Of a stretch of DNA of 64,000 bases, positions 1 through 64,000 are shown one piece after another (within the stretch, counting starts at the first letter, position 1; every line of letters starts with the position of its first letter). The position numbers and the translations under genes are program-made. Source of the stretch: an uncultured Ignavibacteria bacterium (GTDB taxonomy: Bacteria > Bacteroidota > Ignavibacteria > Ignavibacteriales > Ignavibacteriaceae); assembly GCA_963743325.1 (NCBI GenBank), contig CAVUOZ010000006.1, positions 5,207 to 69,206 of the forward strand, in the 5' to 3' direction. Under the pieces are notes generated by a model that ran no database searches, was not told where the DNA came from, and saw nothing but the letters and a program-made list of their open reading frames with translations.

Positions 1-202
1 AATTCCGGATTATGCTATTATCGGACTATTGACCCTCTAAAAATTCTTTTCTATCTCTCACGTGAAAAAGTTTATCCGTTAAAATACTACAATGCGGAAA
101 AAATAATAATGGGATAATAACTTACAAAAAAAATATAAAAAAGGATTCAGAGCTTATATATCATAATGAATTTGTAAATATTATTTAATAAATATATTTA
201 TT

Positions 203-2018
203 ATGGAAGAAAAAAAATTAACAGTCGTCTATTCCTGTGATACCTTAAATGGAAGTGCTGATCTCTTAGACTCTCCGGAAATTATAGTTTATGCATCGAA
301 GTTACCGGGCGTTTCGGCCGTATGGCTCCCTTCTGATATTTCTTTAAAGGATCCAGAACAAGTCGCTAAGAAATTACAAAAGAATAATTTAAAAAGAATT
401 GTTATCGCCGGAGACAATGCAGGAATGCATAAAAGCTTTTTTTCCAGAGCAATGGTACTTGCCGGTAATAATCCCGAGGACGTCATATTAGCAAGTTTCC
501 TTGAATATGGAGCCAGTCATAAAAGCGATATTGAGAGAGCAAAAGCCATAGTTGCATGTGCAGTGTACGGAGTTCCATTTGAAAATGCCGCTGATCCTGA
601 AGAACTTCCTGTAAATCCAGGTACCCTGGTCATTGGCGGAGGGATAGCCGGTATTCAGGCTTCACTTGAGATAGCCGCAAGCAGGAATATAGTGTATCTG
701 GTAGAAAAATCAGCTACGATCGGCGGGCACATGGCAATGTTCGATAAGACTTTTCCTACACTAGATTGTGCAGCATGTATTTTAACACCTAAGATGGTTG
801 AAGTCGGGCAGCATGAATTATATAAAGCTTATGACCTATTCTGAGGTGCAGGAAGTAAAAGGAGTGCCGGGAAACTATACAGTAAAAATATTGAAAAAAG
901 CCCGCAGAATTAATCTTGAACTCTGTACAGGATGCGGAATATGCGCGGAAAAGTGTCCTCCTAAAAAACCGAGTGAATTCGATGCAAATATAACACTAAG
1001 AAGGGCTGCTTATATTCCATTCCCGCAGGCTGTTCCAAATAAATATTTAATTGATCCGAGTATATGCACTTATGTTATAAATGGTAAATGCGGTGCATGT
1101 GTTAAACTTTGTCCGGTTCCGGGTTGTATCAACCTGGATGAAAAAGATGAAATTGTTGAAATCAATGTCGGAAATATTATTGTTGCCACGGGATTTAAAA
1201 CATTTAATGCTACGAAATTCGCACAATTTGGTTACGGAAAATACCCCAATGTATTAACTTCGATAGAACTTGAAAGATTAATCAATGCCGCCGGTCCTAC
1301 AGGCGGAAAAATAGCCAAACGTGTTCAGGATAAAAAAGGGAATTGGGTATTTACTCACGATTCAATCTGTTCGCCCAAAAGCGTAGCAATTATTCATTGT
1401 ATTGGCAGCAGGGATGTGAACTATAATAAATATTGTTCTAAAGTATGCTGCATGTATTCTCTGAAACTTGCACATCTTTTAAAAGAAAAATTACCTGAGG
1501 CGGAAATCAATGAATATTATATTGATATACGTGCATACGGTAAAGGCTACGAAGAATTTTATAACCGTATTAAAAAGGAAGGTGTTAATGTTGTCCGCGG
1601 GAGGCCTGCTAAAGTTGAACAGTACGGGGATGAGCTTATTGTAAGATGTGAAGACATTGAAGGAGCAAGAATAATTGAGCAGAAAGTTGATATGGTTATT
1701 CTTGCGGTTGGAACTGAACCAAGGACTGATTCAGCAAAGATTGCTGAAATGCTGGGGATATCAGTTGATGCATACGGTTGGTTTAAGGAATTTAATTATA
1801 TCAGTGATCCTGTGAATACATTTTCCGGAGGTATAGCCATTGCCGGTGCCTGCCAGGGACCCAAGGATATACCTGATTCAGTTGCCCAGGCTTCGGCTGC
1901 GGCTTCAAGGGTTTTACAAAGTATTGCAAAAAATAAAATAAAAAATGGTATCAAAAGTCTTTCGCTTGAACAAATTGAAACTAAAGCAAAAGAGCTTTCT
2001 AAAATATTGCAGGAATAA
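203..2018 (+). pseudogene. hdrA: HdrA/QmoA-like FAD and FeS oxidoreductase (paralog 1), split by a frameshift near nt 815
   Basis: ORFs 203-844 and 798-2018 are two halves of one HdrA-type protein. The first half has the FAD fold GGGIAGIQASLEIA and TFPTLDCAACILTPKM. After a frame change at about 815 the second half continues NYIKLMTYSEVQEV, with the ferredoxin insert CTGCGICAEKCP, IHCIGSRD and [19 protein letters not shown]. The N-terminal domain lacks the Cys residues seen in paralog 2. Confidence 0.75.
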
Positions 2019-2020
2019 TT

Positions 2021-3196
2021 ATGAGCCAGAGGGTTAATCTTAATCTTAAAAATGAATTGTTCCTCTATGGAGCAAAAGAGTGGAATCAATGTTTTCAATG
2101 CGGTAATTGCACTGCAACATGCCATACAACTGAAAATGGCTTTTTTTTCCCACGAAAAACGGTGCGACAGGTATTAATGGGATTAACAAAGAGCCTTCAA
2201 ACAAATATTGATCCCTGGTTGTGCACATATTGCGGCGATTGTTCAAAAACCTGCCCAAGAGATGCCAATCCTGCCGAAATGATGATGTCCATCAGAAGGT
2301 ACCTTATATCGGTATATGACTGGACTGGTATTTCAAAGCTGTTGTACAAATCCAAAAAACTGGAAATAGCTGCAATTTTTTTATTGGCTGTTATCGTAAT
2401 GATCCTTTATCTCCTATTTACAACCTTTCCTTCCGGAGATGCTGCCCGGTGGATTGGACAAGATGGGGGGGCTTTGATAAATAAAATGGCTCCCTGGAGG
2501 AGAATTCACCTGGGAGACTGGATAATAGCCGGAGGATTAGTAACCTTAATAATAACAAATGTGTTTTATATGTGGTATAAGATAATCTACCAGGACAAAA
2601 CTTTAAAGGTTGGAATCATCGATTACTTAAGGCCTATATCACTTTTACCCAAGATTTTTCGCCCCGATAAAAAATATGCTAAATGTGATGAAAAGAAATT
2701 ATTTCTCTACTGGTCGCTTCATTTATTTTTAGCATTAAGCTATGCCCTGATGTTTACTATAATCGTATTTTTTCTGAGTTGGTTTCAAACAGATAACGTT
2801 TACTCAATTTTTCATCCGCAAAGATTCTTAGGGTATATCGCTACAACAGGGCTGTTGGTAGGAATAATCTATTTTTATACAAATAGAACTATTAAAAACA
2901 TGGAGAACAGTAAATATTCTCATTTTACTGATTGGACATTTCTCATTTTATTGTTCCTGACAACCTTAACAGGCATTTTACTGCATTTTTTCAGAATATT
3001 TGGTTTACCTCAATTAACATACATTACTTACCTGCTCCATTTAATGGTGTTAGTACCTATGTTAACTATAGAAGTCCCATTTTCTAAATGGTCTCATATG
3101 ATCTACAGACCATTCTCGCTTTATTTTGCTCATTTGAAAAAACTGGCAATAAAAAATCAAAAAGTATTATTGAACAATTACATTTTACAGAATTGA
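2021..3196 (+). CDS. QmoC/HdrE/DsrM-like subunit: N-terminal HdrC-type 2x[4Fe-4S] domain fused to a NarI-like multi-helix membrane (cytochrome b-type) domain
   Basis: Two cluster motifs (CFQCGNCTATC and CTYCGDCSKTCPRD) are followed by about 6 hydrophobic helices with conserved His (SLHLF, LLHFF, LLHLM). The C-terminal PFSKWSHMIYRP resembles the NarI-family PFS(K/R)LxH signature. The gene starts 2 nt after hdrA paralog 1. Confidence 0.65.
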   Translation: MSQRVNLNLKNELFLYGAKEWNQCFQCGNCTATCHTTENGFFFPRKTVRQVLMGLTKSLQTNIDPWLCTYCGDCSKTCPRDANPAEMMMSIRRYLISVYDWTGISKLLYKSKKLEIAAIFLLAVIVMILYLLFTTFPSGDAARWIGQDGGALINKMAPWRRIHLGDWIIAGGLVTLIITNVFYMWYKIIYQDKTLKVGIIDYLRPISLLPKIFRPDKKYAKCDEKKLFLYWSLHLFLALSYALMFTIIVFFLSWFQTDNVYSIFHPQRFLGYIATTGLLVGIIYFYTNRTIKNMENSKYSHFTDWTFLILLFLTTLTGILLHFFRIFGLPQLTYITYLLHLMVLVPMLTIEVPFSKWSHMIYRPFSLYFAHLKKLAIKNQKVLLNNYILQN

Positions 3197-3201
3197 ATAA
3201 A

Positions 3202-4926
3202 ATGGAAGAAACAAGAATAGGTGTTTATATCTGCTGGTGCGGTACCAACATCGCCAACCTGGTTGATGTTGAAAACGTTTCCAAAGAAATCCAGAATCTG
3301 CCAAATGTTATTATTTCCAAGAATTACAAATATATGTGTTCTGATCCCGGACAGGATCTTATTGTTGAGGACATTAAGGAATATAGTCTGAATAGAATTG
3401 TAGTTGCGGCCTGTTCTCCAAGAATGCATGAGATTACATTCAGGAGAGCATTGGAAAAATCCGGTCTGAATCCTTATATGTTCGAAATGGCAAATATAAG
3501 GGAACATGATTCATGGGTTCATACTAACAGAAATGAGGCAACAAAAAAAGCCAAAGACCTTATTGCTGCCGCTATCGCCAGGGTGCAATGGCACGAAGCT
3601 CTGGAAAAAAGAAGTGTGGATGTAAATCCTGCTACTCTGATAATTGGAGGCGGAATTTCAGGTATATCTGCTGCGCTGGAAATTGCCAATGCCGGCAGAC
3701 AAGTATATCTTGTCGAGAAATCAGGAACTTTAGGCGGTCTCGTTTCTAATATTGATCTGACCTACCCTTATCTGAACAGCGCTAAAACGATGATCGATTA
3801 TAAAATTTATTCCGTTTTGAATCATCCCAAAATAAGTGTTTATCTAAAGACTGAGATAGACCAGGTATTTGGATATGTGGGTAATTTTGAAACGGATATT
3901 AAATCAGGCGGCAAAGAGATCAAACTTAATTTTGGAAACGTAATTGTTGCAACAGGGCTAAAACCATTTGATTCAAAAAAGATTATAAATTATGGTTATG
4001 GTAAACTACCCAATGTTATAACATCAGTGGAATTCGAACAAGTATTAAAAAACGGTATCATTATAACAAGAGACGGGAGAGTGCCCAGAGATATTGCAAT
4101 TATACATTGCGTTGGAAGCAGGAACGAGGATTATAATGCTTACTGTTCACGTACATGCTGTATGACTGCCTTAAAATTTATTAACCAGATAAAATCGGCT
4201 CTTCCTGAGACTAATGTCTACGATATATATTCTGATATGAGAGCATTTGGAAAAGGCTGTGAAGAGCTGTATTCAATTACCTCGAAAAAAAATGTAATGT
4301 TTTTGACATTTGACCACAAAGCTAATCTGCCACAAATCAGTCAGGCATCATACAAGGACTCATGCAACTTACTTATAGAGTTTAGAGAAAAATTCTCGGG
4401 CGAATCCATTGAAGTGCCGGCAGATATAGTTATTCTAATGGTCGGCATGGAAGCCCATGATGATGCCAAACAAGTATCGCATGCTGTTGGTGTAAGTATG
4501 GATGGAAACAGGTTCTTCATTGAACGGCATCCAAAATTAGACCCGGTAGCAACAACCACCGATGGAGTTTATGTTGTTGGAACCTGCCAATCGCCTAAGG
4601 ATATTCCCGATTCTGTTTCGCAGGCCAGGGCCGCCGCCGCAAGAATACTTGCAACAATCCAATCAGGTTCAGTTAACGTAGAAGTGACTACTTCAGTTGT
4701 AAATGAAGAAATCTGTTGCGGATGTCAGACTTGTATAAAAGTCTGCCCTTATTCAGCAATCAGTTTTAAAGAAGAAGAAAAAGTATCTTATGTTAATGAG
4801 ATACTTTGCAAAGGCTGCGGAACCTGCGGTTCTGCCTGTCCTACAGGTGCAATTAAATGCAAGCATTTTACAGATCTGCAAATATTATCTGAAATAGAAG
4901 GACTCATGTCACTACAGGAGGCTTAA
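3202..4926 (+). CDS. hdrA: HdrA-like heterodisulfide-reductase subunit A (paralog 2) with C-terminal 2x[4Fe-4S] ferredoxin domain
   Basis: Internal ATG at 3202 ([20 protein letters not shown]) is preferred over the ORF-track start at 3088, which overlaps the previous gene. Motifs: Cys-rich N-domain ([19 protein letters not shown]), FAD fold [41 protein letters not shown], and C-terminal [12 protein letters not shown] / [12 protein letters not shown]. Confidence 0.85.
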
Positions 4927-4930
4927 AACT

Positions 4931-5356
4931 ATGAATCAAAGTCCTAAAATTGTTGCGTTTTTATGTAACTGGTGTTCATACACCGGGGCAGATCTTGCAG
5001 GAACATCAAGGATGAAATATGCTTCAAATATCCGCATTATCAGAATTATGTGTTCCGGACGTGTTGAGCCGACTTTTGTTTTAAAAGCTTTTAAAGAAGG
5101 TGCTGATGGAATATTAATTTGCGGATGCCATCCGGGTGATTGTCATTATCACGAGGGGAATTACAAATGTTTAAGGAGATTCCATCTGCTGCAAAAATAT
5201 TTAGTTCAAATGGGCATTCCGGTCGAGAGATTAAAACTTGAGTGGATAAGTGCAAGCGAGGGTGCTGAGTTTGCTCAGCTTGTTAACGAATTCACTGAGA
5301 CTCTGAAAGGACTTGACCCAAGCCAAATAAAGAAAACAGTCGAGACATTTTCTTAA
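4931..5356 (+). CDS. mvhD: MvhD-like hydrogenase delta subunit ([2Fe-2S] electron-transfer protein)
   Basis: 141 aa with [23 protein letters not shown] and [15 protein letters not shown], typical of methyl-viologen-reducing hydrogenase delta subunit. It sits directly upstream of the hydrogenase small subunit gene. Confidence 0.85.
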
Positions 5357-5380
5357 AATTAAAAAAGCAGAAGAAAATAA

Positions 5381-6358
5381 ATGACTAACGAAAAAAAATC
5401 GAAAATAAATCTTGCCATATACTGGGGTGCTGCGTGTGGTGGTTGTTGTGTTTCAGTTCTCGATGTACATGAATCTCTGTTTACCGTTGTTGAACACGCT
5501 GATATCGTCTTTTGGCCTATTGCTCTGGATTTTAAGTATAAAGATGTCGAAGCGATGCCGGATGGTTTTATTGATGTCACATTATTCAATGGCGCGGTTA
5601 GAAACAGCGAAAATGAGAGTATGGCAAAACTGTTACGCAAAAAAACCAAAGTGTTAGTTGCTTATGGATCCTGTGCCCACATGGGAGGAATTCCAGGTCT
5701 TGCTAATTTTTCAAATAGGGAAGCAATATTTAATAGAGTGTATAATGAAAGTGAATCAACTTCAAATCCTGAGAAGATATTTCCCCAACCACACTTCAAA
5801 GTACCGGAAGGAACATTAGAATTGCCTGTATTTTACAATGATGTAAAAACTTTAAATCAGGTAGTGAATGTTGACTATTATCTGCCGGGTTGTCCCCCCC
5901 AGACTGAAAGATTAGTTGAAGTATTTATGGCTATTGTAACCGGGGCACAACTTCCACCGGCGGGTTCTGTCGTCGGAGCTTATGATAAAACCCAATGCGA
6001 TGAATGTAAGAGAAAAAAATCGGATAATAAATTAATTAAAGAATTTAAAAGACCCTGGCAAATTAAAGATGATGGTGAAACCTGCTTTTTAGAACAAGGT
6101 GTAATATGTATGGGCCCGGCTACCAGAGGTGGTTGCGGCGTAAGATGTATTGAAGGAAATGCACCCTGCAGAGGTTGTTACGGTCCGCCGCCTGATGTAA
6201 CCGACCCCGGAGCAAAAATGATGTCTGCTATTGCCACAATGATAGATTCGAATGATCGAAACGAAATAGAAAAAATTATTGAGACAATTGAAGACCCGGC
6301 AGGAACATTTTATAGATTTAGTCTTCCCGGTTCGATGTTAAGGAGGAAGATTATATGA
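5381..6358 (+). CDS. mvhG: [NiFe]-hydrogenase small subunit, MvhG-like (group 3c-like)
   Basis: N-terminal WGAACGGCCVSVLD, YGSCAHMGGIPG, YLPGCPP, and distal-cluster Cys run CMGPATRGGCGVRCIEGNAPCRGCYGP. No Tat signal, so a cytoplasmic enzyme. 4-nt overlap with the large subunit gene. Confidence 0.85.
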   Translation: MTNEKKSKINLAIYWGAACGGCCVSVLDVHESLFTVVEHADIVFWPIALDFKYKDVEAMPDGFIDVTLFNGAVRNSENESMAKLLRKKTKVLVAYGSCAHMGGIPGLANFSNREAIFNRVYNESESTSNPEKIFPQPHFKVPEGTLELPVFYNDVKTLNQVVNVDYYLPGCPPQTERLVEVFMAIVTGAQLPPAGSVVGAYDKTQCDECKRKKSDNKLIKEFKRPWQIKDDGETCFLEQGVICMGPATRGGCGVRCIEGNAPCRGCYGPPPDVTDPGAKMMSAIATMIDSNDRNEIEKIIETIEDPAGTFYRFSLPGSMLRRKII

Positions 6359-7824
6359 AACGATATACTATAGACCCGCTTACCCGGCTTGAAGGACATG
6401 GGAAAATTGAAATTTTCTGTACAGACGACGGGGATGTGGAAAATGTTTATTTCCAGGTACCTGAATTAAGAGGTTTTGAGAAATTTTTAGAAGGAAGAGT
6501 TATTGAGGAAGCATCACAAATTGTTACTAAAATCTGCGGTGTATGCCCGGGCTGTCATCACATGGCTGCCGGTAAAGCAACTGATGCAGTTTTTGGCGTT
6601 AAACCAACACCAACTGCCATTAAATTAAGAGAATTGTTCTATATGGCTCATTTTGTTCATAGTCATATAGCTCACTTTTATGCATTGGCTGCGCCTGATT
6701 TTGTAGTTGGACCAACTGCTCCCGCTGCAGAAAGAAATATACTCGGAGTAATTGCTAAAGTAGGTGTTGAAATTGGAACTGAAGTTTTAAAACAACGTCG
6801 TATTGCCCAGGAGATTCAGGCACTCCTCGGTGGTCATCAAACACATATAGTTATGAATACTCCGGGCGGTGTTAGAAAAGGATTGACCGAAGCTCAACGA
6901 AAAGATATTGAAGAGAAAGCAAAAGGATTTGTTGAATTTGCAAAGTTCACTTTCAAAATATTTAACGATGTTGTTTTGTCAAACAAAACTTATGTTGATA
7001 TTATTCTTAACGGGCCATATTCATTGAACATCTATTCTATGGGTCTTGTTGATGAAAACAATAAAGTAAATTTCTATGATGGTAAGGTAAGAGTTGTTGA
7101 TCCGGAAGGTAATGAGCATTGTAAATATGCCCCTGAAGATTACCGCAATTGGATTGAAGAAAGAGTTGAGCCTTACAGTTATTTGAAATATCCTTACTTA
7201 AAACAAGTCGGCTGGAAAGGATTTGTTGAAGGAAAAGACTCCGGTGTGTACCAGGCTACTCCTTTGGCGAGATTAAATGTTGCTGATGGCATGGCTACTC
7301 CTTTAGCACAAGAGCAGTACGAACAAATGTATAAAACACTTGGCGGAAAACCGGTTCATGCAACCTTAGCGATGCATTGGGCACGATTAGTTGAATTACT
7401 ATATGCTGCCGAAAGAGCGGTTGAATTAGCCCAGGACAAAGAAATAACAAGTCCAGATATTCAGGCAGAACTTCCAGCTGCACCCAAAAATAAAGAAGGT
7501 ATTGGCATTGTTGAAGCACAAAGAGGTACTTTAACACACCACTACTGGACTGATGAAAAAGGAATTATCACCAAAGCAAACATTATTGTGGGAACTACAA
7601 ATAATAATGCACCGATTTCTATGTCTTTAAAAAAAGCTGCACAAGGATTGATTAAAAAGGGGGTTTCTGCTGACGAAGGTATTTTAAATATGGTTGAGAT
7701 GGCTTTCAGAGCTTATGATCCATGTTTCTCCTGTGCAACACATAGTTTACCCGGCAATATGCCATTAGAAGTTGTTTTCAGGGATGCGAAAGGCAATATA
7801 ACGAGACAAGTTAAAAGAAATTAA
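6355..7824 (+). CDS. mvhA: [NiFe]-hydrogenase large subunit, MvhA-like (group 3c-like)
   Basis: RLEGHG near the N-terminus, L1 metal-site motif ICGVCPGCH, and L2 motif DPCFSCATHS followed by a 26-aa C-terminal extension, which is the substrate for the endopeptidase. Confidence 0.9.
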   Translation: MKRYTIDPLTRLEGHGKIEIFCTDDGDVENVYFQVPELRGFEKFLEGRVIEEASQIVTKICGVCPGCHHMAAGKATDAVFGVKPTPTAIKLRELFYMAHFVHSHIAHFYALAAPDFVVGPTAPAAERNILGVIAKVGVEIGTEVLKQRRIAQEIQALLGGHQTHIVMNTPGGVRKGLTEAQRKDIEEKAKGFVEFAKFTFKIFNDVVLSNKTYVDIILNGPYSLNIYSMGLVDENNKVNFYDGKVRVVDPEGNEHCKYAPEDYRNWIEERVEPYSYLKYPYLKQVGWKGFVEGKDSGVYQATPLARLNVADGMATPLAQEQYEQMYKTLGGKPVHATLAMHWARLVELLYAAERAVELAQDKEITSPDIQAELPAAPKNKEGIGIVEAQRGTLTHHYWTDEKGIITKANIIVGTTNNNAPISMSLKKAAQGLIKKGVSADEGILNMVEMAFRAYDPCFSCATHSLPGNMPLEVVFRDAKGNITRQVKRN

Positions 7825-7854
7825 AGGAATAAGATTTTTGCTTATGCAACTAAA

Positions 7855-7882
7855 AGTCAGTACTTATGTGCTGACTTTTTTT
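7855..7882 (+). terminator. Rho-independent terminator after mvhA
   Basis: agtcagtac-ttat-gtgctgact forms a 9-bp stem (one G-U pair) followed by a tttttt tract, 30 nt after the mvhA stop. Confidence 0.6.
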
Positions 7883-7893
7883 ATAAATTTATA

Positions 7894-8379
7894 ATGAATA
7901 GAAGTAGAATACTCATATACGGAATTGGTAATGAAATTTTGACAGATGACGGTATCGGACCAAAACTTGTAGAAAGACTTAAAGGCAATTTATCTAAAAA
8001 AGATATTGATTTTGAAACAGCTTACTTAGGGGGACTCGAATTACTGGAATATATTCAGGGCTATCATACTGTTATTTTTATAGATGCAATCAGAACAAAG
8101 GATGGATTACCAGGAAGAGTTTATCAATTATCTCCTGAAAATTTCAATAAAACCATTCACCTATCAAGCGTTCATGATGTATCTTTTCTTACATCTGTTG
8201 AGTTAGGAAAAAAACTAAAATTAAATATGCCTCAATTTATTCATATCATAGCTGTCGAAATAGTTGAGGATAGGATATTTGATGATAATTTTTCCCCGCA
8301 GATACAGGAGAAGTATGAAGAAATCTTTAATGAAGTAAAGGAAATAACTGAACGAATACTTGCAAACATTATTATTTAA
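7894..8379 (+). CDS. Hydrogenase maturation endopeptidase (HyaD/HoxW/FrhD family)
   Basis: 161 aa with ILIYGIGNEILTDDGIG, FIDA and SVHD motifs typical of the Ni-dependent C-terminal processing protease. Adjacent to the hydrogenase genes. Confidence 0.8.
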   Translation: MNRSRILIYGIGNEILTDDGIGPKLVERLKGNLSKKDIDFETAYLGGLELLEYIQGYHTVIFIDAIRTKDGLPGRVYQLSPENFNKTIHLSSVHDVSFLTSVELGKKLKLNMPQFIHIIAVEIVEDRIFDDNFSPQIQEKYEEIFNEVKEITERILANIII

Positions 8380-8427
8380 TCTTAATTCAAAAATTCAATA
8401 AGTAAAGATTTATAAACCTTTTGTTAA

Positions 8428-9744
8428 TTATTTCTCTTTCTTCAGCAGCAGATAAACGGTGGTTCCGACATTCACTTTACTTTCAATCCAGATTTTGCCT
8501 CCATGATCTTCAACAATATTTTTTGATATAGCAAGTCCCAAACCTGTTCCATCTTTCATTTCAGCTTTGGCATTTTTTGCTCTGTAAAATTCGTTGAATA
8601 TAAGGGGTATTTCATTTTCAGGAATACCCATACCACTGTCAATTACCTCAACCAGTACATTCTCCATTTTATCTTTAACATTAATTAAAACATTTTTACC
8701 CGCATAAGAATATTTAACAGCATTTTGAATTATGTTTGATAAAACTTCTTCAACAGAAGATGGTTCACCATATATATTATCTATAGATGATCCTATATTT
8801 TTTATAAGGCTTATATTTTTTTCCTGTGCATTGTTCTCAGTCATCTTAATTATTTCTTCAAGTAAGTTTTTTAAGCTAAAATATTTTTTTTCGGATTTTT
8901 GAAGGAGTTTTCTGTTAGTTATACTTAAAAGATCAGAAATGAATTTATTAAGTATTTGAATTCTTTTATAAGCACGGCTTACAAATTCTTCCTGTTGTGA
9001 ATTTAAAGGTCCTGTAAGTTTTTCATTTAAAACGGATATACAACTTTGTATCGCAGTAATATGTCCTTTTATGTCATGGGTAATACGCATTACATATTCG
9101 TTTTTTATTTTATCTTTATGTTCCAGTTCAGCATTAGCTTGCAAATAAGCTGCTTCATGCTTCTCTGATTGCTTAATAATATTTCTTGTAATGTATACAA
9201 CAAAGTAGGAAGTGGAAATAAATATAAATCCGGTACATGCTAAATAAGTTAGATTGTTATACATATTAGCAGTAACAAAACCTTGCAATGGGAAATGCCG
9301 TAAAATACCTGAATATTCTAAATAAGTCATCGCTCCTAACAGCATTAATGCAAATGAGGTTTGAAGAAAACTTTCTTTGGTACTAAGCATTATACTTCCA
9401 ATTATCATATGAAAAATGTAGTAGATGATAAATGGATTTTCAACTCCCCCCGAATAATGTAAAAGAACTGTCAATACAATTAAATCGGTAGAAATCTGAA
9501 AATTAATAATTCTCTTTACATCCTTTAATGATTCTCTGACACCCTGTTTTTGTAAATATTTTAAGAGAGAGAATGATAATAGGTTTAATAGAATCAGAAA
9601 TACTATAATGCTGTAAACAGGTAAGTCAGCGATGCTGATATTAAGATAATGTCTGGCTATATAGTAGGCAATGAAAATGCCAATAATAGCAAACCACCGC
9701 AATGTGATAAGCCAATATGCAAGCCTGACAATTCTGAGGTTCAT
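8428..9744 (-). CDS. Membrane sensor histidine kinase
   Basis: About 6 N-terminal TM helices, H-box ITHDIKGHITAI, N-box NIIQNAVKY, G1 VIDSGMGIP and G2 GTGLGLAISKNIV. Confidence 0.85.
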   Translation of the reverse strand: MNLRIVRLAYWLITLRWFAIIGIFIAYYIARHYLNISIADLPVYSIIVFLILLNLLSFSLLKYLQKQGVRESLKDVKRIINFQISTDLIVLTVLLHYSGGVENPFIIYYIFHMIIGSIMLSTKESFLQTSFALMLLGAMTYLEYSGILRHFPLQGFVTANMYNNLTYLACTGFIFISTSYFVVYITRNIIKQSEKHEAAYLQANAELEHKDKIKNEYVMRITHDIKGHITAIQSCISVLNEKLTGPLNSQQEEFVSRAYKRIQILNKFISDLLSITNRKLLQKSEKKYFSLKNLLEEIIKMTENNAQEKNISLIKNIGSSIDNIYGEPSSVEEVLSNIIQNAVKYSYAGKNVLINVKDKMENVLVEVIDSGMGIPENEIPLIFNEFYRAKNAKAEMKDGTGLGLAISKNIVEDHGGKIWIESKVNVGTTVYLLLKKEK

Positions 9745-9795
9745 TTTTGCACTTCAGCAGAATATATTAATCAATTAATGATAAATGATTGCTAA

Positions 9796-10182
9796 TTATA
9801 ATGATTCTTTTATGGCTTCTAATAATTCTTCCCAATCACCGGATTTTTCAATAAATTTTGTTTTGGGCAGCGAGTCAATATCTTCAATTGCAGCACGCAT
9901 ATTTACTCCAATTGATTTAGCCATACTTGTACTCATGATAATCGGAATTTCCTTAAAATATTCATCTGATTTTAATTCATTCAGAAAATTAAACCCTTCA
10001 AGGTTCGTATCCATCATAATGTCCAGGATAATTAAATCAGGGTGAAATGCTTTAAGAATCCCTAAGCCAATTTTGGAGTTAATTGCAGTCTCGACTTCAT
10101 ATTTTTTACTTTCGAGAAAGACCTTGGTAGATGCTAATAAATCAACATCATCATCGATTAGTAAGATTTTATTTTTTTTCAT
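9796..10182 (-). CDS. Single-domain response regulator (CheY-like receiver, no output domain)
   Basis: 128 aa with KILLIDDD, phospho-acceptor context LIILDIMMD, and the IIMSTS / K motif. Immediately upstream of the kinase on the same strand. Confidence 0.85.
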   Translation of the reverse strand: MKKNKILLIDDDVDLLASTKVFLESKKYEVETAINSKIGLGILKAFHPDLIILDIMMDTNLEGFNFLNELKSDEYFKEIPIIMSTSMAKSIGVNMRAAIEDIDSLPKTKFIEKSGDWEELLEAIKESL

Positions 10183-10352
10183 GGATTATAAATCTTATAG
10201 TTTATAAAAAGATACGTATTTAAAATACTATCATTCAAATTAAAGTATTAGAGTAATTTTTATTTTTTTCAACTTCAATTTTCCTCAGTTTCCCTATTAT
10301 CTTATTTGAAATCAATAAAAACTTCGAAAGTATCCTGCTTTTAGTTTCTAAA

Positions 10353-10673
10353 TTGATATCTTTTATTTCATTCAGGAAAAAGAATTGTTTCGGGTTCAGT
10401 GTGAAGGATACCGGGATCGGAATTTCAGAAGAAGATAAGGTAAATATCTTCAGTGAATTTTACAGGAGTAAAAAGGCGAGGGAAATGGAACGGCTCGGTA
10501 CCGGTCTTGGGTTGAACCTTGTGAAGGAAATATTTAAGAGAAACAATGGCACAATAAATGTCGAAAGTGAGATTGATAAAGGAAGCACTTTTACTGTTGA
10601 ATTTCCTTTAACGACTACTGAATATCCGGAATTTGAATACCATCTTGTCACAAAACCTTATATTTTCGAATAA
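10353..10673 (+). pseudogene. Histidine-kinase 3' remnant (HATPase_c G1/G2 boxes only)
   Basis: The translation contains only VKDTGIGISEED, FSEFYRS, GTGLGLNLVKEI and GSTFTVEFPL. There is no H-box, sensor domain or credible start or RBS. Confidence 0.6.
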
Positions 10674-10820
10674 TTATTACTATTAATATTTATAGGTTTT
10701 GGTGAATCCAGGGCAACAACAAGGGCGATTTTAACAAGTTTGAAACGCGGTGTTATATTCGGGGTTATTAATGTTAATGCTTTAAGGCTCGAACTAATAG
10801 TAATATTTTACCAATTTCAA

Positions 10821-11887
10821 TTAACATATACGGGGTAGCTGTTCACCGGAAAGCATATCAACTATCCGTGTGGTTCCGATCGATGTTTTCATTACGACCG
10901 ATCCGGGATTCCCGGTTACTACCTTACCAATAATAACCGACTCTTTTCCCAAGAGGATGAGATCGCATTGCATTTAATACATTTGCAGAATCCTCTTCAG
11001 GTACAAATGCAACAAGTTTTCCTTCATTGGCAATATACAGCGGATCAAATCCGAGAATTTCGCAGGCTCCTTTTACTTCTTCGGAAATTGGGATACTATT
11101 CTCATCTATTATAATAGACTGTCCTGATGTCATTGCAATTTCATTTAATGCAGTAGCCAACCCGCCGCGGGTAGGGTCGCGCAGTACATGTATATTCCGG
11201 GAGGTATTCAACATAACTTCGACAAGGGAATTTAACGGGGCAGTATCGCTTTTGATCTGAGTTTCAAAGGAGAGTCCCTCACGTGCAGACATAATAGCAA
11301 TGCCGTGGTCTGCTATTCTGCCGTTAAGAATTATTACATCTCCGGGTGAACAATTTTTAGGAGAGATATCAACTCCCGGCATAATAAAGCCGATACCAGA
11401 AGTATTTATAAATATTTTATCTCCCTTTCCTTTATCAACTACTTTTGTATCTCCGGTAACTATCTGCACACCTGCAGCCTCAGCAGCCTGTCTGCATTGA
11501 TAAAACAATCTGCCAGAGTTCTTCCATCGGCAGCCCTTCTTCAATGATAAATCCTGCAGAAATAAATAATGGTTTTGCGCCGCACATTGAGAGATCATTT
11601 ACAGTACCATTAATTGCAAGCTCACCAATATTACCTCCGGGGAAGAAGACCGGATGCACCACATAGGAATCTGTTGAAAAGGCAATTCTTCCTTCTTTAA
11701 CAGGAATGACTGCACCGTCATGTTCCTCGCTAAGGAATGAATTGCTGAACTGGGAGAGAAACATTTTCTGAATCAACTGGTGTGAAAGATTTCCGCCGCC
11801 GCCGTGAGCAAGCAATACTTTGTTATAATTGCTTATAGGAATCGGACAAGCCATACCGTTATGAATATTAATTTTTATATCAGACAT
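10821..11887 (-). pseudogene. hypE: hypE (hydrogenase maturation carbamoyl dehydratase) with at least 2 frameshifts
   Basis: The N-terminal part is ORF 11480-11887 ([25 protein letters not shown]). The middle part is ORF 10924-11598 in another frame ([18 protein letters not shown]). The canonical C-terminus IIGKVVTG...GEQLPRIC-stop is found by hand in a third frame at 10821-10940. Confidence 0.85.
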
Positions 11888-11914
11888 ATTTAACCTGCTG
11901 CTCTCTCATGTTTT

Positions 11915-12992
11915 TTATAATGGATAATATGCGGCACAAACTCCTTCAGATGAAACCATTGGTGCGCCGTGCGGATGTTCCGGTGTACATAAACTGCCGA
12001 AAGCACTGCATTCAGAGGGTTTCTTTAATCCCTGCAACACTTCACCTGCAATGCATAAAGGTGATTCGTTTACTTCAACGTCCGCAACGTTGAAGACCTT
12101 TTCTGCATCAAATTCAGAATATGAATCTTTCAATCTGAATCCGCTTTGGGGTATGGTTCCTATACCGCGCCATTTACGGTCAACAGTGCGAAACACAGTT
12201 TTCAATAATTCCTTTGCGGGAATGTTTCCCTGTTTTGAAACAACCCTCCCGTACTGGTTTTCAACTTCATAACGTTTCTCTTCCAACTGCTCTTACCGCC
12301 ATGTAGATTCCCTGGAGAATATCGACCGGTTCAAATCCTGTTACAACAATCGGGATTTTATATTTATCAGACAAAGGGATATATTCCTCATATCCCATCA
12401 CCGTGCATACATGTCCGGCTGCAAGGAATGCCTGGATCTTTGTTTCCCGGTTTGAAAGGAGGGCTTCAATAGCCGGAGGAACGAGGACATGAGAACAGAG
12501 TATGGAGAAATTTTTTAATCCTCTTCTTTTTGCTTCTACAACAGCCATTGCATTTGCGGGGGCGGTAGTTTCAAAACCGACTGCGAAGAAGACGACTTTT
12601 TTATCTTTATTCATTGCGGCAATATTAACAGCATCCAGCGGGGAAAATACTATCCTTACATCATGCCCGTTTGCCTTCACACTAAGAAGGTCATCTTTTG
12701 AGCCTGGTACGCGGAGCATGTCGCCAAAGGAAGTAAAGATTACGTCATCATGCGAAGCAATAGTTAAAGCCTTATCTATCATCTCAAGGGGAGTGACACA
12801 AACCGGGCAGCCGGGACCATGAACAACCGTTAATTCTTCAGGCAGCATTTCTTCAATACCGTACTTCATAATAGTATGCGTCTGCCCGCCGCATATTTCC
12901 ATAATGACATGGGGTTTAGTAATTGTTTTCTTTATCAGTCGCGAATAACCTTCAGCAGCTTTTGCACTTCTGAATTCATCTACGTACTTCAT
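11915..12992 (-). pseudogene. hypD: hypD with one frameshift near nt 12290
   Basis: ORF 12267-12992 has [19 protein letters not shown] and GFETTAP. ORF 11915-12286 continues as [12 protein letters not shown]...CTPEHPHGAPMVSSEGVCAAYY. The join MAVR|QLEEKR requires a 1-nt frame change. Confidence 0.85.
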
Positions 12993-13019
12993 TCTGTTTC
13001 CTTACTTTCATCAACCAGG

Positions 13020-13244
13020 TCACTCCATCTCTCTGAGCATTTCGATTGTTGACAAAGCTTCCTTTTCATCAACCTTGCTTAGAGCGAATCCGACATGCAC
13101 AAGCACATAATCACCAACTTTAACATCATCGAGCCACTGCAGACATACATCTTTACCCACACCGGCAAAATTAACTTTGCCCATTTTTAACTCGGGTATA
13201 GTTTCATCAATTGAAACGACTTTACCCGGGATTGAAAGACACAT
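13020..13244 (-). CDS. hypC: HypC/HupF hydrogenase assembly chaperone
   Basis: 74 aa starting MCLSIPGKVV, the diagnostic HypC N-terminus. Intact. Confidence 0.9.
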   Translation of the reverse strand: MCLSIPGKVVSIDETIPELKMGKVNFAGVGKDVCLQWLDDVKVGDYVLVHVGFALSKVDEKEALSTIEMLREME

Positions 13245-13247
13245 TTT

Positions 13248-15556
13248 TTACTCCTTTAATAGGGGAGATTTTATAGAAGACATTACAGCTGCTATCTGAC
13301 CGAGAGAGATTCCGCCGTCATTTGTCGGAATACGCTGATGACGGTAAACAGTAAATCCTGCAGACTCAAGTTCCTTTATTGTTCTTTCAAGAAGGAAAAC
13401 ATTCTGGAAACATCCGCCGCTTAGAACTACTTTCTGCAATCCGGATAATTTTAATATTTCCAAAATTATCATAACCAGTGTGTTGTGGAATTTAGCTGAT
13501 ATTACGGAACTGCTAATTCCTTTTTCCAGATCAGCAAGGATGCTTATAATAATTGGCTGCCAGCTGATTATCTTTTTCTCTTCTTCAACAATATCAAAAG
13601 GATAGGAATTCAATTCGTTTTCATCTGCTGCGAATTCAAGCATCATTGCCGGTTGGCCTTCAAAATTCGAACGCTGGCTTATTCCGGCTATTGAGGAAAC
13701 CGCATCAAATAGTCTTCCTGCACTTGATGTAAGAGGGGAGTTGATCTTTTTTCTGATCATCTGTTCTAATAAAATCTGTTCATGCTCCGTGAAATTATTA
13801 AGCAGTTTTTTATTGACTGTGAATAAGTCGTCACCAAAAATTTTGATACAGAACTCCTGCAGCAGATCTTCGTGGTTCCTGTACTGCAAGCTCACCTCCT
13901 GGCAGACAGAATTGTTCAAGCTGAGCAAAGTGTGAGAATTTATCTCCGTCATAAAGGAAAAACTCTCCACCCCAGATGGTGCCATCAGTGCCATAACCTG
14001 TACCGTCCCAGGAAACACCAAGTACTTTTCCACTGATTCTATTCTCAGCATAGCATGAAGCAACATGCGCCTGATGATGCTGCACCTGAAGTGATTCCCA
14101 ACCGGTTGAGGCAGCGTATCTGGTTGAAATATAATCAGGATGAAGATCGCTGATTATTAATTCAGGGTTCATATCATAGATTTTTGTAAAATCACTTATG
14201 ACTTTTATAAAAGTCTTATATGCTTCTTCAGTCGAAAGGTCGCCTATATGCTGGCTGACAAATATATTGTTTCCAGAAGACACTGAAATATTATTCTTCA
14301 TATGTCCTCCTACGGAAAGATAATTTTTACAGCCATTATTGTGAATTTCTCTGTTGTTCAGCTGGACAGGCAGGGGGGCATATCCTCTTGAACGTCTAAT
14401 CATCATTTCTCTTCCTGATACTATTCGGACAATGGAGTCATCGACATGCCGTACTATAGGTCTGTTGTGGATTAGAAAATAATCTGCTATATCGTGCAGC
14501 CGGTTAAACGCATCCTCCTCATTTATGCAGATGGGTTCTTCGGAAAGGTTACCGCTTGTGGCTATCACAGGAATTTCCAGATTATCCATCAACAAATGAT
14601 GAAGGGGTGTGTAGGGAAGCATTATTCCGAGATAAGGATTTCCTGGAGCTATTGAATTCATCTATTTTAATTTTAAAGTTTTCGCCGGGTTTTCTTTTAA
14701 GAAGTACTATAGGGGATTCAGGGGAAGAGAGGAGCCGTTCTTCCATCGGGGAGACCAGACATACTTCTTTTATAGAATAAATCCCGGGAAACATCAGCGC
14801 AAACGGTTTTTCATCACGGTGTTTTCTTTCCCGTAATTTTTTAATAACCCTTCTGTCATCCGCTCTGCAGATTAACTGATACCCTCCCAAGCCCTTTTAA
14901 TGCCAAAATATGGCCTTCCAGAACAGAATTTACTGCGTCCTTCAGAGCATCGGATTTAGCTGATAATATTGTGCGGTTCCGGTCTGTTAACTCAATATGG
15001 GGGCCGCAGTCAGGACATGCAATAGGTTGTGCATGAAACCGCCTGTTTGAAGGATCATTATATTCAGCCCGACATTTATCGCACATGACAAAACATTTCA
15101 TAGATGTATTCGGGACGGTCATACGGAAGGGATTCAATAATGGAAAACCTCGGTCCACAATGTGTGCAGTTAATGAATGGATACATATAGCGGCGGTCAT
15201 CAGGGTTAGTTCATTTCTTCGAGACATTCTTTGCATACGGCGATGTCAGGAAGTATAAATGCCGAAACTTTTCCGTTTTTTCCGCTCTCCCTGATCTCAA
15301 ATTTGTCAAAGCCTAAAGGATCAAGGTAGGAGAACTCCATACTCTGGATAATTGAATTTACCGGTTTTTCATTCCCGATTCTGATAATAAAATTATCTAA
15401 TGCGATTTTTTCTCCCTCGGCTTCAATAAAAACTCCCTGAGGTGAATTGAGGACAAACCCATTAAGGTTCATTGAGGATGCAAGCCGGAAAATAAAAGGT
15501 CTGAATCCAACCCCCTGTACCGCTCCGCGGATTACAACAGAAATTCGTGCAAACAT
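13248..15556 (-). pseudogene. hypF: hypF (carbamoyltransferase) broken into at least 6 frame segments
   Basis: The acylphosphatase domain is ORF 15206-15556 (RGAVQGVGFRPF). The Zn-finger [32 protein letters not shown] is readable only in a third frame, followed by [37 protein letters not shown]. The YrdC-like part (GGYQLICRADD...KPFALMF) is ORF 14582-14890. The Kae1-like part (GIMLPYTPLHHLL...SWDGTGYGTDGTIWGGEF) is ORF 13831-14661. The C-terminal part is ORF 13248-14066. Frame changes fall at about 15208, 15112, 14880, 14650-14700 and 13845. Confidence 0.85.
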
Positions 15557-16572
15557 TATGAGTAAATATTCGATTCAATCCACCCGCACCAGTCACTTAT
15601 TCCTGCTCCTGTTGTGCAGGATGTTTCAAATATTCTTAATTGTGGATTTATTGATAATGCATTATCTCTAATTTTTTCAACTGAACAATTAATGTACGGA
15701 AGAAGATCGATTTTATTTATTATCAAGACTGAAGCATTTCTAAACATTGCCGGGTATTTAAGAGGTTTATCGTCCCCCTCAGTTGTACTGAGTACAAGAA
15801 CCTTAACATTTTCACCAAGATCATAACCGGCCGGACAGACAAGATTCCCCACATTCTCAATAATCAGAAGCTGAACACCATTCAGGTTTAAATTATTCAG
15901 CGCATCACGGACAAGTCCCGCTTCAAGATGGCATCCGCCGTTTGTAACTATTTGTGTAACTGAAACTTTAAGCATATTTATGCGCTGTGCATCAAGGTCA
16001 GTCTGCACGTCTCCTTCAATAACTGCAATCCTGATTTTGTCTTTCAGAAATTCAATTGTTTTTTCAACTATACTTGTCTTTCCTGACCCGGGAGAGCTAA
16101 GAATATTAAAAGAGAAAATATTTTTGTCTCTAAGTCCTTCTCTTATATTTGCCGCGATGGCATCATTCTTTTCAAGGACTTTCCGTTCAACTGTAATAAG
16201 ACTCAATTTTACACCTCCGTTATTCTCTTCTTCAAATAATTCAATTTCTGTCACTAATAATTCATATCCTGTTATCACTTTAATATCTGTGCTGCCGCAA
16301 TCAATGCAACTGAATGTGAAACCTTCAATTTCATTTACAGATCCGCATTTATTACACTTTACGGTAATTGGCACCTGCTCAATTTCCAGTTTCGGTCCGA
16401 CAGAGTTTCCGGAAGAGTTTATAGCTTCAAAACAAAAATTGAGCGAATCGGGTATAATATTCTGAAGTTTACCGATCCTGATTCTTACTGATTTAATAAA
16501 TCTTTTCTGATCAGCTTTAACGTACTGATCAATAATTCCGTTTATTTCGTAAGCTATAGAAAGTTCATGCAT
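15556..16572 (-). CDS. hypAB: Fused HypA (Zn/Ni metallochaperone) and HypB (Ni-binding GTPase)
   Basis: Residues 1-115 form a HypA module: MHELSIA and two CxxC pairs (CNKCGS, CIDCGS). The remainder is HypB: P-loop SSPGSGKTS, IEGDVQT and ENVGNLVCP. It is a single uninterrupted 338-aa ORF. Confidence 0.8.
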   Translation of the reverse strand: MHELSIAYEINGIIDQYVKADQKRFIKSVRIRIGKLQNIIPDSLNFCFEAINSSGNSVGPKLEIEQVPITVKCNKCGSVNEIEGFTFSCIDCGSTDIKVITGYELLVTEIELFEEENNGGVKLSLITVERKVLEKNDAIAANIREGLRDKNIFSFNILSSPGSGKTSIVEKTIEFLKDKIRIAVIEGDVQTDLDAQRINMLKVSVTQIVTNGGCHLEAGLVRDALNNLNLNGVQLLIIENVGNLVCPAGYDLGENVKVLVLSTTEGDDKPLKYPAMFRNASVLIINKIDLLPYINCSVEKIRDNALSINPQLRIFETSCTTGAGISDWCGWIESNIYS

Positions 16573-17240
16573 CAGAATAATATCCAGTAAAATCCGATGA
16601 AAATTGCTGCAGCGCTAAAGCTGGCAAGCATTCTTTGAATAATTATGGTTCCTTTAACTTCAAGATATTTTGATAAGTATCCGATTATGGCTGCAAATGC
16701 TGTCATAGCTGCAAGCGTTCCGACTCCAAAAAACAATAGATAGAAAACGCCATCGATCCTTGAAGTAAACGCCAGGGCAGGGAGTATACCGAAAATATGC
16801 GAGGTCCCGGCAAATCCATGCATGATACCGACTGCAAATGCAGTGTGAGTATGAAAATGGGCGTTGGGTGCTTCGTGAGACATTTCTTTTCCATGTGAAT
16901 GGAAATGAATATGTTTATTACCGTCGTGCTCATGGTAATGAACATGAACTTTGTTATAATAAGCTTTTCGTATTCCCCATAACCCGATCCCGATCAAAAT
17001 TATTCCGATTATTCTTTCGCTGTACCCGGAAATAAAATTCATGGGAATAATTTCTCTTAAAGCCAAACCGAGAAATCCGAGGAGGCAAACCCCTCCGGTA
17101 TGTCCGATACCCCATTTGAAACCAATCGATATGGATTTGTCCCTGTTTTCAATCGCAAGTGGTGCAACAGCAGCGAGATGATCCGGGCCTGTTAGAACAT
17201 GGATTGAGCCGGCAGCAAAACCTAATATTACAGAAAGCAT
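16572..17240 (-). CDS. hupE: HupE/UreJ-family membrane protein (putative Ni/Co permease) with His-rich loop
   Basis: About 6 TM helices, N-terminal HVLTGPDHL motif and central loop HVHYHEHDGNKHIHFHSHGKEMSHEAPNAHFHTH. It is the first gene of the hyp operon, and its stop overlaps the hypAB start. Confidence 0.6.
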   Translation of the reverse strand: MLSVILGFAAGSIHVLTGPDHLAAVAPLAIENRDKSISIGFKWGIGHTGGVCLLGFLGLALREIIPMNFISGYSERIIGIILIGIGLWGIRKAYYNKVHVHYHEHDGNKHIHFHSHGKEMSHEAPNAHFHTHTAFAVGIMHGFAGTSHIFGILPALAFTSRIDGVFYLLFFGVGTLAAMTAFAAIIGYLSKYLEVKGTIIIQRMLASFSAAAIFIGFYWILF

Positions 17241-17429
17241 ATTAACACAAAAAATGAATTAAAAAAAATTATATAGAATATACATATTCAAAATATCCTA
17301 CCAGGAATTCCTTTGTAGAATCGATCTATTATAGAAAGAACAAGAATTAACTCAGATTATTTCCATCGTATATTATATGAGTTTACAATGAAATTCTCTG
17401 AAAGACAAATACGCAATAGAGTCCAAACA

Positions 17430-18944
17430 TTATTTCAATAGAATCATTTTCTTAGTCTGTACATAGTGTCCTGCTTCAATTCTGTAAAAATAAACTCCTG
17501 CAGATATAGCCGATGCATCAAATACAACCTCTAAGTAACCTGATTTCATAACTTCATTTTTTAATTCTTTGACTTTTTCACCCAGTAAATTATATATTGA
17601 TAGGTTGACGTGCACTTCCTGAGGAATTGAGAATCGTATTGTAGTACTCGGGTTAAATGGATTTGGATAGTTCTGTTCAAGTTCATATTTAACAGGAGCT
17701 GAGATAAATAAATTCACAATATTCGAGTAATTGATGCCTCCATTATAGTCAATTTGTTTTAATTTGTATGAATAATATCCGTTTTTAAGCTGTTGATCAG
17801 TAAATGAGTAGTTTGTTGTTTCACTTGTCGTACCGGATCCACCGATAAAAGCGATTTTTTTCCAGTCATTGCCGTCAAATGAACGGAGAATATCAAAGCC
17901 TGAGTTATTAAGTTCCGTTTTAGTAGTCCAGTTTAAACGGACATTGTTGTCATCTGCAGTTGCATTAAAACTGGTCATTTCAACAGGAATTACATAATCG
18001 GTGTTGATTAAAAATTTTCCTTCAGAACCACAAATCAACCCGGTAAGGTTCTCTGTGAATTTAATTTTGTAAAGAGCAATTGTATTTCCCCCGTTAAAAT
18101 CATTCACCCAGGTGATACCACCGTCTGTAGTTTTGTAAATCTGCTCCGGTGTACCGGCGACATAGGCAATTTGATCATTGAATATATGTACACCAGACAT
18201 CAGACCGGTTCCACCGGCATTACCGGGTATCCAGTTTGTCCCGCCATCAGTTGTAACAAGTACTTTTCCATTTTCACCGCCGACTATTCCATATTCAGGA
18301 TTATAGAATTCTACCCCTGAAAATGAAGAAAAAGGTTCTCCCGAATAAATGACCGTCCAATGAAAACCGCCGTTGGTTGATTTGGAAATCTTTTCATCAC
18401 CTCCAACCATGTAGAGAGTAGTTGAATCTGCAAAGCAAATATCCTCGACAGTCTGTTTTACACCGAAGGCATAATGCCATGTAGCACCTGCATCTGTAGT
18501 GACCAATACAGTTGAGGGGTAGGTAACCATAATTCCATTATCAGGGTCCCGAAATTCTACGATGTTGACATACATTGATCTTTTTTCAGAATTTATGAGT
18601 ATCCAGCTTAACCCGCCGTCTGTTGTTTTCATCAAATAATTCTGATAACCACCCACATATCCGACTTCAGTAGATGTGAAACAAACAGTTTTAAGACCTG
18701 GAATTGTGTCTTCTGAGATTTTTTGCCAGCTTAGTCCTTCGTTAGTCGTTTTAAGAATGATGCCATCCCCGCCTGAAACCGGATTCGATCCTACAGCAAA
18801 ACCGATATTACTCTGACCCGGCGGGAAACTCATATCATAAATTGCAAACGGATACTCTGTATTTATCCATTGCCAGCCCTGTGCCAGGATGTATTGTGAA
18901 AAGATGAGGATGAATACTGCCGATAATTTTGCAATGCTTTTCAT
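17430..18944 (-). CDS. Secreted BNR/Asp-box (Ycf48-like) beta-propeller protein with T9SS C-terminal domain
   Basis: Signal peptide, then repeated TTNEGLSW, TTDGGLSW, TTDAGATW, STNGGFHW, TTDGGTNW and TTDGGITW. The C-terminal domain is NYPNPFNPSTTIRFSIP...GVYFYRIEAG...KKMILLK. Confidence 0.8.
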   Translation of the reverse strand: MKSIAKLSAVFILIFSQYILAQGWQWINTEYPFAIYDMSFPPGQSNIGFAVGSNPVSGGDGIILKTTNEGLSWQKISEDTIPGLKTVCFTSTEVGYVGGYQNYLMKTTDGGLSWILINSEKRSMYVNIVEFRDPDNGIMVTYPSTVLVTTDAGATWHYAFGVKQTVEDICFADSTTLYMVGGDEKISKSTNGGFHWTVIYSGEPFSSFSGVEFYNPEYGIVGGENGKVLVTTDGGTNWIPGNAGGTGLMSGVHIFNDQIAYVAGTPEQIYKTTDGGITWVNDFNGGNTIALYKIKFTENLTGLICGSEGKFLINTDYVIPVEMTSFNATADDNNVRLNWTTKTELNNSGFDILRSFDGNDWKKIAFIGGSGTTSETTNYSFTDQQLKNGYYSYKLKQIDYNGGINYSNIVNLFISAPVKYELEQNYPNPFNPSTTIRFSIPQEVHVNLSIYNLLGEKVKELKNEVMKSGYLEVVFDASAISAGVYFYRIEAGHYVQTKKMILLK

Positions 18945-19213
18945 AGTGATCTCCCTTGAAATATATTTTCACTTACAATATTCGATTCGGGTGAGAATTA
19001 AATGTTTTCTACGGAAAGATCGCGACCTTCCTCCATCGTCTCACCTTCACCATAAAGAAAAATCGCTGCTTTAAATCTGCAATTTTTAATTGATAGAAGC
19101 AATAAAATTGTTTAAAAAGAAAGTAAAAAACACGATAATTGAGGGGTCATCGAGCTGAATTATTTTAACATCACAAGTCAGGAACCTCCTTAGCGGGAAA
19201 GTCTCTGCGAAAA

Positions 19214-19458
19214 TTATTTCAGCAGGATCATCTTCTTTGTCTTGACAACAGAACCTGTCCTCAACTAAAGAAATAGGTTCATTCTGAAGGATTTGAAGGT
19301 TCCAGTTTATTTCATAGGTACCAACTGGTTTTTCTTCCTTTGCAAGAATTGTCACTTCTTTTGCCAATATCTCATAAATTTTAAGTGTTACAAATTCTAA
19401 TGACGGTCTGAGAAATGAAATGTTGTTAATGGATGAAACGGGTTAGGAGGGTTTTAGC
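19214..19458 (-). pseudogene. Decayed T9SS C-terminal-domain remnant (orphan 3' end of a lost secreted-protein gene)
   Basis: Hand translation across three frames gives NPPNPFHPLTTFHFS / RPSLEFVTLKIYEILAKEVTILAKEEKPVGTYEINWN / LRTGSVVKTKKMILLK-stop. ORF-track entry 19086-19367 reads through this remnant. Confidence 0.6.
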
Positions 19459-19471
19459 TATATCGTCTAAT

Positions 19472-19522
19472 ATTAAAATAAAAAGCTTATGCAAAATTGA
19501 ATGATTTATTTTGCACAAGCTT
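19472..19522 (-). terminator. Rho-independent terminator downstream of the beta-barrel gene (minus strand)
   Basis: 15-bp stem aagcttatgcaaaat / attttgcacaagctt with one mismatch, followed on the minus strand by a T-rich tract. Confidence 0.5.
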
Positions 19523-19604
19523 TAATAAGTTAAATTAAAGTTAAACATTTTTTAACGAAAAATTGTAACCTGAACCTAAATCTTAAACAGTAACATTTGG
19601 AAAA

Positions 19605-20195
19605 CTAAAAACTAAATCTGACTCCCGCTATCATGTTAAAATAGCCGGGGACATCCGCTATGGAGATAGCAAGGTTTTCTGTATCGGCTCCCTGCGCACC
19701 TTCCCAGCTTTCTGTAAACTGGGTTTCATCTCCAAATGGGATCATATGTTTAAATTGAATGAATGGTTTGATAAGGCTGCTCACATTAAACACTACTCCG
19801 TAAAATGCAAGTAATCCCATCTTGAGTTCTGATGTTCCTGTTAGAGTTCCTGTATTAAAAAGCGGTGGAACGGTAGTGATATCGGAGGTAAGTAATAAGT
19901 TGACACCAAAACCTACACCGACAAAAGGAGATAAAATAAAATTATTAAAATTAAATCTGTGAATCGGCATTAAATCGAAAGAAAACATATTTGTATTCCC
20001 GCCGCTTAATCCATTCGCGGTAAAAGTGCCTGATCCATTAAGACTATTCCAGGTGTTTTCAAAATAACTGAAAGATGACCAGGATGCTTCGACATCTATA
20101 TCTAATTTGTATAACCCTCCGGTCACCTCGGCCGGGATAACCAGGTAACCAATTGTTAATCCGGCATTAAAACTGGTTGATCCGGCATCAGCCAC
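19605..20195 (-). CDS. Putative outer-membrane beta-barrel protein, N-terminus uncertain or possibly truncated
   Basis: Alternating hydrophobic beta-strand pattern and C-terminal AGVRFSF (terminal Phe). The frame stays open upstream to about 20360, but no signal peptide or ATG is found there. Confidence 0.4.
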   Translation of the reverse strand: MADAGSTSFNAGLTIGYLVIPAEVTGGLYKLDIDVEASWSSFSYFENTWNSLNGSGTFTANGLSGGNTNMFSFDLMPIHRFNFNNFILSPFVGVGFGVNLLLTSDITTVPPLFNTGTLTGTSELKMGLLAFYGVVFNVSSLIKPFIQFKHMIPFGDETQFTESWEGAQGADTENLAISIADVPGYFNMIAGVRFSF

Positions 20196-20665
20196 ATTAA
20201 GAACCTGTATCTGACCGTTTTCAGAAATTTTAACAGCCCCTTTTAATCCACTGGACTTTAACCCTACATAGGCCCAAAGAAAAATTGGGCATAAATAGAG
20301 CTGGAAGAAATTATGAGCAGTGACGGTGCAAACCTCTGCTCTTAATACAGGCTTTACGTATATTGATCATAATCTGTAACGTTAGCCTGATTGTCGCGTC
20401 TTTTTTATTTGAATAAAAAGGAAATTAAAATTCTACGCGGGTGTCTGGAAAAATAAAAAATTTTCCCGCTTCAAGAACAATTAATTTTTTTATCTCCGCC
20501 TGAAAATTCTGTTGTTCCTAAATGATAAAAATATTATTAATCAAACATTATATATTTATTTGTGAGTTTCAAGATGTGAGGGAGTATTTATATTAGTTTT
20601 CTATCACGACTGTTGTTATTAACAAATGAAATCTTCGGTTTTACCCTGTAATCATAAGAAATCGC

Positions 20666-21445
20666 TCAAAATCTCAGGGAAAGGCAGCTGAGTCCTCCAT
20701 CCAGCTTTCTGAATTCGGAAACATCAACTTCAATAGTTTTATAACCTACCGCCTCAATTTTCCATTTAGTTTTGGGGAATCCTTTCGGAACTAAAACCTT
20801 ATCGTTTATCCTAAGACTATTTGCTGCATATTCTTCATCATCATCAACCGGAATAATATTATATTTCTGAAATTCAGGCCGATCGATGAATCTGCTTGTT
20901 AGCAGTAAATTATTATTCTCAAGATAAGATGCTCCGGATTTGAGGTGAAGGATGTTCTCTAAAGCCACAGTTGAACCTGTAAATCCGTATTTTACCAGAA
21001 TATTTATCAGCTGATCAGCGCCGGACTGATTTGTCCTTTCAGATAATCCCGTATAAAAATGATTCCCGGCCATCATTACATCACCGGCATCAAGTGTACC
21101 CGGCGCCGAAATAGTTTCAACGATTGAATATAAATTTTCTATAACCGACCGCATCTCAATTATTTCACCTTTACGGGTTAAAGCACCCGGATTGGTGATG
21201 ACAGCACATTCTGTGGTAAGCAGGGCAGCGTCTTCTACAAAAACAGAATCGGGATAATTTTCATCAGCCTCCAACACTGTGAGTTCAACACCGCATCCCC
21301 GCAGAGCTTTAATATACTCCTGGTGCTGATCCTGAGCAAGGTCATAGTCCGGCATACTGAGATCAGAACTTGTTAAACCATGTACCAGGTTCCTGCAGGG
21401 CTTTCTTACTATTGCATTCTTAAATATTTTATTGATGTACCGCAT
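20666..21445 (-). CDS. ddaH: N(G),N(G)-dimethylarginine dimethylaminohydrolase (DDAH, amidinotransferase superfamily)
   Basis: From internal Met-61 (MRYINKIFKNAIVRKPCRNLVHGLTSS) the protein is colinear with bacterial DDAH: PDSVFVEDAA, APGTLDAGDVMM, HFYTGLSERTN, LHLKSG, YAANSLRIN and C-terminal DGGLSCLSLRF. The upstream 60 codons of the ORF-track call look non-coding. Confidence 0.85.
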   Translation of the reverse strand: MRYINKIFKNAIVRKPCRNLVHGLTSSDLSMPDYDLAQDQHQEYIKALRGCGVELTVLEADENYPDSVFVEDAALLTTECAVITNPGALTRKGEIIEMRSVIENLYSIVETISAPGTLDAGDVMMAGNHFYTGLSERTNQSGADQLINILVKYGFTGSTVALENILHLKSGASYLENNNLLLTSRFIDRPEFQKYNIIPVDDDEEYAANSLRINDKVLVPKGFPKTKWKIEAVGYKTIEVDVSEFRKLDGGLSCLSLRF

Positions 21446-22181
21446 TAAATTCAGAACAAATTTATTAAAAAATAGGGAAGTATTTGTGTCCCTGCTTAAA
21501 TCCAGGATAAAGTTAAGGCTGTAAAAACTACCTAAACAACCCGGATATATTTTTCCCATCAGCTTATAATAATATAAGATGGAATATATGTTCCGTGAAC
21601 TAATTAAGTGGTAATTAAAGCGCATTCAAAGCGCATTCAGAATGGAAGAAGCAGGAGTGTGTGTCCCAAGAGCTTCTATTTTGTTAGGTGAAGTTTTTGT
21701 AGCATTTGAAAGACAGTTCTAATTATAAAGTCGATTGAAAAATCAAGATGGGTAGGTACATCATCCCTTGAAAATGGTCAAAAAACCTCTCTTGATGCCA
21801 TAATATCCCATCTTTTACTTAAATGTAACCATTAAAACAGGACTAAGTACCTATTTACTAAAATAATTATTAAAAATATATTTATCATAAATTATTAACC
21901 TTAACAAGTACTTAAAGAGTTATAATTTAATAAGCAAACAAAATTGCACTGTTGTTCTGTGTTTAATTGTTTATGGAAAGGGATTGATTGGAACAAGAGG
22001 GAGTTTAGCAGTTGCCTTATATTCTTTATTGTCATTATGATCTTTACTTTTTGGTCTGAATTCGGGCTGCAGTCTGGACAGAAAATCGTACCGAGTATTG
22101 AAATGTCGACAAGAAATCTTGGTGCAGCTCTCGTTCCGCTTTTTACATTAGAGTTTTTATTACAAAATCAGGAGAACTAAA

Positions 22182-22316
22182 ATGAAGTCAATATCATTGA
22201 GCGCAGAACATAAACCTCTCGCAGAGTCTGGAAATGGAACTCCATGAAAGAAATGGGGACCATATTTAAGTGAACGTCAATGGGGCACTGTGCGCGAAAT
22301 TGTACTAAATCCCTAA
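22182..22316 (+). pseudogene. N-terminal remnant of a GH63-like (MGH1-type glucosidase) gene
   Basis: A ggag RBS precedes ATG 22182. After a premature stop, the next frame reads KKWGPYLSERQWGTVRE, a signature N-terminal block of GH63-like glucosidases as I recall it. The reading then ends after 5 more codons. Confidence 0.45.
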
Positions 22317-22607
22317 AAATGCTTCACGAATATTTAAGTATTCGGAAAGACCTGAAAGTGAAATAGATTCTTATTTAAACTAAAGCTCAAGAATAAAAAG
22401 ACTGGCAGAATCAACATAATTTTTAACCCGAATCTAATAATTAACTTAAATGCAAACGGCAGATCTGTTTTTCTGAAGCCTGTAGATTTATTGTTACTTC
22501 AGGGGGGGTACAGTATATTTACTTAAGAGTCTGATTTATTTTTCTAATAATTAAGAAGAGATGGATTTTTACTATCTATTAGGTTATATCAGAATGAAAG
22601 CAAAATA

Positions 22608-24071
22608 ATGATGAAAAGCTCATTAATAGCATTTGTAATTATTTTACAAGCTAATTTATATTCCCAAAGTTATTTCTCTCAGACTCCTTATGACGTATAT
22701 TCTTTTTCAAAATTCGGAAATCTGACCGATGCCCGTGCAATGAGTATGGGAAATGCCATGTCTGTATTAAGTGACAATTCTAGTGCTGTCGTCTTAAATC
22801 CTGCGACATTAGGCTTGTCCAGAAGTATTACGGCGAACCTAACCTTCGGTTTAAATCTTTACAGGAATGAAGCTACTTTTCTTGACAGCGTAAAAACCAG
22901 TCATAAAACTGAAACAGTGCTGAACCAGGCAGGATTTGTATTCCCGCTTTCGGGTGATTCAGCCTCACATAATGTTGTTTTTGCAGTCGGTTTTAACCAG
23001 TCCAAAAATTTCAATCGGATTTTTGATTTTTCAGGATACAATTCATTAGACAACACTCTTATTAAAAGTCTCACAGCAAATAATAGTCCGGTTACCAAGA
23101 GATTGAAATTGAGTTATCCGCGGTTTCAGCCGGAAACAAATGAATATCTGGGTGAAGGAACAATATTAAATAACAATCTTCAGGGCAGCGGTTTCGTATT
23201 TGATGAAGGAACTCTTAACAATTGGTCCCTGGCTTTCGCATATGAATTTGCTTACAATATTTTTGTAGGGTTCAGTGCTAATTATATCGTTGGAAGCAGT
23301 TTAAACAACCGGGAATTCTCTGAAAGTAATACCGGGTTTTATCCGGACACATTGGAGACTTTACCCGGTGATTTACGAACAAAAGGCTTTCAGAATTTTT
23401 ATTTAACAGATATTGTAAACCAGGTATTTAATGGAGTTGATTTCAGGTTCGGAGTTTTATACAAATTCTTCAATTTCATTTCGGTGGGCGGATCAGTAAA
23501 AACTCCTTCGATTATCTCTATTGATGAAGAACATTACTTTAAAGGCGGGTCTCAATTTGCTACCGGATTTAATTCCCTTGCAGATTCTGTGGTTACAGCC
23601 AGTTACACAATTCGGACCCCTTATGAATTTACAGGTGCTGCGGCTGTGAATATCTTTTTTTTAACAGGTGCTGCGGAAGTAAGTTATGTCGATTATACTG
23701 AAATGAGATTTTCGGGCGGATTAGACATACCACAGAGCTCGGAATTAACAAATGAAATATTAGACAGTTATACAAGAGTAATAAATTTGAAGGCCGGAGC
23801 TGAATTAAGGCTGCCCTTTACAGGAATCAGCGCAAGAGCAGGTTTTATGTATTTCCCCTCACCGATTAAAAATGATGACCCGGTATACGACAAGAAATAT
23901 CTCACTGCAGGTATGGGGATTAAATCGGGCGAAGGCAGCATGGAATTTAACGTGGCGTACATTGTAGGATGGTGGCAGGAGAAAATTCGTGATTATGGTA
24001 CCGGAATTCCACCCATCACAAGTAATGTGAGGACAGATAATATAATTGGTTCATTTGTATTAAGGTTTTAA
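22608..24071 (+). CDS. Outer-membrane beta-barrel protein (FadL/PorV-like)
   Basis: Signal peptide MMKSSLIAFVIILQANLYSQ, N-terminal DARAMSMGNAMSVLSDNSSAVVLNPATLG motif and C-terminal GSFVLRF. Confidence 0.55.
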   Translation: MMKSSLIAFVIILQANLYSQSYFSQTPYDVYSFSKFGNLTDARAMSMGNAMSVLSDNSSAVVLNPATLGLSRSITANLTFGLNLYRNEATFLDSVKTSHKTETVLNQAGFVFPLSGDSASHNVVFAVGFNQSKNFNRIFDFSGYNSLDNTLIKSLTANNSPVTKRLKLSYPRFQPETNEYLGEGTILNNNLQGSGFVFDEGTLNNWSLAFAYEFAYNIFVGFSANYIVGSSLNNREFSESNTGFYPDTLETLPGDLRTKGFQNFYLTDIVNQVFNGVDFRFGVLYKFFNFISVGGSVKTPSIISIDEEHYFKGGSQFATGFNSLADSVVTASYTIRTPYEFTGAAAVNIFFLTGAAEVSYVDYTEMRFSGGLDIPQSSELTNEILDSYTRVINLKAGAELRLPFTGISARAGFMYFPSPIKNDDPVYDKKYLTAGMGIKSGEGSMEFNVAYIVGWWQEKIRDYGTGIPPITSNVRTDNIIGSFVLRF

Positions 24072-24319
24072 TAATTTTTATTAAGGATTTTACGACAGTA
24101 CTTAAGAGTCTAGTGAGGATTTTCAGTTCATTGGCGGGGGAAGGCCTAATAAAAGTGCATTGGAATCATTTCAACCTATGAATCCTGTGGTTACTCAACA
24201 AGTATCCGATCAGCCTGAAAAAACTGAAAATAAATAATTCGAATTACTGAATTTCAATAATTTCAGCATTTGGTCTTTATAAAGAGAATGGTCTTTATCA
24301 GCGCGGGAGAGATATTTTA

Positions 24320-25216
24320 ATGAAGAAAAAAAATTTATTTAAAGAAGCAGGACAATTAGCGGAGCCATTTCGCATTACAGATGGAAAAGAATTCCGTCTG
24401 AAGCAGATAGACCCTGGTGATACACTTGAATTTAAATCGGATGATAAATCAAAAGCTAAAGAAGCTATGAAATGGGGGATTGAGCTGCTTGCTGAGTTAC
24501 AGGATAAACTTTATGCACAGGACCGATACTCACTTTTACTGATATTTCAGGCGATGGATGCTGCCGGCAAAGACGGAGTAATCAAGCATGTCATGTCGGG
24601 GATAAATCCTCAGGGCTGCCAGGTGTTTTCATTTAAAGCTCCGACCAGCGAAGATCTCGATCATGATTTTATGTGGAGGTGCTTAAAGTGCTTGCCGGAA
24701 CGCGGAAGGATCGGAATATTTAACCGGAGTTATTATGAAGAAACACTCATAGTACGTGTCCACAAAGAAATACTTGATAATCAGAAATTACCTCCTAAAC
24801 TGATCACGAAAAATATCTGGGAGGAACGGTTCGAAGATATCCGGAATATTGAAAAATATTTAAACAGAAACGGGACTATTGTGAGAAAATTTTTTCTTTA
24901 TATATCGGAAAAGGAACAGAAAAAAAGATTTCTGGAGAGGATAAATAATCCCGACAAAAACTGGAAGTTTTCTTCGACTGATGCAAAAGAACGAAGCTAC
25001 TGGGATGACTATATGCTGGCATACGAAGACATGATCCGCAATACTGCAACAAAAGATTCCCCGTGGTATGTTGTCCCCGCCGACAATAAGTGGTTTACCA
25101 GGTTAGTCGTCGGTGAAGCAGTAATAGATACTCTCGCTTCTTTGGATTTGAAATATCCGGAAGTTGGAGAAGAAAAATTAAAAGAACTTGCTGATGCAAA
25201 ATTCGTTCTCTCTTAG
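24320..25216 (+). CDS. ppk2: Polyphosphate kinase 2 family phosphotransferase
   Basis: 298 aa with LLLIFQAMDAAGKDGVIKHV (Walker A-like), FNRSYYE, and the RF..R..NP.K.WK.S..D lid region. Confidence 0.8.
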   Translation: MKKKNLFKEAGQLAEPFRITDGKEFRLKQIDPGDTLEFKSDDKSKAKEAMKWGIELLAELQDKLYAQDRYSLLLIFQAMDAAGKDGVIKHVMSGINPQGCQVFSFKAPTSEDLDHDFMWRCLKCLPERGRIGIFNRSYYEETLIVRVHKEILDNQKLPPKLITKNIWEERFEDIRNIEKYLNRNGTIVRKFFLYISEKEQKKRFLERINNPDKNWKFSSTDAKERSYWDDYMLAYEDMIRNTATKDSPWYVVPADNKWFTRLVVGEAVIDTLASLDLKYPEVGEEKLKELADAKFVLS

Positions 25217-25544
25217 GCTGAAAAAAGTCTTTAAAGATATTATTAACACATTAAATACTTTATCAATATGCAAAAATTCTTCAGACACCGTTCTAGCTGG
25301 CTGCTCATTATTATTCCCACATCTTTTATACTTGAGCAATCCCATGCATGAGCTCCTATGATTTTCTTTTCAGCTGCATTGTCAATATAATTTTAATTTA
25401 TTCTTTGATGTGACTCAATTATTATAAAAGTAAATTATATTATATGTTTTTCTGGCTTTTTGTATAAAAATTTATTGATTTTTGTATATCGTATTTTACT
25501 AATTATTTCAATTTTAATACTATCATTTAAATTAAGGCGAAGAA

Positions 25545-26756
25545 ATGAATAATGGTCAGATAAATCATCGGGATTTATATCGGTTGCCCTGGACACTGCC
25601 GGATAATGCGATATCCTGGTTAGAACCAACTGCAATGTGTAATTTAGCTTGTGATGGCTGTTATAGAGAGAACCTTAAAGATTCACATATGCCTGTTGAG
25701 GAAGTTAGACATCACCTGGATGTTTTTCAAAAATTAAGAAACACAGATTGTATATCAATTGCCGGCGGCGATCCACTTCTCTATCCGGATATACTTGAGA
25801 TTGTGGCTGACATAAAAAAGCGAGGGTTAAAACCGATAATCAATACAAACGGTAAAGCACTTACAATGGAAATGCTGAAAGATCTGAAGAAGGCCGGTGT
25901 GTATGGTTTTACTTTTCATGTAGACAGTAAACAAGGCCGACCTGGTAAATGGAGAGGCAAAAACGAAATAGAACTTCTTGATCTCCGGCTTGAATACGCA
26001 GAAATGCTTGCAAAAGTAGGGGGAATATCCTGCTCATTCAATTCGACTGTTTATGAAGATACGCTTCAGTATGTTCCTGAAATGATTGACTGGGCGCATA
26101 AACATATTGATATTGTTCATACAATGGTATTTATAGTATTCAGACACGTTATTCCTAACATGCCTTTTGATTGGTATGCAGGAGGAAACAGAGTTGATTG
26201 GGATAAAATAATGTACCATTCAGATATGAAAAGGGATATAGAAATACTGTCTACTGATGTCCTTGCAAAAGTTAGGGAACGATTCCCAGAATTTACTCCG
26301 GCAGCTTATCTGAATGGTACAGTTAAACCGGATTCCTACAAATGGCTTCTTACAGAGAGAATCGGTACAAAAGATAAAATATACGGCTATTTAGGACCCA
26401 AGTTTTTGGAACTAATGATGACATTCCATCATTTCTTTAAAGGAACATACCTGTCATATGCTTCCCCATCTCTAACCAGGAAAGGGAGAACCACCTTACT
26501 ATTGCTTTGGCCCCTTGATAAAGGTCTTAAAAAAGCCTTAAAAAACTTCTTAAAAAATCCATTTAGAATTTTTAAGAGAACACATATGCAGACTATTATG
26601 TTCATTCAACCTGTTGACTTTACCGTAAAAGGTGAGCAGAATATGTGCGATGGTTGTCCGGATATAACAGTCTATAAGGATGAGTTAATATGGTCCTGCA
26701 GAATGGAAGAACAAAAACAGTACAACACATGGCTGAGAACAGTTCCGAAAACTTAA
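25545..26756 (+). CDS. Radical SAM protein of unknown function with Cys-containing C-terminal extension
   Basis: CNLACDGCY (CxxxCxxC) at residues 32-40, GGDPLLYP, and a C-terminal MCDGCPD...WSCRMEE. It is not confidently assignable to a known subfamily. Confidence 0.65.
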   Translation: MNNGQINHRDLYRLPWTLPDNAISWLEPTAMCNLACDGCYRENLKDSHMPVEEVRHHLDVFQKLRNTDCISIAGGDPLLYPDILEIVADIKKRGLKPIINTNGKALTMEMLKDLKKAGVYGFTFHVDSKQGRPGKWRGKNEIELLDLRLEYAEMLAKVGGISCSFNSTVYEDTLQYVPEMIDWAHKHIDIVHTMVFIVFRHVIPNMPFDWYAGGNRVDWDKIMYHSDMKRDIEILSTDVLAKVRERFPEFTPAAYLNGTVKPDSYKWLLTERIGTKDKIYGYLGPKFLELMMTFHHFFKGTYLSYASPSLTRKGRTTLLLLWPLDKGLKKALKNFLKNPFRIFKRTHMQTIMFIQPVDFTVKGEQNMCDGCPDITVYKDELIWSCRMEEQKQYNTWLRTVPKT

Positions 26757-26778
26757 TAATTGAAGAAATTCAACCTTG

Positions 26779-27810
26779 CTAAAACCCGGTGAGCAACCGG
26801 GTTTTTTTATTAATATCCGGTTTATTTACTTTAATTGAATATACATTCTCAAAGGAAGTGAATTGTTTATTCAACATCATTACACTAAGATTCAGGCTAT
26901 CGGCAAAAACATCGATCACAAGGAAATGGAACATAATTGTTGCTGATAGAGAGTCATAGAGATTTCTATATTTTTCGACTTTTCCTGTGAAGAGCGGGTG
27001 CTGTAATCCTCCACCGCCTCCAATCACAAGGAAGTCTTTCCCTTCAACTCTGAAATGTTCAAAAGCGTGGGCATGACCGCTGATAAAAAACTTTGCCTTT
27101 GAAGATTTAATAAATACCGGGACAAAATATTTTTGCACATCCTCATTAATCCCAACTATTTTGTTATTAGTAAACGGTGAATGATGAACAGCAACAATTA
27201 TGAAATTTATCCGTGGATCATTATCAAATTTAAGCAGAGTCTCTTTAAGCCACATGTTTTGTTCTGAAATTTCATCAGAAGTGAGCGAACTGAAATTGGA
27301 ATTAAGTAAAATATATGCAACCCCAGACTTTTGCACCGAATAGCCGGTTTCTGAATGAAACGGGAATCGTTCTACAAAGTTTTTCAATCCAAGATAGGCA
27401 GGAAAAAATAATTCATGGTTCCCGAGAATCGGATAAAAATCAATATTGTGTTTTTTTAGAGAACTTGTAAATCGATCAATCGGTATCCATTCCTTACTCC
27501 AAAACCCTAAAGCAACTAAATCTCCCAGGTGAAATACAGCTGACGGAGATAAACTTATTATTTCAGAAAATATCATTTCCTTAGCCTGGATGTTGTGATT
27601 TTCCTCTAAAAAGAATTTTTCAATCCAGATAGGGTCCTGTGAATCACTTAAAAAGACCACCCGGTTTGGATTAGCAGTTTTAGAAGGTTGAACAAACGGG
27701 GAGGGGTTAGATTCCTGATCAGATACGAAAATTATAACTACGATCAAGCAGGCAGCAAAAACTGTATTAAGGCAAAGCAGAAACTTTTTTGCAATGAAAT
27801 TCAGATTCAT
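26779..27810 (-). CDS. Secreted or membrane-anchored calcineurin-like metallophosphoesterase
   Basis: N-terminal hydrophobic anchor, followed by the LSDSQD, GDLVALG, GNHE, VAVHHSP and GHAHAFEH motifs. Confidence 0.75.
   Translation of the reverse strand: MNLNFIAKKFLLCLNTVFAACLIVVIIFVSDQESNPSPFVQPSKTANPNRVVFLSDSQDPIWIEKFFLEENHNIQAKEMIFSEIISLSPSAVFHLGDLVALGFWSKEWIPIDRFTSSLKKHNIDFYPILGNHELFFPAYLGLKNFVERFPFHSETGYSVQKSGVAYILLNSNFSSLTSDEISEQNMWLKETLLKFDNDPRINFIIVAVHHSPFTNNKIVGINEDVQKYFVPVFIKSSKAKFFISGHAHAFEHFRVEGKDFLVIGGGGGLQHPLFTGKVEKYRNLYDSLSATIMFHFLVIDVFADSLNLSVMMLNKQFTSFENVYSIKVNKPDINKKTRLLTGF
26784..26808 (+). terminator. Rho-independent terminator after the radical SAM gene
   Basis: acccggt-gagca-accgggt stem followed by ttttttt. 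It overlaps the last codons of the convergent gene. Confidence 0.55.
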
Positions 27811-27893
27811 ATGACCTAATCTTCAATGTGATGCCAATGTCAGAGCCAACCATTATGGTAACGGCATTAGTGTATACAGGTAATGATTTCAAT

Positions 27894-28130
27894 TTAATAT
27901 TTAAATGTCTGTCCTATATCATCCAAGGTTATATTTATATTAAAGTTGTGCTTGATTTTATCGAGCCATATCAGAGGCTTTTCAAGTTCGTTATCAGTAT
28001 CAAATGTTTTGCAGTGAACGGGTATGAAATATTTTGCTCCGATATAATCAACCGCAATAATAAGCGCTTCCTCAGGATTGCAAAAATATTGTTTTTTGGG
28101 CACTTAACCTCCTATAGGGAAGATAGCCAT
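27894..28130 (-). pseudogene. 3' remnant of an MBL-fold hydrolase gene
   Basis: MAIFPIGG-stop, then in another frame NPEEALIIAVDYIGAKYFIPVHCKTFD. This matches the C-terminal block of MBL-fold hydrolases (PIG.Y...HMNPEEA...P.HWGTF). The catalytic HxHxDH region is absent. Confidence 0.5.
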
Positions 28131-28580
28131 TTCTCTATTTTTATTTTTCAGCGATTTTAATTTAAAAGAAGTCCGGGATGACATTCATAGAAAGGACACT
28201 GTAAATTACTGCTATTTTTTTTATCAGATACTCTTTAAGATTCCGGGGCTATGTTAAAGCAAAGCGTTACCGTACTTTAATATAAAACCGGTTGAGACGC
28301 CCTGGCAAAAACAGCAACAAATAATACTCACCTTTGCATTACAATAGACCTGAACAACGGCGGATATGAGTTGAAAGGAATTAGAGCGTATCTGAAGCGT
28401 ATGTGAGACTTACCCAGACAGAATTTTACAATGTTTTAGGGAGGAATAGTTTTAATGGGAAAGACTGATTTTTGTGGTTCATATCACAGAAGTTATTCCT
28501 TTTTCTTTTGCAGAATTGATGGGAATCACAGACTTATTAAAAAATATTTCTCCAATGAGAATTTCCCGGGATATTTTCTA

Positions 28581-28609
28581 TTGACATTACAAGACTTTTT
28601 ATGTATAAT
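28581..28609 (+). promoter_or_regulatory. Consensus sigma70-type promoter (TTGACA-17 nt-TATAAT)
   Basis: ttgaca at 28581-28586 and tataat at 28604-28609, with an exactly 17-nt spacer. It lies in the 730-bp non-coding gap upstream of the LacI-family gene. Confidence 0.55.
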
Positions 28610-28629
28610 GTAAACGTTTACATTATACA
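28602..28629. promoter_or_regulatory. 28-bp perfect palindrome, candidate LacI-family operator overlapping the -10 box
   Basis: tgtataatgtaaacgtttacattataca is self-complementary over 28 nt. The core TGTAAACGTTTACA has the central CG and half-sites typical of LacI/GalR/PurR operators. Confidence 0.6.
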
Positions 28630-28890
28630 ATCTAACCTGTTCCAGAGTTTGCTTTTCATCTATGTGTTATTTGCAAGTAATTAATATTCTCTTAAAAGAA
28701 AGTTCAGGAGGCTTATTCAATTTTTTTTTTACGATGCTTATTGAAACACAGTTTGCATGTTGCCCTGTTAATTTTTAATCCATATTGAACACCCGGCTAC
28801 TCTATTAATCTGTCTATTTCCTCTATCTTCATGCAAACAAAAAACCTGCACTTCTTTTAAGATTCATTTTTATAAATCCGTATAGGGTAT

Positions 28891-29901
28891 ATGGCTACGA
28901 CCATAAAAGAAGTCGCTTCAAAAGCTAATGTTTCAATAGCAACTGTTTCAAGGGTGTTGAATAATAATCCCAACGTAGCAAAGCAGACTTTCAACCGGAT
29001 CCTGCAGATCGCCAACCAGTTAAATTACAAACCCAATCTCATTGCTCGTAACCTTGTTAAAAAAAACACCAGTATTATAGGATTAGTTCTTCCTGAAATT
29101 CAAGGTGATTTTTTTACAGGTATAATTAAAGGTGTCGATGAAGTGGCTTATTCTTCAAAGTATCACATGGTTGTTGCAAGTTCACATAGTGAACGATCAA
29201 ATGTTGAGTCGCTATTGAATTTCATGGGTAAGAGTATGGTTGATGGTGTTATAATCATGTCCCCTTTAATAAATGATCATATCAAAGAGGTAATCAATAA
29301 AAGTGAGACTCCTTTAGTTATCATTGACAGTGGTTCTCCTATCGAAAATGTCGATACTGTAAACATAGATAACTTTCAAGGTGCATATGCGATTACAGAA
29401 TATTTAATTAAAAACTTAGGCTATAAAAAAGTTGCACACATAGAAGGTCCGGCTAATAATAACGATGCAATCCAAAGAAAGGCTGGTTACATTGAAGCGC
29501 TATATAAAAATAATATTCCTATTAAACAGGAATGGATTGTTCCGGGAGGCTTTACATCTGATGGCGGGAGATTAGCATGTTCAAGACTGCTGAGCCTAAT
29601 TGAAAAACCGCAGGTAATTTTCGCTGGTAATGATATGATGGCTGCCGGATGTTATAAAACTATAGAATCTCTCGGCTTGAATGTACCTGATGATATTGGT
29701 GTAACCGGTTTTGATGATATTATTTTATCTGAATTCCTTACCCCCAGACTTACGACTGTTCACATTCCAATTACAGAAATAGGGAAATCAGCTGCCAGAT
29801 TATTAATCAATAAAATCAAAAATGGAAAGGATCATAAGTTAAAGCACCTGAAAGTTTCTACTGGGATTATAGTTGGTAAATCCTGTAGATTCCAGAAATA
29901 A
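28891..29901 (+). CDS. LacI-family transcriptional regulator
   Basis: N-terminal HTH TIKEVASKANVSIATVSRVLNN and YKPNLIARNL, followed by a periplasmic-binding-protein-like sugar-binding core (GFDD). Confidence 0.9.
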   Translation: MATTIKEVASKANVSIATVSRVLNNNPNVAKQTFNRILQIANQLNYKPNLIARNLVKKNTSIIGLVLPEIQGDFFTGIIKGVDEVAYSSKYHMVVASSHSERSNVESLLNFMGKSMVDGVIIMSPLINDHIKEVINKSETPLVIIDSGSPIENVDTVNIDNFQGAYAITEYLIKNLGYKKVAHIEGPANNNDAIQRKAGYIEALYKNNIPIKQEWIVPGGFTSDGGRLACSRLLSLIEKPQVIFAGNDMMAAGCYKTIESLGLNVPDDIGVTGFDDIILSEFLTPRLTTVHIPITEIGKSAARLLINKIKNGKDHKLKHLKVSTGIIVGKSCRFQK

Positions 29902-29967
29902 TTTTTTCTCAATATTGATGGTTCGTATTACTAATTAATTTAAATAACCTTAATAAAAGGAGGAAAT

Positions 29968-31722
29968 ATGAAACGATTGTCACATACAATCACAAGTCTT
30001 CTTTTTCTCATACTATTTTTCTGCTCAATGAATGTTGTTGCACAAACACATTCGGATCCAGCCTTTATTCAAGTAGTATCAACTGCTGAACCAATGAATG
30101 TTGATGGTGTTCTGGATGAAACTGATTGGTTAAAGCGCTTTGACTATCTTGTTTACAAGTCTGGATCTTTACCAGGAGATATAATCTATACAGTCACAGA
30201 TACGCTAACTGTAAAATCCACCTATACTGATACAACAACGACATTTGTTAAATTTTTGCATAATGGTCTTGACCTGTATATCTCCCTTCAATCTGACGAC
30301 CATTCTGTGGGAAAATTTGGTACAAGTTGGGAGGGCGATGGCCTATTTATGAAGATTAAAGATGCCTCAGGAATACCGGTAGAATATAAATTATATTTTA
30401 ATTTAGGAGGTATTAATCCGGATATTCATTATGAAGAACCAGCAAACTACCCGGGGTCCGGCGAAGGGGCTGCGTGGAAACCAGCATCAACCATTGTTAA
30501 TGATACATCGCAGGTTGATTCAGGCTATACTGCGGAAATGGTCATACATCTTGATCAGCTGGGGTACACTGATCCATACGGAGATATTGAAGTAGCTATT
30601 AATATTTTTGATCCTGATGGATATGTTGATGATATGGATCCATACGGATCCGTGGGCTCTTACTGGAAGAGTTGGTGGGGAAGTGAGTGGGGAACTGATC
30701 TTAGGATTTTAAGATTGTCAGATCCTCAGTTGGTGGGTGCTATTAACACTACAGACAACATCACTTTAGACGGGAAACTTGACGAAGCTTTTTGGAATGG
30801 TGCCGACGGGGTAGTGGTCGGACTTGGTTCTAACACAAGTACAGGTGGTTATTATATGCAATGGAATAATCCACTCAATGCATATACTGATCAAAGTATG
30901 GCTACCATTAAGTTTGTTCATAATGGAACTGATCTTTATGTTGGTGTAACTTCTGATGATAAATCGGTTTGTGAATGGGCACCCGGATGGGAAGCGGATG
31001 GTTTATTCCTCTGGATGACTAATAAAGGTGATTATCTGCCGGATCCCGCTCAAAGAATGGAAATAAAGAATATGTACTTTGGAAATACAATTGATACCTC
31101 TGCCGTATTCCAGTTGAGTGCTACTGTACCTACCGGTGGTGCCGAAGGAATGTCATTTGAACCAATCGGAACGGTGACTCATACCGAAGTAGGTGGAGAA
31201 GATGCAGGTTATTCTCTGGAAGTTGTTATTCACACGGATTTATTTGGCTACTCCAATGGAGATACTGTTCGTTTGAGCACTGTCATATGGGATTTGGATT
31301 ATTCATCGGCTGATGCTTATGATGAGGATACATCTGATTATGCTCCACATTGGTGGGGAACTCAATGGGTAGACAGAACTTTTGAAAAGTATAATCTTTT
31401 TAGAAAAGTTTTCCTGTCAAGTGCTACTGATGTTAAAGATTATAATCTCAGCAATCCTATCACATTCCAATTATCACAAAATTATCCGAATCCTTTTAAC
31501 CCGACAACTACTATTCGTTATTCAATTCCCAAAGGGACAAAGATAACTCTGAAAGTATTTGATATTCTTGGAAATGAAGTTGCAACTCTTGTTAATGAGT
31601 ATAAAAATGCAGGCAGCTATTATACCGACTGGAAACCTTCTAATGTTGCAAGCGGTGTTTATTTCTATCGTCTGCAAGCCGGTGATTTAGTGAAAACTAA
31701 TAAGTTGATATTACTGAGATAA
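29968..31722 (+). CDS. Secreted tandem CBM9-like carbohydrate-binding protein with T9SS C-terminal domain
   Basis: Signal peptide, then two internally repeated modules: DGVLDETDW...FLHNGLDLYISLQSDD...WEGDGLF...GYTAEMVIHLD and DGKLDEAFW...FVHNGTDLYVGVTSDD...WEADGLF...GYSLEVVIHTD. The C-terminal domain is NYPNPFNPTTTIRYSIP...GVYFYRLQAG...KLILLR. Confidence 0.5.
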   Translation: MKRLSHTITSLLFLILFFCSMNVVAQTHSDPAFIQVVSTAEPMNVDGVLDETDWLKRFDYLVYKSGSLPGDIIYTVTDTLTVKSTYTDTTTTFVKFLHNGLDLYISLQSDDHSVGKFGTSWEGDGLFMKIKDASGIPVEYKLYFNLGGINPDIHYEEPANYPGSGEGAAWKPASTIVNDTSQVDSGYTAEMVIHLDQLGYTDPYGDIEVAINIFDPDGYVDDMDPYGSVGSYWKSWWGSEWGTDLRILRLSDPQLVGAINTTDNITLDGKLDEAFWNGADGVVVGLGSNTSTGGYYMQWNNPLNAYTDQSMATIKFVHNGTDLYVGVTSDDKSVCEWAPGWEADGLFLWMTNKGDYLPDPAQRMEIKNMYFGNTIDTSAVFQLSATVPTGGAEGMSFEPIGTVTHTEVGGEDAGYSLEVVIHTDLFGYSNGDTVRLSTVIWDLDYSSADAYDEDTSDYAPHWWGTQWVDRTFEKYNLFRKVFLSSATDVKDYNLSNPITFQLSQNYPNPFNPTTTIRYSIPKGTKITLKVFDILGNEVATLVNEYKNAGSYYTDWKPSNVASGVYFYRLQAGDLVKTNKLILLR

Positions 31723-31731
31723 CTTAATTGA

Positions 31732-31768
31732 GGGAGTAAACTAAAAAAAGTTTACTCCCATTTCTTTT
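31732..31768 (+). terminator. Rho-independent terminator or attenuator after the CBM9-like gene
   Basis: Perfect 10-bp stem gggagtaaac / gtttactccc with an A-rich loop, followed by atttctttt. Confidence 0.55.
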
Positions 31769-31825
31769 GGTAAGAGGATTTATTTCTTCTGTATAACATT
31801 TTTTATGACAAACTATTAGATATAC

Positions 31826-34474
31826 ATGAGAAAATTTTACCACCCAGCAATTCTAATTATACTGCTTTTTATTTTCAATCAAGCAGCAGTTTATTCAGGC
31901 CAAACTGGGAAAATTACCGGAAATGTAAAAGATAAAAACTCTGGCGAACTTCTTATTGGCGCCAATATAATAATTGAAAATTCTACAATGGGAGCTGCTG
32001 CTGATCTCAATGGCGAGTACTTTATTCTTAATGTGCCCCCGGGTGAATATAATCTCGTTGCTTCAATGATCGGTTATCAAAGTATGAAGGTTACGGGAGT
32101 TATAATTGAAGCCGACAAAACCACGCGCATAAATTTTGAGCTGGAAGCAAAAACTCTTCAGTTGGATCAAGAAGTTGTCGTAACAGCACAAAAAATAATT
32201 ATTAGGAGAGACCTGACTTCGAGTGAACTTTCTGTATCGTCAAATGAAATAAAAAGTCTTCCGGTGGAAGGTCTCGGAGATATACTTCAAATGAAAGCCG
32301 GAGTGGTAAAAGATGCAACTGGGGGAATTCATATAAGAGGAGGTCGGGCATCCGAAGTTAGCTATCTTGTCGATGGAATTCCTGTGAACGATTTTTATTC
32401 TGGATCAGGCGGAGCAAATGTCGATGTTCAGTTTATGGAGGAAGTGAAAGTAATCAGCGGTGTGTTTAATGCAGAATACGGACAGGCACTATCCGGCGTT
32501 GTTGATGTAATAACAAAACAAACTTCAAAAAAATTTGAAGGAAATGTATCGTTTTCTACCGGGGATTATTTCAGCAATAATAAGAATGTCTTTTATAATA
32601 TAAATAATATAAACCCGGCAAGTGTGAACGAAGCAAAAATAAATCTTAGCGGTCCGATAGGAATTTTGGGAAGCAACTTAAGTTATAACGTTGCTTTAAG
32701 GAGATTTTCCAATGATGGTTGGTTGTATGGACAGCGGCGGTTTAATCCTAAAGATAGTTCATTTCAGGAAGGAGATGTTTTCCACATTGTATCTACTGGT
32801 GATGATAAAGTTGTTTCGATGAATTCTTTTTTAAATTACAGCTTTCAGGGGAAAATCAGCCTCGATTTATTTTCTAATTTAATATTAGCAAATCTTTTTT
32901 TATGGGATAAATCGGATTCTATGAATTATGATCATATATATAAACTTAATCCGGATGGATTACCCAAAAAATATAGTAATACCATTAATAATATCACATC
33001 ATTAACTTATGTTTTCTCACCAAGCACATTTATGCAGCTAAAATATTCTTATAACCGAAATGAATGGAAATCATATGTTTACGAAAATATGAATGACCCA
33101 CGATATGCGAATCCCGAATTACTATATCAACTTACTAGCTATGCCTTTTTAACCGGGGGAACTGATATGCATCATGATAGCCGCATTATTCAGACTAATA
33201 TTGGTAAAGCTGATTTATTAAGCCAGGTTGACCGCTATAACGAACTTAAAACCGGAATTGAATTTGACCTGTCTCAAATTCAGCCCGAAAATGAAATTGT
33301 CAAATATCAGGATACAATTAAAATTTTTGATTACAATTATTATTTTAATCAGGGCGTTTTTTACTTTAAACCTATTTCTTTTTCTGGGTATATTCAGGAT
33401 AAGATTGAATACAAAAGCGTTATTATTAATGCGGGATTAAGATATGACTATTTTAATTCCAGGGGAAAGATTCCAAGCGATTTAGCTGACCCACAGGGTT
33501 CGCCTAAAATAAACACGAAGCCACAACATCAAATAAGTCCACGTCTAGGAATTGCTTTCCCGATATCAGCCGACGGTACTATTCATTTTAGCTATGGTCA
33601 TTTTTTCCAGGTTCCTCCATATAGTTACTTATACACAAATCCTAATTTCAGAGTAGGTCCCGGAGGTTTATATACTTTAATGGGAAATGCTGATTTAAAA
33701 GCCCAATCTACAATAGCTTATGAGGTAGGACTTCACTACAAATTTCTGGATATGATCGGTTTGGAAGTTATTGGTTTTTACAAAGATATTACAAATCTAT
33801 TAGGGACTGAAATTCATGATACTTATATAAGAAGTGATCGTTATGCTCTTTATGTTAACCGTGATTATGGTAAAGCCAGGGGATTTTCAATCTCTTTATC
33901 AAAGCAGCCGATAAAAGATAATGTATCAATCAGTGTTGATTACACACTTCAGATTGCAGAAGGTAATGCCTCAGATCCGAATGATGCTTATAATAGATCC
34001 CAGGGAACTCCTCCCCAAAAACCGAATATTCAAATTGTTCCTTTGAATTGGGATCAAAGGCAGACGATCAATATTTCACTTTTTTATATAATTCCCGCGG
34101 ATTTTGACCTCGGAATAATAGCTAAATATGAAAGTGGTTTTCCATATACACCGGAATTACAATCAATTCAAACCAGTTTTGAAAATAGTGCGAGAATGCC
34201 GTCTAAAATAAACGTCGATCTTCAATTCAATAAGGATTTTGCAATCTCTAACTCTACGATTTCTTTATTCCTGAAAGTCTTTAATCTATTTGATACTAAG
34301 AATGAAATTAATGTTTACAGAGATACAGGCAGAGCAGGTTATTCACTTATTACTCAATACACACCGCAGTATCAGGGACCAAATACTCTAAACGAATTTT
34401 TGAATAGACCTGACTATTATTACGAACCCAGAAGGATCATGCTAGGTGTTTCCTATAATTTAAATCTGAAATAG
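31826..34474 (+). CDS. TonB-dependent outer-membrane receptor with N-terminal carboxypeptidase-regulatory-like domain
   Basis: Signal peptide, then GKITGNVKDKNSGELLIGANIII...DLNGEYFILNVPPGEYNLVASMIGYQ. The plug region has GGIHIRGGRASEVSYLVDGIPVND. A long beta-barrel follows, ending in GVSYNLNLK. Confidence 0.85.
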   Translation: MRKFYHPAILIILLFIFNQAAVYSGQTGKITGNVKDKNSGELLIGANIIIENSTMGAAADLNGEYFILNVPPGEYNLVASMIGYQSMKVTGVIIEADKTTRINFELEAKTLQLDQEVVVTAQKIIIRRDLTSSELSVSSNEIKSLPVEGLGDILQMKAGVVKDATGGIHIRGGRASEVSYLVDGIPVNDFYSGSGGANVDVQFMEEVKVISGVFNAEYGQALSGVVDVITKQTSKKFEGNVSFSTGDYFSNNKNVFYNINNINPASVNEAKINLSGPIGILGSNLSYNVALRRFSNDGWLYGQRRFNPKDSSFQEGDVFHIVSTGDDKVVSMNSFLNYSFQGKISLDLFSNLILANLFLWDKSDSMNYDHIYKLNPDGLPKKYSNTINNITSLTYVFSPSTFMQLKYSYNRNEWKSYVYENMNDPRYANPELLYQLTSYAFLTGGTDMHHDSRIIQTNIGKADLLSQVDRYNELKTGIEFDLSQIQPENEIVKYQDTIKIFDYNYYFNQGVFYFKPISFSGYIQDKIEYKSVIINAGLRYDYFNSRGKIPSDLADPQGSPKINTKPQHQISPRLGIAFPISADGTIHFSYGHFFQVPPYSYLYTNPNFRVGPGGLYTLMGNADLKAQSTIAYEVGLHYKFLDMIGLEVIGFYKDITNLLGTEIHDTYIRSDRYALYVNRDYGKARGFSISLSKQPIKDNVSISVDYTLQIAEGNASDPNDAYNRSQGTPPQKPNIQIVPLNWDQRQTINISLFYIIPADFDLGIIAKYESGFPYTPELQSIQTSFENSARMPSKINVDLQFNKDFAISNSTISLFLKVFNLFDTKNEINVYRDTGRAGYSLITQYTPQYQGPNTLNEFLNRPDYYYEPRRIMLGVSYNLNLK

Positions 34475-34483
34475 GTTCATGTT

Positions 34484-37400
34484 ATGAATAACATCAGATC
34501 AATACTAATCACAACATTGCTAATTTTAATTTTTTCATCGGAAATTCTCTCCCAAATTCACGTTCCGATGAATATGAGAGGAGACAGGAAGTATAGAAAA
34601 GACGGGATTCATAACGGTAATTTGGTTGAAACACTTTTCTATAATTTTGGTGAAGTAGCTTGGTGGGGAAGAGAACCTTCTGGAGTTTGGCCTAAAGGAT
34701 CCGGACATTCTTACATGGATGGTATTACACCGATTGTCGCCGCTGAAGTTTTAGATCAGACCGGTAATACAATTCATATTGTTGAAGCCGGATACAGGGA
34801 AAATATGGATATCTCTCCAACCGGAGTTGAGCGGGGCTGGCAGCCAAGACCAGGATTTGTAAATCCAAATCAAGATAATATTGCTATGAGCGATAAGCCT
34901 ATTACCTGGCCAGAAAGTTGGCCTGATAAAGACATTGCGTGGAATGGGTTTTGGAACGGCTATTTTGGAAAGCACACCAATGCGGATCAGGAGAGTTTTT
35001 TTGTAATGGATGATAATAGCGATGACGGACCGGATTTCTTCCCGGATTCTACAGATCATACGCGAAGAGGATTGGGGTTAAGTGTCGGTGTTCGAGGTTT
35101 TCAATGGTCTAATATTTTGGCCGAGGATATAATTTTCTGGCATTATGAAATTACTAATGAGAGTACTCAGGATTACACAAAAATAATATTTGGAATGTAT
35201 GTTGATTGCGGGGTGGGAGGTCAGTACGATTCCAATGATGATTATGCATCATTTGATATCGATAATGATATAACCTATAGCTGGGATAATGACGGTATCG
35301 GTCAGGGGGGGTGGCATCCCACGGGTTACGCAGGCTATGCTTTTCTTGAAAGTCCTGGAAACGGCTATAATAAAGTTGATGATGACAACGATGGTGAGAT
35401 GGGAAGTCCTACAATCATTTCTCAAATGCTAATAGGAGAAATAAAAGGAAATGGTATAGATGATAATAATAACGGATTGGTTGATGAAGATTCAATTAAT
35501 ATTGGAATGAAATATGGTGACGGTATAGATAATAATGGTGATGGAAAAATTGATGAGATGATAGATGAAACAAGAGATGATGGACTTGATAACGATGGTA
35601 ATTGGGATCCTAATACCGATGATGTCGGATTGGATGGATTAGCCGGTACAGGAGATTTTGGAGAAGGGGATGGAAAACCGACTTCCGGTTGGCAGATACC
35701 TGGTTTAGTTCCCGGTGCCCCAACTTTTCCCGTTAATAAATTTGGTTTAGTCGATACAAAACAACCGGGAGAACCGCACATTGATAAAACAGATAAAAAT
35801 GAATCCGATCAAATTGGATTAACAGCATTTGATGTTTTCTTCATAGGTTCAGGAGTCGTTTTCAGAGATGATGATAGGATATGGGAAAGAATTTCGTACA
35901 GCCATTTCGATACGAGATTACAAAATGGAAACATTGCCTTCTTGTTCGGTTCCGGTCCATTTATACTACCTGCAGGTACTACAGAAAGATTTTCATTAGC
36001 CCTGGTATTCGGAAACGATTTACAAGATATTCAAAGAAATAAAGAGGTTGTACAAGATATATATAATAATAATTATAATTTTGCCCGACCTCCTGATAAA
36101 CCAACTTTAACTGCAGTAGCCGGTGATGGAAAAGTAACATTATATTGGGATAATGCAGCAGAAAATTCTTACGACGATTTTTTGAAAGATTATGATTTTG
36201 AAGGATATAAAATTTATAGGGCTACTGATCCAGGTTTTCTCGACGCCTATACAATTACCAGCGGGTACGGAGAAAATACTCTTTTCAAACCTGCCGCTCA
36301 ATTTGACATTGTAGATGATATTCAAGGATTTTTCCCTCTTGATTACCAGGGAGTTAAAATTTATATGGGTGATAACAAAGGATTGAGACACTCCTGGGTT
36401 GACACAAATGTAATAAACGGACAAACATATTACTATGCATTAGTTTCATACGATAAAGGAAATTCAGGAATCGGTTTATATCCATCCGAATGTGCTAAAG
36501 TTATTGTTCGTGATCTTGCAGGAAATATAACGGTAGATAAAAATACTGCATATATTACTCCTGGGACAAGGACCGCAGGATATATGCAACCCGGTTTAGA
36601 AAACGGTATTGCACATAGTAATGGTTTTGGTACTGGAAATGTCGAAGTCGATATTCTGGATCCAAATATAATATCAAATGGAAATTATTCTCTTTCCTTT
36701 GATGATATTACACATTCAGATACAATATCGTACTCTTTATTTAAAATAAACGGCACAGATTCTTTAAATATTTTCGTCGACTCACGATACATTAAGGGGG
36801 AAGATTACAATCCCATGTTCAATGGAATGCGAATTCTTGTAACAAATGATACTATTGCTTATGATCCTGACAAATCCGGTTGGAAGAATGGTACTTCAAA
36901 TCTTCTTATTCAAGGACAACTTTTATATTCCTTACCATCAAGAGTGCATGGATATCCTTCCAGTTATGAAATACGGGTAGGGTTACCTGATTCTTCCTGG
37001 CGGTTTGGCTACAGATCTGCCACAAATTTCCAGGTTTGGGATATCTATGAGAATGAAAAAATAAGATATTACTTGTGGGAGCCAGATACACTCATCGATG
37101 GAAAAATATCTGCAGGAGATTATATAACAATTTGGAAAGAGGTAAACTCAGTTTGGAGAGAAATTTGGAAATTTACTTTTATTGCACCGCCAAATCAAAA
37201 ATTATTTCTGCCTTCTGACGGAGAATTAGGAGAAATTGTTATTAAAACCCCATTCCGAAATGGTGACATATTTACATTCCAAACCAGAGGAGCAGAGATA
37301 AATTCGGAACAGGCAGTTGAAGATCTTAGCAAGATTGCCGTGGTTCCTAATCCATATGTCGGTGCAGCACTGTGGGAGCCACAAAGATTAACATCTTCAG

Positions 37401-37639
37401 GGAGAGGAGAAAGACGGATTTATTTTATACATCTTCCGAAAGAAGCTACGATTCGTATTTATACAATTAGTGGGGATCTTGTAAAAACCATTTATCATAA
37501 TTCTTTAAATTTTGATGGCCAGGAACCCTGGGACCTAACGAATCAAAATGGACTGGATATAGCACCTGGAATATATATTTTCCAGGTTGAATCACCTGGT
37601 CTACCAAGTAAAATTGACAAATTCGCTATAATTAAATAA
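34484..37639 (+). CDS. 1051-aa secreted protein of unknown function with a Ca-binding-type Asp-rich repeat block, an FN3-like domain and a divergent CTD-like tail
   Basis: Signal peptide without a lipobox Cys. The D-x-D-x-D-G type repeats are DDDNDGE, DDNNNGLVDED, GIDNNGDGKIDE, DDGLDNDGNWDPNTDD and VGLDG. An FN3-like segment reads PDKPTLTAVAGDGKVTLYWDN...YKIYR. The tail VVPNPYVG...IRIYTISGDLVKTIYH...GIYIFQVE...KFAIIK is patterned like a T9SS C-terminal domain. The gene starts 9 nt after the TBDR gene. Confidence 0.6.
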   Translation: MNNIRSILITTLLILIFSSEILSQIHVPMNMRGDRKYRKDGIHNGNLVETLFYNFGEVAWWGREPSGVWPKGSGHSYMDGITPIVAAEVLDQTGNTIHIVEAGYRENMDISPTGVERGWQPRPGFVNPNQDNIAMSDKPITWPESWPDKDIAWNGFWNGYFGKHTNADQESFFVMDDNSDDGPDFFPDSTDHTRRGLGLSVGVRGFQWSNILAEDIIFWHYEITNESTQDYTKIIFGMYVDCGVGGQYDSNDDYASFDIDNDITYSWDNDGIGQGGWHPTGYAGYAFLESPGNGYNKVDDDNDGEMGSPTIISQMLIGEIKGNGIDDNNNGLVDEDSINIGMKYGDGIDNNGDGKIDEMIDETRDDGLDNDGNWDPNTDDVGLDGLAGTGDFGEGDGKPTSGWQIPGLVPGAPTFPVNKFGLVDTKQPGEPHIDKTDKNESDQIGLTAFDVFFIGSGVVFRDDDRIWERISYSHFDTRLQNGNIAFLFGSGPFILPAGTTERFSLALVFGNDLQDIQRNKEVVQDIYNNNYNFARPPDKPTLTAVAGDGKVTLYWDNAAENSYDDFLKDYDFEGYKIYRATDPGFLDAYTITSGYGENTLFKPAAQFDIVDDIQGFFPLDYQGVKIYMGDNKGLRHSWVDTNVINGQTYYYALVSYDKGNSGIGLYPSECAKVIVRDLAGNITVDKNTAYITPGTRTAGYMQPGLENGIAHSNGFGTGNVEVDILDPNIISNGNYSLSFDDITHSDTISYSLFKINGTDSLNIFVDSRYIKGEDYNPMFNGMRILVTNDTIAYDPDKSGWKNGTSNLLIQGQLLYSLPSRVHGYPSSYEIRVGLPDSSWRFGYRSATNFQVWDIYENEKIRYYLWEPDTLIDGKISAGDYITIWKEVNSVWREIWKFTFIAPPNQKLFLPSDGELGEIVIKTPFRNGDIFTFQTRGAEINSEQAVEDLSKIAVVPNPYVGAALWEPQRLTSSGRGERRIYFIHLPKEATIRIYTISGDLVKTIYHNSLNFDGQEPWDLTNQNGLDIAPGIYIFQVESPGLPSKIDKFAIIK

Positions 37640-37653
37640 AACGGGTTTGTGTT

Positions 37654-38664
37654 ATGGATATAAAGAAATTTATAATCCTAGTAATTTTGCTATTAAGCAA
37701 TTACGGATTATCCCAAGTCTTTTCTGGTACAACTGCAGGTCAATTTTTAAAGATTGAAGTTGGGGCTAAAGCAATTGGGATGGGAGGAGCATTTGTCTCG
37801 CAGTCAAATGACGTATCTTCGATATATTGGAATCCTGGCAGTATAGCAAAACTTAAAAATAGTTCGGCAATGTTTACGCATACCTATTGGATAGCCAGTC
37901 TCAACCATGATTTTGCCGGAGTAATTCTAAAAATTGGTGAACAAAATGCAGTGGGATTTAGTTATACGACGTTAGGGACAGGAGATATGAAAGTCCGTAC
38001 CGAGATTTATCCGGAGGGAACTGGTGAATTTTTTACTGCAAATGATTATGCAATTGGAATAAGTTATGGAATGAATCTTACTGAAGATTTCAGTATCGGA
38101 GTTACGGGTAAATATGTCGGCGAGAAAATTTGGCATATGTCTGCCTCTACAATTGCATTTGATTTTGGTTTACTATATAACACCCCAATAAACAATCTTA
38201 ATCTTGGAATGAGTATTTCTAATATCGGGGGAAAAATAAAATATGCAGGAGAGGACAACTTTATCTATTATAGCTATAATCCGGACGAACATGGAAATAG
38301 TCAAAATATATATGCTGAAATAAAAATGGATGAATGGGATTTACCTCTTATATACAGAGTTGGTCTCTCAATGAAAATATTGGAAGGTGATATGCATTCA
38401 ATCATAATTTCTGCTGATGCGCTCCACCCAAATGACTATAATGAATTTGTCAATTTAGGTTTTGAGTATGGATTTAAGGAGAGAGTATTTTTAAGAGCAG
38501 GATATAAGTCTTTGTTTAAAAAGGAGAGCGAAGAAGGATTGACAGCCGGGCTAGGACTATTGTATTATCTCACAGATTATATGCCTCTTAAAGTAGATTA
38601 TGCTTATGCTGACTTCGGCAGGTTGGATGCTGTTCATAGAATTTCTTTAGAAATTGGATTTTAA
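37654..38664 (+). CDS. PorV-like (FadL-fold) outer-membrane beta-barrel
   Basis: Signal peptide, then the N-terminal motif TAGQFLKIEVGAKAIGMGGAFVSQSNDVSSIYWNPGSIA, as in PorV/LptO-family proteins. C-terminal SLEIGF. The gene starts 14 nt after the preceding gene. Confidence 0.6.
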   Translation: MDIKKFIILVILLLSNYGLSQVFSGTTAGQFLKIEVGAKAIGMGGAFVSQSNDVSSIYWNPGSIAKLKNSSAMFTHTYWIASLNHDFAGVILKIGEQNAVGFSYTTLGTGDMKVRTEIYPEGTGEFFTANDYAIGISYGMNLTEDFSIGVTGKYVGEKIWHMSASTIAFDFGLLYNTPINNLNLGMSISNIGGKIKYAGEDNFIYYSYNPDEHGNSQNIYAEIKMDEWDLPLIYRVGLSMKILEGDMHSIIISADALHPNDYNEFVNLGFEYGFKERVFLRAGYKSLFKKESEEGLTAGLGLLYYLTDYMPLKVDYAYADFGRLDAVHRISLEIGF

Positions 38665-38691
38665 TGGTAATTCGTATACAAGGAATATCTG

Positions 38692-41070
38692 ATGCCCCTC
38701 TTTGAAAATAAATATGGATATTTCTCAGATGATGGAAATGAGTATATAATTACTACTCCCCAAACTCCAAAACCGTGGATCAATGTGATCTCCAACGGCG
38801 AATATGGTTTGGTAATCTCCCAAGCCGGCGGAGGATTTAGTTGGCTCACGCATTCGGAATTGAATCGTTTGAATAGATGGCATCAAGACCTTGTTCAAGA
38901 TAATTGGGGTAAATATATTTATATAAAGGATAATACTACAGGTGATATTTGGAGCCCTACCTGGCAGCCGGTTAAAAAAGATCTTGATTCCTTTAAGTGC
39001 AGACACGGGATAGGTTATACAATCTTTGAGACTATTTACCACAAAATTAAAATTGAATTGATTTTATTCGTCCCTTTTGAAGAAAGTATCGAAATATGGG
39101 ATTTAAAGATTTATAATTTGAGAGAACAGAGTGTTGATTTATCACTCTTCACTTATTTTGAATGGTGTCTCGGTTCGTCTATGGATCATCACCGCGAGTT
39201 TCATAAATGTTTCATTGATGTACAATTTGATCGAGAATGTAATGGACTATTAGCTCGAAAACGAATTTGGGAAATTCCTACAGGGGATAGAGGATATTGG
39301 AATACAGAATATCCATATACTGGATTTTTATCGAATAATAAAAAAGTTTCCGCTTACGATAGTGATAAATGTTCCTTTCTCGGACAATATGGTTCCCTTC
39401 AAAAACCCATTAGTTTGATGGAAGGCAAACTTTCACAATCTACCGGTATGTGGGGAGATCCTGTTGCCTGCTTAAATAATCATATCAAGATTAAAAATAA
39501 ATCTTCTTTCAGAATAGTTTATACTGCCGGATTAAAAAAAAATAGAGCTGAGATAGTCTCATCGATTCAAAAATTTAAAAATTTAAAAAATGTCGATGCC
39601 GCCTTTTTAGAAATCAAAGATAAATGGAAAACAATGCTTGGAAACCTTGAGATTGAAACTCCTGATAAAGCTATGAACTTGATGGTTAATACATGGCTTC
39701 CATACCAGGCTATATCCGGAAGACTATGGGGAAGGACAGCATATTATCAACAAAGTGGTGCATACGGATTTAGAGATCAACTGCAGGATAGCCTGATATT
39801 CTTAACAATTGATCCCAAAGAAACAAAGAAACAAATCCAGCTTCATGCACGTCATCAATTTTTTGATGGAACGGTCCTCCATTGGTGGCATCCTATAACC
39901 GAACTCGGTTTAGCAACAAAAATGACTGATGATTTGCTATGGCTTCCTTTCCTTGTCATTGAGTATATCAAGGAATCAGCAGACTACGAATTTCTAAATG
40001 AATTAGAACCATATTATGACTTGAAAAATGAAACAGGGACAATATTTGAACATTGTGTTAAGGCAATTGATAAGGTACTATCACGATTTACCGAACGAGG
40101 TTTGCCCCTTATCGGAGCAGGTGATTGGAATGACGGAATTAGTGCGGCCGGACTTGAGATGAAAGGAGAGTCGATTTGGTTGACGGAATTTATGTATTTA
40201 ATCCTGACCAAATTCTCAAAGATTGCTAAAAAATTAAATCAAGATTATTATTCCGAAAAATATGAATTAGCTGGAGAGAAACTTCAGATTTCTTTCAATA
40301 AAATTGCGTGGGATGGAGAGTGGTATTTTCGTGGAACAAAAGATGATGGAGAAAAATTTGGGAGTGCTAAAAATTCTGAAGGACAAATATATCTTAACCC
40401 TCAGGTATGGGCGGTAATAAGTAATATAGCACCTAAAGAGAAACAAATAAAAGCAATAAATTCTGTTGAAAAAATACTGTTAAAGAAAAATGGTTGCTTG
40501 TTGTTGTATCCTGCATATTATAACCCGGACAAATTTATTGGTTATTTAACACGCTATGCTCCCGGAAGGAGAGAGAATGGAGGAGTGTATACTCATGCAT
40601 CAACATGGGCCATAATAGCGCTCTGTAAACTCGATAGGGACGCGATTGCATATGATGTCTTCAAAAGATTATGTCCTATATATAATTCTCAGCATCCAGA
40701 TGTTTATGAAGTCGAACCATATGTGACACCCGGAAATATTGACGGACCTGATTCAAAATTTTATGGGAGAGGCGGATGGACATGGTATACAGGTTCAGCT
40801 ACATGGTATCAAAAAGTTATCGTTGAATGGATCCTTGGAATACGAGCTTGCGAAGAGGGATTATTGATTGATCCGCATATTCCATTAAAATGGGATAAGT
40901 TTAAAATAAGAAGACTATTCAGGGGAACTATCTACCTAATCCAATTTAATGTACCAGAGGATTCCAAAGGAATAGTTGATTTAATAAATGTCGATGGTGA
41001 TAAAATACAGGGAAATATTATCACTCCATTAAATAAAGCAATATGTGAGGTAGAGGTAATAATTCGTTAA
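38692..41070 (+). CDS. GH94 glycoside phosphorylase (cellobiose/beta-oligoglucan phosphorylase family), cytoplasmic
   Basis: Colinear with cellobiose phosphorylase as I recall that sequence. Matching blocks: YGYFSDDGNEYIITTPQTPKPWINV, RHGIGYT, GFRDQLQD, catalytic-Asp block LPLIGAGDWNDG, RENGGVYTHASTW and GWTWYTGSATW. No signal peptide. Confidence 0.8.
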   Translation: MPLFENKYGYFSDDGNEYIITTPQTPKPWINVISNGEYGLVISQAGGGFSWLTHSELNRLNRWHQDLVQDNWGKYIYIKDNTTGDIWSPTWQPVKKDLDSFKCRHGIGYTIFETIYHKIKIELILFVPFEESIEIWDLKIYNLREQSVDLSLFTYFEWCLGSSMDHHREFHKCFIDVQFDRECNGLLARKRIWEIPTGDRGYWNTEYPYTGFLSNNKKVSAYDSDKCSFLGQYGSLQKPISLMEGKLSQSTGMWGDPVACLNNHIKIKNKSSFRIVYTAGLKKNRAEIVSSIQKFKNLKNVDAAFLEIKDKWKTMLGNLEIETPDKAMNLMVNTWLPYQAISGRLWGRTAYYQQSGAYGFRDQLQDSLIFLTIDPKETKKQIQLHARHQFFDGTVLHWWHPITELGLATKMTDDLLWLPFLVIEYIKESADYEFLNELEPYYDLKNETGTIFEHCVKAIDKVLSRFTERGLPLIGAGDWNDGISAAGLEMKGESIWLTEFMYLILTKFSKIAKKLNQDYYSEKYELAGEKLQISFNKIAWDGEWYFRGTKDDGEKFGSAKNSEGQIYLNPQVWAVISNIAPKEKQIKAINSVEKILLKKNGCLLLYPAYYNPDKFIGYLTRYAPGRRENGGVYTHASTWAIIALCKLDRDAIAYDVFKRLCPIYNSQHPDVYEVEPYVTPGNIDGPDSKFYGRGGWTWYTGSATWYQKVIVEWILGIRACEEGLLIDPHIPLKWDKFKIRRLFRGTIYLIQFNVPEDSKGIVDLINVDGDKIQGNIITPLNKAICEVEVIIR

Positions 41071-41232
41071 TAATAATCTGATTTTTAATTTAATTACAAA
41101 GAACAATAAGCTTACTTTATAAGAGAATTAGTGTCAATAAACAAATTATTTGATTTTGACTTCATTATTTGATTTAAAGAATTTCGTTTAATCTCTATTA
41201 TCGGGTAAATTTCCCAACAGTTAGAATCAATT

Positions 41233-41439
41233 ATGCAATATTTGAATTTCATAAAAATGCCTGGTAAAAAATCTCTAAATGGAACGTGGAATTATATTGA
41301 AGATCAAAATGATAAATACGGAATAAACTTCATTATGAATATATCCGCGGCTTCGGATAAATTCAAATCAATTGATAGTCCATCGAACTTGGAATCAGGT
41401 GGATTACAAAATTATAATGGTAGTGTTGGGTATTCATAA
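41233..41439 (+). pseudogene. N-terminal fragment paralogous to the GH2 gene at 54125
   Basis: KKSLNGTWNYIEDQNDKYG...SIDSPSNLESGGLQNYNGSVGYS aligns with IKSLNGSWNYATDAEDKLTYG...NIPVNWEHAGLHNFSGSIWFA of the intact GH2. The fragment stops after 68 codons. Confidence 0.5.
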
Positions 41440-41558
41440 TTTGAGAGTTGGACGAAATAAAAATCGTCGTCATGCCTATCGATATTAATAAAAGCAATAG
41501 TCTTTTTGTTTAGGAATTTGAAATTACATAAAAAAAATAATTAGAATGGAGTAAGTAT

Positions 41559-43964
41559 ATGAAAAAGACAATAACTTACATTTTGTTTTCTTTTCTGTTA
41601 TTTACTTTAAAAGTAAATGCCCAGAGTCCTTATCTATTCTTCAGTGACAGTCCTGATAACACTTTTTACGACTGGAGCTGGGGATTTGTTAATTCCCCAA
41701 GTTTATTAGAGCGGGTAGGTGAAAAATTTCCTGTAGATACAGCACATCATTATTCGGGAATAAATAGTTTAAAACTCCACTGGACTTCGATCTCCACCGG
41801 AGATTGGGGGATCGCCTGTGCAGCAATTGGAACGCCATGGCCGACTTGGGATGTAACAATTATGGACTCGGTTCAATTGTGGGTATATACCGAACAGCCC
41901 GTTGATCATTTGAAATTACCTGTAATGTATCTTGAAGACAATAACAATCATAAATCGATTCATTTGAAAATTTCTGATTATTCCTCAGATATTCCCGCAA
42001 ATATTTGGACTAAAGTATCCTTACCAATTGATGTTTTCATTAATGGCTCAAGCGGTGTTGATTTTACCATAATCAAAACAATATTCTTTGGCCAGGATGA
42101 AGCTGATGGGGAGGAGCATACATTTTCCCTTGATGAAATTAGGATAATTTCAAATGGAACTGCAAGTGATACCATTCCGCCAGCTTCTCCCGTAGGTTTA
42201 TCTGCAGAAGGATTCGACAGACATATAGATTTAAAATGGACATTAAATACTGAACCAGATGTAGCGGGTTATAATATTTTTAAGCAGCAGGGAACCGATT
42301 TTGTAATTATAGGCGTAGCTTCCAGGGATGATAGATATTATACGGATTTTATTGGACAAAGCGGCGTCACCGGTACTTATAAGATAACTGCATTTGATAA
42401 TAATCAGAATGAATCCGGATTTTCGGGAATGGCAAGTTCTTCAACGCAAGAATTAAGTGATGATGAACTTCTTGATATGGTCGAAGAAGCAACCTTTAGA
42501 TTTTTTTGGGATTATGCCCATCCTTATTCAGGGTTAGCAAGAGAAAGAACTGGTTCAGGTAATACTGTAACCACCGGTGGATCAGGTTTTGGAATTATGG
42601 CTATACTTGTGGGAATTGAAAGAGGATTTATAACCAGGGAACAGGGAGCCCAAAGAATGCTTCAAATATTAAATTTTCTTTCTACTGAGGCTGACAGGTT
42701 TCATGGTGCCTTGCCTCATTGGTTAGATGGTGAAACTGGTCACATAATTCCATTCAGCCAGTATGATGACGGTGGTGATCTTGTGGAAACTGCTTTTATG
42801 ATGCAAGGTCTCCTTGCTGCTAAACAATATTTCGACCAAAATAATACAACAGAAAATGTTATCAGAATTTATATTAATGGTTTGTGGGAGGCCGTGGAAT
42901 GGAGCTGGTATAGGAAAGATCCACCGACTAATTATCTTTACTGGCATTGGTCACCCAATTATGGCTGGACTATGAATTTTCCACTAATTGGCTGGAATGA
43001 AACTATGATAACATACTTGTTAGCAATAGCATCACCGACTTACAGTATTCCCTCAAATTTATATTATGATGGCTGGGCAAGCAGTTCAAACTATACTAAC
43101 GGCAATTCGTTTTATGGTATACCTTTGGAGGTAGGATGGGATTTCGGTGGTCCCTTATTTTTCGCTCATTATTCTTTTTTGGGATTTGATGCAAGAAGTA
43201 AAAAAGATAGCTTCACAAACTACTTTATAAATAATTATCACCATACCTTAATTAATCGAGCCTACTGCATCGATAATCCTGGCGGCCACACAGGTTATTC
43301 AAGTTCTCTTTGGGGATTAACATCCTCAGATGATCCTTATGGATATAGTGCTCATTCTCCTTTTAATGGCGATAATGGAACTATAACCCCAACAGCAGCA
43401 CTTTCCTCAATGCCATACACGCCGGTTGAATCTATGGAAGTTCTTAAAAATCTCTATAGAAATTACGGAGATCATATTTGGGGAATTTACGGGTTTAAGG
43501 ATGCAATGAATTTAGAGCAAAATTGGTACGCATCAAGTTATTTAGCTATAGATCAAGGTCCAATTATCGTCATGATTGAGAATGCGCGGACACAATTATT
43601 ATGGAACAAATTTATGGCGAATCCTGAAATTCAGCCTATGCTTGATGCAATTGGTTTTGTACCTGATTATACTGACGTAAAAATTAAATCCGAAATGCCG
43701 GAGCAATATTTATTAAAGAACAATTATCCTAATCCGTTTAACCCGGGCACAACTATCGAATTTCAAATCGCTAAAACCGGATTCGTTACTCTAAAAATAT
43801 ATGATGTTTTGGGAAACGAAGTTAAAACTCTTGTCAGTGAAGAAAAAAAACCGGGAGACTATACAATAAAATTTGATGCAGGCTCACTTTCAAGCGGAAT
43901 ATATTTTTATGTACTGAAAGCAGGCAGACAAATATTTTCCAAGAAGATGTGCCTGATTAAATAA
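41559..43964 (+). CDS. Secreted multidomain GH144-like (PF10091 glycoamylase-like, candidate endo-beta-1,2-glucanase) with N-terminal CBM-like domain, FN3 and T9SS C-terminal domain
   Basis: Signal peptide and an FN3-like segment (PPASPVGLSAEGFDRHIDLKWT...YNIFK). The (alpha/alpha)6-type core has ATFRFFWDYAHPYSGLARERTG, GGSGFGIMAI, WNETMITYLLAIASP and YLAIDQGPIIVMIENART. The C-terminal domain is NYPNPFNPGTTIEF...GIYFYVLKAG...KKMCLIK. Confidence 0.55.
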   Translation: MKKTITYILFSFLLFTLKVNAQSPYLFFSDSPDNTFYDWSWGFVNSPSLLERVGEKFPVDTAHHYSGINSLKLHWTSISTGDWGIACAAIGTPWPTWDVTIMDSVQLWVYTEQPVDHLKLPVMYLEDNNNHKSIHLKISDYSSDIPANIWTKVSLPIDVFINGSSGVDFTIIKTIFFGQDEADGEEHTFSLDEIRIISNGTASDTIPPASPVGLSAEGFDRHIDLKWTLNTEPDVAGYNIFKQQGTDFVIIGVASRDDRYYTDFIGQSGVTGTYKITAFDNNQNESGFSGMASSSTQELSDDELLDMVEEATFRFFWDYAHPYSGLARERTGSGNTVTTGGSGFGIMAILVGIERGFITREQGAQRMLQILNFLSTEADRFHGALPHWLDGETGHIIPFSQYDDGGDLVETAFMMQGLLAAKQYFDQNNTTENVIRIYINGLWEAVEWSWYRKDPPTNYLYWHWSPNYGWTMNFPLIGWNETMITYLLAIASPTYSIPSNLYYDGWASSSNYTNGNSFYGIPLEVGWDFGGPLFFAHYSFLGFDARSKKDSFTNYFINNYHHTLINRAYCIDNPGGHTGYSSSLWGLTSSDDPYGYSAHSPFNGDNGTITPTAALSSMPYTPVESMEVLKNLYRNYGDHIWGIYGFKDAMNLEQNWYASSYLAIDQGPIIVMIENARTQLLWNKFMANPEIQPMLDAIGFVPDYTDVKIKSEMPEQYLLKNNYPNPFNPGTTIEFQIAKTGFVTLKIYDVLGNEVKTLVSEEKKPGDYTIKFDAGSLSSGIYFYVLKAGRQIFSKKMCLIK

Positions 43965-44031
43965 GTGTATTAAATCAAAGTCGATATCGAAGTTTTTAAT
44001 TGTTAAAAAATTTATTCAGACAAAAATTTTG

Positions 44032-44549
44032 ATGAATAAAATTTATTTTTCCAGAAAGCTGACTTTTCTAATTTTATTGTTTGGGGGTTTTTCCATATTA
44101 CAGCAGCAAATGAATATCCTCTGGAATTCCATAAATCTCAGGAAGATCTTTTTTATTTAAAATCAAACAATGAACAATTAGTTTTGCAATATTGTAAGAC
44201 TATCCAGGATAATTTTTCCGGTGAAACTTTGCTGATTCCCGCAATGCAGGATAATTCTTACCAGACATTTAATAATGCAGTTACGGCCATGGTGTTTATA
44301 TTGTCTGGAGGAAAGGGGAGGGCAGAAAGTTATTCAGTCAAAAAACCGCAGCTGGTTGAGATAATTATTTACGATATTCTCGGTAATCAGATCAGGACAT
44401 TATTTAATGGATTTGCTTTACCGGGTTTAAACAGGATCCGGTGGAATGGTGAAAATAATATGGCTCAGAATGTTAACTCAGACGTATACATATACAGAAT
44501 TATTTCCAGTGAATCAGTCCTGAGCGGCAAAATAGTGTTAAATAAATGA
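44032..44549 (+). pseudogene. Collapsed gene remnant: signal peptide, a short N-terminal piece of unknown identity and a T9SS C-terminal domain
   Basis: ATG 44032 encodes MNKIYFSRKLTFLILLFGGFS. A frame change leads to ANEYPLEFHKSQEDL...NNAVTAMVFILSGGKGRAE, which runs directly into a T9SS tail (LVEIIIYDILGNQIRTLFNG...DVYIYRIIS...GKIVLNK). No catalytic domain lies between them. Confidence 0.45.
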
Positions 44550-44634
44550 ACCTTTCCTGCCGGAATTTTTCCTGGTGAGACAATGCTGCCGGAATAGAAT
44601 TAAATAATAATATTATTAATTATTCAGGTTACAT

Positions 44635-45990
44635 ATGAAAAAGTCCCTTTTGATTTTCTTTCTTTTGTTTACTCATTCTGCATTCTCACAGTATGTTCCG
44701 ACAAAGGAAGAAAATGCGTTTCTTGATACGCTGCAGTACAAATCCTTTCTTTTTTTTATGAACGAAATTAATCCTGAAAATGGTCTTGTAAAAGACCGCA
44801 CTACAGAGGAATCAGCCTCATCAATTGCTGCGGTCGGGTGGGGGGTTGCAGCCTGGGCTATCGGTGCTGAGCACAACTGGATCACCAGGGAGAAAGCTGC
44901 AGAGCTTACATTGGATCTTGTCAGATTTTTGAATAATTCCGAACAAAGTGCAAAACCGGATGCTACCGGTTACAATGGCTTCTATTATCATTTTCTTAAC
45001 ATGAAAACAGGAAAGCGTGAATGGAATTCTGAGCTTTCGACGATTGATACTGCATTTCTCCTGGCAGGAATACGATTTGCAACCCAGTATTATCATCGTG
45101 ACAATGAGGCAGAAAAGGAAATCCGTGAACTTGGTGATAAACTTACAAACAGGGTAAACTGGGACTGGACTATTATTGGAAAATCAAAAAATAAGGGTTA
45201 TGAAGGATTAATTGTAATGGCATACAATCCGGATGACGGTTTGGGTGATTTCGGCTGGTTCGGTTATACTGAAGCTCTTTATTTGTATGTGCTGGCTGCA
45301 GGGACAAATCTCAGCAGCCCTATGAAAGCATATGAAGCCTGGCTTTCAGAATATGATTGGAAGGAACCTTATGAAGGACTTGCTCACGTAATTTTTCCGC
45401 CGCTATTCGGACACCAGTATTCTCATATGTTCATCGATTTCAGAGGCTTGGCTGATAAATATATGAGAGAAAAGGGAATCGATTATTTTGAAAATTCAAG
45501 AAGAGCGACATTGTCCAATTGGAATTATTGTATCCAGAATCCTGGAGGGTGGACTGGTTATGATTCTCTGACCTGGGGGATAAGTGCATGTGACGGTCCC
45601 GGAGATTTTGAGAGCGATAGAAAAAGATTTTACGGATACGCCGGACGAGGCGCCAGCGGACCTGATGATGTTGTTGCAGATGACGGGACCATTACACCCG
45701 AAGCTGCAAGCGGATCAATACCTTTCGCACCGGAAATCTGTATCCCTGCGCTGAAGAATATGTATGATAAATATGGCGATAAAGGATTATGGGGTAAGTA
45801 CGGATTAAAAGATGCTTTTAATCTTACAGTTAACTGGTACGATAAAGATTATTTAGGGCTTGATGAAGGACCCATTGTAATTATGATTGAAAACTACAGA
45901 ACCGGACTGATCTGGAAATTTTCTATGAAAGATCCGGTAATAATAAGAGGACTTGAAAGATTGGGATTTGCAAAAACAGAAAATAAGTGA
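44635..45990 (+). CDS. Secreted GH144-like (PF10091 glycoamylase-like) enzyme, single domain
   Basis: Signal peptide. Motifs: SFLFFMNEINPENGLVKDRT, SIAAVGWGVAAW, STIDTAFLLAGI and YLGLDEGPIVIMIENYRTGLIW. It is a paralog of the core of 41559-43964. Confidence 0.55.
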   Translation: MKKSLLIFFLLFTHSAFSQYVPTKEENAFLDTLQYKSFLFFMNEINPENGLVKDRTTEESASSIAAVGWGVAAWAIGAEHNWITREKAAELTLDLVRFLNNSEQSAKPDATGYNGFYYHFLNMKTGKREWNSELSTIDTAFLLAGIRFATQYYHRDNEAEKEIRELGDKLTNRVNWDWTIIGKSKNKGYEGLIVMAYNPDDGLGDFGWFGYTEALYLYVLAAGTNLSSPMKAYEAWLSEYDWKEPYEGLAHVIFPPLFGHQYSHMFIDFRGLADKYMREKGIDYFENSRRATLSNWNYCIQNPGGWTGYDSLTWGISACDGPGDFESDRKRFYGYAGRGASGPDDVVADDGTITPEAASGSIPFAPEICIPALKNMYDKYGDKGLWGKYGLKDAFNLTVNWYDKDYLGLDEGPIVIMIENYRTGLIWKFSMKDPVIIRGLERLGFAKTENK

Positions 45991-46027
45991 GCATAAACTC
46001 CATCGCGCAACACAGGAATATGACCTT

Positions 46028-48241
46028 ATGCTAAGCAAAAAATTATTGTTACTATTGCTGATTTTTCTTTCCCCCGGTATTTCATTGGTGCTCTTCGGTC
46101 AGGAAAGTTATGAACCGAAAATTGATTCAATTTTATCGGGGATGCCACTTGACGAAAAAATCGGGCAGCTAGTTCAGGCTGTTGGTATGGATTCAGGTGT
46201 GGAAGATCATATTCGGAAAGGTGAGGTAGGTTCTATATTAATAGGAATGCCAGGACCTGAGGAATGTAACAGAATCCAAAAAATTGCGATAGATGAAACA
46301 AGGTGTGGTATTCCCCTCCTTTTTGCAAATGATATTATCCATGGTTTTCATACGATTTTTCCAATTCCTCTTGCAGAGGCATCAAGCTGGAATCCCGGTC
46401 TTGTGAAAGAAGCCTGCAGTATTGCGGCATTTGAATCGGCAGCGGAGGGGACCAGATGGACATATGCCCCGATGGTTGATATTGCCCGTGATCCAAGATG
46501 GGGAAGGATTATGGAAGGTTCGGGTGAAGACCCTTATTTAGGTAGTGTTTTTTCTTCAGCAAGAGTGGAAGGTTTCCAGGGCAGTAATTTAAAAAATAAA
46601 ACCAAAATTGCAGCCTGTTCAAAACATTATGCAGCATATGGAGGGGCTGAAGGAGGCCGGGACTATAACACCGTAGATATCTCTGAAAGAACTTTACGTG
46701 AGGTTTATCTTCCCCCGTTTCATTCTGCAGTCAATACTCGCGTTGCCTCCATAATGAGCGCTTTTAATGATCTGAATGGTATTCCTGCATCATCAAATTA
46801 TTTTACACTGACTCAGGTTTTGAGAAATGAATGGAAATGGGATGGAGTTGTGATCAGCGATTATAATTCTATCGGAGAAACAATTCATCATCGTTTTGCT
46901 AAGGATAAAAAAGAGGCGGCTTTAAAGAGCTTTACAGCAGGAGTAGATATTGATATGGCAGGCGATACTATTGTCGGGAACATTTACAGTCCAAACCTGA
47001 AGAAGTTAGTTGAAGAAGGGAAAATATCCGAAAAACAGATCGATAAGTCCGTCAGAAATGTTCTCAGAATGAAATTCAGGCTCGGCTTATTTGAGAATCC
47101 CTATACAGATATTGAATACTTCAGAAAAAATAATTTAAGCAAAAGTTATAAAGACAGTATTGCACTCCGATTGGCAAAGGAATCGATTGTCCTGTTAAAA
47201 AATGAAAATAACCTCCTTCCTCTCAGAAAGAATATTAAAAAAATTGCATTAATTGGTCCTTTAGCAGATAATAATGAAGATCCTACGGGCGTTTGGGCCG
47301 GTGCCGGCAAACCTGAGGATGTGGTCACGGTATTGCAGGGATTTAAAAATTTATTGCAAGGCAATACCGAAATAAATTTTATCAGAGGATGCGGTTTTAA
47401 TGATAGGGATTCTTCTGAGTTCAATGCTGCAATTGAAGCAGCCGAAAATTCAGATATAGTAGTTATGGTTTTAGGCGAGCAGAAAGAAATGAGCGGGGAA
47501 GCTACAAGCAAAACCAATCTCGATCTCCCGGCAATACAGGAAAATCTTTTAAAAAAAATATTCGCAGCGCAAAAACCGGTTGTTGTTGTGTTAATGAATG
47601 GAAGACCTATAACTATTAACTGGATATCCGAATACATACCTGCAGTTGTTGAAGCTTGGTATCCCGGTAACCAGGCGGGGAATGCAATTGCACAGGTTTT
47701 ATTTGGTGAGTATAATCCCTCCGGTAAACTTACTGTCACTTTCCCCCGTTCAACCGGACAGATCCCGATTTATTATTATCAAAAAAGCACGGGACGCCCG
47801 TTCAATGAAAATGATAAGTATACTTCTAAATATCTGGATTCACCGAATACACCGCTTTATCCTTTTGGTTTCGGACTAAGCTATTCATCATTCAGATATA
47901 GTGACATTAAAGTCTCCAAAAACAAAATAAAAAAGGCGGATTCAACCACTGTTTCAGTAAACGTTACAAATACGGGGAGATTTCCCGGAGAAGAGGTAGT
48001 ACAATTATATATCAGGGATGAATTTGCCAGCATTACCAGACCAATAAAGGAACTGAAAGGATTTCAAAAAATAAAACTTGTTCCCGGTGAGACTAAAAAT
48101 GTGAAGTTCGATATAACTCCCGCGATGTTGTCTTTTCCCGATAAAGATTTTAAGCCGGTTGTTGAACCGGGAAAATTTACATTGATGGTAGGCGGGAGTT
48201 CAGATGAATTAATATCTTCTTCATTTGATATAATTGAGTAG
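46028..48241 (+). CDS. GH3 beta-glucosidase (BglX-like), periplasmic
   Basis: Start moved to ATG 46028 (MLSKKLLLLLLIFLS signal peptide). Motifs: KIGQLVQ, DIIHGF, DPRWGRIMEGSGEDP, KHYAAYG, nucleophile context WDGVVISDY, and a C-terminal FN3-like domain. Confidence 0.85.
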   Translation: MLSKKLLLLLLIFLSPGISLVLFGQESYEPKIDSILSGMPLDEKIGQLVQAVGMDSGVEDHIRKGEVGSILIGMPGPEECNRIQKIAIDETRCGIPLLFANDIIHGFHTIFPIPLAEASSWNPGLVKEACSIAAFESAAEGTRWTYAPMVDIARDPRWGRIMEGSGEDPYLGSVFSSARVEGFQGSNLKNKTKIAACSKHYAAYGGAEGGRDYNTVDISERTLREVYLPPFHSAVNTRVASIMSAFNDLNGIPASSNYFTLTQVLRNEWKWDGVVISDYNSIGETIHHRFAKDKKEAALKSFTAGVDIDMAGDTIVGNIYSPNLKKLVEEGKISEKQIDKSVRNVLRMKFRLGLFENPYTDIEYFRKNNLSKSYKDSIALRLAKESIVLLKNENNLLPLRKNIKKIALIGPLADNNEDPTGVWAGAGKPEDVVTVLQGFKNLLQGNTEINFIRGCGFNDRDSSEFNAAIEAAENSDIVVMVLGEQKEMSGEATSKTNLDLPAIQENLLKKIFAAQKPVVVVLMNGRPITINWISEYIPAVVEAWYPGNQAGNAIAQVLFGEYNPSGKLTVTFPRSTGQIPIYYYQKSTGRPFNENDKYTSKYLDSPNTPLYPFGFGLSYSSFRYSDIKVSKNKIKKADSTTVSVNVTNTGRFPGEEVVQLYIRDEFASITRPIKELKGFQKIKLVPGETKNVKFDITPAMLSFPDKDFKPVVEPGKFTLMVGGSSDELISSSFDIIE

Positions 48242-48282
48242 CGCCGCATATAAAAACTTAAATCATTGCCGGAGTTTGGAAA

Positions 48283-50067
48283 ATGAAAAGTCGAATAAAG
48301 ATCAGATTTCACAAATATTATCAGTTAAAAAAGGTAGTTTTAATTCTCATTCTCCTTCTCAATATTTTAACCTTGAATTCCTGTTCGGAAAAAAACGATA
48401 AACCTTCCTCTACGTACTGTAATCCCTTGAATATTGATTATACCTACAGTATAGTAAATACCTCCCAAGGATTATCATACAGATCCGGTGCCGATCCCTC
48501 GGTAGTGGAATTCCGAGGAGAGTATTACATGTTTGTCACACGTTCATTTGGTTACTGGCATTCAAAGGATCTGAGGGACTGGGATTTTATACATCCGCAA
48601 TCCTGGTATTTTGAATCTTCAAATGCGCCCACTGCCTGGTCATACAAGGATTCGATTTTAATCGCACTTGGAAATCCATCCGAATGGCAGTGTATTATTT
48701 ATACCGACGATCCCCAAAAAGGAACATGGAGAGGTGTTCCTTCATTAATCCCTACGGATGTTCATGATCCCGCCCTGTTTGTAGATGATGACAACCGCGT
48801 TTTTCTTTATATAGGTTCTTCAAATGTTTACCCGATAAGGGGAGTAGAACTGGATCCCCGAAACTACTTTCTGCCTAAAGGAGACTTTACAGAACTGATA
48901 AGACTAAATCCAAAAGAGCACGGATGGGAAAGATTCGGGGAAAATCATTCAGATACTGTGATTGCCGGTTATCTTGAAGGTGCGTGGATGACCAAACATA
49001 ATGGTATCTACTATCTGAAGTATGCTGCTCCCGGAACTGAATGGAATGTATATGGCGACGGAGCATATACATCTGACAATCCCCTCGGTCCTTATTCTTA
49101 TGCTGAATATAACCCTTTTTCCTATAAACCTGCCGGATTTATTACCGGAGCAGGACACGGGAGCACGGTTCAGGATCCTTACGGGAACTTTTGGCATTTC
49201 GCAACAATGGTTGTCGGGGTTAATTATTATTTTGAACGCCGCATTGGAATGTTTCCGGCGGGGTTTGATAAGGATGATGAACTCTATACGAATACAGCTT
49301 ATGGAGATTATCCCCACTTCCTTCCCTCAGCTGAAAGGAAAAACCTGGATGGCTTATTTGCCGGGTGGATGCTTTTATCCTTTAACGAACCTGCAAGTGC
49401 TTCATCTTTCCTTGGGGATATGATACCCGGGAATGTCACCGATGAAAATATTAAAACTGTCTGGTCTCCAAAGACAAATTCTTCACATGAATGGATTACC
49501 ATTGATCTGCAAAAAAAATGTGAGGTTAAAGCAGTACAGATAAATTATTCCGACTATAAGTCAAATATTTTTGGCAAACGCGATACCATATATCATCAGT
49601 ATCTCCTCGAATATTCCCTGGATGGAAATAACTGGGATATTCTGGTCGATAAAAAGAAAAATAGTAAAGATGTCCCGAATGATTATGTTGAACTGCCTAC
49701 TCCACAGAAAGCCAGGTTTATAAGGTTTACAAATATTCATAGTCCTACTCCATATGTGGCAATATCGGATTTGAGAATATTCGGTAATGGTTACGGAGAA
49801 AAGCCTGCAGAACCTGATAATTTTTCTGTTGAGCGAAAAGGAGATAGAAGAACAGCGGAACTTAAATGGAATAGTATAATAAATGCACAGGGTTACATGG
49901 TTTATTTTGGAATTCAACCGGAAAAACTTTACAGTTCTGTGATGGTTTATAAGGATACCACTTACCGTTTAAATTCACTGAATGTTAAACCGGATTATTT
50001 TTTCGCTTTAGAAGCATTCAATGAAAATGGAATCTCAAAAAGAACGAACGTAATTAAAAGTAATTAA
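48283..50067 (+). CDS. Lipoprotein GH43-like beta-propeller hydrolase with discoidin (F5/8 type C) and FN3-like C-terminal domains
   Basis: Lipobox LTLNSC. Motifs: YCNPLNIDY...GADPSVVEFRGEYYMFVT, HDPALFVDDD and LEGAWMTKHNGIYYLKYAAPG. The discoidin block reads TDENIKTVWSP...EWITIDLQK...ARFIRFTNIH...ISDLRIFG. Confidence 0.6.
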   Translation: MKSRIKIRFHKYYQLKKVVLILILLLNILTLNSCSEKNDKPSSTYCNPLNIDYTYSIVNTSQGLSYRSGADPSVVEFRGEYYMFVTRSFGYWHSKDLRDWDFIHPQSWYFESSNAPTAWSYKDSILIALGNPSEWQCIIYTDDPQKGTWRGVPSLIPTDVHDPALFVDDDNRVFLYIGSSNVYPIRGVELDPRNYFLPKGDFTELIRLNPKEHGWERFGENHSDTVIAGYLEGAWMTKHNGIYYLKYAAPGTEWNVYGDGAYTSDNPLGPYSYAEYNPFSYKPAGFITGAGHGSTVQDPYGNFWHFATMVVGVNYYFERRIGMFPAGFDKDDELYTNTAYGDYPHFLPSAERKNLDGLFAGWMLLSFNEPASASSFLGDMIPGNVTDENIKTVWSPKTNSSHEWITIDLQKKCEVKAVQINYSDYKSNIFGKRDTIYHQYLLEYSLDGNNWDILVDKKKNSKDVPNDYVELPTPQKARFIRFTNIHSPTPYVAISDLRIFGNGYGEKPAEPDNFSVERKGDRRTAELKWNSIINAQGYMVYFGIQPEKLYSSVMVYKDTTYRLNSLNVKPDYFFALEAFNENGISKRTNVIKSN

Positions 50068-50094
50068 TCCTGGTATTTATCATATTTAAAAAAA

Positions 50095-53000
50095 ATGAAA
50101 AATATATTAAAAATTATACCCGCTCAATTAATTTATCCTGAATCATTCATTTCCGGAGATCGGGTTTTGCCGCGGGCTTTACATTCAATTATTCAATCAT
50201 TCATTTTAATGGTTTTGCTCACTGCTAATCTTTATCCGCAGACCTTACTTGACGATTTTGAATCTATCAATCATTGGAAGATTTACAAATCTGATGGAGT
50301 AGAGACCTCTGTCTCTCTTGATGAGGGGCATTCAGGTAAGGCTATCAGGTTTGATTACAATTTCACAAAGGGGACCGGATACGGAGGGATTCAGAAAATA
50401 ATCCCCTTAAATCTTCCTGAGAATTATCAATTCACTTTTTATCTCAAAGCTGAATCACCTGCGAATAACCTTGAGTTTAAACTCCTTGACAGTACAGGGC
50501 AGAATGTCTGGTGGGTTAATAGCAGGAATTATACTTTCCCGCGCGAATGGACTAAGATAAAAATCAAAAAAAGGCATATAAATTTTGCATGGGGACCAAC
50601 TGAGGACAAAATATTAAAGAGAATTGATAAACTTGAATTTACAATATCATCTTATGTCGGAGGGAAAGGAACCATCTGGATAGAGGATCTGAAATTCGAA
50701 GAACTTCCCCCTGAAGATAATTCCCCTATACAACCTTCGGCTGCAGTATCCTCGGAATTGGAACAAAGGTATTCAGGTAAAAATCTGGTGGATAATAATC
50801 CGGGTTCTGTGTGGAAAAGCAGTATAAAAGAAAATCAGAATATTATACTGGACCTGCAAAAAAGAAGAGAGTTGGGAGCAATTACAATCGACTGGGACAG
50901 GGCAGACTATGCCAGAGAATTTAATGTTTACCTATCTAATGCTAAAGGTAATTGGGAGAAGGTCTATTCCATCAGTGACGCAGCGGGGAACAGAAGCTAC
51001 ATCCGCTTAGCAGAAGAAGACGCTGTAAAAATTAAAATTGAATTACTAAGAAGCAGCAGGGGGCAAGGGTATGTAATTAAGGATATTCGAGTCAGGAACG
51101 TTGATTATTCCGCAGATATTAACAGGTTATTTATAAACATAGCCAAAGATTATCCCCGTGGATATTACCCGAGATATTTAACTGAGGAAGGAACTTTCTG
51201 GACTATAACCGGGGTGAATAACGATGTAAAGGAAGCTTTGATAAATGAAGATGGTATGGTTGAAGTGGATAAAAAGCATTTCTCAATAGAACCATTCCTA
51301 TCCGTGGATGGAAAATTTGTAACCTGGAATGATGTAGAAAAAGAACAATCGCTGGCCGGGGACAATCATCCTCTGAAAAGAACAAATTATCTGCCGGTTC
51401 CGTCTGTCCGCTGGAACTATAATGACTTGTTACTGGAAACAAGTATTTTCGCGGCGGGTGATGCAAATATAAATTCTGTACTCTATCTGATCTATAAATT
51501 GAAAAACAATTCAACGAAACAACAAAATGGAAATCTTTATGTGGCAGTAAGACCTTTCCAGGTCAACCCGTATTATCAGTGGTTAAATATAACGGGAGGG
51601 GCTGCGGAAATTGATTCAATTAAATATAAAGACGGCAGAGTATTTATTAATGATGATAAGGTTGTAATACCTGTGACAAAAGCAGATCAATTTGGTGCTT
51701 CAGGCTTTGATACCGGTGATATAACATCATTCCTGGCTCAAAATACAATTCCTGATAAAAAAACAATCATTGATAAAGGAAATCTGGCAAGCGGATGCCT
51801 GAGTTATTCATTTAATCTGAAACCGCAGGAAGAAAAGACTGTTTACCTCGCTGTACCATTTTATAAATATAATACGGGCAGTGGGGCGGGTATGTCTATG
51901 GAACAAATAACTGAAGAACAGATCAGAGACCTTTATGCCCGGACAATTGATTTCTGGAAATCAGAGGTTAATCATATAAAATTTAACCTGCCTGAATCTT
52001 CTGACAGAATAATTAACACATACAAATCCAATCTTGCCTATATTTTAATCAATAGGGATAACGCGGGGATTCAGCCAGGTTCAAGATCTTATGAAAGATC
52101 ATGGATAAGGGACGGCGCATTAACATCATCAGCATTATTAAAATCGGGCATTGTAAGCGAAGTGAAGGATTTCATCATATGGTATGCTGCGCACCAGTAC
52201 GAGAACGGGAAAGTCCCTTGTGTAGTTGATACAAGAGGTCCTGATCCTGTACCGGAAAATGACAGTCACGGTGAATTCATTTACCTGATAAAAGAATATT
52301 TTAACTTCACAAAAGACACTACTTTTCTGCACAGGATGAATAAGAATATACTGAAAGCAATAGACTATATGGATACACTTATTTCGCAGAGATCCACCGG
52401 CCATTTCAAAAACGGGAATGACAGTGTTCGCGCTTATTATGGAATAATGCCTGAGTCAATCAGTCACGAAGGCTATTCTGCAAAACCGATGCATTCATAC
52501 TGGGATGATTTCTTCACGATGAAGGGATTAAAGGATGCTGCGGAGATTGAAAGAATATTGGGCGAAGAAATTTCTTATGAAAAAATCAAAAAGATGAGAG
52601 ATACTTTCAGAGAAAATTTATATAACTCACTCGATCTGGCAATTAAAACGAGAAAGATTGATTATTTACCAGGCTGTGTTGAGCGTGGCGATTTTGATGC
52701 AATCTCCACCACGATTGCAATATCTCCGTGTAATGAGCTTCCTGATCTTCCGGAACCTTATGCCCGGAGTACATTTGATCAGTATTATGAATTCTTTGAA
52801 AAAAGGAGAGATAATAAAATTGATTGGACTGCCTACACACCTTACGAAAACCGGCTTATAGGTTCATTCATTTTTTTGGATCAGCCTGAACGCGCACACG
52901 AACTGATTAAGTTTTTTCTGAATGACCAAAAACCTGATACCTGGAATGACTGGGCTGAAGTTGTATGGAAGAAAGAAAGATATCCCGGTTATATAGGCGT

Positions 53001-53379
53001 TATGCCGCATACATGTGTTGGTTCTGATTTTTTGAATGCTGTCCGTTCAATGTTCGTTTACGAATCAGAATTTGATTCTTCACTGGTTGTCGCTGCTGCT
53101 TTATATAAAGATTGGGTTGATTCCCCTGACGGGATGTCGGTTGAAAATCTTCCGACATATTATGGTGAGTTATCCTATTCTATTAAGAAGAACGGAAATA
53201 AATATGACATTAAAATTTACGAGAATGTATCAATCCCTCCCGGAGGCATAATTCTTAAAAATATTTATGCAGATAAACTTCCTGCATCAGTAATGGTAAA
53301 TGGAGATCAAATAAAAAGTTTTGATAAGAAAAATATCCGGGTAGATAAGTTCCCGGCATTGGTAGAATTATCGTTTTAA
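50095..53379 (+). CDS. 1094-aa multidomain protein: CBM-like and discoidin N-terminal domains plus a GH15-like (alpha/alpha)6 catalytic-type domain
   Basis: The discoidin block reads GKNLVDNNPGSVWKSS...IILDLQKRRELGAITIDW...FNVYLSN. The (alpha/alpha)6-type region has YERSWIRDGALTSSALLKSG, ENGKVPCVVD and HSYWDDFF, reminiscent of the glucoamylase/glucodextranase fold. Confidence 0.5.
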   Translation: MKNILKIIPAQLIYPESFISGDRVLPRALHSIIQSFILMVLLTANLYPQTLLDDFESINHWKIYKSDGVETSVSLDEGHSGKAIRFDYNFTKGTGYGGIQKIIPLNLPENYQFTFYLKAESPANNLEFKLLDSTGQNVWWVNSRNYTFPREWTKIKIKKRHINFAWGPTEDKILKRIDKLEFTISSYVGGKGTIWIEDLKFEELPPEDNSPIQPSAAVSSELEQRYSGKNLVDNNPGSVWKSSIKENQNIILDLQKRRELGAITIDWDRADYAREFNVYLSNAKGNWEKVYSISDAAGNRSYIRLAEEDAVKIKIELLRSSRGQGYVIKDIRVRNVDYSADINRLFINIAKDYPRGYYPRYLTEEGTFWTITGVNNDVKEALINEDGMVEVDKKHFSIEPFLSVDGKFVTWNDVEKEQSLAGDNHPLKRTNYLPVPSVRWNYNDLLLETSIFAAGDANINSVLYLIYKLKNNSTKQQNGNLYVAVRPFQVNPYYQWLNITGGAAEIDSIKYKDGRVFINDDKVVIPVTKADQFGASGFDTGDITSFLAQNTIPDKKTIIDKGNLASGCLSYSFNLKPQEEKTVYLAVPFYKYNTGSGAGMSMEQITEEQIRDLYARTIDFWKSEVNHIKFNLPESSDRIINTYKSNLAYILINRDNAGIQPGSRSYERSWIRDGALTSSALLKSGIVSEVKDFIIWYAAHQYENGKVPCVVDTRGPDPVPENDSHGEFIYLIKEYFNFTKDTTFLHRMNKNILKAIDYMDTLISQRSTGHFKNGNDSVRAYYGIMPESISHEGYSAKPMHSYWDDFFTMKGLKDAAEIERILGEEISYEKIKKMRDTFRENLYNSLDLAIKTRKIDYLPGCVERGDFDAISTTIAISPCNELPDLPEPYARSTFDQYYEFFEKRRDNKIDWTAYTPYENRLIGSFIFLDQPERAHELIKFFLNDQKPDTWNDWAEVVWKKERYPGYIGVMPHTCVGSDFLNAVRSMFVYESEFDSSLVVAAALYKDWVDSPDGMSVENLPTYYGELSYSIKKNGNKYDIKIYENVSIPPGGIILKNIYADKLPASVMVNGDQIKSFDKKNIRVDKFPALVELSF

Positions 53380-53395
53380 CAAAAAATGAATTTGT

Positions 53396-54124
53396 ATGAA
53401 AAAAAATATATTAATCTTACTTACTCTGGCGTCATTATTTCTATATGCCCAGCAGGACTCAATAAGACAAAGGGGTGAATTATTGGAAAAAGAAATAACA
53501 GTTAAAGTTTCCCTTCAATATCTTGTTTATCTTCCTCCAGGTTATGATAATAACGATATGAACTGGCCGCTGGTGTTATTCCTTCATGGATCTGGGGAAA
53601 GGGGGGATGATATAAACCTGGTAAAGCTGTATGGTCCGCCTTTGCTTGTCGATCAGGGAGTAGATTTTCCCTTCATTCTGATATCTCCTCAATGTCCATT
53701 AGGACAGAGGTGGGATCCATTGGATTTATCTGTGCTGCTTGATGCAGTGGAAAAGATTTACCGTGTTGATCCGAATAGAGTTTATTTAACAGGTTTAAGT
53801 ATGGGCGGTGAAGGAACGTGGAATCTTGCTATGGCTCAACCGGACCGCTTTGCGGCTATTGCACCTGTTTGCGGCAGAACAGGTTCTCTATACCTGGATG
53901 CTGATAGGATTAAAAGTCTTCCTATCTGGGTTTTTCACGGAGCAAAAGATGATGTTGTTCCGATTTCCGAATCTCAAAGAATGGTTAAAGCATTAAAAGA
54001 GTACGGGAGCAGCAATCAATTTACAGTTTATCGGGAAGCTAATCACAATGCATGGACAGAAACTTATTATAACCAGGAGCTATATAAGTGGCTGCTGGAA
54101 CATCACCTTGATGAGAATAAATAA
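53396..54124 (+). CDS. Secreted alpha/beta-hydrolase esterase (phospholipase/carboxylesterase-type)
   Basis: Signal peptide. Motifs: LVLFLHGSGERGDD, nucleophile elbow GLSMGG, and VFHGAKDDVVP plus the H of the catalytic triad (ANHNAW). Confidence 0.7.
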   Translation: MKKNILILLTLASLFLYAQQDSIRQRGELLEKEITVKVSLQYLVYLPPGYDNNDMNWPLVLFLHGSGERGDDINLVKLYGPPLLVDQGVDFPFILISPQCPLGQRWDPLDLSVLLDAVEKIYRVDPNRVYLTGLSMGGEGTWNLAMAQPDRFAAIAPVCGRTGSLYLDADRIKSLPIWVFHGAKDDVVPISESQRMVKALKEYGSSNQFTVYREANHNAWTETYYNQELYKWLLEHHLDENK

Positions 54125-56203
54125 ATGTATTCACACGGAGAAATAAAATCACTTAACGGCAGCTGGAATTATGCGACAGATGCTGAAGACAAGCTGACCT
54201 ATGGACAGGTGAATAAACTTTTTTATGAAAAGGGGACAAAGAAAATTAATATCCCAGTAAACTGGGAGCACGCCGGGTTGCACAATTTCTCAGGAAGCAT
54301 CTGGTTCGCCAGAACATTTAAGTCGAATCATTCAACCTCAAAATTGAATATCCTGGAATTTAAGGGAATAGATTATTTCGCTTCAGTCTGGCTGAATGAT
54401 ACTTTTCTGGGTAAACACGAAGGCTATTTTCAGTCATTTTATTTTGATATTTCGGATATGCTGAGAGAATCAGGGAAAAATTTTTTAATAGTCAAGGTTA
54501 ATTCACCCCTGGAAGAGCCGAAGAAAGTCTGGCCGTATAGAAAGAGGTTGATAAAAGGAATCTTCAATCATCACGACTGCAGGCCCGGAGCATGGAGCTA
54601 TAAATACGGGCAGGATCAGAATACAGGTGGTATATGGAACGAGGTAGTACTTCATTCCGTTGATGAAGTTTTTATTGAAAATGTGCGTGTAAAACCCAGG
54701 ATATATTTTAATCAGAATAAAGCATTATTAAATCTCTCAGTTTCATTTTATAAAAGAACTAAGGCAGTAATTAAGGATAAAATGGAAATAAGGGTCACGT
54801 CTCCATCAGGGAAAATAATAACTCTTAAAAAGGACATTCACTTAAGGGGAATAAAGCATGATATAAATTTTATGGTGGTAATTAAAAATCCTGAATTGTG
54901 GTGGAGCTGGGATCTTGGGAAGCCGAATCTTTACGAATTAAACATATCGGGTAAATTCATAATTATTAAAAATATAAAATTCGGAATCAGGGAAGTAAGG
55001 ATAAATGAGAAAAAAGAATTCTACCTAAATGGGAAAAGACTTTTTCTCAGGGGTACAAACGTAATTCCTGCACTATTTTTATCAGAATTAAATGAGAAAA
55101 AAATCGAAGAGCAGTTAGGTTTAATCAAGGATGCAAATATAAATATTATAAGAATGCATGCCCATGTTAACAGATCTGAGTTTTATGAAGAATGCGACAA
55201 ACAGGGAATACTTATCTGGCAGGATTTTGCTCTGCAGTGGACTTATGATGAATCACAGGAATTTATTATAAATGCTGTAGCACAAATTATGGATATGGTG
55301 GCGCTGCTTTTTAATCATGCCTCTATAGCATTCTGGTGCTGCCATAATGAACCCGGTAAACAGATTGAATCCCTTGATCCATTTCTCTTTGATGCGGTTC
55401 GTAGTATTGATAAAAGCAGAATAATCAGAGTTGCTTCCAATTATGAGGAACACCCGTACGATGGCTGGTACTGGGGAAATAAAGAACATTTCGCTGCCAG
55501 GCCGATGGGACCCTTGGTCACTGAATTTGGTGCGCAGGCTTTACCGGAGCAAAAGTCATTGAAAAAAATAATTCCCGGAACTGATTTATCCGATCCATCA
55601 AAAGAAAGCTGGGCATATCATGATTTTCAGTATGAGCAGACATTTAATATTGCCGATATTAATCGGGGTAAAAATTTAAATGAATTTATAAAGAATTCTC
55701 AGGATTACCAGTCAGAATTGCTAAAAACAGCAATTGATTTTTACCGCAGGGGAAAGAATAAAGATATAACCGGGATATTTCAATTTATGTTTATTGACTG
55801 CTGGCCGTCAATAACCTGGTCGGTTATAGACTTTTATGGCAGGAAAAAGAAGGGGTACTTCACACTTCAAAAAGGCTTTCAACCATTATATGTGTCTGTC
55901 AGGGCAGGACAAAGAAAATATTTTTCAGGTCAGACCCTGAATATCGATTACTGGGTAATCAATGATTTTCATGAGATGTTTAATTCATGTAAAATCGTAT
56001 TTAGGATTGGAGAAAAAACATTATTCAAGCTCCCGGTTAAAAATATTCCGGAAGATTCGATTACTTATTTTAACTGGGGAACAAATGAAATTAAACTTCC
56101 TCATAATCTGAGTAAAGGGAAGTATAAAATGGATGTTGAAATAATTCAAAATAAAATTGTTTTATCAAGGAACGATTTTGAAATTGAAATTGTGAACTGG
56201 TAA
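54125..56203 (+). CDS. GH2 glycoside hydrolase (beta-mannosidase/beta-glucosaminidase-like), no signal peptide
   Basis: The sugar-binding domain has FSGSIWFARTF and YFASVWLNDTFLGKHEGYF. The TIM barrel has LNGKRLFLRGTN, IIRMHAHV, ILIWQDF, acid/base context WCCHNEPG and nucleophile context VTEFGAQA. Confidence 0.75.
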   Translation: MYSHGEIKSLNGSWNYATDAEDKLTYGQVNKLFYEKGTKKINIPVNWEHAGLHNFSGSIWFARTFKSNHSTSKLNILEFKGIDYFASVWLNDTFLGKHEGYFQSFYFDISDMLRESGKNFLIVKVNSPLEEPKKVWPYRKRLIKGIFNHHDCRPGAWSYKYGQDQNTGGIWNEVVLHSVDEVFIENVRVKPRIYFNQNKALLNLSVSFYKRTKAVIKDKMEIRVTSPSGKIITLKKDIHLRGIKHDINFMVVIKNPELWWSWDLGKPNLYELNISGKFIIIKNIKFGIREVRINEKKEFYLNGKRLFLRGTNVIPALFLSELNEKKIEEQLGLIKDANINIIRMHAHVNRSEFYEECDKQGILIWQDFALQWTYDESQEFIINAVAQIMDMVALLFNHASIAFWCCHNEPGKQIESLDPFLFDAVRSIDKSRIIRVASNYEEHPYDGWYWGNKEHFAARPMGPLVTEFGAQALPEQKSLKKIIPGTDLSDPSKESWAYHDFQYEQTFNIADINRGKNLNEFIKNSQDYQSELLKTAIDFYRRGKNKDITGIFQFMFIDCWPSITWSVIDFYGRKKKGYFTLQKGFQPLYVSVRAGQRKYFSGQTLNIDYWVINDFHEMFNSCKIVFRIGEKTLFKLPVKNIPEDSITYFNWGTNEIKLPHNLSKGKYKMDVEIIQNKIVLSRNDFEIEIVNW

Positions 56204-57513
56204 TGATAGGAATTAAAAACATATTGCATAAAGTGAAATTTGCCAATTTGCCCATATTAATTTTTCTTTGTGTTGTATTATTTGGCTGCAGAGGGAACAA
56301 GGGCAACAATATTGTGTTAAAATTCTGGGCAATGGGAACCGAGGCTGAATATGTAACCTCGCTTGTCCCCGAATTTGAAAAGGAAAATTCCGGGATAAAA
56401 GTAGATGTTCAGCAGATACCCTGGAATGCTGCACAGGAAAAACTTGTGACAGCTTTTGCCAGTGATAATACACCGGATATTTGTCAGCTTGGTAACACGT
56501 GGATTCCCCAATTCTCCTCTCTAAAGGCGATTATCAGATTAGATGAATTCATTAAAAATTCTAAGATAATTAAAAAAGAAAATTATTTTACCGGAATCTG
56601 GGATACTAATGTTATGGATTCATCGGTTTATGGAATCCCATGGTATATTGATACTAGGATAATGTTTTATCGTACAGATGTATTTGAAAAAGTCGGGTAT
56701 AAAAATCCTCCAAGATCCTGGGATGAATTGTATGATCTTTGTAAAAAAATAAAAGCACTTCATCCCGGCGAAGACAAATATGCTATTTACCTCCCTACTA
56801 ATGAATGGAATGCTTTTATAATTTTTGCTTTAGAGAATAAGGCTGACCTTCTAAAGAACAATGATTCAGAGGGGGACTTTAGATCAGATAAATTTAAGGA
56901 AGCATTTAAGTTTTTGACGAATTTTCATAAAGAAAAGCTGGCTCCTCTTGGAATTTCACAGGTGACAAATGTATACCAGGCTTTAATGGAGGAATACTTC
57001 TCTATTTATATATCGGGACCATGGAACATCAATGAGTTCAAAAAATGGATGACAGGAGACCTGGCTGATAAATGGTCTACTGCTCCAATGCCCTCAAAAA
57101 CAGGGGATCATTTTCCCGGTGTTTCGCTGGCAGGCGGTTCAAGTCTGGTAATATTTAAAGATTCAGAGCATAAAAATGAAGCCTGGAAATTCATCGAGTT
57201 TCTCTCACAAACTTCCACACAGCTGGAGTTTTACAGGCTTTTATACAATCTGCCCGCAGTAAAAGAAGCGTGGAAAGATACATCGCTGGCAAATAATAAA
57301 TATATAAAAGCTTTTTATCAGCAGTTTGATAATGTAGTTGCTACCCCCAAAGTGCCTGAATGGGAGCAGATTGCTTTCGCTAAGGTTCAGCAGTATGCAG
57401 AGATTGTTGTCCGTGGTGCAATGACAATTGATAAAGCTTTGGCCGCACTGGATAATGATGTTGATAAGATTCTTGAAAAAAGAAAATGGTTACTTAGTAA
57501 AGAAAAAAGATAA
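56203..57513 (+). CDS. ABC sugar transporter substrate-binding lipoprotein (family 1 SBP)
   Basis: Lipobox VLFGCRG. Motifs: VLKFWAMG, IPWNAAQEKL, DICQLGNTW, GIPWYIDTR and GGSSLVIFK. Confidence 0.8.
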   Translation: MIGIKNILHKVKFANLPILIFLCVVLFGCRGNKGNNIVLKFWAMGTEAEYVTSLVPEFEKENSGIKVDVQQIPWNAAQEKLVTAFASDNTPDICQLGNTWIPQFSSLKAIIRLDEFIKNSKIIKKENYFTGIWDTNVMDSSVYGIPWYIDTRIMFYRTDVFEKVGYKNPPRSWDELYDLCKKIKALHPGEDKYAIYLPTNEWNAFIIFALENKADLLKNNDSEGDFRSDKFKEAFKFLTNFHKEKLAPLGISQVTNVYQALMEEYFSIYISGPWNINEFKKWMTGDLADKWSTAPMPSKTGDHFPGVSLAGGSSLVIFKDSEHKNEAWKFIEFLSQTSTQLEFYRLLYNLPAVKEAWKDTSLANNKYIKAFYQQFDNVVATPKVPEWEQIAFAKVQQYAEIVVRGAMTIDKALAALDNDVDKILEKRKWLLSKEKR

Positions 57514-58426
57514 AATAAAGAAAAAGATAAAAACTTTGAAAGATTCATATTCATTTTCTTCTAAAGCAGCATACCTGTTCCTGGCACCCGCGGTAATCGC
57601 GATTATTATATTTTTCTTTATTCCGGTTATCGCTGCTTTCATAATGAGCTTTACTGATTTTGACATTTATGCACTCGGAAGTTTTGACACTGTAAGGTTT
57701 ATCGGATTAAGGAATTATTCCCAGCTTTTTGAAGATCCCCTTTTCTGGCAATCATTACAGAATACCGTATACTATGTGCTTCTTGCAACCCCGTTATCGA
57801 TAGCAGTTTCACTGGGAGCGGCGCTGCTCCTGAACTCAAAACTGATAAAGTATAAAGGTTTTTTCAGATTAAGTTACTTTATTCCTTACATTACAACTCT
57901 TGTTGCAGTAGCTATTGTATGGAGGTTTATTTACCATCCAAAATTCGGAATATTAAATTATTTTCTCGGGTTCTTCGGTATTAATCCTATCGACTGGCTT
58001 GGCAATCCCACGCTTGCAATGCCGGCAATTGTGCTGATGTCAGTCTGGAAAACTTTCGGATATAATATGATAATCTTTATTGCCGGTTTGCAGAATATCT
58101 CAGAAGATCTGTACGAAGCAGCTGCACTTGAGGGAGCAAACGAGTGGCAGAAGTTTAAAACGATAACTATTCCTATGCTCGCACCGACGACTTTATTTGT
58201 AAGCATAATTACTATTGTCGGTTACTTCCAGCTTTTTGCTGAACCGTATATTATGACGCAGGGAGGTCCCTTAAATAAAACTTTGAGTATTGTAGGTTAT
58301 ATGTATCAGGAAGGATTCCGCTGGTGGAATATGGGTTACTCGGCCTCCATTTCATTCATATTGTTTTTCATAATACTGATTGTCACTGTTCTTCAATTTA
58401 AACTTCAGAAGAATCATCTGACATAA
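57428..58426 (+). CDS. ABC sugar transporter permease (MalF/UgpA-like)
   Basis: AYLFLAPAVIAII, 6 TM helices and EAA loop DLYEAAALEGANEWQKFKTITIPML. The ORF-track TTG start overlaps the SBP gene by 86 nt. An in-frame TTG at 57536 after the SBP stop is a more likely start. Confidence 0.8.
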   Translation: MIKLWPHWIMMLIRFLKKENGYLVKKKDKIKKKIKTLKDSYSFSSKAAYLFLAPAVIAIIIFFFIPVIAAFIMSFTDFDIYALGSFDTVRFIGLRNYSQLFEDPLFWQSLQNTVYYVLLATPLSIAVSLGAALLLNSKLIKYKGFFRLSYFIPYITTLVAVAIVWRFIYHPKFGILNYFLGFFGINPIDWLGNPTLAMPAIVLMSVWKTFGYNMIIFIAGLQNISEDLYEAAALEGANEWQKFKTITIPMLAPTTLFVSIITIVGYFQLFAEPYIMTQGGPLNKTLSIVGYMYQEGFRWWNMGYSASISFILFFIILIVTVLQFKLQKNHLT

Positions 58427-58428
58427 AA

Positions 58429-59238
58429 GTGAAAAAACTATTTCTATACATATTTTTAGCTGTCAGTTCTGTAATTACCCTGATTCCTTTTCTATGGATG
58501 ATTTCAGCATCATTTATGCCTGACGGAAAAGCGAGTGTTTATCCCCCGGTATTTTTCCCGACGGAGTTTGTGCTTGATCAGTATGTTCACCTGCTTACAA
58601 GATTGAGCGTAGCCAGAAGCTTTTTGAATAGCATTCTGGTTTCTACTATGGTCACATTCTTTTCCCTGTTTTTTAATTCGATGGCTGGTTATGCCTTTGC
58701 TAAATATAGATTCGCCGGGAAAAACAAATTATTCAATTTACTCCTTGTTAATATGATAGTTCCCAGCCAGGTGACTATGCTTCCATTATTCCTTATGCTG
58801 AAATCAATTGGATTAATAAACACATACATGGCAATACTGGTTACCGGATTAGCAAACATATTCGGTATCTTTTTAATCAGGCAGCATTGCATGGCAATCC
58901 CTGACAGTTTAATTGAAGCTGCAAAAATGGACGGAGCAACAGATTTCCAGGTTTACAGGAAAATAATTCTACCGCTTGCCGTCCCCGTTCTTGTTACATT
59001 AGGAATTATTACTTTCCTTGGAACCTGGAATGATTTTCTCTGGCCTTTAATTGCTCTTACAGATGATTCCATGTATACCCTGCCCGTAGCACTCTCCAGC
59101 TTAATGCTTGAGCATACAAAAGATCCCGAGCTAATGATGGCAGGTTCAGTAATAACGATTATTCCGGTCGTAGTAGTATTTCTGGTGCTTCAGCGATATT
59201 ATATTAAAGGGATAATGCTAGGTGGTGTAAAAGAGTAA
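58429..59238 (+). CDS. ABC sugar transporter permease (MalG/UgpE-like)
   Basis: GTG start. 6 TM helices and EAA loop SLIEAAKMDGATDFQVYRKIILPLA. No cognate ATPase gene follows. Confidence 0.85.
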   Translation: MKKLFLYIFLAVSSVITLIPFLWMISASFMPDGKASVYPPVFFPTEFVLDQYVHLLTRLSVARSFLNSILVSTMVTFFSLFFNSMAGYAFAKYRFAGKNKLFNLLLVNMIVPSQVTMLPLFLMLKSIGLINTYMAILVTGLANIFGIFLIRQHCMAIPDSLIEAAKMDGATDFQVYRKIILPLAVPVLVTLGIITFLGTWNDFLWPLIALTDDSMYTLPVALSSLMLEHTKDPELMMAGSVITIIPVVVVFLVLQRYYIKGIMLGGVKE

Positions 59239-59304
59239 GGTTTGTAAAAGTGGAGGTTGTGTTGTGAATAGGAGTGTCAGTTCATAATCAGACGGTTTGT
59301 CTTT

Positions 59305-60291
59305 TCATTTTATTCCTATCATCAAATCTGATCCGAACGAGGTGTTTTTTCTCTCTATCCTGGTTATCCCTGCCGCTATAAACCATTCCTTCATTTCTCT
59401 TTCTGTATAAGTATCGCCGCTTGTTGTTCCCACGAGCATATTAAGAGAGAATATGGCACCATAAGAAGGCTGAGTTCTATCTTCGTTCATTATAAAATCA
59501 TTAATTATAATCATTCCATTATGATTCAGCCCATCCGCACTTTTCATAATCAGCATTTTATTTTGTTCGTAACTATTAATGTGAACTATCGCGGATAAAA
59601 GAATTAAATCATAACCGCTTCCGAAGTCTCCGGTTAAATAGTCACCTTCAATAAAATCAAATTTACCGGTCAGGCCTGCAGCGTTAACATACTTTCTGGT
59701 AAGGGGAATAACGTGAGGCAAATCCAGCACCACTGCATTTATTAAAGGCTTCCGTTTAACCAGTTCTATTGAAAAAGCTGCAGATCCGCCGCCAACATCC
59801 AGAATTTTATTAACCTCTGTGAGATCGATCATCATTGCAAGAATTTTACCCTGCTTTACTCCGCGGTAATGCATCGCACTGATAAACGCTTCAACCCATT
59901 CTGTTTTTTCCGTTTTATTCTGATCGCCCTTAAATGAACTTCCCCTGATTACCGAATCTGTAAGATAACTCCATGTATTCCATAGATGGTTAGTATGGTA
60001 TAGTCCTCCCATAAAATCATGTTTGCCTTCAACAAGGTACTTCGATGCCGTCTCTGTATTGTAAAATTTCCCCTTGACTTTTTTCAGCATACCCATTGCA
60101 CAAAGAGCATTCATCAACCTGTCAGCTGCTCCGGGATCAGCATTTACTTTTGCTGATACTTCCTCAGAAGTCATCAAATGGTTATCAAGCACGGTAAAAA
60201 TTTTTAATTCAAAGGCAGATAATAATATGCGGCTTTCCTGGAATGAATTCGCTTTATTCCTTATATCTTCGGCAGATTTAATCTCTTCCAT
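59305..60291 (-). CDS. Class I SAM-dependent O-methyltransferase (family 2 with N-terminal dimerisation/winged-helix domain)
   Basis: 328 aa with SAM motif I ILDVGGGSAAFSIEL, acidic loop VLDLPHV and GDYLTGDF. Confidence 0.75.
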   Translation of the reverse strand: MEEIKSAEDIRNKANSFQESRILLSAFELKIFTVLDNHLMTSEEVSAKVNADPGAADRLMNALCAMGMLKKVKGKFYNTETASKYLVEGKHDFMGGLYHTNHLWNTWSYLTDSVIRGSSFKGDQNKTEKTEWVEAFISAMHYRGVKQGKILAMMIDLTEVNKILDVGGGSAAFSIELVKRKPLINAVVLDLPHVIPLTRKYVNAAGLTGKFDFIEGDYLTGDFGSGYDLILLSAIVHINSYEQNKMLIMKSADGLNHNGMIIINDFIMNEDRTQPSYGAIFSLNMLVGTTSGDTYTEREMKEWFIAAGITRIERKNTSFGSDLMIGIK

Positions 60292-60426
60292 TTTGATAGT
60301 CTTAAACTAATTATAAAAATATGCCTTAAAAATAACAAGAGATTTTAAATCAAAAAAAATTATTCCATTCTGAGTTATTTTACATCAAGAATGATTCTTT
60401 TTCATTTAGATTCTGAGTACGGAATT

Positions 60427-61254
60427 TTATCTGACTACATTAGGATATAATTTTGTCGCAATTGCAGTTAATATTACCATTGATAAAATGAGAGCGGCAA
60501 AATCGAAACCTATACCGTACTGACTGTGTCCTCCATTAATCATAAAAGCTCTGAGTGCATCAACCTCGTATGTAAGCGGATTCACGTGTGCGAGTGCTTT
60601 AAGCCAGTCAGGCATAATTGCAATCGGGTAAATAGCATTGCTGGCAAAGAATAAAGGCATTGTAAGGACCTGACCTATGCCCATAAATCTTTCCCTGGTT
60701 TTAACTATACAGGCAATAATTAATGAAAAGGTTGAAAAAAGAGAAGCGCTGATAATAACTACAAACAGGATTCCAATCAGATTCAAAGGCTGCCAGGAGA
60801 GGTCTACTCTCAATAAAAGAGAGAGGATATAAATGATAACTGCCTGGGAAAGGGCGCGCACTCCTGCAGAAAGTGCTTTTCCGAGAACAAGCGCTGACCT
60901 GGGCGTGGGGCTTACAAGAAATTTATGAAGAATTCCGAGATCTCTTTCCCAGATGACTGCAATACCATAAAAGATTGCTACAAATAAAACACTCTGGGCA
61001 AGAATTCCGGGTGCCATAAAATCAAGGTAGCTTAAATTGCCTGTGGGAATTGCCCGAACGCGAGTAAAAACTTCACCAAAAATGAGCATCCATAGGGCCG
61101 GTTGCAATGCACGTGTAAATAATTCGGTTGGATCATGTCTTAACTTTCTAACTTCTAATTCAGCTATAACGAAAACTTTATTTATAAAGTTAGACAACCA
61201 TTCTAGTGGCTCCAGCTTGCGGATAATTAACTGATTATCCAAGTCGTTTGACAT
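60427..61254 (-). CDS. ABC-2 type exporter permease
   Basis: 6 TM helices and the typical ABC-2 pattern (ELEVRKLRHDPTELFTRALQPALWMLIFG, IWERDLG). The start was chosen at Met-14 of the ORF-track call and is uncertain. Confidence 0.75.
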   Translation of the reverse strand: MSNDLDNQLIIRKLEPLEWLSNFINKVFVIAELEVRKLRHDPTELFTRALQPALWMLIFGEVFTRVRAIPTGNLSYLDFMAPGILAQSVLFVAIFYGIAVIWERDLGILHKFLVSPTPRSALVLGKALSAGVRALSQAVIIYILSLLLRVDLSWQPLNLIGILFVVIISASLFSTFSLIIACIVKTRERFMGIGQVLTMPLFFASNAIYPIAIMPDWLKALAHVNPLTYEVDALRAFMINGGHSQYGIGFDFAALILSMVILTAIATKLYPNVVR

Positions 61255-62041
61255 TGCGTCTTGTTCTAGATACATCTTTAAAGTTACCTCCATATTCTCC
61301 GGATTCTAAAGTATTTCCAATGTAGAAATCAAACACTTTATTTAAACTCGCACCATCATCACCTATCGAAACTTTCAGCTCCAGGGGGGAACCGATTGCA
61401 GCGATGCTTCCCTTATTAAGTATTGCGATCCGGTTACACATTTCATCCGCTTCTTCCATATAATGAGTCGTCATTAAAACTGTAGTACCGTTTTCAGCAA
61501 GTATTTTTATAAATTCCCAAACGCTTTCCCTTGCTATTGGATCAAGACCGACTGTAGGTTCGTCCAGGAAAAGAATCAAGGGATTATGCAGAACTGCCTG
61601 TGCAATTTCCAGCCGTCTGATCATTCCCCCTGAATAATTTTTTACAAGTTTGTCGCCGGAATCTGAAAGTCCCATAAATTTAAGAGAATCATCAATTCTT
61701 TTTCTGACTTCTTTAGCGGGAATATCATATAATTTTGCAAAGATGAGGAGGTTTTCGTAACCGGTAAGATTTCCATCTGCTGAAAGTAATTGCGGAACAT
61801 AACCTATTAATCTTCTGACTTTAAAAGAATTCTTAACTACGTTTAATCCTCCGATTAAAGCTTCACCTGAGGTAGGCGGCAAAAGCGTAGTTAATATTTT
61901 TATTGTAGTTGTTTTCCCTGCTCCATTAGGTCCTACGACACCAAAGACCTCACCTTTTTTAATGTCGAATGATATAGAATTAACAGCTGTAAAATCACCG
62001 AACTTCTTTGTTAAATTTTTTACTTCTAATATTTTGTTCAT
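61235..62041 (-). CDS. ABC transporter ATP-binding protein (DrrA/ABC-2 type)
   Basis: Walker A GPNGAGKTTT, Q-loop, signature YSGGMIRRL, Walker B ILFLDEPTVGLD and H-loop TTHYMEEA. Confidence 0.9.
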   Translation of the reverse strand: MNKILEVKNLTKKFGDFTAVNSISFDIKKGEVFGVVGPNGAGKTTTIKILTTLLPPTSGEALIGGLNVVKNSFKVRRLIGYVPQLLSADGNLTGYENLLIFAKLYDIPAKEVRKRIDDSLKFMGLSDSGDKLVKNYSGGMIRRLEIAQAVLHNPLILFLDEPTVGLDPIARESVWEFIKILAENGTTVLMTTHYMEEADEMCNRIAILNKGSIAAIGSPLELKVSIGDDGASLNKVFDFYIGNTLESGEYGGNFKDVSRTRRNVKRLG

Positions 62042-62443
62042 CTATCGTATGAAGATTATTGTTAATTGAATTAGACAAATATACCTAGCCAAAAGTTTAA
62101 TATTCACATCCAAGTTTGTAAAAGTTTCGCACAAAGCAGCAGAAATAAATGACATCCGGATAAAGAAGCAAACTGTCAAATAACTTGTGAGAGAAATCAA
62201 CAAAAGAAATTTTTCGACTCAGTAATTTTATTATGCAAAACAGAGCACACCTATGATTGAAAATGAGGCGGTTATTTTACATTATGAGTTTAATGAGCAG
62301 GCGAATAATACAAAGCGAACCCACGCAATTCGTATCGTATTTTACTGGATTCAGACGATCAAGCTGCCCACCGTGATTAAACTTTAAACAATATTACCGT
62401 GTCCAATTACAGCAATCAGAAATAAATTCGACGGAAATCTATA

Positions 62444-62794
62444 ATGAAAAGTGTAATTGTGTTAATTACTGCTGCTTTGTTGATTCTGTGAGTAACAGGT
62501 TTCGGACAATCGAAGGTTACCCAGCAGGAAAGATTAAAAAATCTTAAACAAAGACTCAACTTAACTGAAGAACAGTATGCTAACATTGAACAAATCCTTA
62601 CATGGTAATTTGATGAGATACAAAAACTTCGCGCGAGTGCAAATCCGGACCGGGAAGGGTTCAGAAGGATCAGAGATGAATCGAACCAGGAAATCCTGAA
62701 AATACTTGATGAAAAACAAAAATCCGAATTCAATAAAATGCTGGACGAAAGACGAAATTTCCAGCATCATGATTTAAATAATAAAAATCAATAA
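62444..62794 (+). pseudogene. Spy/CpxP-like LTXXQ-motif periplasmic protein gene with two in-frame stop codons
   Basis: One frame reads MKSVIVLITAALLIL-TGA(62489)-VTGFGQSKVTQQERLKNLKQRLNLTEEQYANIEQILTW-TAA(62606)-FDEIQKLRASANPDREGFRRIRDESNQEILKILDEKQKSEFNKMLDERR...stop(62792). That gives a signal peptide plus LTEEQ and LDEKQ repeats. It is not in the ORF track because of the stops. Confidence 0.6.
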
Positions 62795-62837
62795 TATGTT
62801 TTTATGATAATTAAATAATTCTGTTTGAGAAATCCAG

Positions 62838-64000
62838 ATGAAAAAGAAAATTATAATAGGTTCAGTATTATTAGCTGCCGTTCTGGTCATTTATTTAATT
62901 TTTTTTAACAGCAGTAATGCCGATACAAATAAATTTACATTCGCTCAGATAAAAAAGGGCGATTTAAGTACAACAATTACCAGCACAGGAACACTCCAGG
63001 CGGTTACAACTGTGGATGTTGGTACACAGGTTTCCGGAAGGATTGATAAAATACTTGTCGATTTTAATTCAAATGTCAGGAAAGGTCAATTACTGGCCAT
63101 ACTCGATACCACTAACCTTGCTCTACAGGTCAGAAATGCAATTGCAGAGCTGCAGAAAGCCCAGGCTCAGTACGATATTTCCAAAGCTCAGTTTGAAAGA
63201 GATCAGTCTTTATATGAGAAAAAATTTCTGTCGGAACTGGACTATGTAACCTCAAAATCAAATTATCTGAGTGCAGAAGCTAATTTAACTTCGGCACAGG
63301 CTTCGTTAGCACAGGCAAAGACTAATCTGGGTTATGCTTTTATATACTCTCCGATTAAAGGCAAGATTATAAATAGAAATGTAGAAGAAGGACAAACAGT
63401 TGCTTCAAGTTTATCTGCACCCACACTTTTTACAATCGCTGAAGATTTAGCTAAAATGCAGATCCTTGCCGATGTTGATGAAAGCGATATAGGGCAGATC
63501 AAAGTAGGACAGAAAGCAAAATTCAATGTTCAGGCCTACCCTGAGAAGGATTTTATCGGGCAGGTAGTTCAAATCAGACTGGGTTCAACTGTTGTTTCTA
63601 ATGTCGTGAATTATGTCGTAGTTATAAACGCGGATAATAATAATGGTCTGCTTCTTCCGGGAATGACTGCGACAATCGATTTTTTTGTGGAACAGAGAAA
63701 TAATGTACTGATGATTCCAAATGCTGCACTGAGATTCCAGCCGACCGAAAAAATGTTAGCAGATTATAATGCAAAAATGAAGAAGGGGAGAAATAATCTG
63801 CCTGATAGCCTGAAGCAGAAGTTTCAAACCTTTGGAAGCCGCGGAGGAAATCCAAACTCGACCGGCGGTAATGCGGGTACCGGCAGCAAAACAAGAGGAT
63901 CTTTCTGGTTTATTGACGAAAATGGAAATCCGGAAATGGGATTTGCTTTGCTTGGTTTAACTGACGGAAAAAACACGGAAATCGTGAGAAGCAGGAATGT
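62838..64000 (+). CDS. MacA/HlyD-family periplasmic adaptor (membrane fusion protein), 3' end beyond the window
   Basis: Hand translation from ATG 62838 is open to the window edge. It reads MKKKIIIGSVLLAAVLVIY (anchor), GTLQAVTTVDVGTQVSGRIDKILVDFNSNVRKGQLLAILD (lipoyl-like), a coiled-coil region, YSPIKGKIINRNVEEGQTV, and AKMQILADVDESDIGQIKVGQKA. It is absent from the ORF track because no stop is reached. Confidence 0.8.
   Translation, partial: MKKKIIIGSVLLAAVLVIYLIFFNSSNADTNKFTFAQIKKGDLSTTITSTGTLQAVTTVDVGTQVSGRIDKILVDFNSNVRKGQLLAILDTTNLALQVRNAIAELQKAQAQYDISKAQFERDQSLYEKKFLSELDYVTSKSNYLSAEANLTSAQASLAQAKTNLGYAFIYSPIKGKIINRNVEEGQTVASSLSAPTLFTIAEDLAKMQILADVDESDIGQIKVGQKAKFNVQAYPEKDFIGQVVQIRLGSTVVSNVVNYVVVINADNNNGLLLPGMTATIDFFVEQRNNVLMIPNAALRFQPTEKMLADYNAKMKKGRNNLPDSLKQKFQTFGSRGGNPNSTGGNAGTGSKTRGSFWFIDENGNPEMGFALLGLTDGKNTEIVRSRN

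Follow-up and report, generated by a model that had tools for sequence, protein, structure and literature searches.

A predicted Mvh-type [NiFe]-hydrogenase gene cluster with two complementary HdrA paralogs and a QmoC-like membrane subunit in Ignavibacteriales and Bacteroidales

The 64-kb stretch of Ignavibacteria DNA analysed here (the window) carries, at positions 203-8379, a compact cluster that combines the genes of a predicted Mvh-type [NiFe]-hydrogenase with those of two HdrA paralogs and a QmoC-like membrane subunit. Its best reading, and on balance a probable one, is a membrane-anchored, flavin-based bifurcating hydrogenase that would deliver electrons from H2 to both menaquinone and ferredoxin. 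Neither this gene set nor the hypothesis of H2-driven reduction of menaquinone and ferredoxin is new, both having been published for Ca. Methanoglobus in 2023-24. In the methanogenic Archaeoglobi Ca. Methanoglobus nevadensis and Ca. M. hypatiae, a 'Mvh-Qmo-Hdr' cluster is highly expressed, has been proposed to transfer electrons from H2 to menaquinone and ferredoxin, and was called 'unique' to these archaea (Buessecker et al. 2023; Lynes, Krukenberg et al. 2024). However, a cluster with these genes is found here in dozens of Bacteroidales and Ignavibacteriales genomes.

Open reading frames and Pfam/NCBIfam scans bear out the seven-gene set and order claimed in a preliminary description of the same DNA. 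The features of the locus and of its flank are listed below.

158-202, forward strand: candidate promoter/operator region, a conserved AT-rich block directly 5' of the first gene
203-2018, forward strand: hdrA-like 1, in the QmoA-like position (ORFs, Pfam/NCBIfam, HdrA alignment)
2021-3196, forward strand: QmoC-like fusion of an HdrC-like 2x[4Fe-4S] domain and a six-helix cytochrome b-type domain (NCBIfam qmoC, HdrC match)
3202-4926, forward strand: hdrA-like 2, in the QmoB-like position (alignment to HdrA 8rvu_a)
4931-5356, forward strand: mvhD, [2Fe-2S] electron-transfer subunit (PF02662 FlpD, 2e-54, full length; VhuD, 8e-39)
5381-6358, forward strand: mvhG, [NiFe]-hydrogenase small subunit (VhuG, 1.4e-64; PDB MvhG 5odc_E, 1e-66)
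6355-7824, forward strand: mvhA, [NiFe]-hydrogenase large subunit (VhuA, 1.2e-110; PDB MvhA, 1e-113)
7852-7888, forward strand: intrinsic terminator-type hairpin with U-run, between mvhA and the protease gene
7894-8379, forward strand: hydrogenase maturation endopeptidase (TIGR00072, 5.7e-27; PF01750)
8428-10182, reverse strand: histidine kinase (six-helix PilS-like N-terminus and HATPase) and receiver-only response regulator (Pfam)
10824-17240, reverse strand: hypE, hypD, hypC, hypF, hypB/hypA and a His-rich DsbD_2-type membrane protein (tblastn, DsbD_2 match)

The seven genes are as tightly packed as first described: intergenic distances of 2, 5, 4 and 24 nt are followed by a 4-nt mvhG/mvhA overlap and then by a 69-nt gap. 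The start of hdrA-like 2 at 3202 is backed by 574-aa orthologues. Ahead of the first gene, the block at 158-202 is near-identical in the related loci L001 and L002, where the remaining intergenic region has diverged. The terminator hairpin reported in the 69-nt gap was not picked up by a simple terminator scan; its folding energy and its conservation nevertheless agree with the assignment, the element folding at -18.9 kcal/mol (z = -4.27; 0/200 shuffles fold as well) and being kept in both L001 and L002, with a compensatory change at one pair. It is absent in the Bacteroidales locus L005.

The large subunit was expected to belong to the Mvh-type hydrogenases (group 3c), and profile scores point the same way: the NCBIfam VhuA model gives 370 bits, against 189 for NiFeSe, 161 for ShyA and 146 for FrhA, and the best PDB matches are the MvhA chains 9sw2_F and 5odc_F at 1e-113. 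Large and small subunits alike are far nearer to MvhA/VhuA and MvhG/VhuG than to any other hydrogenase group, although a VhuA score of 370 for an equivalog cut-off of 800 means that, by NCBI's criteria, the protein does not count as orthologous to the methanogen enzyme. Its translation contains the nickel-iron ligand pattern CxxC / DPCxxCxxH, as an N-terminal KICGVCPGCHH motif (Cys61, Cys64) and a C-terminal DPCFSCATH motif (Cys457, Cys460, His463), the latter followed by a predicted cleavable extension of 26 residues; the maturation protease gene adjoins. A full-length mvhD (PF02662) is encoded together with the hydrogenase subunits.

The membrane protein displays every element that had been attributed to it: two cluster motifs (C24-x2-C27-x2-C30-x3-C34 and C68-x2-C71-x2-C74-x3-C78-P), six predicted transmembrane helices plus a C-terminal helix, and conserved histidines and VPFSKWSH motif. 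Residues 21-94 match HdrC at 3e-13. Its likeness to NarI and QmoC, also part of the preliminary description, holds for QmoC, with full-length homology and shared histidines, and fails in the comparisons with NarI: the Pfam scan gave no PF02665 (NarI) match, and hhalign detected no sequence similarity to E. coli NarI (E = 0.17). The NCBIfam qmoC model NF038018 covers the protein over positions 3-359 of 360 with 189 bits (1.4e-55), below the 300 bits set as its QmoC equivalog cut-off. Ten further family members, hydrogenase-linked and not, score 183-219 bits on this model, and His234, His340, His359 and the eight cluster cysteines are invariant also in proteins scoring 306-399 bits on it. By these sequence criteria the membrane protein represents a sister family of true QmoC. 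AF2 models (pLDDT 81 and 85) retrieve a single, weak structural neighbour, the NarI/HdrE-like membrane domain of EtfD (9ojn; E = 0.2, TM-score 0.43). In sulfate reducers, QmoC holds a pair of b hemes that accept electrons from quinols (PMC3333476), and in HdrE/EMO one histidine lies in one helix and two, 19 residues apart, in the last (10.64898/2026.08.18.745454), a pattern that the arrangement in the membrane protein fits.

The two HdrA paralogs retain complementary parts of the HdrA cofactor inventory. [quoted passage not shown] Conversely, hdrA-like 2 retains the N-terminal cluster domain, cysteines included, together with the FAD domain and a C-terminal 2x[4Fe-4S] ferredoxin domain, and is devoid of the inserted domain and of DCxxC; its alignment to HdrA 8rvu_a covers residues 9-243 and 323-653 and leaves out the inserted domain. 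FAD motifs are kept in both. Across 36 orthologue pairs the cofactor sites of HdrA1 and HdrA2 are exactly complementary and the cysteine patterns invariant, including the full set of eight in the inserted ferredoxin domain, the N-terminal cysteines of HdrA2 and the DCxxC of HdrA1. Such a complementary pattern was read as an obligate HdrA heterodimer by Chadwick et al. 2022 (PMC9012536). Because of this complementarity, the paralogs are predicted to form an asymmetric HdrA1/HdrA2 heterodimer in which electrons would have a single entry, from the hydrogenase, and a single exit, to ferredoxin.

Consistent with the initial description, no CCG-domain (HdrB) protein was found among the scanned ORFs of the window, nor within 10 kb in L001-L003, and Pfam scans of the window detected no apr, sat or dsr domains. 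Close relatives do not have hdrBC immediately upstream of the operon, a possibility raised at the outset; in its place lies either a small divergent ORF and an MFS transporter, or a histidine kinase and hyp genes. The synteny survey that had been suggested covered 83 loci fetched with the membrane subunit, 34 of which show the seven-gene order. Counted by species-level genomes, the order is present in at least 34, most of them Bacteroidales and Ignavibacteriales, with the syntenic loci spanning Ignavibacteriales, close relatives included, and many Bacteroidales families. Genes of the hyp set flank 21 of these 34 hydrogenase-linked loci. A family member of the membrane subunit without hydrogenase occurs in a Ca. 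Methanoperedens locus (L064). The window encodes a polysaccharide-degrading heterotroph, with GH94, GH3, GH43 and GH2 enzymes, TonB-dependent receptors and type IX secretion cargo.

The electron path of the solved Mvh-Hdr complex has been laid out (Chadwick et al. 2022, PMC9012536), and an analogous route can be proposed here. MvhAG, MvhD, the HdrA2/HdrA1 heterodimer and the QmoC-like cytochrome b would form one complex on the membrane. [quoted passage not shown] The high-potential electron would leave through the cluster of the thioredoxin-reductase domain, the two HdrC-like [4Fe-4S] clusters and the b hemes to menaquinone; the low-potential electron would take the single N-terminal cluster, in which the HdrA2 cysteines would be completed by the DCxxC cysteine of HdrA1, and then the inserted ferredoxin domain found only in HdrA1, to reach ferredoxin. 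The net reaction would be 2 H2 + MK + 2 Fd(ox) -> MKH2 + 2 Fd(red) + 2 H+, with menaquinone (~-74 mV) replacing the heterodisulfide (~-140 mV) of methanogens. Established redox potentials give it a free-energy release of about 50 kJ for each MK reduced. The coupling of H2 through HdrA flavins to the quinone pool and ferredoxin, as initially suggested, is supported by gene content, homologies, conserved synteny and complementary cofactor sites; from these we infer function, namely assembly into one complex, quinone as the acceptor, bifurcation and the direction of electron flow.

Alternatively, the same complex might run mainly in reverse in fermentative heterotrophs, confurcating electrons from reduced ferredoxin and menaquinol to H2 and so disposing of quinol-level reducing equivalents while partner organisms keep H2 very low. 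Flavin-based bifurcating enzymes are generally reversible, and the window holds the genes of a polysaccharide-degrading heterotroph; moreover, a published reconstruction for Ignavibacteria assigns to the group 3c enzyme the re-oxidation of reduced carriers (PMC7509429), and in sulfate reducers Qmo has been suggested to confurcate (PMC3333476). We nevertheless regard a mainly reverse mode as unlikely: calculated from standard potentials, it is endergonic by ~50 kJ under standard conditions and feasible only near 1 Pa H2, and the group 3c enzymes characterised to date act as H2 oxidisers, even if nothing in the sequence sets the direction.

Similarly doubtful is a non-bifurcating, cytoplasm-facing H2:menaquinone oxidoreductase in which the HdrA paralogs would be an electron wire and ferredoxin no substrate. 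Electron transfer from H2 to menaquinone is strongly exergonic by itself, and EtfD, the best structural neighbour of the membrane domain, passes flavoprotein electrons, like EMO, through FeS clusters and b heme to menaquinone without bifurcation (PMC13083937). A mere wire, however, would not need two flavoproteins, and the cysteines that are invariant in 36 orthologues (inserted domain, HdrA2 N-terminus, HdrA1 DCxxC) belong to the branch that leads to ferredoxin in the solved Mvh-Hdr complex (PMC9012536). Far less probable still is a soluble Mvh-HdrA enzyme that bifurcates to ferredoxin and a disulfide via an HdrB-like protein encoded elsewhere, the membrane subunit being merely an anchor or a secondary electron inlet. 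Bacterial hdrA-mvhDGA clusters with hdrBC do exist, for example in Caldithrix (PMC5317091), and the window spans only 64 kb; but the two hdrA genes enclose the QmoC-like gene in at least 34 genomes (here with gaps of 2 and 5 nt), the HdrC-like domain occupies what is the HdrB-feeding position of Hdr complexes and yet is fused to a cytochrome b, and the relatives examined have no CCG protein within 10 kb.

The preliminary description missed that a +1 insertion breaks hdrA-like 1: judged against three close relatives with intact proteins of 599-604 aa, one extra T at ~815-818 splits the gene into 203-844 and 798-2018. Locating the hyp genes by tblastn with the Hyp proteins of L002, and mapping indels, revealed about ten single-base insertions that break hypF, hypD and hypE. 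These +1 insertions are probably assembly errors, decay of the system being possible. That the locus in this genome is a decaying remnant, non-functional and with hdrA1, hypF, hypD and hypE as pseudogenes, would agree with the count of twelve frame-breaking single-base insertions (one in hdrA1, some ten or eleven across hypF, hypC, hypD and hypE) and with the state of the remaining ~45 kb, which has no obvious split genes and many intact ORFs of 600-1100 aa. We consider it improbable: all twelve events are +1 insertions with no deletion among them, unlike natural decay, the frames between shifts retain 76-94% identity to intact orthologues, the six remaining genes of the operon are unbroken, and the insertions have the pattern of a long-read assembly patch left unpolished. 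The His-rich DsbD_2-type membrane protein encoded among the hyp genes is a possible nickel transporter.

Compared with published descriptions, the bifurcating hydrogenase proposed here has the gene content of the archaeal Mvh-Qmo-Hdr cluster: MvhA, MvhG, MvhD, two HdrA and an HdrC/QmoC cytochrome b fusion, with neither HdrB nor a link to apr, sat or dsr. The archaeal cluster differs in its host and setting, which are archaeal, thermophilic and methanogenic. With the MvhADG-HdrABC complex of methanogens (5ODC, 8RVU, 9SW2), the bacterial cluster shares MvhA, MvhG, MvhD, all four HdrA domains, an HdrC-type di-cluster domain and the logic of flavin-based bifurcation. It lacks HdrB (CCG, non-cubane clusters) and therefore a disulfide-reducing site; its HdrC forms a fusion with a membrane cytochrome b; the HdrA features of a homodimer are divided between two paralogs through complementary losses of domains and cysteines; and NCBIfam scores stay below equivalog cut-offs (VhuA 370/800, HdrA2 585/1100). 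QmoABC of sulfate reducers and sulfur oxidisers likewise combines two HdrA-like flavoproteins with an HdrC/cytochrome b fusion having the same 8 Cys and 3 His, and its MvhD module also goes with the second flavoprotein. However, the membrane subunit reaches only 24-27% identity with proteins above the QmoC cut-off, the genes are ordered A-C-B instead of A-B-C, MvhD is separate rather than fused to QmoB, HdrA1 has an extra cysteine-less N-terminal domain, and the partner is a hydrogenase instead of AprAB, with no aprBA/sat linkage in the window.

Like HdrDE and EtfD/EMO, the membrane subunit is predicted to contain an HdrE/NarI-type b-heme membrane domain that receives electrons from [4Fe-4S] clusters and exchanges them with a membrane quinone or phenazine; those enzymes differ in having CCG domains, in taking electrons from ETF or reducing heterodisulfide, in lacking both a hydrogenase and an HdrA flavoprotein, and in having five helices where six are predicted here. 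FixABCX / EtfABCX provide a precedent for flavin-based bifurcation with quinone as the high-potential and ferredoxin or flavodoxin as the low-potential acceptor, although they consist of unrelated proteins, flavoproteins of the ETF type, and take their electrons from NADH instead of H2.

The kinase and response regulator encoded at 8428-10182 are candidate regulators of the operon on account of gene association, the sole evidence for this role: the pair also lies beside the operon in L001, and the kinase is found upstream of it in L002 and L003.

Open-reading-frame listing and family scans place seven genes, all in the same direction, at 203-8379 of the window:

203-2018, + strand: hdrA-like 1 (HdrA1, in the QmoA-like position)
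2021-3196, + strand: QmoC-like membrane protein
3202-4926, + strand: hdrA-like 2 (HdrA2, in the QmoB-like position)
4931-5356, + strand: mvhD
5381-6358, + strand: mvhG
6355-7824, + strand: mvhA
7894-8379, + strand: hydrogenase maturation endopeptidase

The genes are separated by gaps of 2, 5, 4 and 24 nt, then by a 4-nt overlap and a 69-nt gap, confirming the tight spacing reported in the preliminary description. The seven genes listed there are likewise present, but it had missed that hdrA-like 1 is here two overlapping ORFs. It had seen no apr, sat or dsr partner nearby; no such gene occurs anywhere in the window, and a sulfate-reduction link was rejected for that reason. It had also raised the possibility of hdrBC genes immediately upstream; this was rejected because close relatives carry other genes 5' of the operon (either a small divergent ORF and an MFS transporter, or a histidine kinase and hyp genes) and no hdrBC. 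The 69-nt gap between mvhA and the endopeptidase gene contains a stable hairpin followed by a U-run at 7852-7888 (-18.9 kcal/mol, z = -4.3), missed by a simple terminator scan and recovered by folding. Both of the closest relatives retain it, with one base pair changed in a compensatory way. Neither Rfam nor tRNA models matched anything in the window. Just 5' of the first start codon, a 45-nt block (158-202) is near-identical in the related loci L001 and L002, where the remaining intergenic region has diverged.

The hydrogenase large subunit, MvhA, carries the nickel-iron ligands Cys61, Cys64, Cys457, Cys460 and His463 and a 26-residue tail for the protease. It is closest to VhuA/MvhA by a wide margin (370 bits with the NCBIfam model against at most 189 for other groups; 1e-113 against MvhA of the PDB), and MvhG and MvhD follow the same pattern, with Mvh/Vhu counterparts as nearest matches. 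As none of the three reaches the NCBI equivalog cut-offs, we classify them by sequence as Mvh-type, not as orthologous to the enzyme of methanogens.

The membrane protein begins with an HdrC-like domain bearing two complete CxxCxxCxxxC motifs (3e-13 against HdrC of 7BKB), after which come six predicted transmembrane helices and, at the C terminus, a further long helix (AF2 models, pLDDT 81 and 85). It matches the NCBIfam QmoC model end to end (1.4e-55), yet scores 189 bits against a cut-off of 300, and ten more family members, from loci with and without hydrogenase, score 183-219 bits. A library-wide phmmer search returned 129 clusters at E <= 1e-30, among them three proteins that exceed the QmoC cut-off (306, 380 and 399 bits). 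Alignment with these three (24-27% identity) leaves invariant the eight cluster cysteines, Cys222, His234, His340 and His359, while His322, His163 and His301 are peculiar to the protein's own family. The sub-threshold scores and this alignment together place the membrane protein, at the sequence level, in a sister family of QmoC and not in QmoC proper. Of the shared histidines, one lies ten residues into a helix, and the other two stand at the last helix with a spacing of 19 residues, an arrangement that has also been described for the ligands of heme in HdrE/EMO-type cytochromes b (preprint 10.64898/2026.08.18.745454).

The likeness to QmoC proposed in the preliminary description was borne out by the end-to-end model match and by the three histidines shared with the three proteins passing the cut-off; a direct match to NarI was not, for PF02665 gave no match. 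Comparison of the family profile with E. coli NarI by hhalign revealed no similarity (E = 0.17). Foldseek searches with the whole model recovered only the HdrC part and a weak EtfD match; with the membrane domain alone, the sole meaningful match was that of EtfD from mycobacteria (E = 0.2, despite a probability of 0.98), and NarI (1Q16) was absent from the best 50. Since the EtfD domain has been called NarI-like by others (preprint 10.64898/2026.08.18.745454), the label 'NarI family' rests on QmoC homology and on that view of EtfD. A sequence search of the PDB found no solved Qmo complex, and an exact look-up of the membrane protein in a public contig index returned no record.

The two HdrA proteins, each aligned to solved HdrA structures, turned out to be complementary. 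Both retain the FAD domain. [quoted passage not shown] All 36 orthologue pairs taken from hydrogenase-linked loci show this division, and their invariant cysteines are 189, 192, 241-251, 288-303 and 399-416 for HdrA1 and 11, 13, 46, 71, 303-320, 505-515 and 536-546 for HdrA2. [quoted passage not shown] 2022, PMC9012536). Where tandem HdrA genes complement each other in this way, the same authors regarded a heterodimer as proven. For HdrA1 and HdrA2, their argument suggests a heterodimer with the hydrogenase inlet on HdrA2, the outlet to ferredoxin on HdrA1 and a single N-terminal cluster shared by the two, which would combine Cys11, 13, 46 and 71 of HdrA2 with Cys189 or 192 of HdrA1. Such a pair would offer a naturally asymmetric system for assigning roles to each half of the HdrA dimer.

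The data show the gene content, homology, synteny and cofactor sites of the cluster; complex formation, acceptor, coupling and direction of electron flow are inferred. The most economical reading is that the seven genes encode one membrane-anchored complex oxidising H2, whose electrons would bifurcate at an HdrA flavin: the high-potential electron would travel through the HdrC-like clusters and b hemes to menaquinone, and the low-potential electron through the inserted ferredoxin domain of HdrA1 to ferredoxin. We hold with roughly even confidence that the cluster encodes the bacterial version of a widespread [NiFe]-hydrogenase that is bound to the membrane, bifurcates electrons and uses menaquinone as high-potential acceptor, and that its HdrA1/HdrA2 heterodimer is obligately asymmetric, with one entry point for the hydrogenase and one exit to ferredoxin. 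The hydrogenase-HdrA-quinone hybrid proposed in the preliminary description, as a prediction of function, was supported by every test that could be run.

Standard potentials are -414 mV for H2, -74 mV for menaquinone, about -500 mV for ferredoxin and -140 mV for the heterodisulfide. Energetically, menaquinone comes close to the heterodisulfide as a substitute, and the overall reaction is calculated from the first three values to be exergonic by about 50 kJ; operation in reverse, as confurcating H2 production at very low H2, seems to us unlikely. A plain H2:quinone wire is an improbable reading of the same parts, and the complementary HdrA pair adds a clear structural argument for bifurcation. 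An HdrB partner might also be encoded at a distance, which we regard as very improbable; no CCG protein was found among the window ORFs scanned, in agreement with the absence of such a subunit noted from the locus.

The system might, finally, be inactive in this particular genome. One additional T at about 815-818 puts hdrA-like 1 out of frame relative to three relatives, in which the gene is intact at 599-604 aa; these read straight through with one base fewer, which led us to reject selenocysteine or a programmed frameshift. Neighbouring minus-strand hyp genes (10824-15556) are also broken by frame changes, with insertions numbering 5 in hypF, 1 at the end of hypC, about 2 each in hypD and hypE, and 1 in hdrA-like 1 (sites at about 15208, 15111, 14891, 14654, 13845, 13023, 12291, 11925, 11489, 10956 and 818). 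All twelve events are +1 insertions relative to L002, with no deletions and none within a long homopolymer, and the frames between them remain 76-94% identical to intact orthologues; a poorly polished assembly stretch is on these grounds more likely than natural decay, and we doubt that the system is inactive. The other roughly 45 kb of the window show no such damage.

When one genome per GTDB species was scanned, at least 592 genomes proved to encode a relative of the membrane protein; the best 80 were fetched and their loci classified by tblastn and a distance tree. The full hydrogenase-linked arrangement, whose survey had been suggested at the outset, occurs in at least 34 species-level loci among these best 80, and five further loci of this type are interrupted by contig ends. 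Carriers comprise Ignavibacteriales, one Chlorobiota MAG and, for the most part, many Bacteroidales lineages (Draconibacterium, Prolixibacteraceae, Marinilabiliaceae, Rikenellaceae, Bacteroidaceae, Porphyromonadaceae) of sediments, digesters and lakes. Gene order is permuted in L052 and L076, and hyp maturation genes adjoin 21 of the 34 loci. Another 38 fetched loci (for instance L030, L012, L034, L062 and L073) show a hydrogenase-free arrangement around the same membrane-protein family, made up of MvhD-like, QmoA-like and QmoB-like genes followed by a conserved 92-aa ORF and that for the QmoC-like protein; its carriers belong to Bacteroidales, Krumholzibacteriota, Chloroflexi, Acidobacteriota, Verrucomicrobia and Planctomycetes. 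In L030 (1220-11137) three rhodanese and two DsrE-like genes precede this set, and the arrangement looks like a sulfur-trafficking partner for a Qmo-like module, without apr linkage. Two loci carry additional sets: a second mvhDGA followed by another hdrA in L041, a Porphyromonadaceae MAG (8237-21168), and a second, divergently oriented hdrA1-qmoC-like-hdrA2 without hydrogenase in L026 (1376-15429).

[quoted passage not shown] An Ignavibacteria genome paper labels the enzyme 'MvhADG/HdrABC' (PMC7509429), and a Caldithrix paper reports hdr genes of unknown function beside a 3c hydrogenase (PMC5317091). The literature searched held no bacterial description of a hydrogenase/QmoC-like linkage; the HdrA-module review of Appel et al. 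(2021), outside that search, may already describe the type. Methanogenic Archaeoglobi have the same parts list in a cluster called 'fascinating' and 'unique', highly expressed (995-2431 RPKM), for which the same hypothesis of H2 oxidation with menaquinone and ferredoxin was offered (Buessecker et al. 2023; Lynes, Krukenberg et al. 2024). Given these reports, the bacterial cluster appears by sequence to add a new, far more widespread member to a type that genome data had already brought to light, with a predicted function. A specialist aware of them will find the result unsurprising, but the module is now seen to be common in abundant anaerobic bacteria and, as the archaeal carriers are hard to grow, bacterial ones may provide a practical test of the published hypothesis. 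If it is true, many anaerobic Bacteroidales and Ignavibacteria could generate low-potential ferredoxin and charge the quinone pool straight from H2, a trait hidden by current annotations, in which the cluster goes under the name 'MvhADG/HdrABC'. Such a direct route to reduced ferredoxin and menaquinol in abundant anaerobic heterotrophs would change models of H2 uptake, of respiration with low-potential acceptors and of ferredoxin supply in these communities.

The minus-strand neighbours of the operon (8428-10182) encode a histidine kinase, whose PilS-like sensor domain has six helices, and a receiver-only response regulator. This kinase is found alongside the operon in all three close relatives (L001, L002, L003) as well, and the pair is a possible candidate for a dedicated regulator. 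Between the response regulator and hypE, a 106-aa ORF (10353-10673, + strand) corresponds only to the C-terminal ATPase part of a histidine kinase and is apparently a gene fragment. At 15556-16572 (- strand) hypA and hypB share a frame uninterrupted by a stop codon and so read as a single ORF of 338 aa; in L002 they are two genes 2 nt apart. A DsbD_2-type membrane protein with a very histidine-rich loop (HVHYHEHDGNKHIHFHSHGKEMSHEAPNAHFHTH) lies at 16572-17240 (- strand) and adjoins hypA here and in L001 and L002; this neighbourhood suggests that it may be a nickel importer. The remaining genes of the window concern polysaccharide use and type IX secretion, and include a large polysaccharide-utilisation region (28891-59238) with all ORFs intact, encoding a LacI regulator, a TonB-dependent receptor, a PorV-like protein, GH94, two glucoamylase-like proteins, GH3, GH43, GH2, an ABC sugar transporter and several proteins with type IX secretion sorting domains.

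Follow-up and report, generated by a model that had tools for sequence, protein, structure and literature searches.

A SusD-less trio of a TonB-dependent receptor, a giant protein with a T9SS-CTD-like end and a PorV/PorQ-family barrel in glycan utilisation loci of Ignavibacteria and related phyla

The Locus, Its Gene Order and Its Substrate

The window, that is, the whole stretch of DNA that was analysed, comprises 64,000 nucleotides from an uncultured Ignavibacteria bacterium (contig CAVUOZ010000006.1), and all the features described here lie on its forward strand. Four consecutive genes are found in it: gene 1 (29968-31722; 584 aa), a gene for a TonB-dependent receptor (TBDR; 31826-34474; 882 aa), the gene for a giant protein (34484-37639; 1051 aa) and a gene for an outer-membrane barrel (37654-38664; 336 aa). 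These coordinates are exactly those of the original prediction, and so are the gaps of 9 nt (34475-34483) and 14 nt (37640-37653) between the last three genes, which are referred to below as the trio. The same prediction took the three to be co-translated; the short gaps stand, but they suggest co-transcription or translational coupling instead. A terminator-like hairpin, predicted from a consensus scan and the sequence (31732-31759; 11-bp stem followed by a T-rich tail), parts gene 1 from the trio.

A longer same-strand locus, of about 30 kb (28891-59238), takes in these four genes and others. At its head lies a LacI-family regulator (28891-29901; Pfam LacI and Peripla_BP_1/3), and most orthologous loci have a LacI-type gene at this place too. 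The substrate is defined by the enzyme block at 38692-48241, which was assigned with Pfam and NCBIfam and comprises a GH94 phosphorylase (38692-41070), a GH144 enzyme with a CBM30 and a T9SS CTD (41559-43964), a second GH144 (44635-45990) and a BglX-like GH3 (45953-48241). The rest of the locus (48283-59238; Pfam) encodes a GH43 with an F5/8C domain, a 1094-aa CBM4_9/F5/8C protein, an esterase, a GH2-like protein, an ABC solute-binding protein and two permeases. Judged by this gene content (LacI, two GH144, GH94, GH3 and an ABC importer), it is a beta-1,2-glucan utilisation locus. A beta-1,2-glucan cluster with the same enzyme set has been described in I. album (SGL cluster, IALB_1177-1187; Kobayashi et al., 2022; PMC8861115); the likeness is one of enzyme set, namely two GH144, a GH94 SOGP homologue and an ABC sophoro-oligosaccharide binding protein. 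In that work a TonB-dependent transporter is drawn as the presumed outer-membrane step, "without biochemical evidence", and in the main and supplement text searched this transporter is mentioned, while no mention of a giant protein or a PorV-like barrel was found (PMC8861115).

The product of gene 1, a candidate surface glycan-binding protein, has a signal peptide, a T9SS type-A CTD of the conventional kind (Por_Secre_tail, 36 bits; TIGR04183, 43 bits) and two internal repeats. It had been predicted to be a CBM9-like T9SS protein. The T9SS part of this description stands, while the CBM9 part lacks sequence support: none of 22 orthologues matches CBM9 at E<=0.1, and CBM9_1 is matched only by the positional analogues of gene 1 in other loci.

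The TBDR is composed of a CarboxypepD_reg N-terminal extension, a plug and a barrel (PF13715, PF07715 and PF00593). A TonB-box-like motif, DQEVVVTA, was located in the translation between the extension and the plug (aa 114-121; 32165-32188). The TonB box of SusC-type transporters is likewise placed between these two domains. Membership in the SusC/RagA family was considered and rejected (TIGR04056, 83.8 bits against a cut-off of 368, the match being confined to aa 29-261), and in a PDB profile search SusC homologues are matched over the N-terminal extension and plug only. As had been predicted, no SusD-like lipoprotein gene follows the TBDR gene at the locus.

The third member of the trio belongs to the PorV/PorQ family (NF033709, 224 bits against a cut-off of 90), and its only PDB relative is PorV of F. 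johnsoniae (E=4.7e-13 with the single sequence, 2.3e-25 with a profile), in agreement with the small PorV-like barrel anticipated at this position. Its assignment as an orthologue of PorQ, PorV or PorV2 in particular was rejected, with scores of 101 (cut-off 220), 95 (250) and 84 (325), respectively.

The Giant Protein

The giant protein is a member of a large unannotated family that has no Pfam model. At least 3,934 homologues were found, every one labelled "hypothetical", and clustering at 50% identity gives 9,608, 4,873 and 1,524 clusters at E<=1e-3, 1e-10 and 1e-30, respectively; the members are of about 1,050-1,300 aa. The protein starts with an SPase-I type signal peptide (aa 1-23) and has no Cys in its first 30 residues; with the three Asp-rich motifs and the FN3-like strands described below, this bears out its prediction as a non-lipoprotein with Asp-rich Ca-type repeats and an FN3-like domain.

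In the AF2 model (mean pLDDT 75), analysed with Foldseek, four parts precede the C-terminus. The first is a conserved N-terminal beta-supersandwich (aa 30-290 and 445-535; 34571-36088), 45-65% identical to paralogues of alpha-glucan loci, and the second is an Asp/Gly-rich insert in it (aa 291-444; 35354-35815), delimited by AF2 and motif count, which holds three D-x-[DN]-x-[DN]-G motifs, consists of 22% D+E and is probably Ca-binding. They are followed by one or more FN3-like domains (aa 536-690; 36089-36553), recognised from AF2 strands at about aa 540-660 and from Foldseek, whose top matches here are fibronectin FN3 arrays; this part is conserved family-wide, with 40-60% identity to distant paralogues. 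The fourth part, delimited by AF2 and identity, is a variable beta-sandwich region (aa 691-950; 36554-37333) which is modelled well (pLDDT about 90), shares just 12-30% identity with paralogues from alpha-glucan loci and has the largest mean p-distance of all trio parts (0.70); by its variability it is a candidate for the substrate-facing part. The invariant residues of the protein are mostly W, G, P, Y and F, together with acidic residues of the Asp-rich insert.

It is quite improbable, in our judgement, that the giant protein is an unrecognised surface enzyme, in which the supersandwich and the Ca-binding insert would be catalytic on a feature shared by glycans and the barrel would be a mere anchor. 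In favour of an enzyme, the N-domain shows an unusual degree of conservation (60% identity between phyla), with R, D, E, N and W among its conserved residues, and supersandwich folds are common beside GH, GP and PL enzymes. Galactose mutarotase is catalytic with this very fold. However, the supersandwich matches in Foldseek are restricted to the non-catalytic N-terminal domains of GH94, GH149, GH116, PL26, dextran dextrinase and YidC-P1 (TMq 0.17-0.35), and the AF2 model, which contains only the non-catalytic supersandwich, FN3/Ig-like sandwiches and the C-terminal domain, has no catalytic domain of the (alpha/alpha)6 or TIM type. Searches of Pfam and NCBIfam give no family above cut-off and no match among PDB sequences was obtained, so that neither a known enzyme family nor a catalytic domain was detected by Pfam, NCBIfam, PDB sequence or AF2 with Foldseek. 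Moreover, the glycans whose loci contain the family differ chemically (beta-1,2-glucan, dextran/alpha-glucan and mannoside-type).

Conservation of the Trio

Related loci were compared in a set of 127, of which 108 were evaluable for the TBDR upstream and 110 for the barrel downstream. In 107 of the 108 the giant gene is immediately preceded by a TBDR gene, and in 107 of the 110 a PorV/PorQ-family barrel gene immediately follows it. The loci come from many environments and from Ignavibacteria, Melioribacteraceae, Calditrichota, KSB1, Marinimicrobia, WOR-3 and others, so that the trio is present in at least six related phyla, adjoining different sugar-degrading enzymes. This arrangement is far beyond chance, and the idea of a fortuitous neighbourhood of three unrelated envelope genes in the source genome, next to impossible, is refuted by it. 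The co-occurrence beyond the source genome on which the original prediction depended is thus near-invariant over several phyla and differing CAZyme sets.

The trio genes are closely packed across the loci (median gaps 11 and 12 nt), with overlaps of 1 or 4 nt at 12/90 and 15/90 junctions; since starts were placed at the most upstream codon, the gaps are possibly understated. Tandem trios are present in some loci. Diverged copies, at 32-44% identity, adjoin GH66, GH13, GH130, GH3, GH2 and CBM20/48/53 T9SS proteins as well as ABC importers and LacI/XylR-type regulators. The distance matrices of the trio parts co-diverge (r = 0.64-0.90); among distant pairs the correlation between the giant C-terminal domain and the barrel (0.48) is no higher than that between the same domain and the TBDR barrel (0.50), and these mirror-tree correlations are largely those expected from shared ancestry alone.

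A few loci depart from the pattern. In L084 the giant gene stands alone, with neither a TBDR nor a barrel gene of its own; in L069 and L129 an additional ORF lies between the giant gene and the barrel gene; and in L117 no barrel gene lies directly downstream of the giant gene. The first two kinds of exception would suit a giant protein that is a catcher similar to a surface glycan-binding protein (SGBP), tethered to the barrel and neither contacting nor gating the TBDR, so that co-regulated genes would form two units. The TBDR itself, of about 880 aa, lacks the SusC-type barrel signature that forms the SusD interface, which also speaks for such a catcher. On the other side stand the near-invariant adjacency with short gaps at both junctions and the conservation of the N-domain and FN3 part whatever the substrate, which suggests a protein partner; we consider this possibility unlikely.

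Because the giant protein matches no known enzyme family and the three genes co-occur almost without exception in the 127 loci, the interpretation of the trio as a distinct SusD-less outer-membrane module tied to glycan utilisation is well supported by the comparative sequence data. This much of the glycan-capture apparatus originally proposed holds; that the three proteins form one complex, and that the giant protein binds glycan and replaces SusD, we infer.

The C-Terminal Domain and a Proposed Mechanism

The giant protein ends in a specialised T9SS-CTD-like domain, recognised by alignment (aa 951-1051; 37334-37636; VVPNPY...WEP...GRGxR...GKFAIIK-end). With a mean p-distance of 0.43 it surpasses all other segments of the protein in conservation, and it includes a conserved insertion (aa 957-975) which is of low confidence in the AF2 model. 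Its TIGR04183 score is under the cut-off (17.1 vs 23), jackhmmer connects it with conventional T9SS CTDs, and reciprocal HMMs split the two classes (162 vs 14 bits and 14 vs 138 bits). According to these profiles, the domain is homologous to T9SS CTDs yet is a sharply separate and very conserved subclass. The only relevant PDB matches of its profile, both weak, are the CTDs of PorU (E=0.0024) and PorZ (E=0.039), and NCBIfam gives a weak match to the PorZ C-terminus. This end of the protein had been overlooked in the original prediction.

The CTD of PorU remains on PorV and that of PorZ on PorQ, and shielding of CTDs against cleavage has been proposed as a role of cognate PorV-like barrels (PMC10202324), while type-B CTD cargo is anchored via adjacent PorP-like barrels (PMC9143113). 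Since barrels of the PorV/PorQ type anchor CTD proteins, the coupling of this domain with such a barrel is the most informative mechanistic clue at the locus.

The same clue might be read as a sign that the giant protein and the barrel are a locus-specific T9SS attachment or secretion helper, analogous to PorU-PorV or PorZ-PorQ, which would move, process or place the other T9SS cargo of the locus (the gene 1 and GH144-CTD proteins) near the TBDR, with no glycan binding or feeding of its own. In this sense, the barrel family, the PorU and PorZ matches (weak, but the only relevant ones in PDB) and a size similar to that of PorU are suggestive; many loci have CTD-bearing enzymes, and in 57 of 76 related loci the TBDR gene is immediately preceded by one for a conventional T9SS-CTD protein. 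This last frequency is, nonetheless, well below the near-invariant adjacency of the TBDR. The N-domain is a supersandwich, neither gingipain-like nor a propeller; there is no peptidase fold or conserved Cys/His dyad, the broad alignment having no invariant Cys, His or Ser; and the variable region is hard to reconcile with a generic processing factor. A helper function of this kind therefore seems doubtful to us.

The reading that we favour, with moderate confidence, is that the trio is the core of an outer-membrane front end which replaces SusC/SusD, the giant protein being exported by the T9SS, keeping its CTD, docking on the barrel and substituting for SusD and SGBPs at the TBDR. The four genes would then be the front end of the beta-1,2-glucan locus. 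The T9SS-displayed GH144 endoglucanase and the gene 1 protein would act on the polymer at the cell surface. The giant protein would use Sec to cross the inner membrane and, by means of its CTD-like domain, the T9SS to cross the outer one; this domain would stay uncut by the sortase and remain on the dedicated barrel encoded 14 nt downstream, a docking modelled on PorZ-PorQ and PorU-PorV. If the CTD is held in this way, the barrel would play the anchor role that lipid plays for SusD. The supersandwich and FN3 part would be turned toward the machinery (TBDR and/or barrel) and aa 691-950 toward the substrate, and oligosaccharides would be passed to the TonB-energised TBDR; periplasmic GH144 and GH3, the ABC importer and cytoplasmic GH94 would complete the breakdown. 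For the giant protein, we infer T9SS export, CTD retention, barrel docking, TBDR contact and glycan binding alike. The conservation of the N-domain, FN3 part and CTD beside a variable region fits a machine-facing scaffold with a substrate-facing part; as a counterpoint, conservation of the N-domain across substrates could reflect an enzymatic or other common function.

Comparison with Known Systems

In the SusC/SusD loci of Bacteroidota (B. thetaiotaomicron Sus, BT2263/64, RagAB), as in the trio, the importer has a carboxypeptidase-regulatory-like extension, a TonB box and a plug, and its gene is directly followed by that of a surface-exposed non-enzymatic partner (predicted in the trio). The SusC/SusD pairs are also reused beside different CAZymes, regulators and inner-membrane importers, with tandem copies, and the modularity of the trio, by analogy, matches this behaviour of susC/susD pairs. 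In contrast, SusD is a TPR lipoprotein, whereas the trio partner is a beta-rich T9SS-type protein of about 1,050-1,300 aa with no lipobox; the trio TBDR is about 150-200 aa shorter than SusC and fails the SusC/RagA model; and the PorV/PorQ-family barrel is an obligatory third gene.

PorZ-PorQ and PorU-PorV of P. gingivalis also pair a large T9SS cargo with a PorV/PorQ-family barrel of the 14-strand type, the CTD retained on the barrel being a non-covalent anchor, as is proposed for the trio. They differ in being single-copy core secretion parts, while the trio pair is multi-copy, TBDR-linked and found in catabolic loci, and in their passengers, PorZ having propellers and PorU a peptidase instead of supersandwich, FN3 and sandwich domains. 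Type-B CTD cargo genes (SprB-SprF in F. johnsoniae; PG1035-PorP in P. gingivalis) similarly lie beside the gene for the cognate outer-membrane barrel, on which anchorage at the surface depends (PMC9143113, PMC10202324), but the barrels are PorP/SprF, the CTD is of another type and there is no link to a TBDR or glycan catabolism. The SusD-independent TBDT loci of Proteobacteria (Xanthomonas CUT loci; marine Gammaproteobacteria) share glycan-linked transporters without SusD (PMC13543919), yet they have neither a conserved giant surface partner nor a PorV-family barrel, and the organisms lack a T9SS.

No earlier description of the trio was found in a literature search, nor were the reports of SusD-less TBDR clusters in Ignavibacteria that the original prediction mentioned. 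The recurrence of the trio beside different enzymes in at least six phyla makes it look like an alternative, undescribed design for polysaccharide capture. The genome paper of a relative, M. roseus, gives one canonical SusCDE operon (PMC3534657), so the trio is not simply a phylum-wide replacement.

The Beta-1,2-Glucan Locus and Its Front End

The four genes are the front end of a locus of about 30 kb, encoded on one strand in the following order: LacI; the four genes; GH94, GH144+CBM30+T9SS C-terminal domain (CTD), GH144 and GH3; GH43, a 1094-aa CBM protein, an esterase and a GH2-like gene; and an ABC solute-binding protein with two permeases. A beta-1,2-glucan locus is taken here as a single cluster with a GH144 endo-beta-1,2-glucanase, a GH94 SOGP-type phosphorylase, a GH3 beta-glucosidase and a sophoro-oligosaccharide ABC importer. 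By domain composition, with enzyme specificities predicted, the locus is of this kind and agrees with the published cluster of I. album. GH144, GH94, GH3 and ABC genes are the published signature of beta-1,2-glucan utilisation, and the searched passages of the corresponding text and supplement mention the transporter alone and not the two neighbours of that transporter (PMC8861115). Within the segment 44635-48241, the second GH144 ORF (end 45990) and the GH3 ORF (listed TTG start 45953) share 38 nt; the true GH3 start probably lies further downstream than this TTG.

The ORF table reproduces exactly the four same-strand genes and the two short gaps originally reported. Gene 1 (29968-31722, +) encodes a 584-aa protein with a signal peptide and a conventional T9SS type-A CTD. 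It is followed by the TonB-dependent receptor (TBDR; 31826-34474, +; 882 aa), with a CarboxypepD_reg N-terminal extension, plug and barrel, then, after 9 nt, by the giant protein (34484-37639, +; 1051 aa), which belongs to no Pfam or NCBIfam family above cut-off, and, after a further 14 nt, by a barrel of the PorV/PorQ family NF033709 (37654-38664, +; 336 aa). Gene 1 is directly followed by a strong terminator-like hairpin at 31732-31759 (11-bp stem, 5 GC pairs, T-rich tail), which leaves 66 nt to the start of the TBDR, so that the tightly spaced unit comprises the TBDR, the giant protein and the barrel, with GH94 following 27 nt on. This hairpin could uncouple the expression of gene 1 from that of the trio, or attenuate it between them.

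Type-A CTD cargo was recognised by a C-terminal match to TIGR04183 of at least 23 bits or to PF18962 of at least 27 bits. Gene 1 and the GH144+CBM30 protein (41559-43964) reach 43.1 and 39.2 bits with the former model and 36.4 and 41.3 bits with the latter, and the CTD is present in all 22 gene-1 orthologues. A CBM9 domain would be recognised by a PF06452 match or by its fold. No CBM9 match was detected among these orthologues at E<=0.1; their hhalign alignment with a positional analogue bearing CBM9_1 consists mainly of the CTD, and is uninformative on CBM9. The original description of gene 1 as CBM9-like was thus not confirmed.

Recurrence and Modularity of the Trio

Related loci were obtained from a one-genome-per-species scan (44), a metagenome scan with the family profile (80) and exact look-ups (3), 127 being counted in all. 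Adjacency was scored by tblastn, replacing an ORF-based count with spurious exceptions caused by antisense or over-extended ORFs. Across the 127 giant-gene copies, the TBDR lies directly upstream in 107 of the 108 evaluable cases and the PorV-like barrel directly downstream in 107 of 110. This fidelity rules out the chance adjacency of three envelope genes, and the co-occurrence beyond this genome that had been proposed as a check is thus observed. The median gaps are 11 nt (TBDR/giant) and 12 nt (giant/barrel), with 1- or 4-nt overlaps at 12 and 15 of 90 junctions; calling overlaps from the start codon furthest upstream may understate the gaps.

The exceptions to this order are informative, not contradictory. 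A solo giant gene with CTD (L084:7004-10237) has no TBDR or barrel of its own, and its neighbours on either side are GH130, rhamnosidase-like and GH2 genes; a complete trio (L075) is located some 12 kb away on the same contig, and the solo product may borrow the barrel or the TBDR of that trio. Two loci, L069 and L129, carry an extra ORF or T9SS protein between the giant gene and the barrel. The second of these, an alpha-glucan locus of WOR-3 (L129:7190-17703; GH13/GH57, CBM20), reads TBDR, giant protein, a 949-aa T9SS-CTD protein and PorV-like barrel, an order that hints at a barrel serving more than one CTD protein. Tandem trios are found in L128 (6997-21845) and L117: the whole trio is duplicated (TBDR-giant-barrel-TBDR-giant-barrel) behind a GntR regulator, mirroring the tandem susC/susD pairs of Bacteroides polysaccharide utilisation loci (PULs).

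The sources of the trio loci are named as Ignavibacteria/Ignavibacteriaceae, Melioribacteraceae, Calditrichota, KSB1, Marinimicrobia, Delongbacteria, WOR-3 and many loosely named 'Bacteroidetes bacterium' MAGs. LacI, the gene-1 family, GH94 and GH144 are shared by the loci L001 to L036, those of Marinimicrobia and other close ones, all of which are orthologous beta-1,2-glucan loci. In copies at 32-44% identity the trio is kept and the other neighbours are different: dextranase-type GH66 with a T9SS CTD, GH13/GH57 amylases, T9SS proteins with CBM20/48/53, GH130, GH3, GH2, rhamnosidase-like six-hairpin enzymes, M1 peptidase, XylR/LacI-type regulators and ABC importers. In 57 of 76 loci, the gene directly upstream of the TBDR encodes a conventional T9SS-CTD protein, and the typical layout comprises a regulator, a T9SS surface protein, the TBDR, the giant protein, the barrel, sometimes a peptidyl-prolyl isomerase, an ABC importer and cytoplasmic enzymes. 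SusC/SusD pairs show the same behaviour within PULs. The isomerase, of the PPIC type (SurA/PpiD-like, about 615 aa; e.g., L101:6148-7995), recurs in 18 trio loci that are non-orthologous, and in 11 of 93 its gene immediately follows the barrel; it is absent from the locus of the window, and may act as a periplasmic chaperone for the cassette.

A TonB-Dependent Receptor Without SusD

Three features served to recognise TonB-dependent receptors, and the TBDR carries all of them: the plug (PF07715) and the 22-strand barrel (PF00593), which exceed their cut-offs with 46 and 93 bits, respectively, and a TonB box on the N-terminal side, of which DQEVVVTA at aa 114-121 is a likely form. It shares with SusC the N-terminal architecture of extension, TonB box and plug. 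Nevertheless, it falls outside the SusC/RagA family, since membership calls for 368 bits with TIGR04056 over the full length, and the model gives 83.8 bits and matches only aa 29-261. PDB profile matches to the SusC homologues 5t3r_D and 8aa4_A and to RagA (6sli_B) likewise cover only the N-terminal extension and the plug, and no close solved relative was found in the PDB. The best PDB profile match of the trio TBDRs is 9gbc_A, a 796-aa 'TonB-linked outer membrane receptor', again over the N-terminal extension and plug only.

A canonical PUL, as defined in PULDB, has adjacent susC-like and susD-like genes. Here the gene following the TBDR is the giant gene, as in 107 of 108 related loci, and none of the scanned neighbours, in the window or in the related loci, has a SusD-type Pfam domain; the TBDR was rightly described as unaccompanied by a SusD-like gene. 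One canonical SusCDE operon is reported for M. roseus in its genome paper (PMC3534657), which indicates that the cassette coexists with Sus-type systems and is not a simple replacement of them. We class the trio as a PUL-like TonB-dependent front end for glycan import in which a new protein family is combined with an anchor of the PorV family; the chance that it represents a distinct type of outer-membrane complex is substantial. Full-text searches of the openly accessible literature turned up no account of the trio, and a prior mention in subscription-only sources is possible. In the passages searched, it is absent from the genome papers of Caldithrix (PMC5317091) and Melioribacter (PMC3534657) and from a review of 2026 on bacterial glycoside transporters (PMC13543919).

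In a mirror-tree analysis, the parts of the trio all co-diverge (r = 0.64-0.90). Among distant pairs, the distances of the PorV-like barrel correlate most closely with those of the TBDR barrel (0.64); the CTD (0.48) and the variable region (0.46) of the giant protein come next, and the correlation with its N-domain is poor (0.21). Such co-divergence is suggestive of a unit evolving together, and lends weak support only, physical contact and shared history being inseparable by this method. An alternative reading of the giant protein, as a tethered binder making no contact with the TBDR, we consider improbable.

The Giant Protein Family

Sequence searches of Pfam, NCBIfam and the PDB with the giant protein returned nothing above cut-off. 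A word-indexed search gave at least 3,934 homologues, all 'hypothetical' and lacking a precomputed Pfam domain, and a family profile run against 1.84 billion cluster representatives gave 9,608, 4,873 and 1,524 clusters at E<=1e-3, 1e-10 and 1e-30, respectively. The protein begins with a signal peptide (aa 1-23) that has no lipobox, as expected from its initial description as a non-lipoprotein. In the AF2 full-length model (mean pLDDT 75, pTM 0.66), a beta-supersandwich (aa 30-290 and 445-535) is interrupted by an Asp/Gly-rich insert (aa 291-444) with three D-x-[DN]-x-[DN]-G motifs, and is followed by an FN3-like domain (about aa 536-690), well modelled beta-sandwiches (aa 691-950), a conserved stretch modelled with low confidence (aa 957-975) and a beta-sandwich CTD (aa 979-1051). 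The Asp-rich, calcium-type repeats and the FN3-like domain originally noted are therefore both recovered.

Foldseek searches with the full-length model were dominated by multi-domain FN3/Ig noise (TM <=0.24), and for this reason the N-domain was modelled separately (pTM 0.78). Its matches are accessory N-terminal supersandwich domains of GH94, GH149, GH116, dextran dextrinase, PL26 and YidC-P1 (TMq 0.17-0.35), and no catalytic (alpha/alpha)6 or TIM part is present. Across the family, sampled by an alignment of 37 sequences, the residues found to be invariant are of the types W, G, P, Y, F, N and R, together with acidic ones within the insert; no Cys, His or Ser is invariant. A known glycoside hydrolase, lyase or phosphorylase was discarded on the sequence searches and on the purely accessory nature of the Foldseek matches. 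Lacking a catalytic fold and invariant Cys, His or Ser, the protein is not recognisable as a known enzyme family unrelated to transport, the outcome named in the original prediction as contrary to it. A novel surface enzyme is conceivable, and we regard it as very unlikely.

Conservation is unevenly distributed along the protein. Identity to paralogues from alpha-glucan loci is 45-65% in the N-domain, 40-60% in the FN3 and 44-60% in the CTD, and only 12-30% in aa 701-950. Mean p-distances over 77 complete trios follow the same pattern: 0.43 for the CTD, 0.48-0.49 for the FN3 and N-domain, and 0.70 for the variable region. This pattern suggests a machine-facing scaffold joined to a substrate-facing module, and the variable region is a candidate determinant of substrate specificity.

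A Distinct C-Terminal Domain and Its Putative Cognate Barrel

The giant protein scores 17.1 bits with TIGR04183, below the type-A threshold, and PF18962 has no match in 34 family members. Its C-terminus is nonetheless homologous to T9SS CTDs, jackhmmer from the conventional CTDs of the locus reaching 119 of the 127 giant proteins. An HMM built from giant-protein CTDs gives a median of 162 bits on giant proteins and 14 bits (maximum 34.6) on conventional CTD proteins, while one built from conventional CTDs gives 14 and 138 bits, respectively. On these reciprocal scores the giant CTD is a sharply separate subclass of T9SS CTDs. Its signature comprises VVPNPY, a 13-14-residue insertion (W-E-P...G-R-G-x-R) and the ending ...GKFAIIK. 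The insertion (window 37352-37408, aa 957-975) is missing from the gene-1 CTD consensus and belongs to the most conserved stretches of the giant protein, yet its pLDDT is below 50. A conserved segment with low pLDDT is typical of one that becomes ordered only on a partner, and this insertion is a candidate partner-binding motif.

Against the PDB, the giant CTD profile has meaningful matches only to the CTDs of PorU (E=0.0024) and PorZ (E=0.039), both weak; WD40 matches were discarded as repeat-summing artefacts, and NCBIfam adds a weak match to the PorZ C-terminus. In the literature, PorU and PorZ stand out among T9SS cargo proteins as the two that keep their CTDs uncleaved and stay bound to PorV and PorQ, and a protective role of 'cognate PorV-like beta-barrels' against CTD cleavage has been proposed (PMC10202324). 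Type-B CTD cargo, in turn, is anchored by adjacent PorP-like barrels (PMC9143113). The barrel of the trio has PorV as its sole PDB match and scores 224 bits with NF033709 against a cut-off of 90, in line with its original designation as PorV-like. It remains below the orthologue cut-offs for PorV (NF033710, 94.9 versus 250 bits), PorQ (NF033711, 101.4 versus 220) and PorV2 (NF052325, 83.7 versus 325), and by these is not an orthologue of a core T9SS component. Family membership without core orthology, the position of the gene right after the giant gene and the PorU/PorZ parallels make a dedicated membrane anchor of the giant protein the most economical model for the barrel, which would possibly also be its delivery shuttle. 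A retained-CTD cargo of the PorZ-PorQ type would be defined by a CTD left uncleaved in the mature protein and by physical binding to a cognate barrel; the adjacency, the distinct CTD subclass and the weak CTD matches point only indirectly to the giant protein as a candidate for such a cargo.

The same parallels might instead describe the giant protein and barrel as a locus-specific helper of T9SS attachment. We judge this unlikely, the TBDR being a nearly constant neighbour of the pair. A PorU-like sortase was rejected, as there is no Cys/His dyad and no peptidase fold.

Proposed Mechanism and Significance

We modestly favour the following mechanism. The surface GH144 and the gene-1 protein would engage beta-1,2-glucan. 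The giant protein, exported by Sec and T9SS, would retain its CTD uncleaved and would thereby stay attached, beside the TBDR, to a PorV/Q-type barrel of its own; its variable sandwiches would bind the oligosaccharide, and the conserved N-domain and FN3 would position it on the transporter. TonB-driven import would follow, and GH144 and GH3 in the periplasm, the ABC importer and GH94 in the cytoplasm would complete catabolism. Regarding the glycan-capture apparatus first proposed, with the giant protein in place of SusD and surface glycan-binding proteins, support is partial: the trio does recur and the giant protein falls in no known enzyme family; the link to T9SS CTDs and the PorV family sharpens the mechanism, which is still reasoned from sequences and models.

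A broader reading, that of a previously unrecognised machine for nutrient capture at the outer membrane, falls slightly short of an even chance. In it, the giant protein would bind Ca, reach the surface through the T9SS and stay attached, non-covalently, to its own PorV/PorQ-family barrel through a specialised CTD that escapes cleavage; from there it would cap or feed a TonB-dependent transporter of non-SusC type. In Ignavibacteria, Calditrichota, KSB1, Marinimicrobia, WOR-3 and relatives it would take the functional place of SusD, and so provide a general marker of PULs outside classical Bacteroidia. PorV-family barrels would, on this reading, have been recruited from secretion into nutrient uptake.

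PUL prediction (PULDB, dbCAN-PUL) keys on susC/susD pairs, and is therefore blind to glycan loci in the cassette-bearing FCB lineages, including abundant sediment, hot-spring, groundwater and ocean groups (Calditrichota, KSB1, Marinimicrobia). The three-gene signature, with positional fidelity of about 99% and 97%, would serve as a practical marker for such loci. The cassette would also join type IX secretion and anchoring with TonB-dependent import, usually treated apart, and would extend the idea that a cognate PorV-like barrel protects and anchors a CTD from the secretion machinery to ordinary catabolic loci. In addition, a large protein family of thousands of clusters, with no Pfam model, is defined. 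Cultured relatives (I. album, M. roseus and C. abyssi) and a defined substrate, enzymatically made beta-1,2-glucan, are at hand.

Other Features of the Window

The 1094-aa protein of the glycan locus (50095-53379) is a second very large secreted protein, with CBM4_9 and F5/8 type C domains and no CTD detected; it has homologues in 4 other trio loci (e.g., L089:12782-15973). Unrelated to the cassette are [NiFe]-hydrogenase small and large subunits with HdrA/ferredoxin-like FAD/4Fe-4S proteins (203-7824) and, on the opposite strand, a HypA-HypB fusion (15556-16572). The use of a T9SS by the organism is further indicated by a BNR/Ycf48-like beta-propeller protein (17430-18944, - strand), which carries a conventional T9SS CTD and is unlinked to the glycan locus.

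Follow-up and report, generated by a model that had tools for sequence, protein, structure and literature searches.

It was found that the window analysed here, a stretch of 64,000 nucleotides from an uncultured Ignavibacteria bacterium, contains a putatively LacI-controlled locus of the Ignavibacteria type whose best reading, and very probably the correct one, is the use of beta-1,2-glucan. The locus spans positions 28891-59238 as a series of co-directional genes with LacI at its head, and all the features described below lie on the + strand. The reading is drawn from homology, gene context and N-termini; it rests on two GH144 genes, a GH3 of the BglX/BT_3567 type, a binding protein homologous to Lin1841, and a short GH94. 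The order LacI-GH94-GH144-orphan-GH2-GH144-SBP-permeases is kept across families of the organism's order. According to the passages of Kobayashi et al. (2022, J Biol Chem, PMC8861115) that describe it, this cluster type has already been published for Ignavibacterium album, and the window provides a further example. What is new here is a conserved unclassified six-hairpin family, represented by an orphan protein of 1094 residues, and a locus-specific cytoplasmic GH2 that is also conserved. An earlier note on this DNA had proposed a beta-1,2-glucan pathway with a phosphorolytic step for positions 38692-56203. The proposal is supported, and every gene it listed is present on the + strand at its coordinates, but the locus is larger, extending upstream to the LacI gene (28891) and downstream to an ABC importer (59238).

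Both PF10091 proteins that had been called GH144-like are GH144 enzymes by score and by residues: both retain the acid Glu, an Asp/Glu as candidate base, and the Phe and Tyr that define the clan, and among solved structures both match best to characterised enzymes of beta-1,2-glucan. Specificity for beta-1,2-glucan is common to all the GH144 enzymes that have been characterised (PMC12102758). The larger protein (41559..43964, 801 aa, PF10091 231 bits) resembles the BDI_3064 sophorohydrolase (5Z06) over its full length, with 586 bits across residues 24-697, and scores 475 bits against CpSGL; E410, E481, F534, and Y596 are conserved. Since it has a signal peptide and a T9SS C-terminal tail (PF18962 41 bits, TIGR04183 39 bits), it would be displayed on the surface or secreted. 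The T9SS display suggested earlier thus stands, while the CBM-like domain is borderline (CBM30, 27.6 bits with the cut-off at 27) and the FN3 domain had no Pfam match in this protein; its N-terminal region is homologous to that of BDI_3064. The smaller protein (44635..45990, 451 aa, PF10091 236 bits) has a signal peptide without a T9SS tail and is thus probably periplasmic. It is a candidate XcSGL-like endo-beta-1,2-glucanase, with 323 bits to XcSGL (8XUL, E239Q). Its residues are D138, E213, F258, and Y335, and the counterparts in XcSGL are E239, F286, and Y367.

The GH94 phosphorylase (38692..41070; PF17167 397 bits, PF06165 254 bits) is of the short type, about 790 residues in length, and no signal peptide was found at its N-terminus, in agreement with the cytoplasmic location proposed before. 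In the PDB ranking, the cyclic glucan synthase Cgs (511 bits) precedes the Clostridium thermocellum cellobiose phosphorylase (CBP, 434 bits), and the scores fall to 50 bits for laminaribiose phosphorylase and 42 bits for LpSOGP. The SOGP-specific domains (SOGP_N, SOGP_2nd, and SOGP_4th) were not found in it. In a tree built without characterised sequences, whose paralogue groups were named solely by PDB score ranking, the clade of the window GH94 and the GH94 domain of cyclic glucan synthase are sisters with 100/100 support, apart from the CBP/ChBP-like paralogues; a representative of the latter group has CBP as its best match (494 bits, against 371 for Cgs). The phosphorylase domain of Cgs also has in common with the window protein a 3-residue deletion and the signatures GDWNDG, RENGGxYTHA, and GGWTWYTGSA. 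The motif residues of the window protein are R361 (GFRD), the catalytic D478 (GDWNDG), H635 (YTHA), and T700 (YTGS). Thus, the protein did not cluster with cellobiose phosphorylases when its placement was checked. Its identity to any characterised GH94 is only about 35-38%, and that to the Cgs domain of its own genome is about 35%. The phosphorylase domain of Cgs sets the chain length of beta-1,2-glucan via phosphorolysis (PMC10901819). The window GH94 differs from Cgs, its top-scoring solved relative, in being a stand-alone, soluble protein of a catabolic locus that lacks the synthase's GP1 and Rossmann-like subdomains.

The GH3 (45953..48241) passes the NCBIfam BglX equivalog (NF011678, 747.5 bits, cut-off 666), as its earlier description as BglX-like implied. 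Its true start is likely at position 46028 (ATG), with a signal peptide after it. Its PDB scores are 676 bits for 9urf, 658 for BT_3567, and 539 for Lin1840. The LacI-family regulator (28891..29901; PF00356, PF00532) lies immediately beside the GH94 orthologue in relatives. It is followed in the window by an outer-membrane uptake module of four genes (29968..38664) identified by Pfam matches: a T9SS-tailed protein of 584 residues, a TonB-dependent receptor (31826-34474), a surface protein of 1051 residues (34484-37639), and a PorV-like barrel (37654-38664). In the relatives G015, G032, and G027, these four genes are likewise found with the cluster. At the other end, the ABC importer (56203..59238, without an ATPase gene) consists of a lipoprotein binding protein (56203-57513; 395 bits to 3UOR) and two permeases (57428-58426 and 58429-59238, each with PF00528). 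The binding protein scores 242 bits in the PDB comparison with Lin1841, a binder of beta-1,2-glucooligosaccharides.

The orphan protein (50095..53379) consists of a CBM4_9/CBM11-like module, a discoidin module, a beta-supersandwich, an (alpha/alpha)6 barrel, and a C-terminal beta-sandwich, as judged from Pfam modules, an AF2 model (residues 340-1094, pLDDT 92.6), Foldseek, and hhalign. It had been labelled GH15-like; however, it has no Pfam match to GH15 or GH94, and its match to TIGR01577 is weak (E 7e-9) and far under the cut-off, so that an unclassified six-hairpin family fits better. The Foldseek matches of the model were GH94 (CBP, TM 0.64), GH15 structures (0.57-0.59), and also GH116 and GH65, and about 12% of the residues aligned to the GH94 and GH15 structures were identical; the hhalign probabilities were 96% for GH94, 85% for GH15, and 0.3% for GH144. 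By these profiles and the model, the orphan is a member of a large unclassified family whose closest detectable relative is GH94, with GH15 second. The order of its domains is identical to that of GH94 and GH15, and the W-x-R-D motif of GH15 has its aligned counterpart in a W-I-R-D that follows the first barrel helix of the orphan, but the orphan differs from both families in its export and two binding modules. In a profile alignment of low reliability, the orphan does not keep the His and Thr that bind phosphate in GH94, which suggests that it is a hydrolase.

In eight named phyla, the orphan family adjoins GH144 or phosphorylases of beta-1,2-glucan; fusions to GH144 and to the esterase also occur. 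Among the 51 orphan-family loci of 18 kb or more, GH144 lies within 10 kb in 44 and GH94 in 35; the SOGP type is the best match for 17 of these GH94s, and the one that was checked, from locus L071, has the SOGP_N, SOGP_2nd, and SOGP_4th domains. The orphan is a candidate for a new glycosidase in the breakdown of beta-1,2-glucan. It is preceded by a divergent GH43 that carries an F5/8C (discoidin) domain (48283..50067); both domains had been recognised before (PF04616 80.5 bits, cut-off 32.2; PF00754 58 bits). This protein has a lipoprotein-like signal at its N-terminus and a best PDB E-value of only 5e-7, and Chitinophagales, Paludibacter, and Kryptoniota have orthologues of it within beta-1,2-glucan loci. 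The esterase of the earlier note (53396..54124) is a secreted alpha/beta-hydrolase with PHB-depolymerase/CE1-like matches in Pfam and NCBIfam. Its gene starts 17 nt 3′ of the orphan gene, P0387 is a natural fusion of a member of the orphan family with this esterase (53% identity), and loci of Saprospirales and Calditrichia contain the esterase as well. It counts against the main reading that no role on plain beta-1,2-glucan is known for the GH43, the esterase, or the orphan.

The GH2 (54125..56203, 692 aa) has four GH2 Pfam domains above their cut-offs, confirming the earlier assignment, and no signal peptide was found in it. The acid/base motif HNE409 and the nucleophile motif TE467FG are present. 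Its best PDB match reaches 146 bits, and its closest characterised relatives, though distant, are beta-mannosidases, a kinship that counts against the main reading. It is predicted to be a sophorose-processing beta-glucosidase or transglucosylase. The gene is single copy and adjoins another cluster gene in 15 of the 16 relatives carrying it, while three relatives without it have an IaSGT-like GH35 immediately 3′ of the orphan gene. In the 51 long loci, GH35 occurs in 18, GH2 in 14, and both in none. Thus, the GH2 is locus-specific and mutually exclusive with a GH35 beta-1,2-glucosyltransferase occupying the same position. Moreover, tblastn revealed a dead 5′ GH2 fragment at 41269..41487 (E 1e-5; 39% identity across 75 residues, interrupted by two stops and matching GH2 residues 8-77), where an intact GH2 is present in the relatives G032, G027, and G029. 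To judge from its sequence and these relatives, the fragment is a remnant of the ancestral order GH94-GH2-GH144.

Could the target be another beta-glucan, such as cellodextrins, laminarin, or a mixed-linkage glucan, with the GH94 acting as a cellobiose or laminaribiose phosphorylase? The size of the GH94 and its score to the C. thermocellum enzyme would allow this, and the BglX-type enzymes Lin1840 and BT_3567 are reported to cut beta-1,3 links too (PMC12369401). However, the locus has no endo-glucanases of the GH5, GH9, GH16, GH17, or GH81 type, and the specificity of GH144, the position of the GH94 in the tree and its low score to laminaribiose phosphorylase make this very unlikely. It is improbable, if somewhat less so, that the locus chiefly recycles the cell's own cyclic beta-1,2-glucan instead of scavenging foreign glucan. 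The genome does encode its own Cgs with a GH94 domain and a PF10091-like domain, but the T9SS-displayed GH144 and the TonB-dependent receptor module face outward. Furthermore, the presence of the synthase is not tied to that of the locus in relatives: the synthase occurs without the locus in G006 and G012, while G031 and G032 have the locus with no synthase among the matches listed.

A refinement of the main explanation, not a replacement, is that the substrate is a beta-1,2-glucan with decorations or a special closure, of which the orphan, the esterase, and the GH43 treat the parts beyond the reach of GH144 and GH94. Candidates are an acylated (e.g., succinylated) cyclic glucan, a branched osmoregulated periplasmic glucan, and an alpha-1,6-cyclised beta-1,2-glucan. 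The idea of a more decorated substrate was raised in the earlier note, and it gains support from the recurrence of these three genes beside GH144 in other phyla and from the orphan-esterase fusion; the closeness of the two genes and the two carbohydrate-binding modules of the orphan, typical of polymer-acting enzymes, are in line with it. As the fold of the orphan is common to alpha-glucoside families (GH15 and GH65) as well as GH94, a cut at the alpha-1,6 closure is conceivable. On the other hand, most related clusters keep the orphan and GH144 without the esterase and the GH43, the sequence gives no sign of a substituent, and by profile and fold GH94, a family acting on beta-glucosides, is a nearer relative of the orphan than GH15. 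A decorated substrate is thus a real possibility, with the odds slightly against it.

On the beta-1,2-glucan reading, the T9SS-displayed BDI_3064-like GH144 would cut the glucan at the cell surface, and the TonB-dependent receptor module would admit fragments or whole cyclic glucans. In the periplasm, the smaller GH144, the orphan, the esterase, and the GH3 may trim the chains and clear what the GH144s cannot handle. The Lin1841-like binding protein and the two permeases would then take in beta-1,2-glucooligosaccharides, from which the cytoplasmic GH94 may release glucose units as glucose 1-phosphate by phosphorolysis. The leftover sophorose would be handled by the GH2, a role that is held elsewhere by GH35 (IaSGT), GH3 (Lin1840), or GH1 (SGR_2426). 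This flow from the surface through TonB, periplasm, and ABC importer to the cytoplasm had been suggested before and agrees with the compartments assigned here, for which N-terminal sequences were judged by eye.

The same flow is proposed for I. album, a member of the same phylum, in the passages of PMC8861115 on its SGL gene cluster (IALB_1177-1187). As described there, the cluster has a GH94 of predicted function (IALB_1177) that is a homologue of the C-terminal phosphorylase domain of Cgs, two GH144 genes, a TonB-dependent transporter, and an ABC importer whose binding protein is homologous to Lin1841, and IaSGT is its sole characterised enzyme. There, the GH35 beta-1,2-glucosyltransferase IaSGT takes the place of the GH2. 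The paper states that the I. album cluster has no GH3 beta-glucosidase, and the GH43, the esterase, and the orphan of the window are absent from these passages. The Listeria innocua system (lin1839-1843), with SOGP, the GH3 Lin1840, and the binding protein Lin1841, has in common with the window the cytoplasmic phosphorolytic end step, the ABC importer, and homologues of the last two proteins. However, its phosphorylase is an SOGP and not a short GH94, and the window organism, being Gram-negative, has the additional stages of outer-membrane uptake and secreted GH144; its GH3 is periplasmic, unlike that of L. innocua. Bacteroidota-type loci, such as L071 from a Chitinophagaceae MAG, have SOGP, GH35, GH144, GH3, and an MFS transporter. 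They resemble the window in having the orphan family immediately 3′ of an XcSGL-like GH144 and, in some cases, in having the same GH43, while a long SOGP-type GH94, GH35, and the MFS transporter stand in place of the short GH94, GH2, and ABC importer.

As seen in the ORF map, every large ORF between positions 28891 and 59238 lies on the forward strand, and the gaps between them are short. By Pfam, NCBIfam and PDB sequence searches, the gene order is a LacI regulator, a 584-aa protein with a T9SS tail, a TonB-dependent receptor, a 1051-aa surface protein, a PorV-like barrel, a GH94 protein (792 aa; 38692-41070), a GH144 protein with a T9SS tail (801 aa; 41559-43964), a second GH144 protein (451 aa; 44635-45990), a BglX-type GH3 (45953-48241), a GH43 with a discoidin domain (48283-50067), a 1094-aa orphan protein (50095-53379), an alpha/beta-hydrolase esterase, a GH2 (692 aa; 54125-56203), a sugar-binding lipoprotein, and two ABC permeases. 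An earlier note, made from the DNA sequence alone, had listed these enzymes correctly, apart from an FN3 domain in the 801-aa GH144, which was not detected as FN3, and a GH15-like label for the orphan protein. The GH3 passed the NCBIfam BglX equivalog NF011678 (747.5 bits against a cut-off of 666) and the GH43 passed PF04616 (80.5 bits against a gathering score of 32.2). In the PDB search, the binding protein scored 242 bits with Lin1841, which binds beta-1,2-glucooligosaccharides in Listeria, and 395 bits with an uncharacterised Xanthomonas binding protein. GH144, GH94, a beta-glucosidase and a Lin1841-type binding protein support the previous reading of the locus as a beta-1,2-glucan pathway with a phosphorolytic step, and they lie together here with a transporter, as expected of an SGL utilisation cluster. 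No ATPase gene was found directly after the two permeases. The first permease ORF (57428-) has no ATG past the stop codon of the binding-protein gene; it may start from a TTG, with an 86-nt overlap of the binding-protein gene (57428-57513), or from an unusual start codon.

In Agrobacterium, Brucella, Rhizobium and Xanthomonas, beta-1,2-glucans, most of them cyclic, act as factors in symbiosis and virulence, and their natural breakdown has been worked out only since 2014. A complete surface-to-cytoplasm route for these glucans is predicted here for soil or sediment Ignavibacteria. By eye, signal peptides were found at the N-termini of both GH144s, the GH3 and the esterase, and lipoprotein signals on the GH43 and the binding protein, while none was seen on the GH94 and the GH2. 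In the orphan protein, residues 30-45 form a hydrophobic stretch that resembles a signal, but the true start codon is uncertain. The compartments assigned to the locus proteins are putative and follow these N-termini; likewise, the substrates of all the locus enzymes and the order of the pathway steps are predictions. What was computed directly is which families the proteins belong to, the conservation of catalytic motifs, where the GH94 falls in the tree, the fold class of the orphan, and how the genes are ordered and co-occur. The locus is a member of a published class of SGL gene clusters, and the pathway as such is not new: such clusters have been described in I. album (PMC8861115) and Chloroflexus (PMC13731917). 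The new elements are the explicit support from tree and motifs for the GH94, the mutual exclusivity of GH2 and GH35, an esterase fusion, and loci without GH144. The interest of the locus rests mostly on two conserved candidate enzymes, the orphan protein and the GH2. It is tentatively suggested, at a little short of an even chance, that these two parts are new enzyme activities, the orphan family on the one hand and a GH2 acting on sophorose on the other. Their characterisation could bring CAZy a new family and GH2 a new specificity, and it might yield tools to cut or tailor cyclic glucans.

PF10091 matched the 801-aa and 451-aa GH144 proteins with 231 and 236 bits, respectively, against a cut-off of 27. 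The 801-aa protein aligned over residues 24-697 with the Parabacteroides distasonis sophorohydrolase BDI_3064 (586 bits), and its catalytic part aligned with the Chitinophaga endo-beta-1,2-glucanase CpSGL (475 bits). The best solved relative of the 451-aa protein was Xanthomonas XcSGL (8XUL; 323 bits). Since both exceed the PF10091 cut-off and their closest solved relatives are characterised GH144s, the family proposed earlier for both products stands. XcSGL is a GH144 for which beta-1,2-glucanase activity was detected; its clan-defining residues E239, F286 and Y367 correspond to E211, F268 and Y330 of CpSGL, whose likely base is E142 (PMC12102758). When the alignment was placed on the chain numbering of 8XUL (an E239Q mutant; offset 14), the equivalents were E213 (acid), F258, Y335 and D138 (base candidate) in the 451-aa protein and E481 (acid), F534, Y596 and E410 (base candidate) in the 801-aa protein. 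Because the acid, the base candidate, the Phe and the Tyr all have equivalents, both proteins look catalytically competent. A 121-aa ORF between the two genes (44184-44549) has no Pfam match.

The GH94 protein matched PF06165 (254 bits) and PF17167 (397 bits). Its top PDB match was the GH94 domain of a cyclic-glucan synthase (Cgs; 511 bits), followed by cellobiose phosphorylase (CBP; 434), chitobiose phosphorylase (ChBP; 373), cellobionic acid phosphorylase (270), cellodextrin phosphorylase (67), laminaribiose phosphorylase (50), and the 1,2-beta-oligoglucan phosphorylase LpSOGP (42; 5H3Z). Since the top match leads CBP by little, a GH94 tree was built from related genomes; it comprised their sequences and the Cgs domain of the same genome, and the paralogue groups were labelled by PDB score ranking, with no characterised anchors. 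The window GH94 and eight orthologues form one clade (support 100/99). A branch with 100/100 support unites this clade with the GH94 domains of five Cgs-like proteins, one of which is the 2922-aa protein of the same genome. Three groups of free-standing GH94 paralogues fall across that branch. A representative of the largest group scored higher with CBP (494 bits) than with Cgs (371 bits), the reverse of the ranking of the window GH94. Furthermore, four signatures in the alignment are common to the locus clade and Cgs and are missing in the paralogues: a 3-residue deletion ahead of GFRDQLQD, GxGDWNDG (NGDWNDT or RADWNDC in the paralogues), RENGGxYTHA, and GGWTWYTGSA. The catalytic loop of the window GH94 is the Cgs-like GAGDWNDG, not the RADWNDC type. 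D478, R361, H635 and T700 lie within motifs conserved across all groups; from CBP and ChBP structures, I take D478 to be the catalytic Asp (DWND) and the other three to form the phosphate site.

Two other types were considered for this GH94. The size of the protein had kept cellobiose specificity in play in the earlier note, which proposed a phylogenetic placement, and CBP is the second-best type in the PDB search. Nevertheless, the 100/100 branch splits the window GH94 off the CBP/ChBP-like paralogues and the loop differs; thus, given this branch and the shared Cgs signatures, clustering with cellobiose phosphorylases was not found. The long-type 1,2-beta-oligoglucan phosphorylases (SOGP; Lin1839 and LpSOGP) are about 1100 aa in length and carry the domains SOGP_N, SOGP_2nd and SOGP_4th. 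All three domains are absent from the window GH94, and the score with 5H3Z is the lowest in the series. From its sequence, the window GH94 is best described as a free-living protein related to the length-control phosphorylase of the synthase. The phosphorylase domain of Cgs serves length control (PMC10901819), and the I. album orthologue IALB_1177 is likewise linked to this domain (PMC8861115). A literature search returned no paper on the activity of IALB_1177, no assay for the locus GH94 clade, and no use of the term sophorose phosphorylase. In the same genome, a 2922-aa frame lies outside the window (contig C4, about 186091-190707, reverse strand). At its C-terminus it carries a GH94 domain sharing 35% identity with the window GH94, and in its middle a PF10091-like domain; the same gene is present in several relatives.

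The genome (3.98 Mb, 14 contigs, 98% complete) has its nearest homologues of the window GH94 and the orphan protein in Ignavibacteriales and Ignavibacteria MAGs. When 40 related genomes were compared, the GH94 orthologue was found on the same contigs as GH144 genes, the orphan protein and the GH2. In eight mapped clusters, the core consists of LacI, GH94, the 451-type GH144, the orphan protein, GH2, the 801-type GH144, the binding protein and two permeases, and the variable parts are the TonB module, GH3, the esterase and GH43.

The GH2 exceeded the cut-offs of PF22666 (49 bits), PF02837 (45), PF00703 (38) and PF02836 (46). Its alignment keeps HNE409PG and TE467FG, which by the usual GH2 motifs would hold the acid/base and the nucleophile, respectively. 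Its characterised relatives are distant, the best being a beta-mannosidase (146 bits). The orthologue is present as a single copy in 16 of the 40 relatives and adjoins another cluster gene in 15 of them; the sixteenth is on a 1.3-kb contig piece. Three relatives (G016, G020 and G022) have the cluster without GH2 and have a GH35 of about 707 aa directly past the orphan gene, which resembles the GLMA/IaSGT-type GH35 (IaSGT is the I. album beta-1,2-glucosyltransferase) of a Chitinophagaceae locus, L071. Among 51 long loci of the orphan family, GH35 is found in 18, GH2 in 14, and both in none. Since a GH35 follows the orphan gene in the relatives lacking GH2 and the two do not co-occur in the 51 loci, the relationship is read as non-orthologous displacement. 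In the proposed pathway, the GH2 would carry out the cytoplasmic sophorose step by hydrolysis or glucosyl transfer. As a beta-1,2-glucosidase or transglucosylase for sophorose, it may be the first of the GH2 family, and it would have replaced the GH35 IaSGT. In published systems, this step is assigned to a GH35 in I. album (PMC8861115), a GH3 in Listeria and a GH1 in Streptomyces; in papers on GH2 alongside GH144 and sophorose, as far as their available text goes, no GH2 is tied to beta-1,2-glucan and GH2 is merely named among the families containing beta-glucosidases.

Between the GH94 and the long GH144 (41269-41487) lies a dead 5′ fragment of a GH2, with two stops and 39% identity to GH2 residues 8-77. 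It marks the ancestral GH2 position, where an intact GH2 is found in three relatives (G032, G027 and G029). In a relative of the same genus (G015; L009:8898-10966), the GH2 orthologue is split into overlapping ORFs of 228 and 499 aa, by either a frameshift or an assembly error.

Besides a CBM4_9-like module and a discoidin module, the orphan protein has about 750 residues that match no Pfam family. Residues 340-1094 gave no PDB sequence match and no Pfam family above threshold, and they define a family of at least 734 cluster representatives at E < 1e-30. A first AlphaFold model (all 1094 aa with 30 close homologues) reached a pLDDT of 68 in the catalytic region, and its Foldseek result was set aside; a second (residues 340-1094 with 62 more diverse sequences) reached a pLDDT of 92.6 and a pTM of 0.93. 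In this second model, a beta-supersandwich and a linker helix are followed by a barrel of twelve helices and a C-terminal beta-sandwich. The top Foldseek matches were GH94 phosphorylases (TM 0.64), followed in order by a GH15 dextran dextrinase, the Cgs phosphorylase domain, GH116, GH15 glucoamylase/glucodextranase, and GH65, with about 9-13% identity in these alignments. In hhalign, the orphan profile gave a probability of 96% with GH94 over 550 columns and 85% with GH15 over 178 columns, the latter including an aligned W-I-R-D motif; with the same small profiles, GH94 against GH15 gave 7%. By fold and by profile, GH94 is thus slightly closer to the orphan family than GH15 is. Nine acidic residues are invariant across 32 family sequences of 31-55% identity. 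From the fold model, the profile comparison and these acidic residues, the orphan family is a distinct member of the GH94/GH15 fold class and is probably catalytic.

Among 62 family members, six-hairpin families were matched only weakly: a GH78 domain in 41, GH15 in 38 and GDE_C in 23. Assignment to GH15 itself was not supported. The best PF00723 match in those 38 has an E-value of 1.4e-5, the orphan protein has no PF00723 match, and the sole basis of the earlier GH15-like label is TIGR01577, where the cut-off is 820.7 bits and the score was 34.7. With PF00723 at E 1e-20, the same genome gave no match. Membership of the SGL clan (GH144, GH162, GH189, GH192-194) was rejected: the hhalign probability to GH144 is 0.3%, and no structure of this clan is among the 50 Foldseek matches listed. 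An exported phosphorylase is considered unlikely, as the GH94 phosphate-binding His and Thr positions are changed in the profile alignment, which is weak there. Given its export, its binding modules and the absence of the GH94 phosphate-site residues in this weak alignment, the orphan protein is probably a hydrolase. The orphan proteins may constitute a new family of glycoside hydrolases, branched off as hydrolases from the GH94/GH15 fold.

Is the family connected with beta-1,2-glucan outside Ignavibacteria? Eighty named orphan loci span Bacteroidota, Ignavibacteriota, Planctomycetota, Pseudomonadota, Calditrichota, Verrucomicrobiota, Myxococcota, Kryptoniota and Gemmatimonadota, and loci with partner genes come from eight of these phyla. 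Context was counted over the 51 loci that reach 18 kb or more. In 44 of them, a GH144 gene is found no more than 10 kb from the orphan gene, GH94 is present in 35 (best type SOGP in 17, the window type in 16, and a free-standing Cgs-domain type in 2), and one or more of GH144, GH94 and the binding protein occur in 48. Natural fusions were also found: P0238 (1489 aa, with 33 member sequences) combines an XcSGL-like GH144 with the orphan family, and P0387 (1292 aa) combines the orphan family with an esterase homologous to that of the window. Thus, gene context across phyla and natural fusions tie the family to beta-1,2-glucan, and this strong association evidence makes action on the glucan, or on a group attached to it, its candidate role. 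The family may take a step that is beyond the reach of GH144, for example exo-cleavage or the opening of glucans that are cyclic, acylated or closed by an alpha-1,6 link.

In four loci from Gammaproteobacteria MAGs (L102, L110, L111 and L113; L110 and L111 are titled Competibacteraceae or Competibacter), the orphan gene is followed by a free-standing GH94 of the Cgs-domain type, about 940-1240 aa in length with two supersandwich domains and 46-53% identity to the Cgs phosphorylase domain. No GH144 was found within 10 kb of the orphan gene in these four loci, and ABC permease genes are present in one (L113). They may represent a different, simpler beta-1,2-glucan route; if the proposed reading of the orphan family holds, its enzyme would be the sole extracytoplasmic depolymerase in some Gammaproteobacteria. 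In the Chitinophagaceae locus L071, the order is GH144, GH43, GH144, orphan, MFS transporter, GH35, SOGP and GH3, and its SOGP has the specific Pfam domains SOGP_N, SOGP_2nd and SOGP_4th. The same locus encodes a 793-aa protein (L071:2652-5030) with weak GH2_N and GH15 Pfam matches, which may be another unclassified six-hairpin enzyme.
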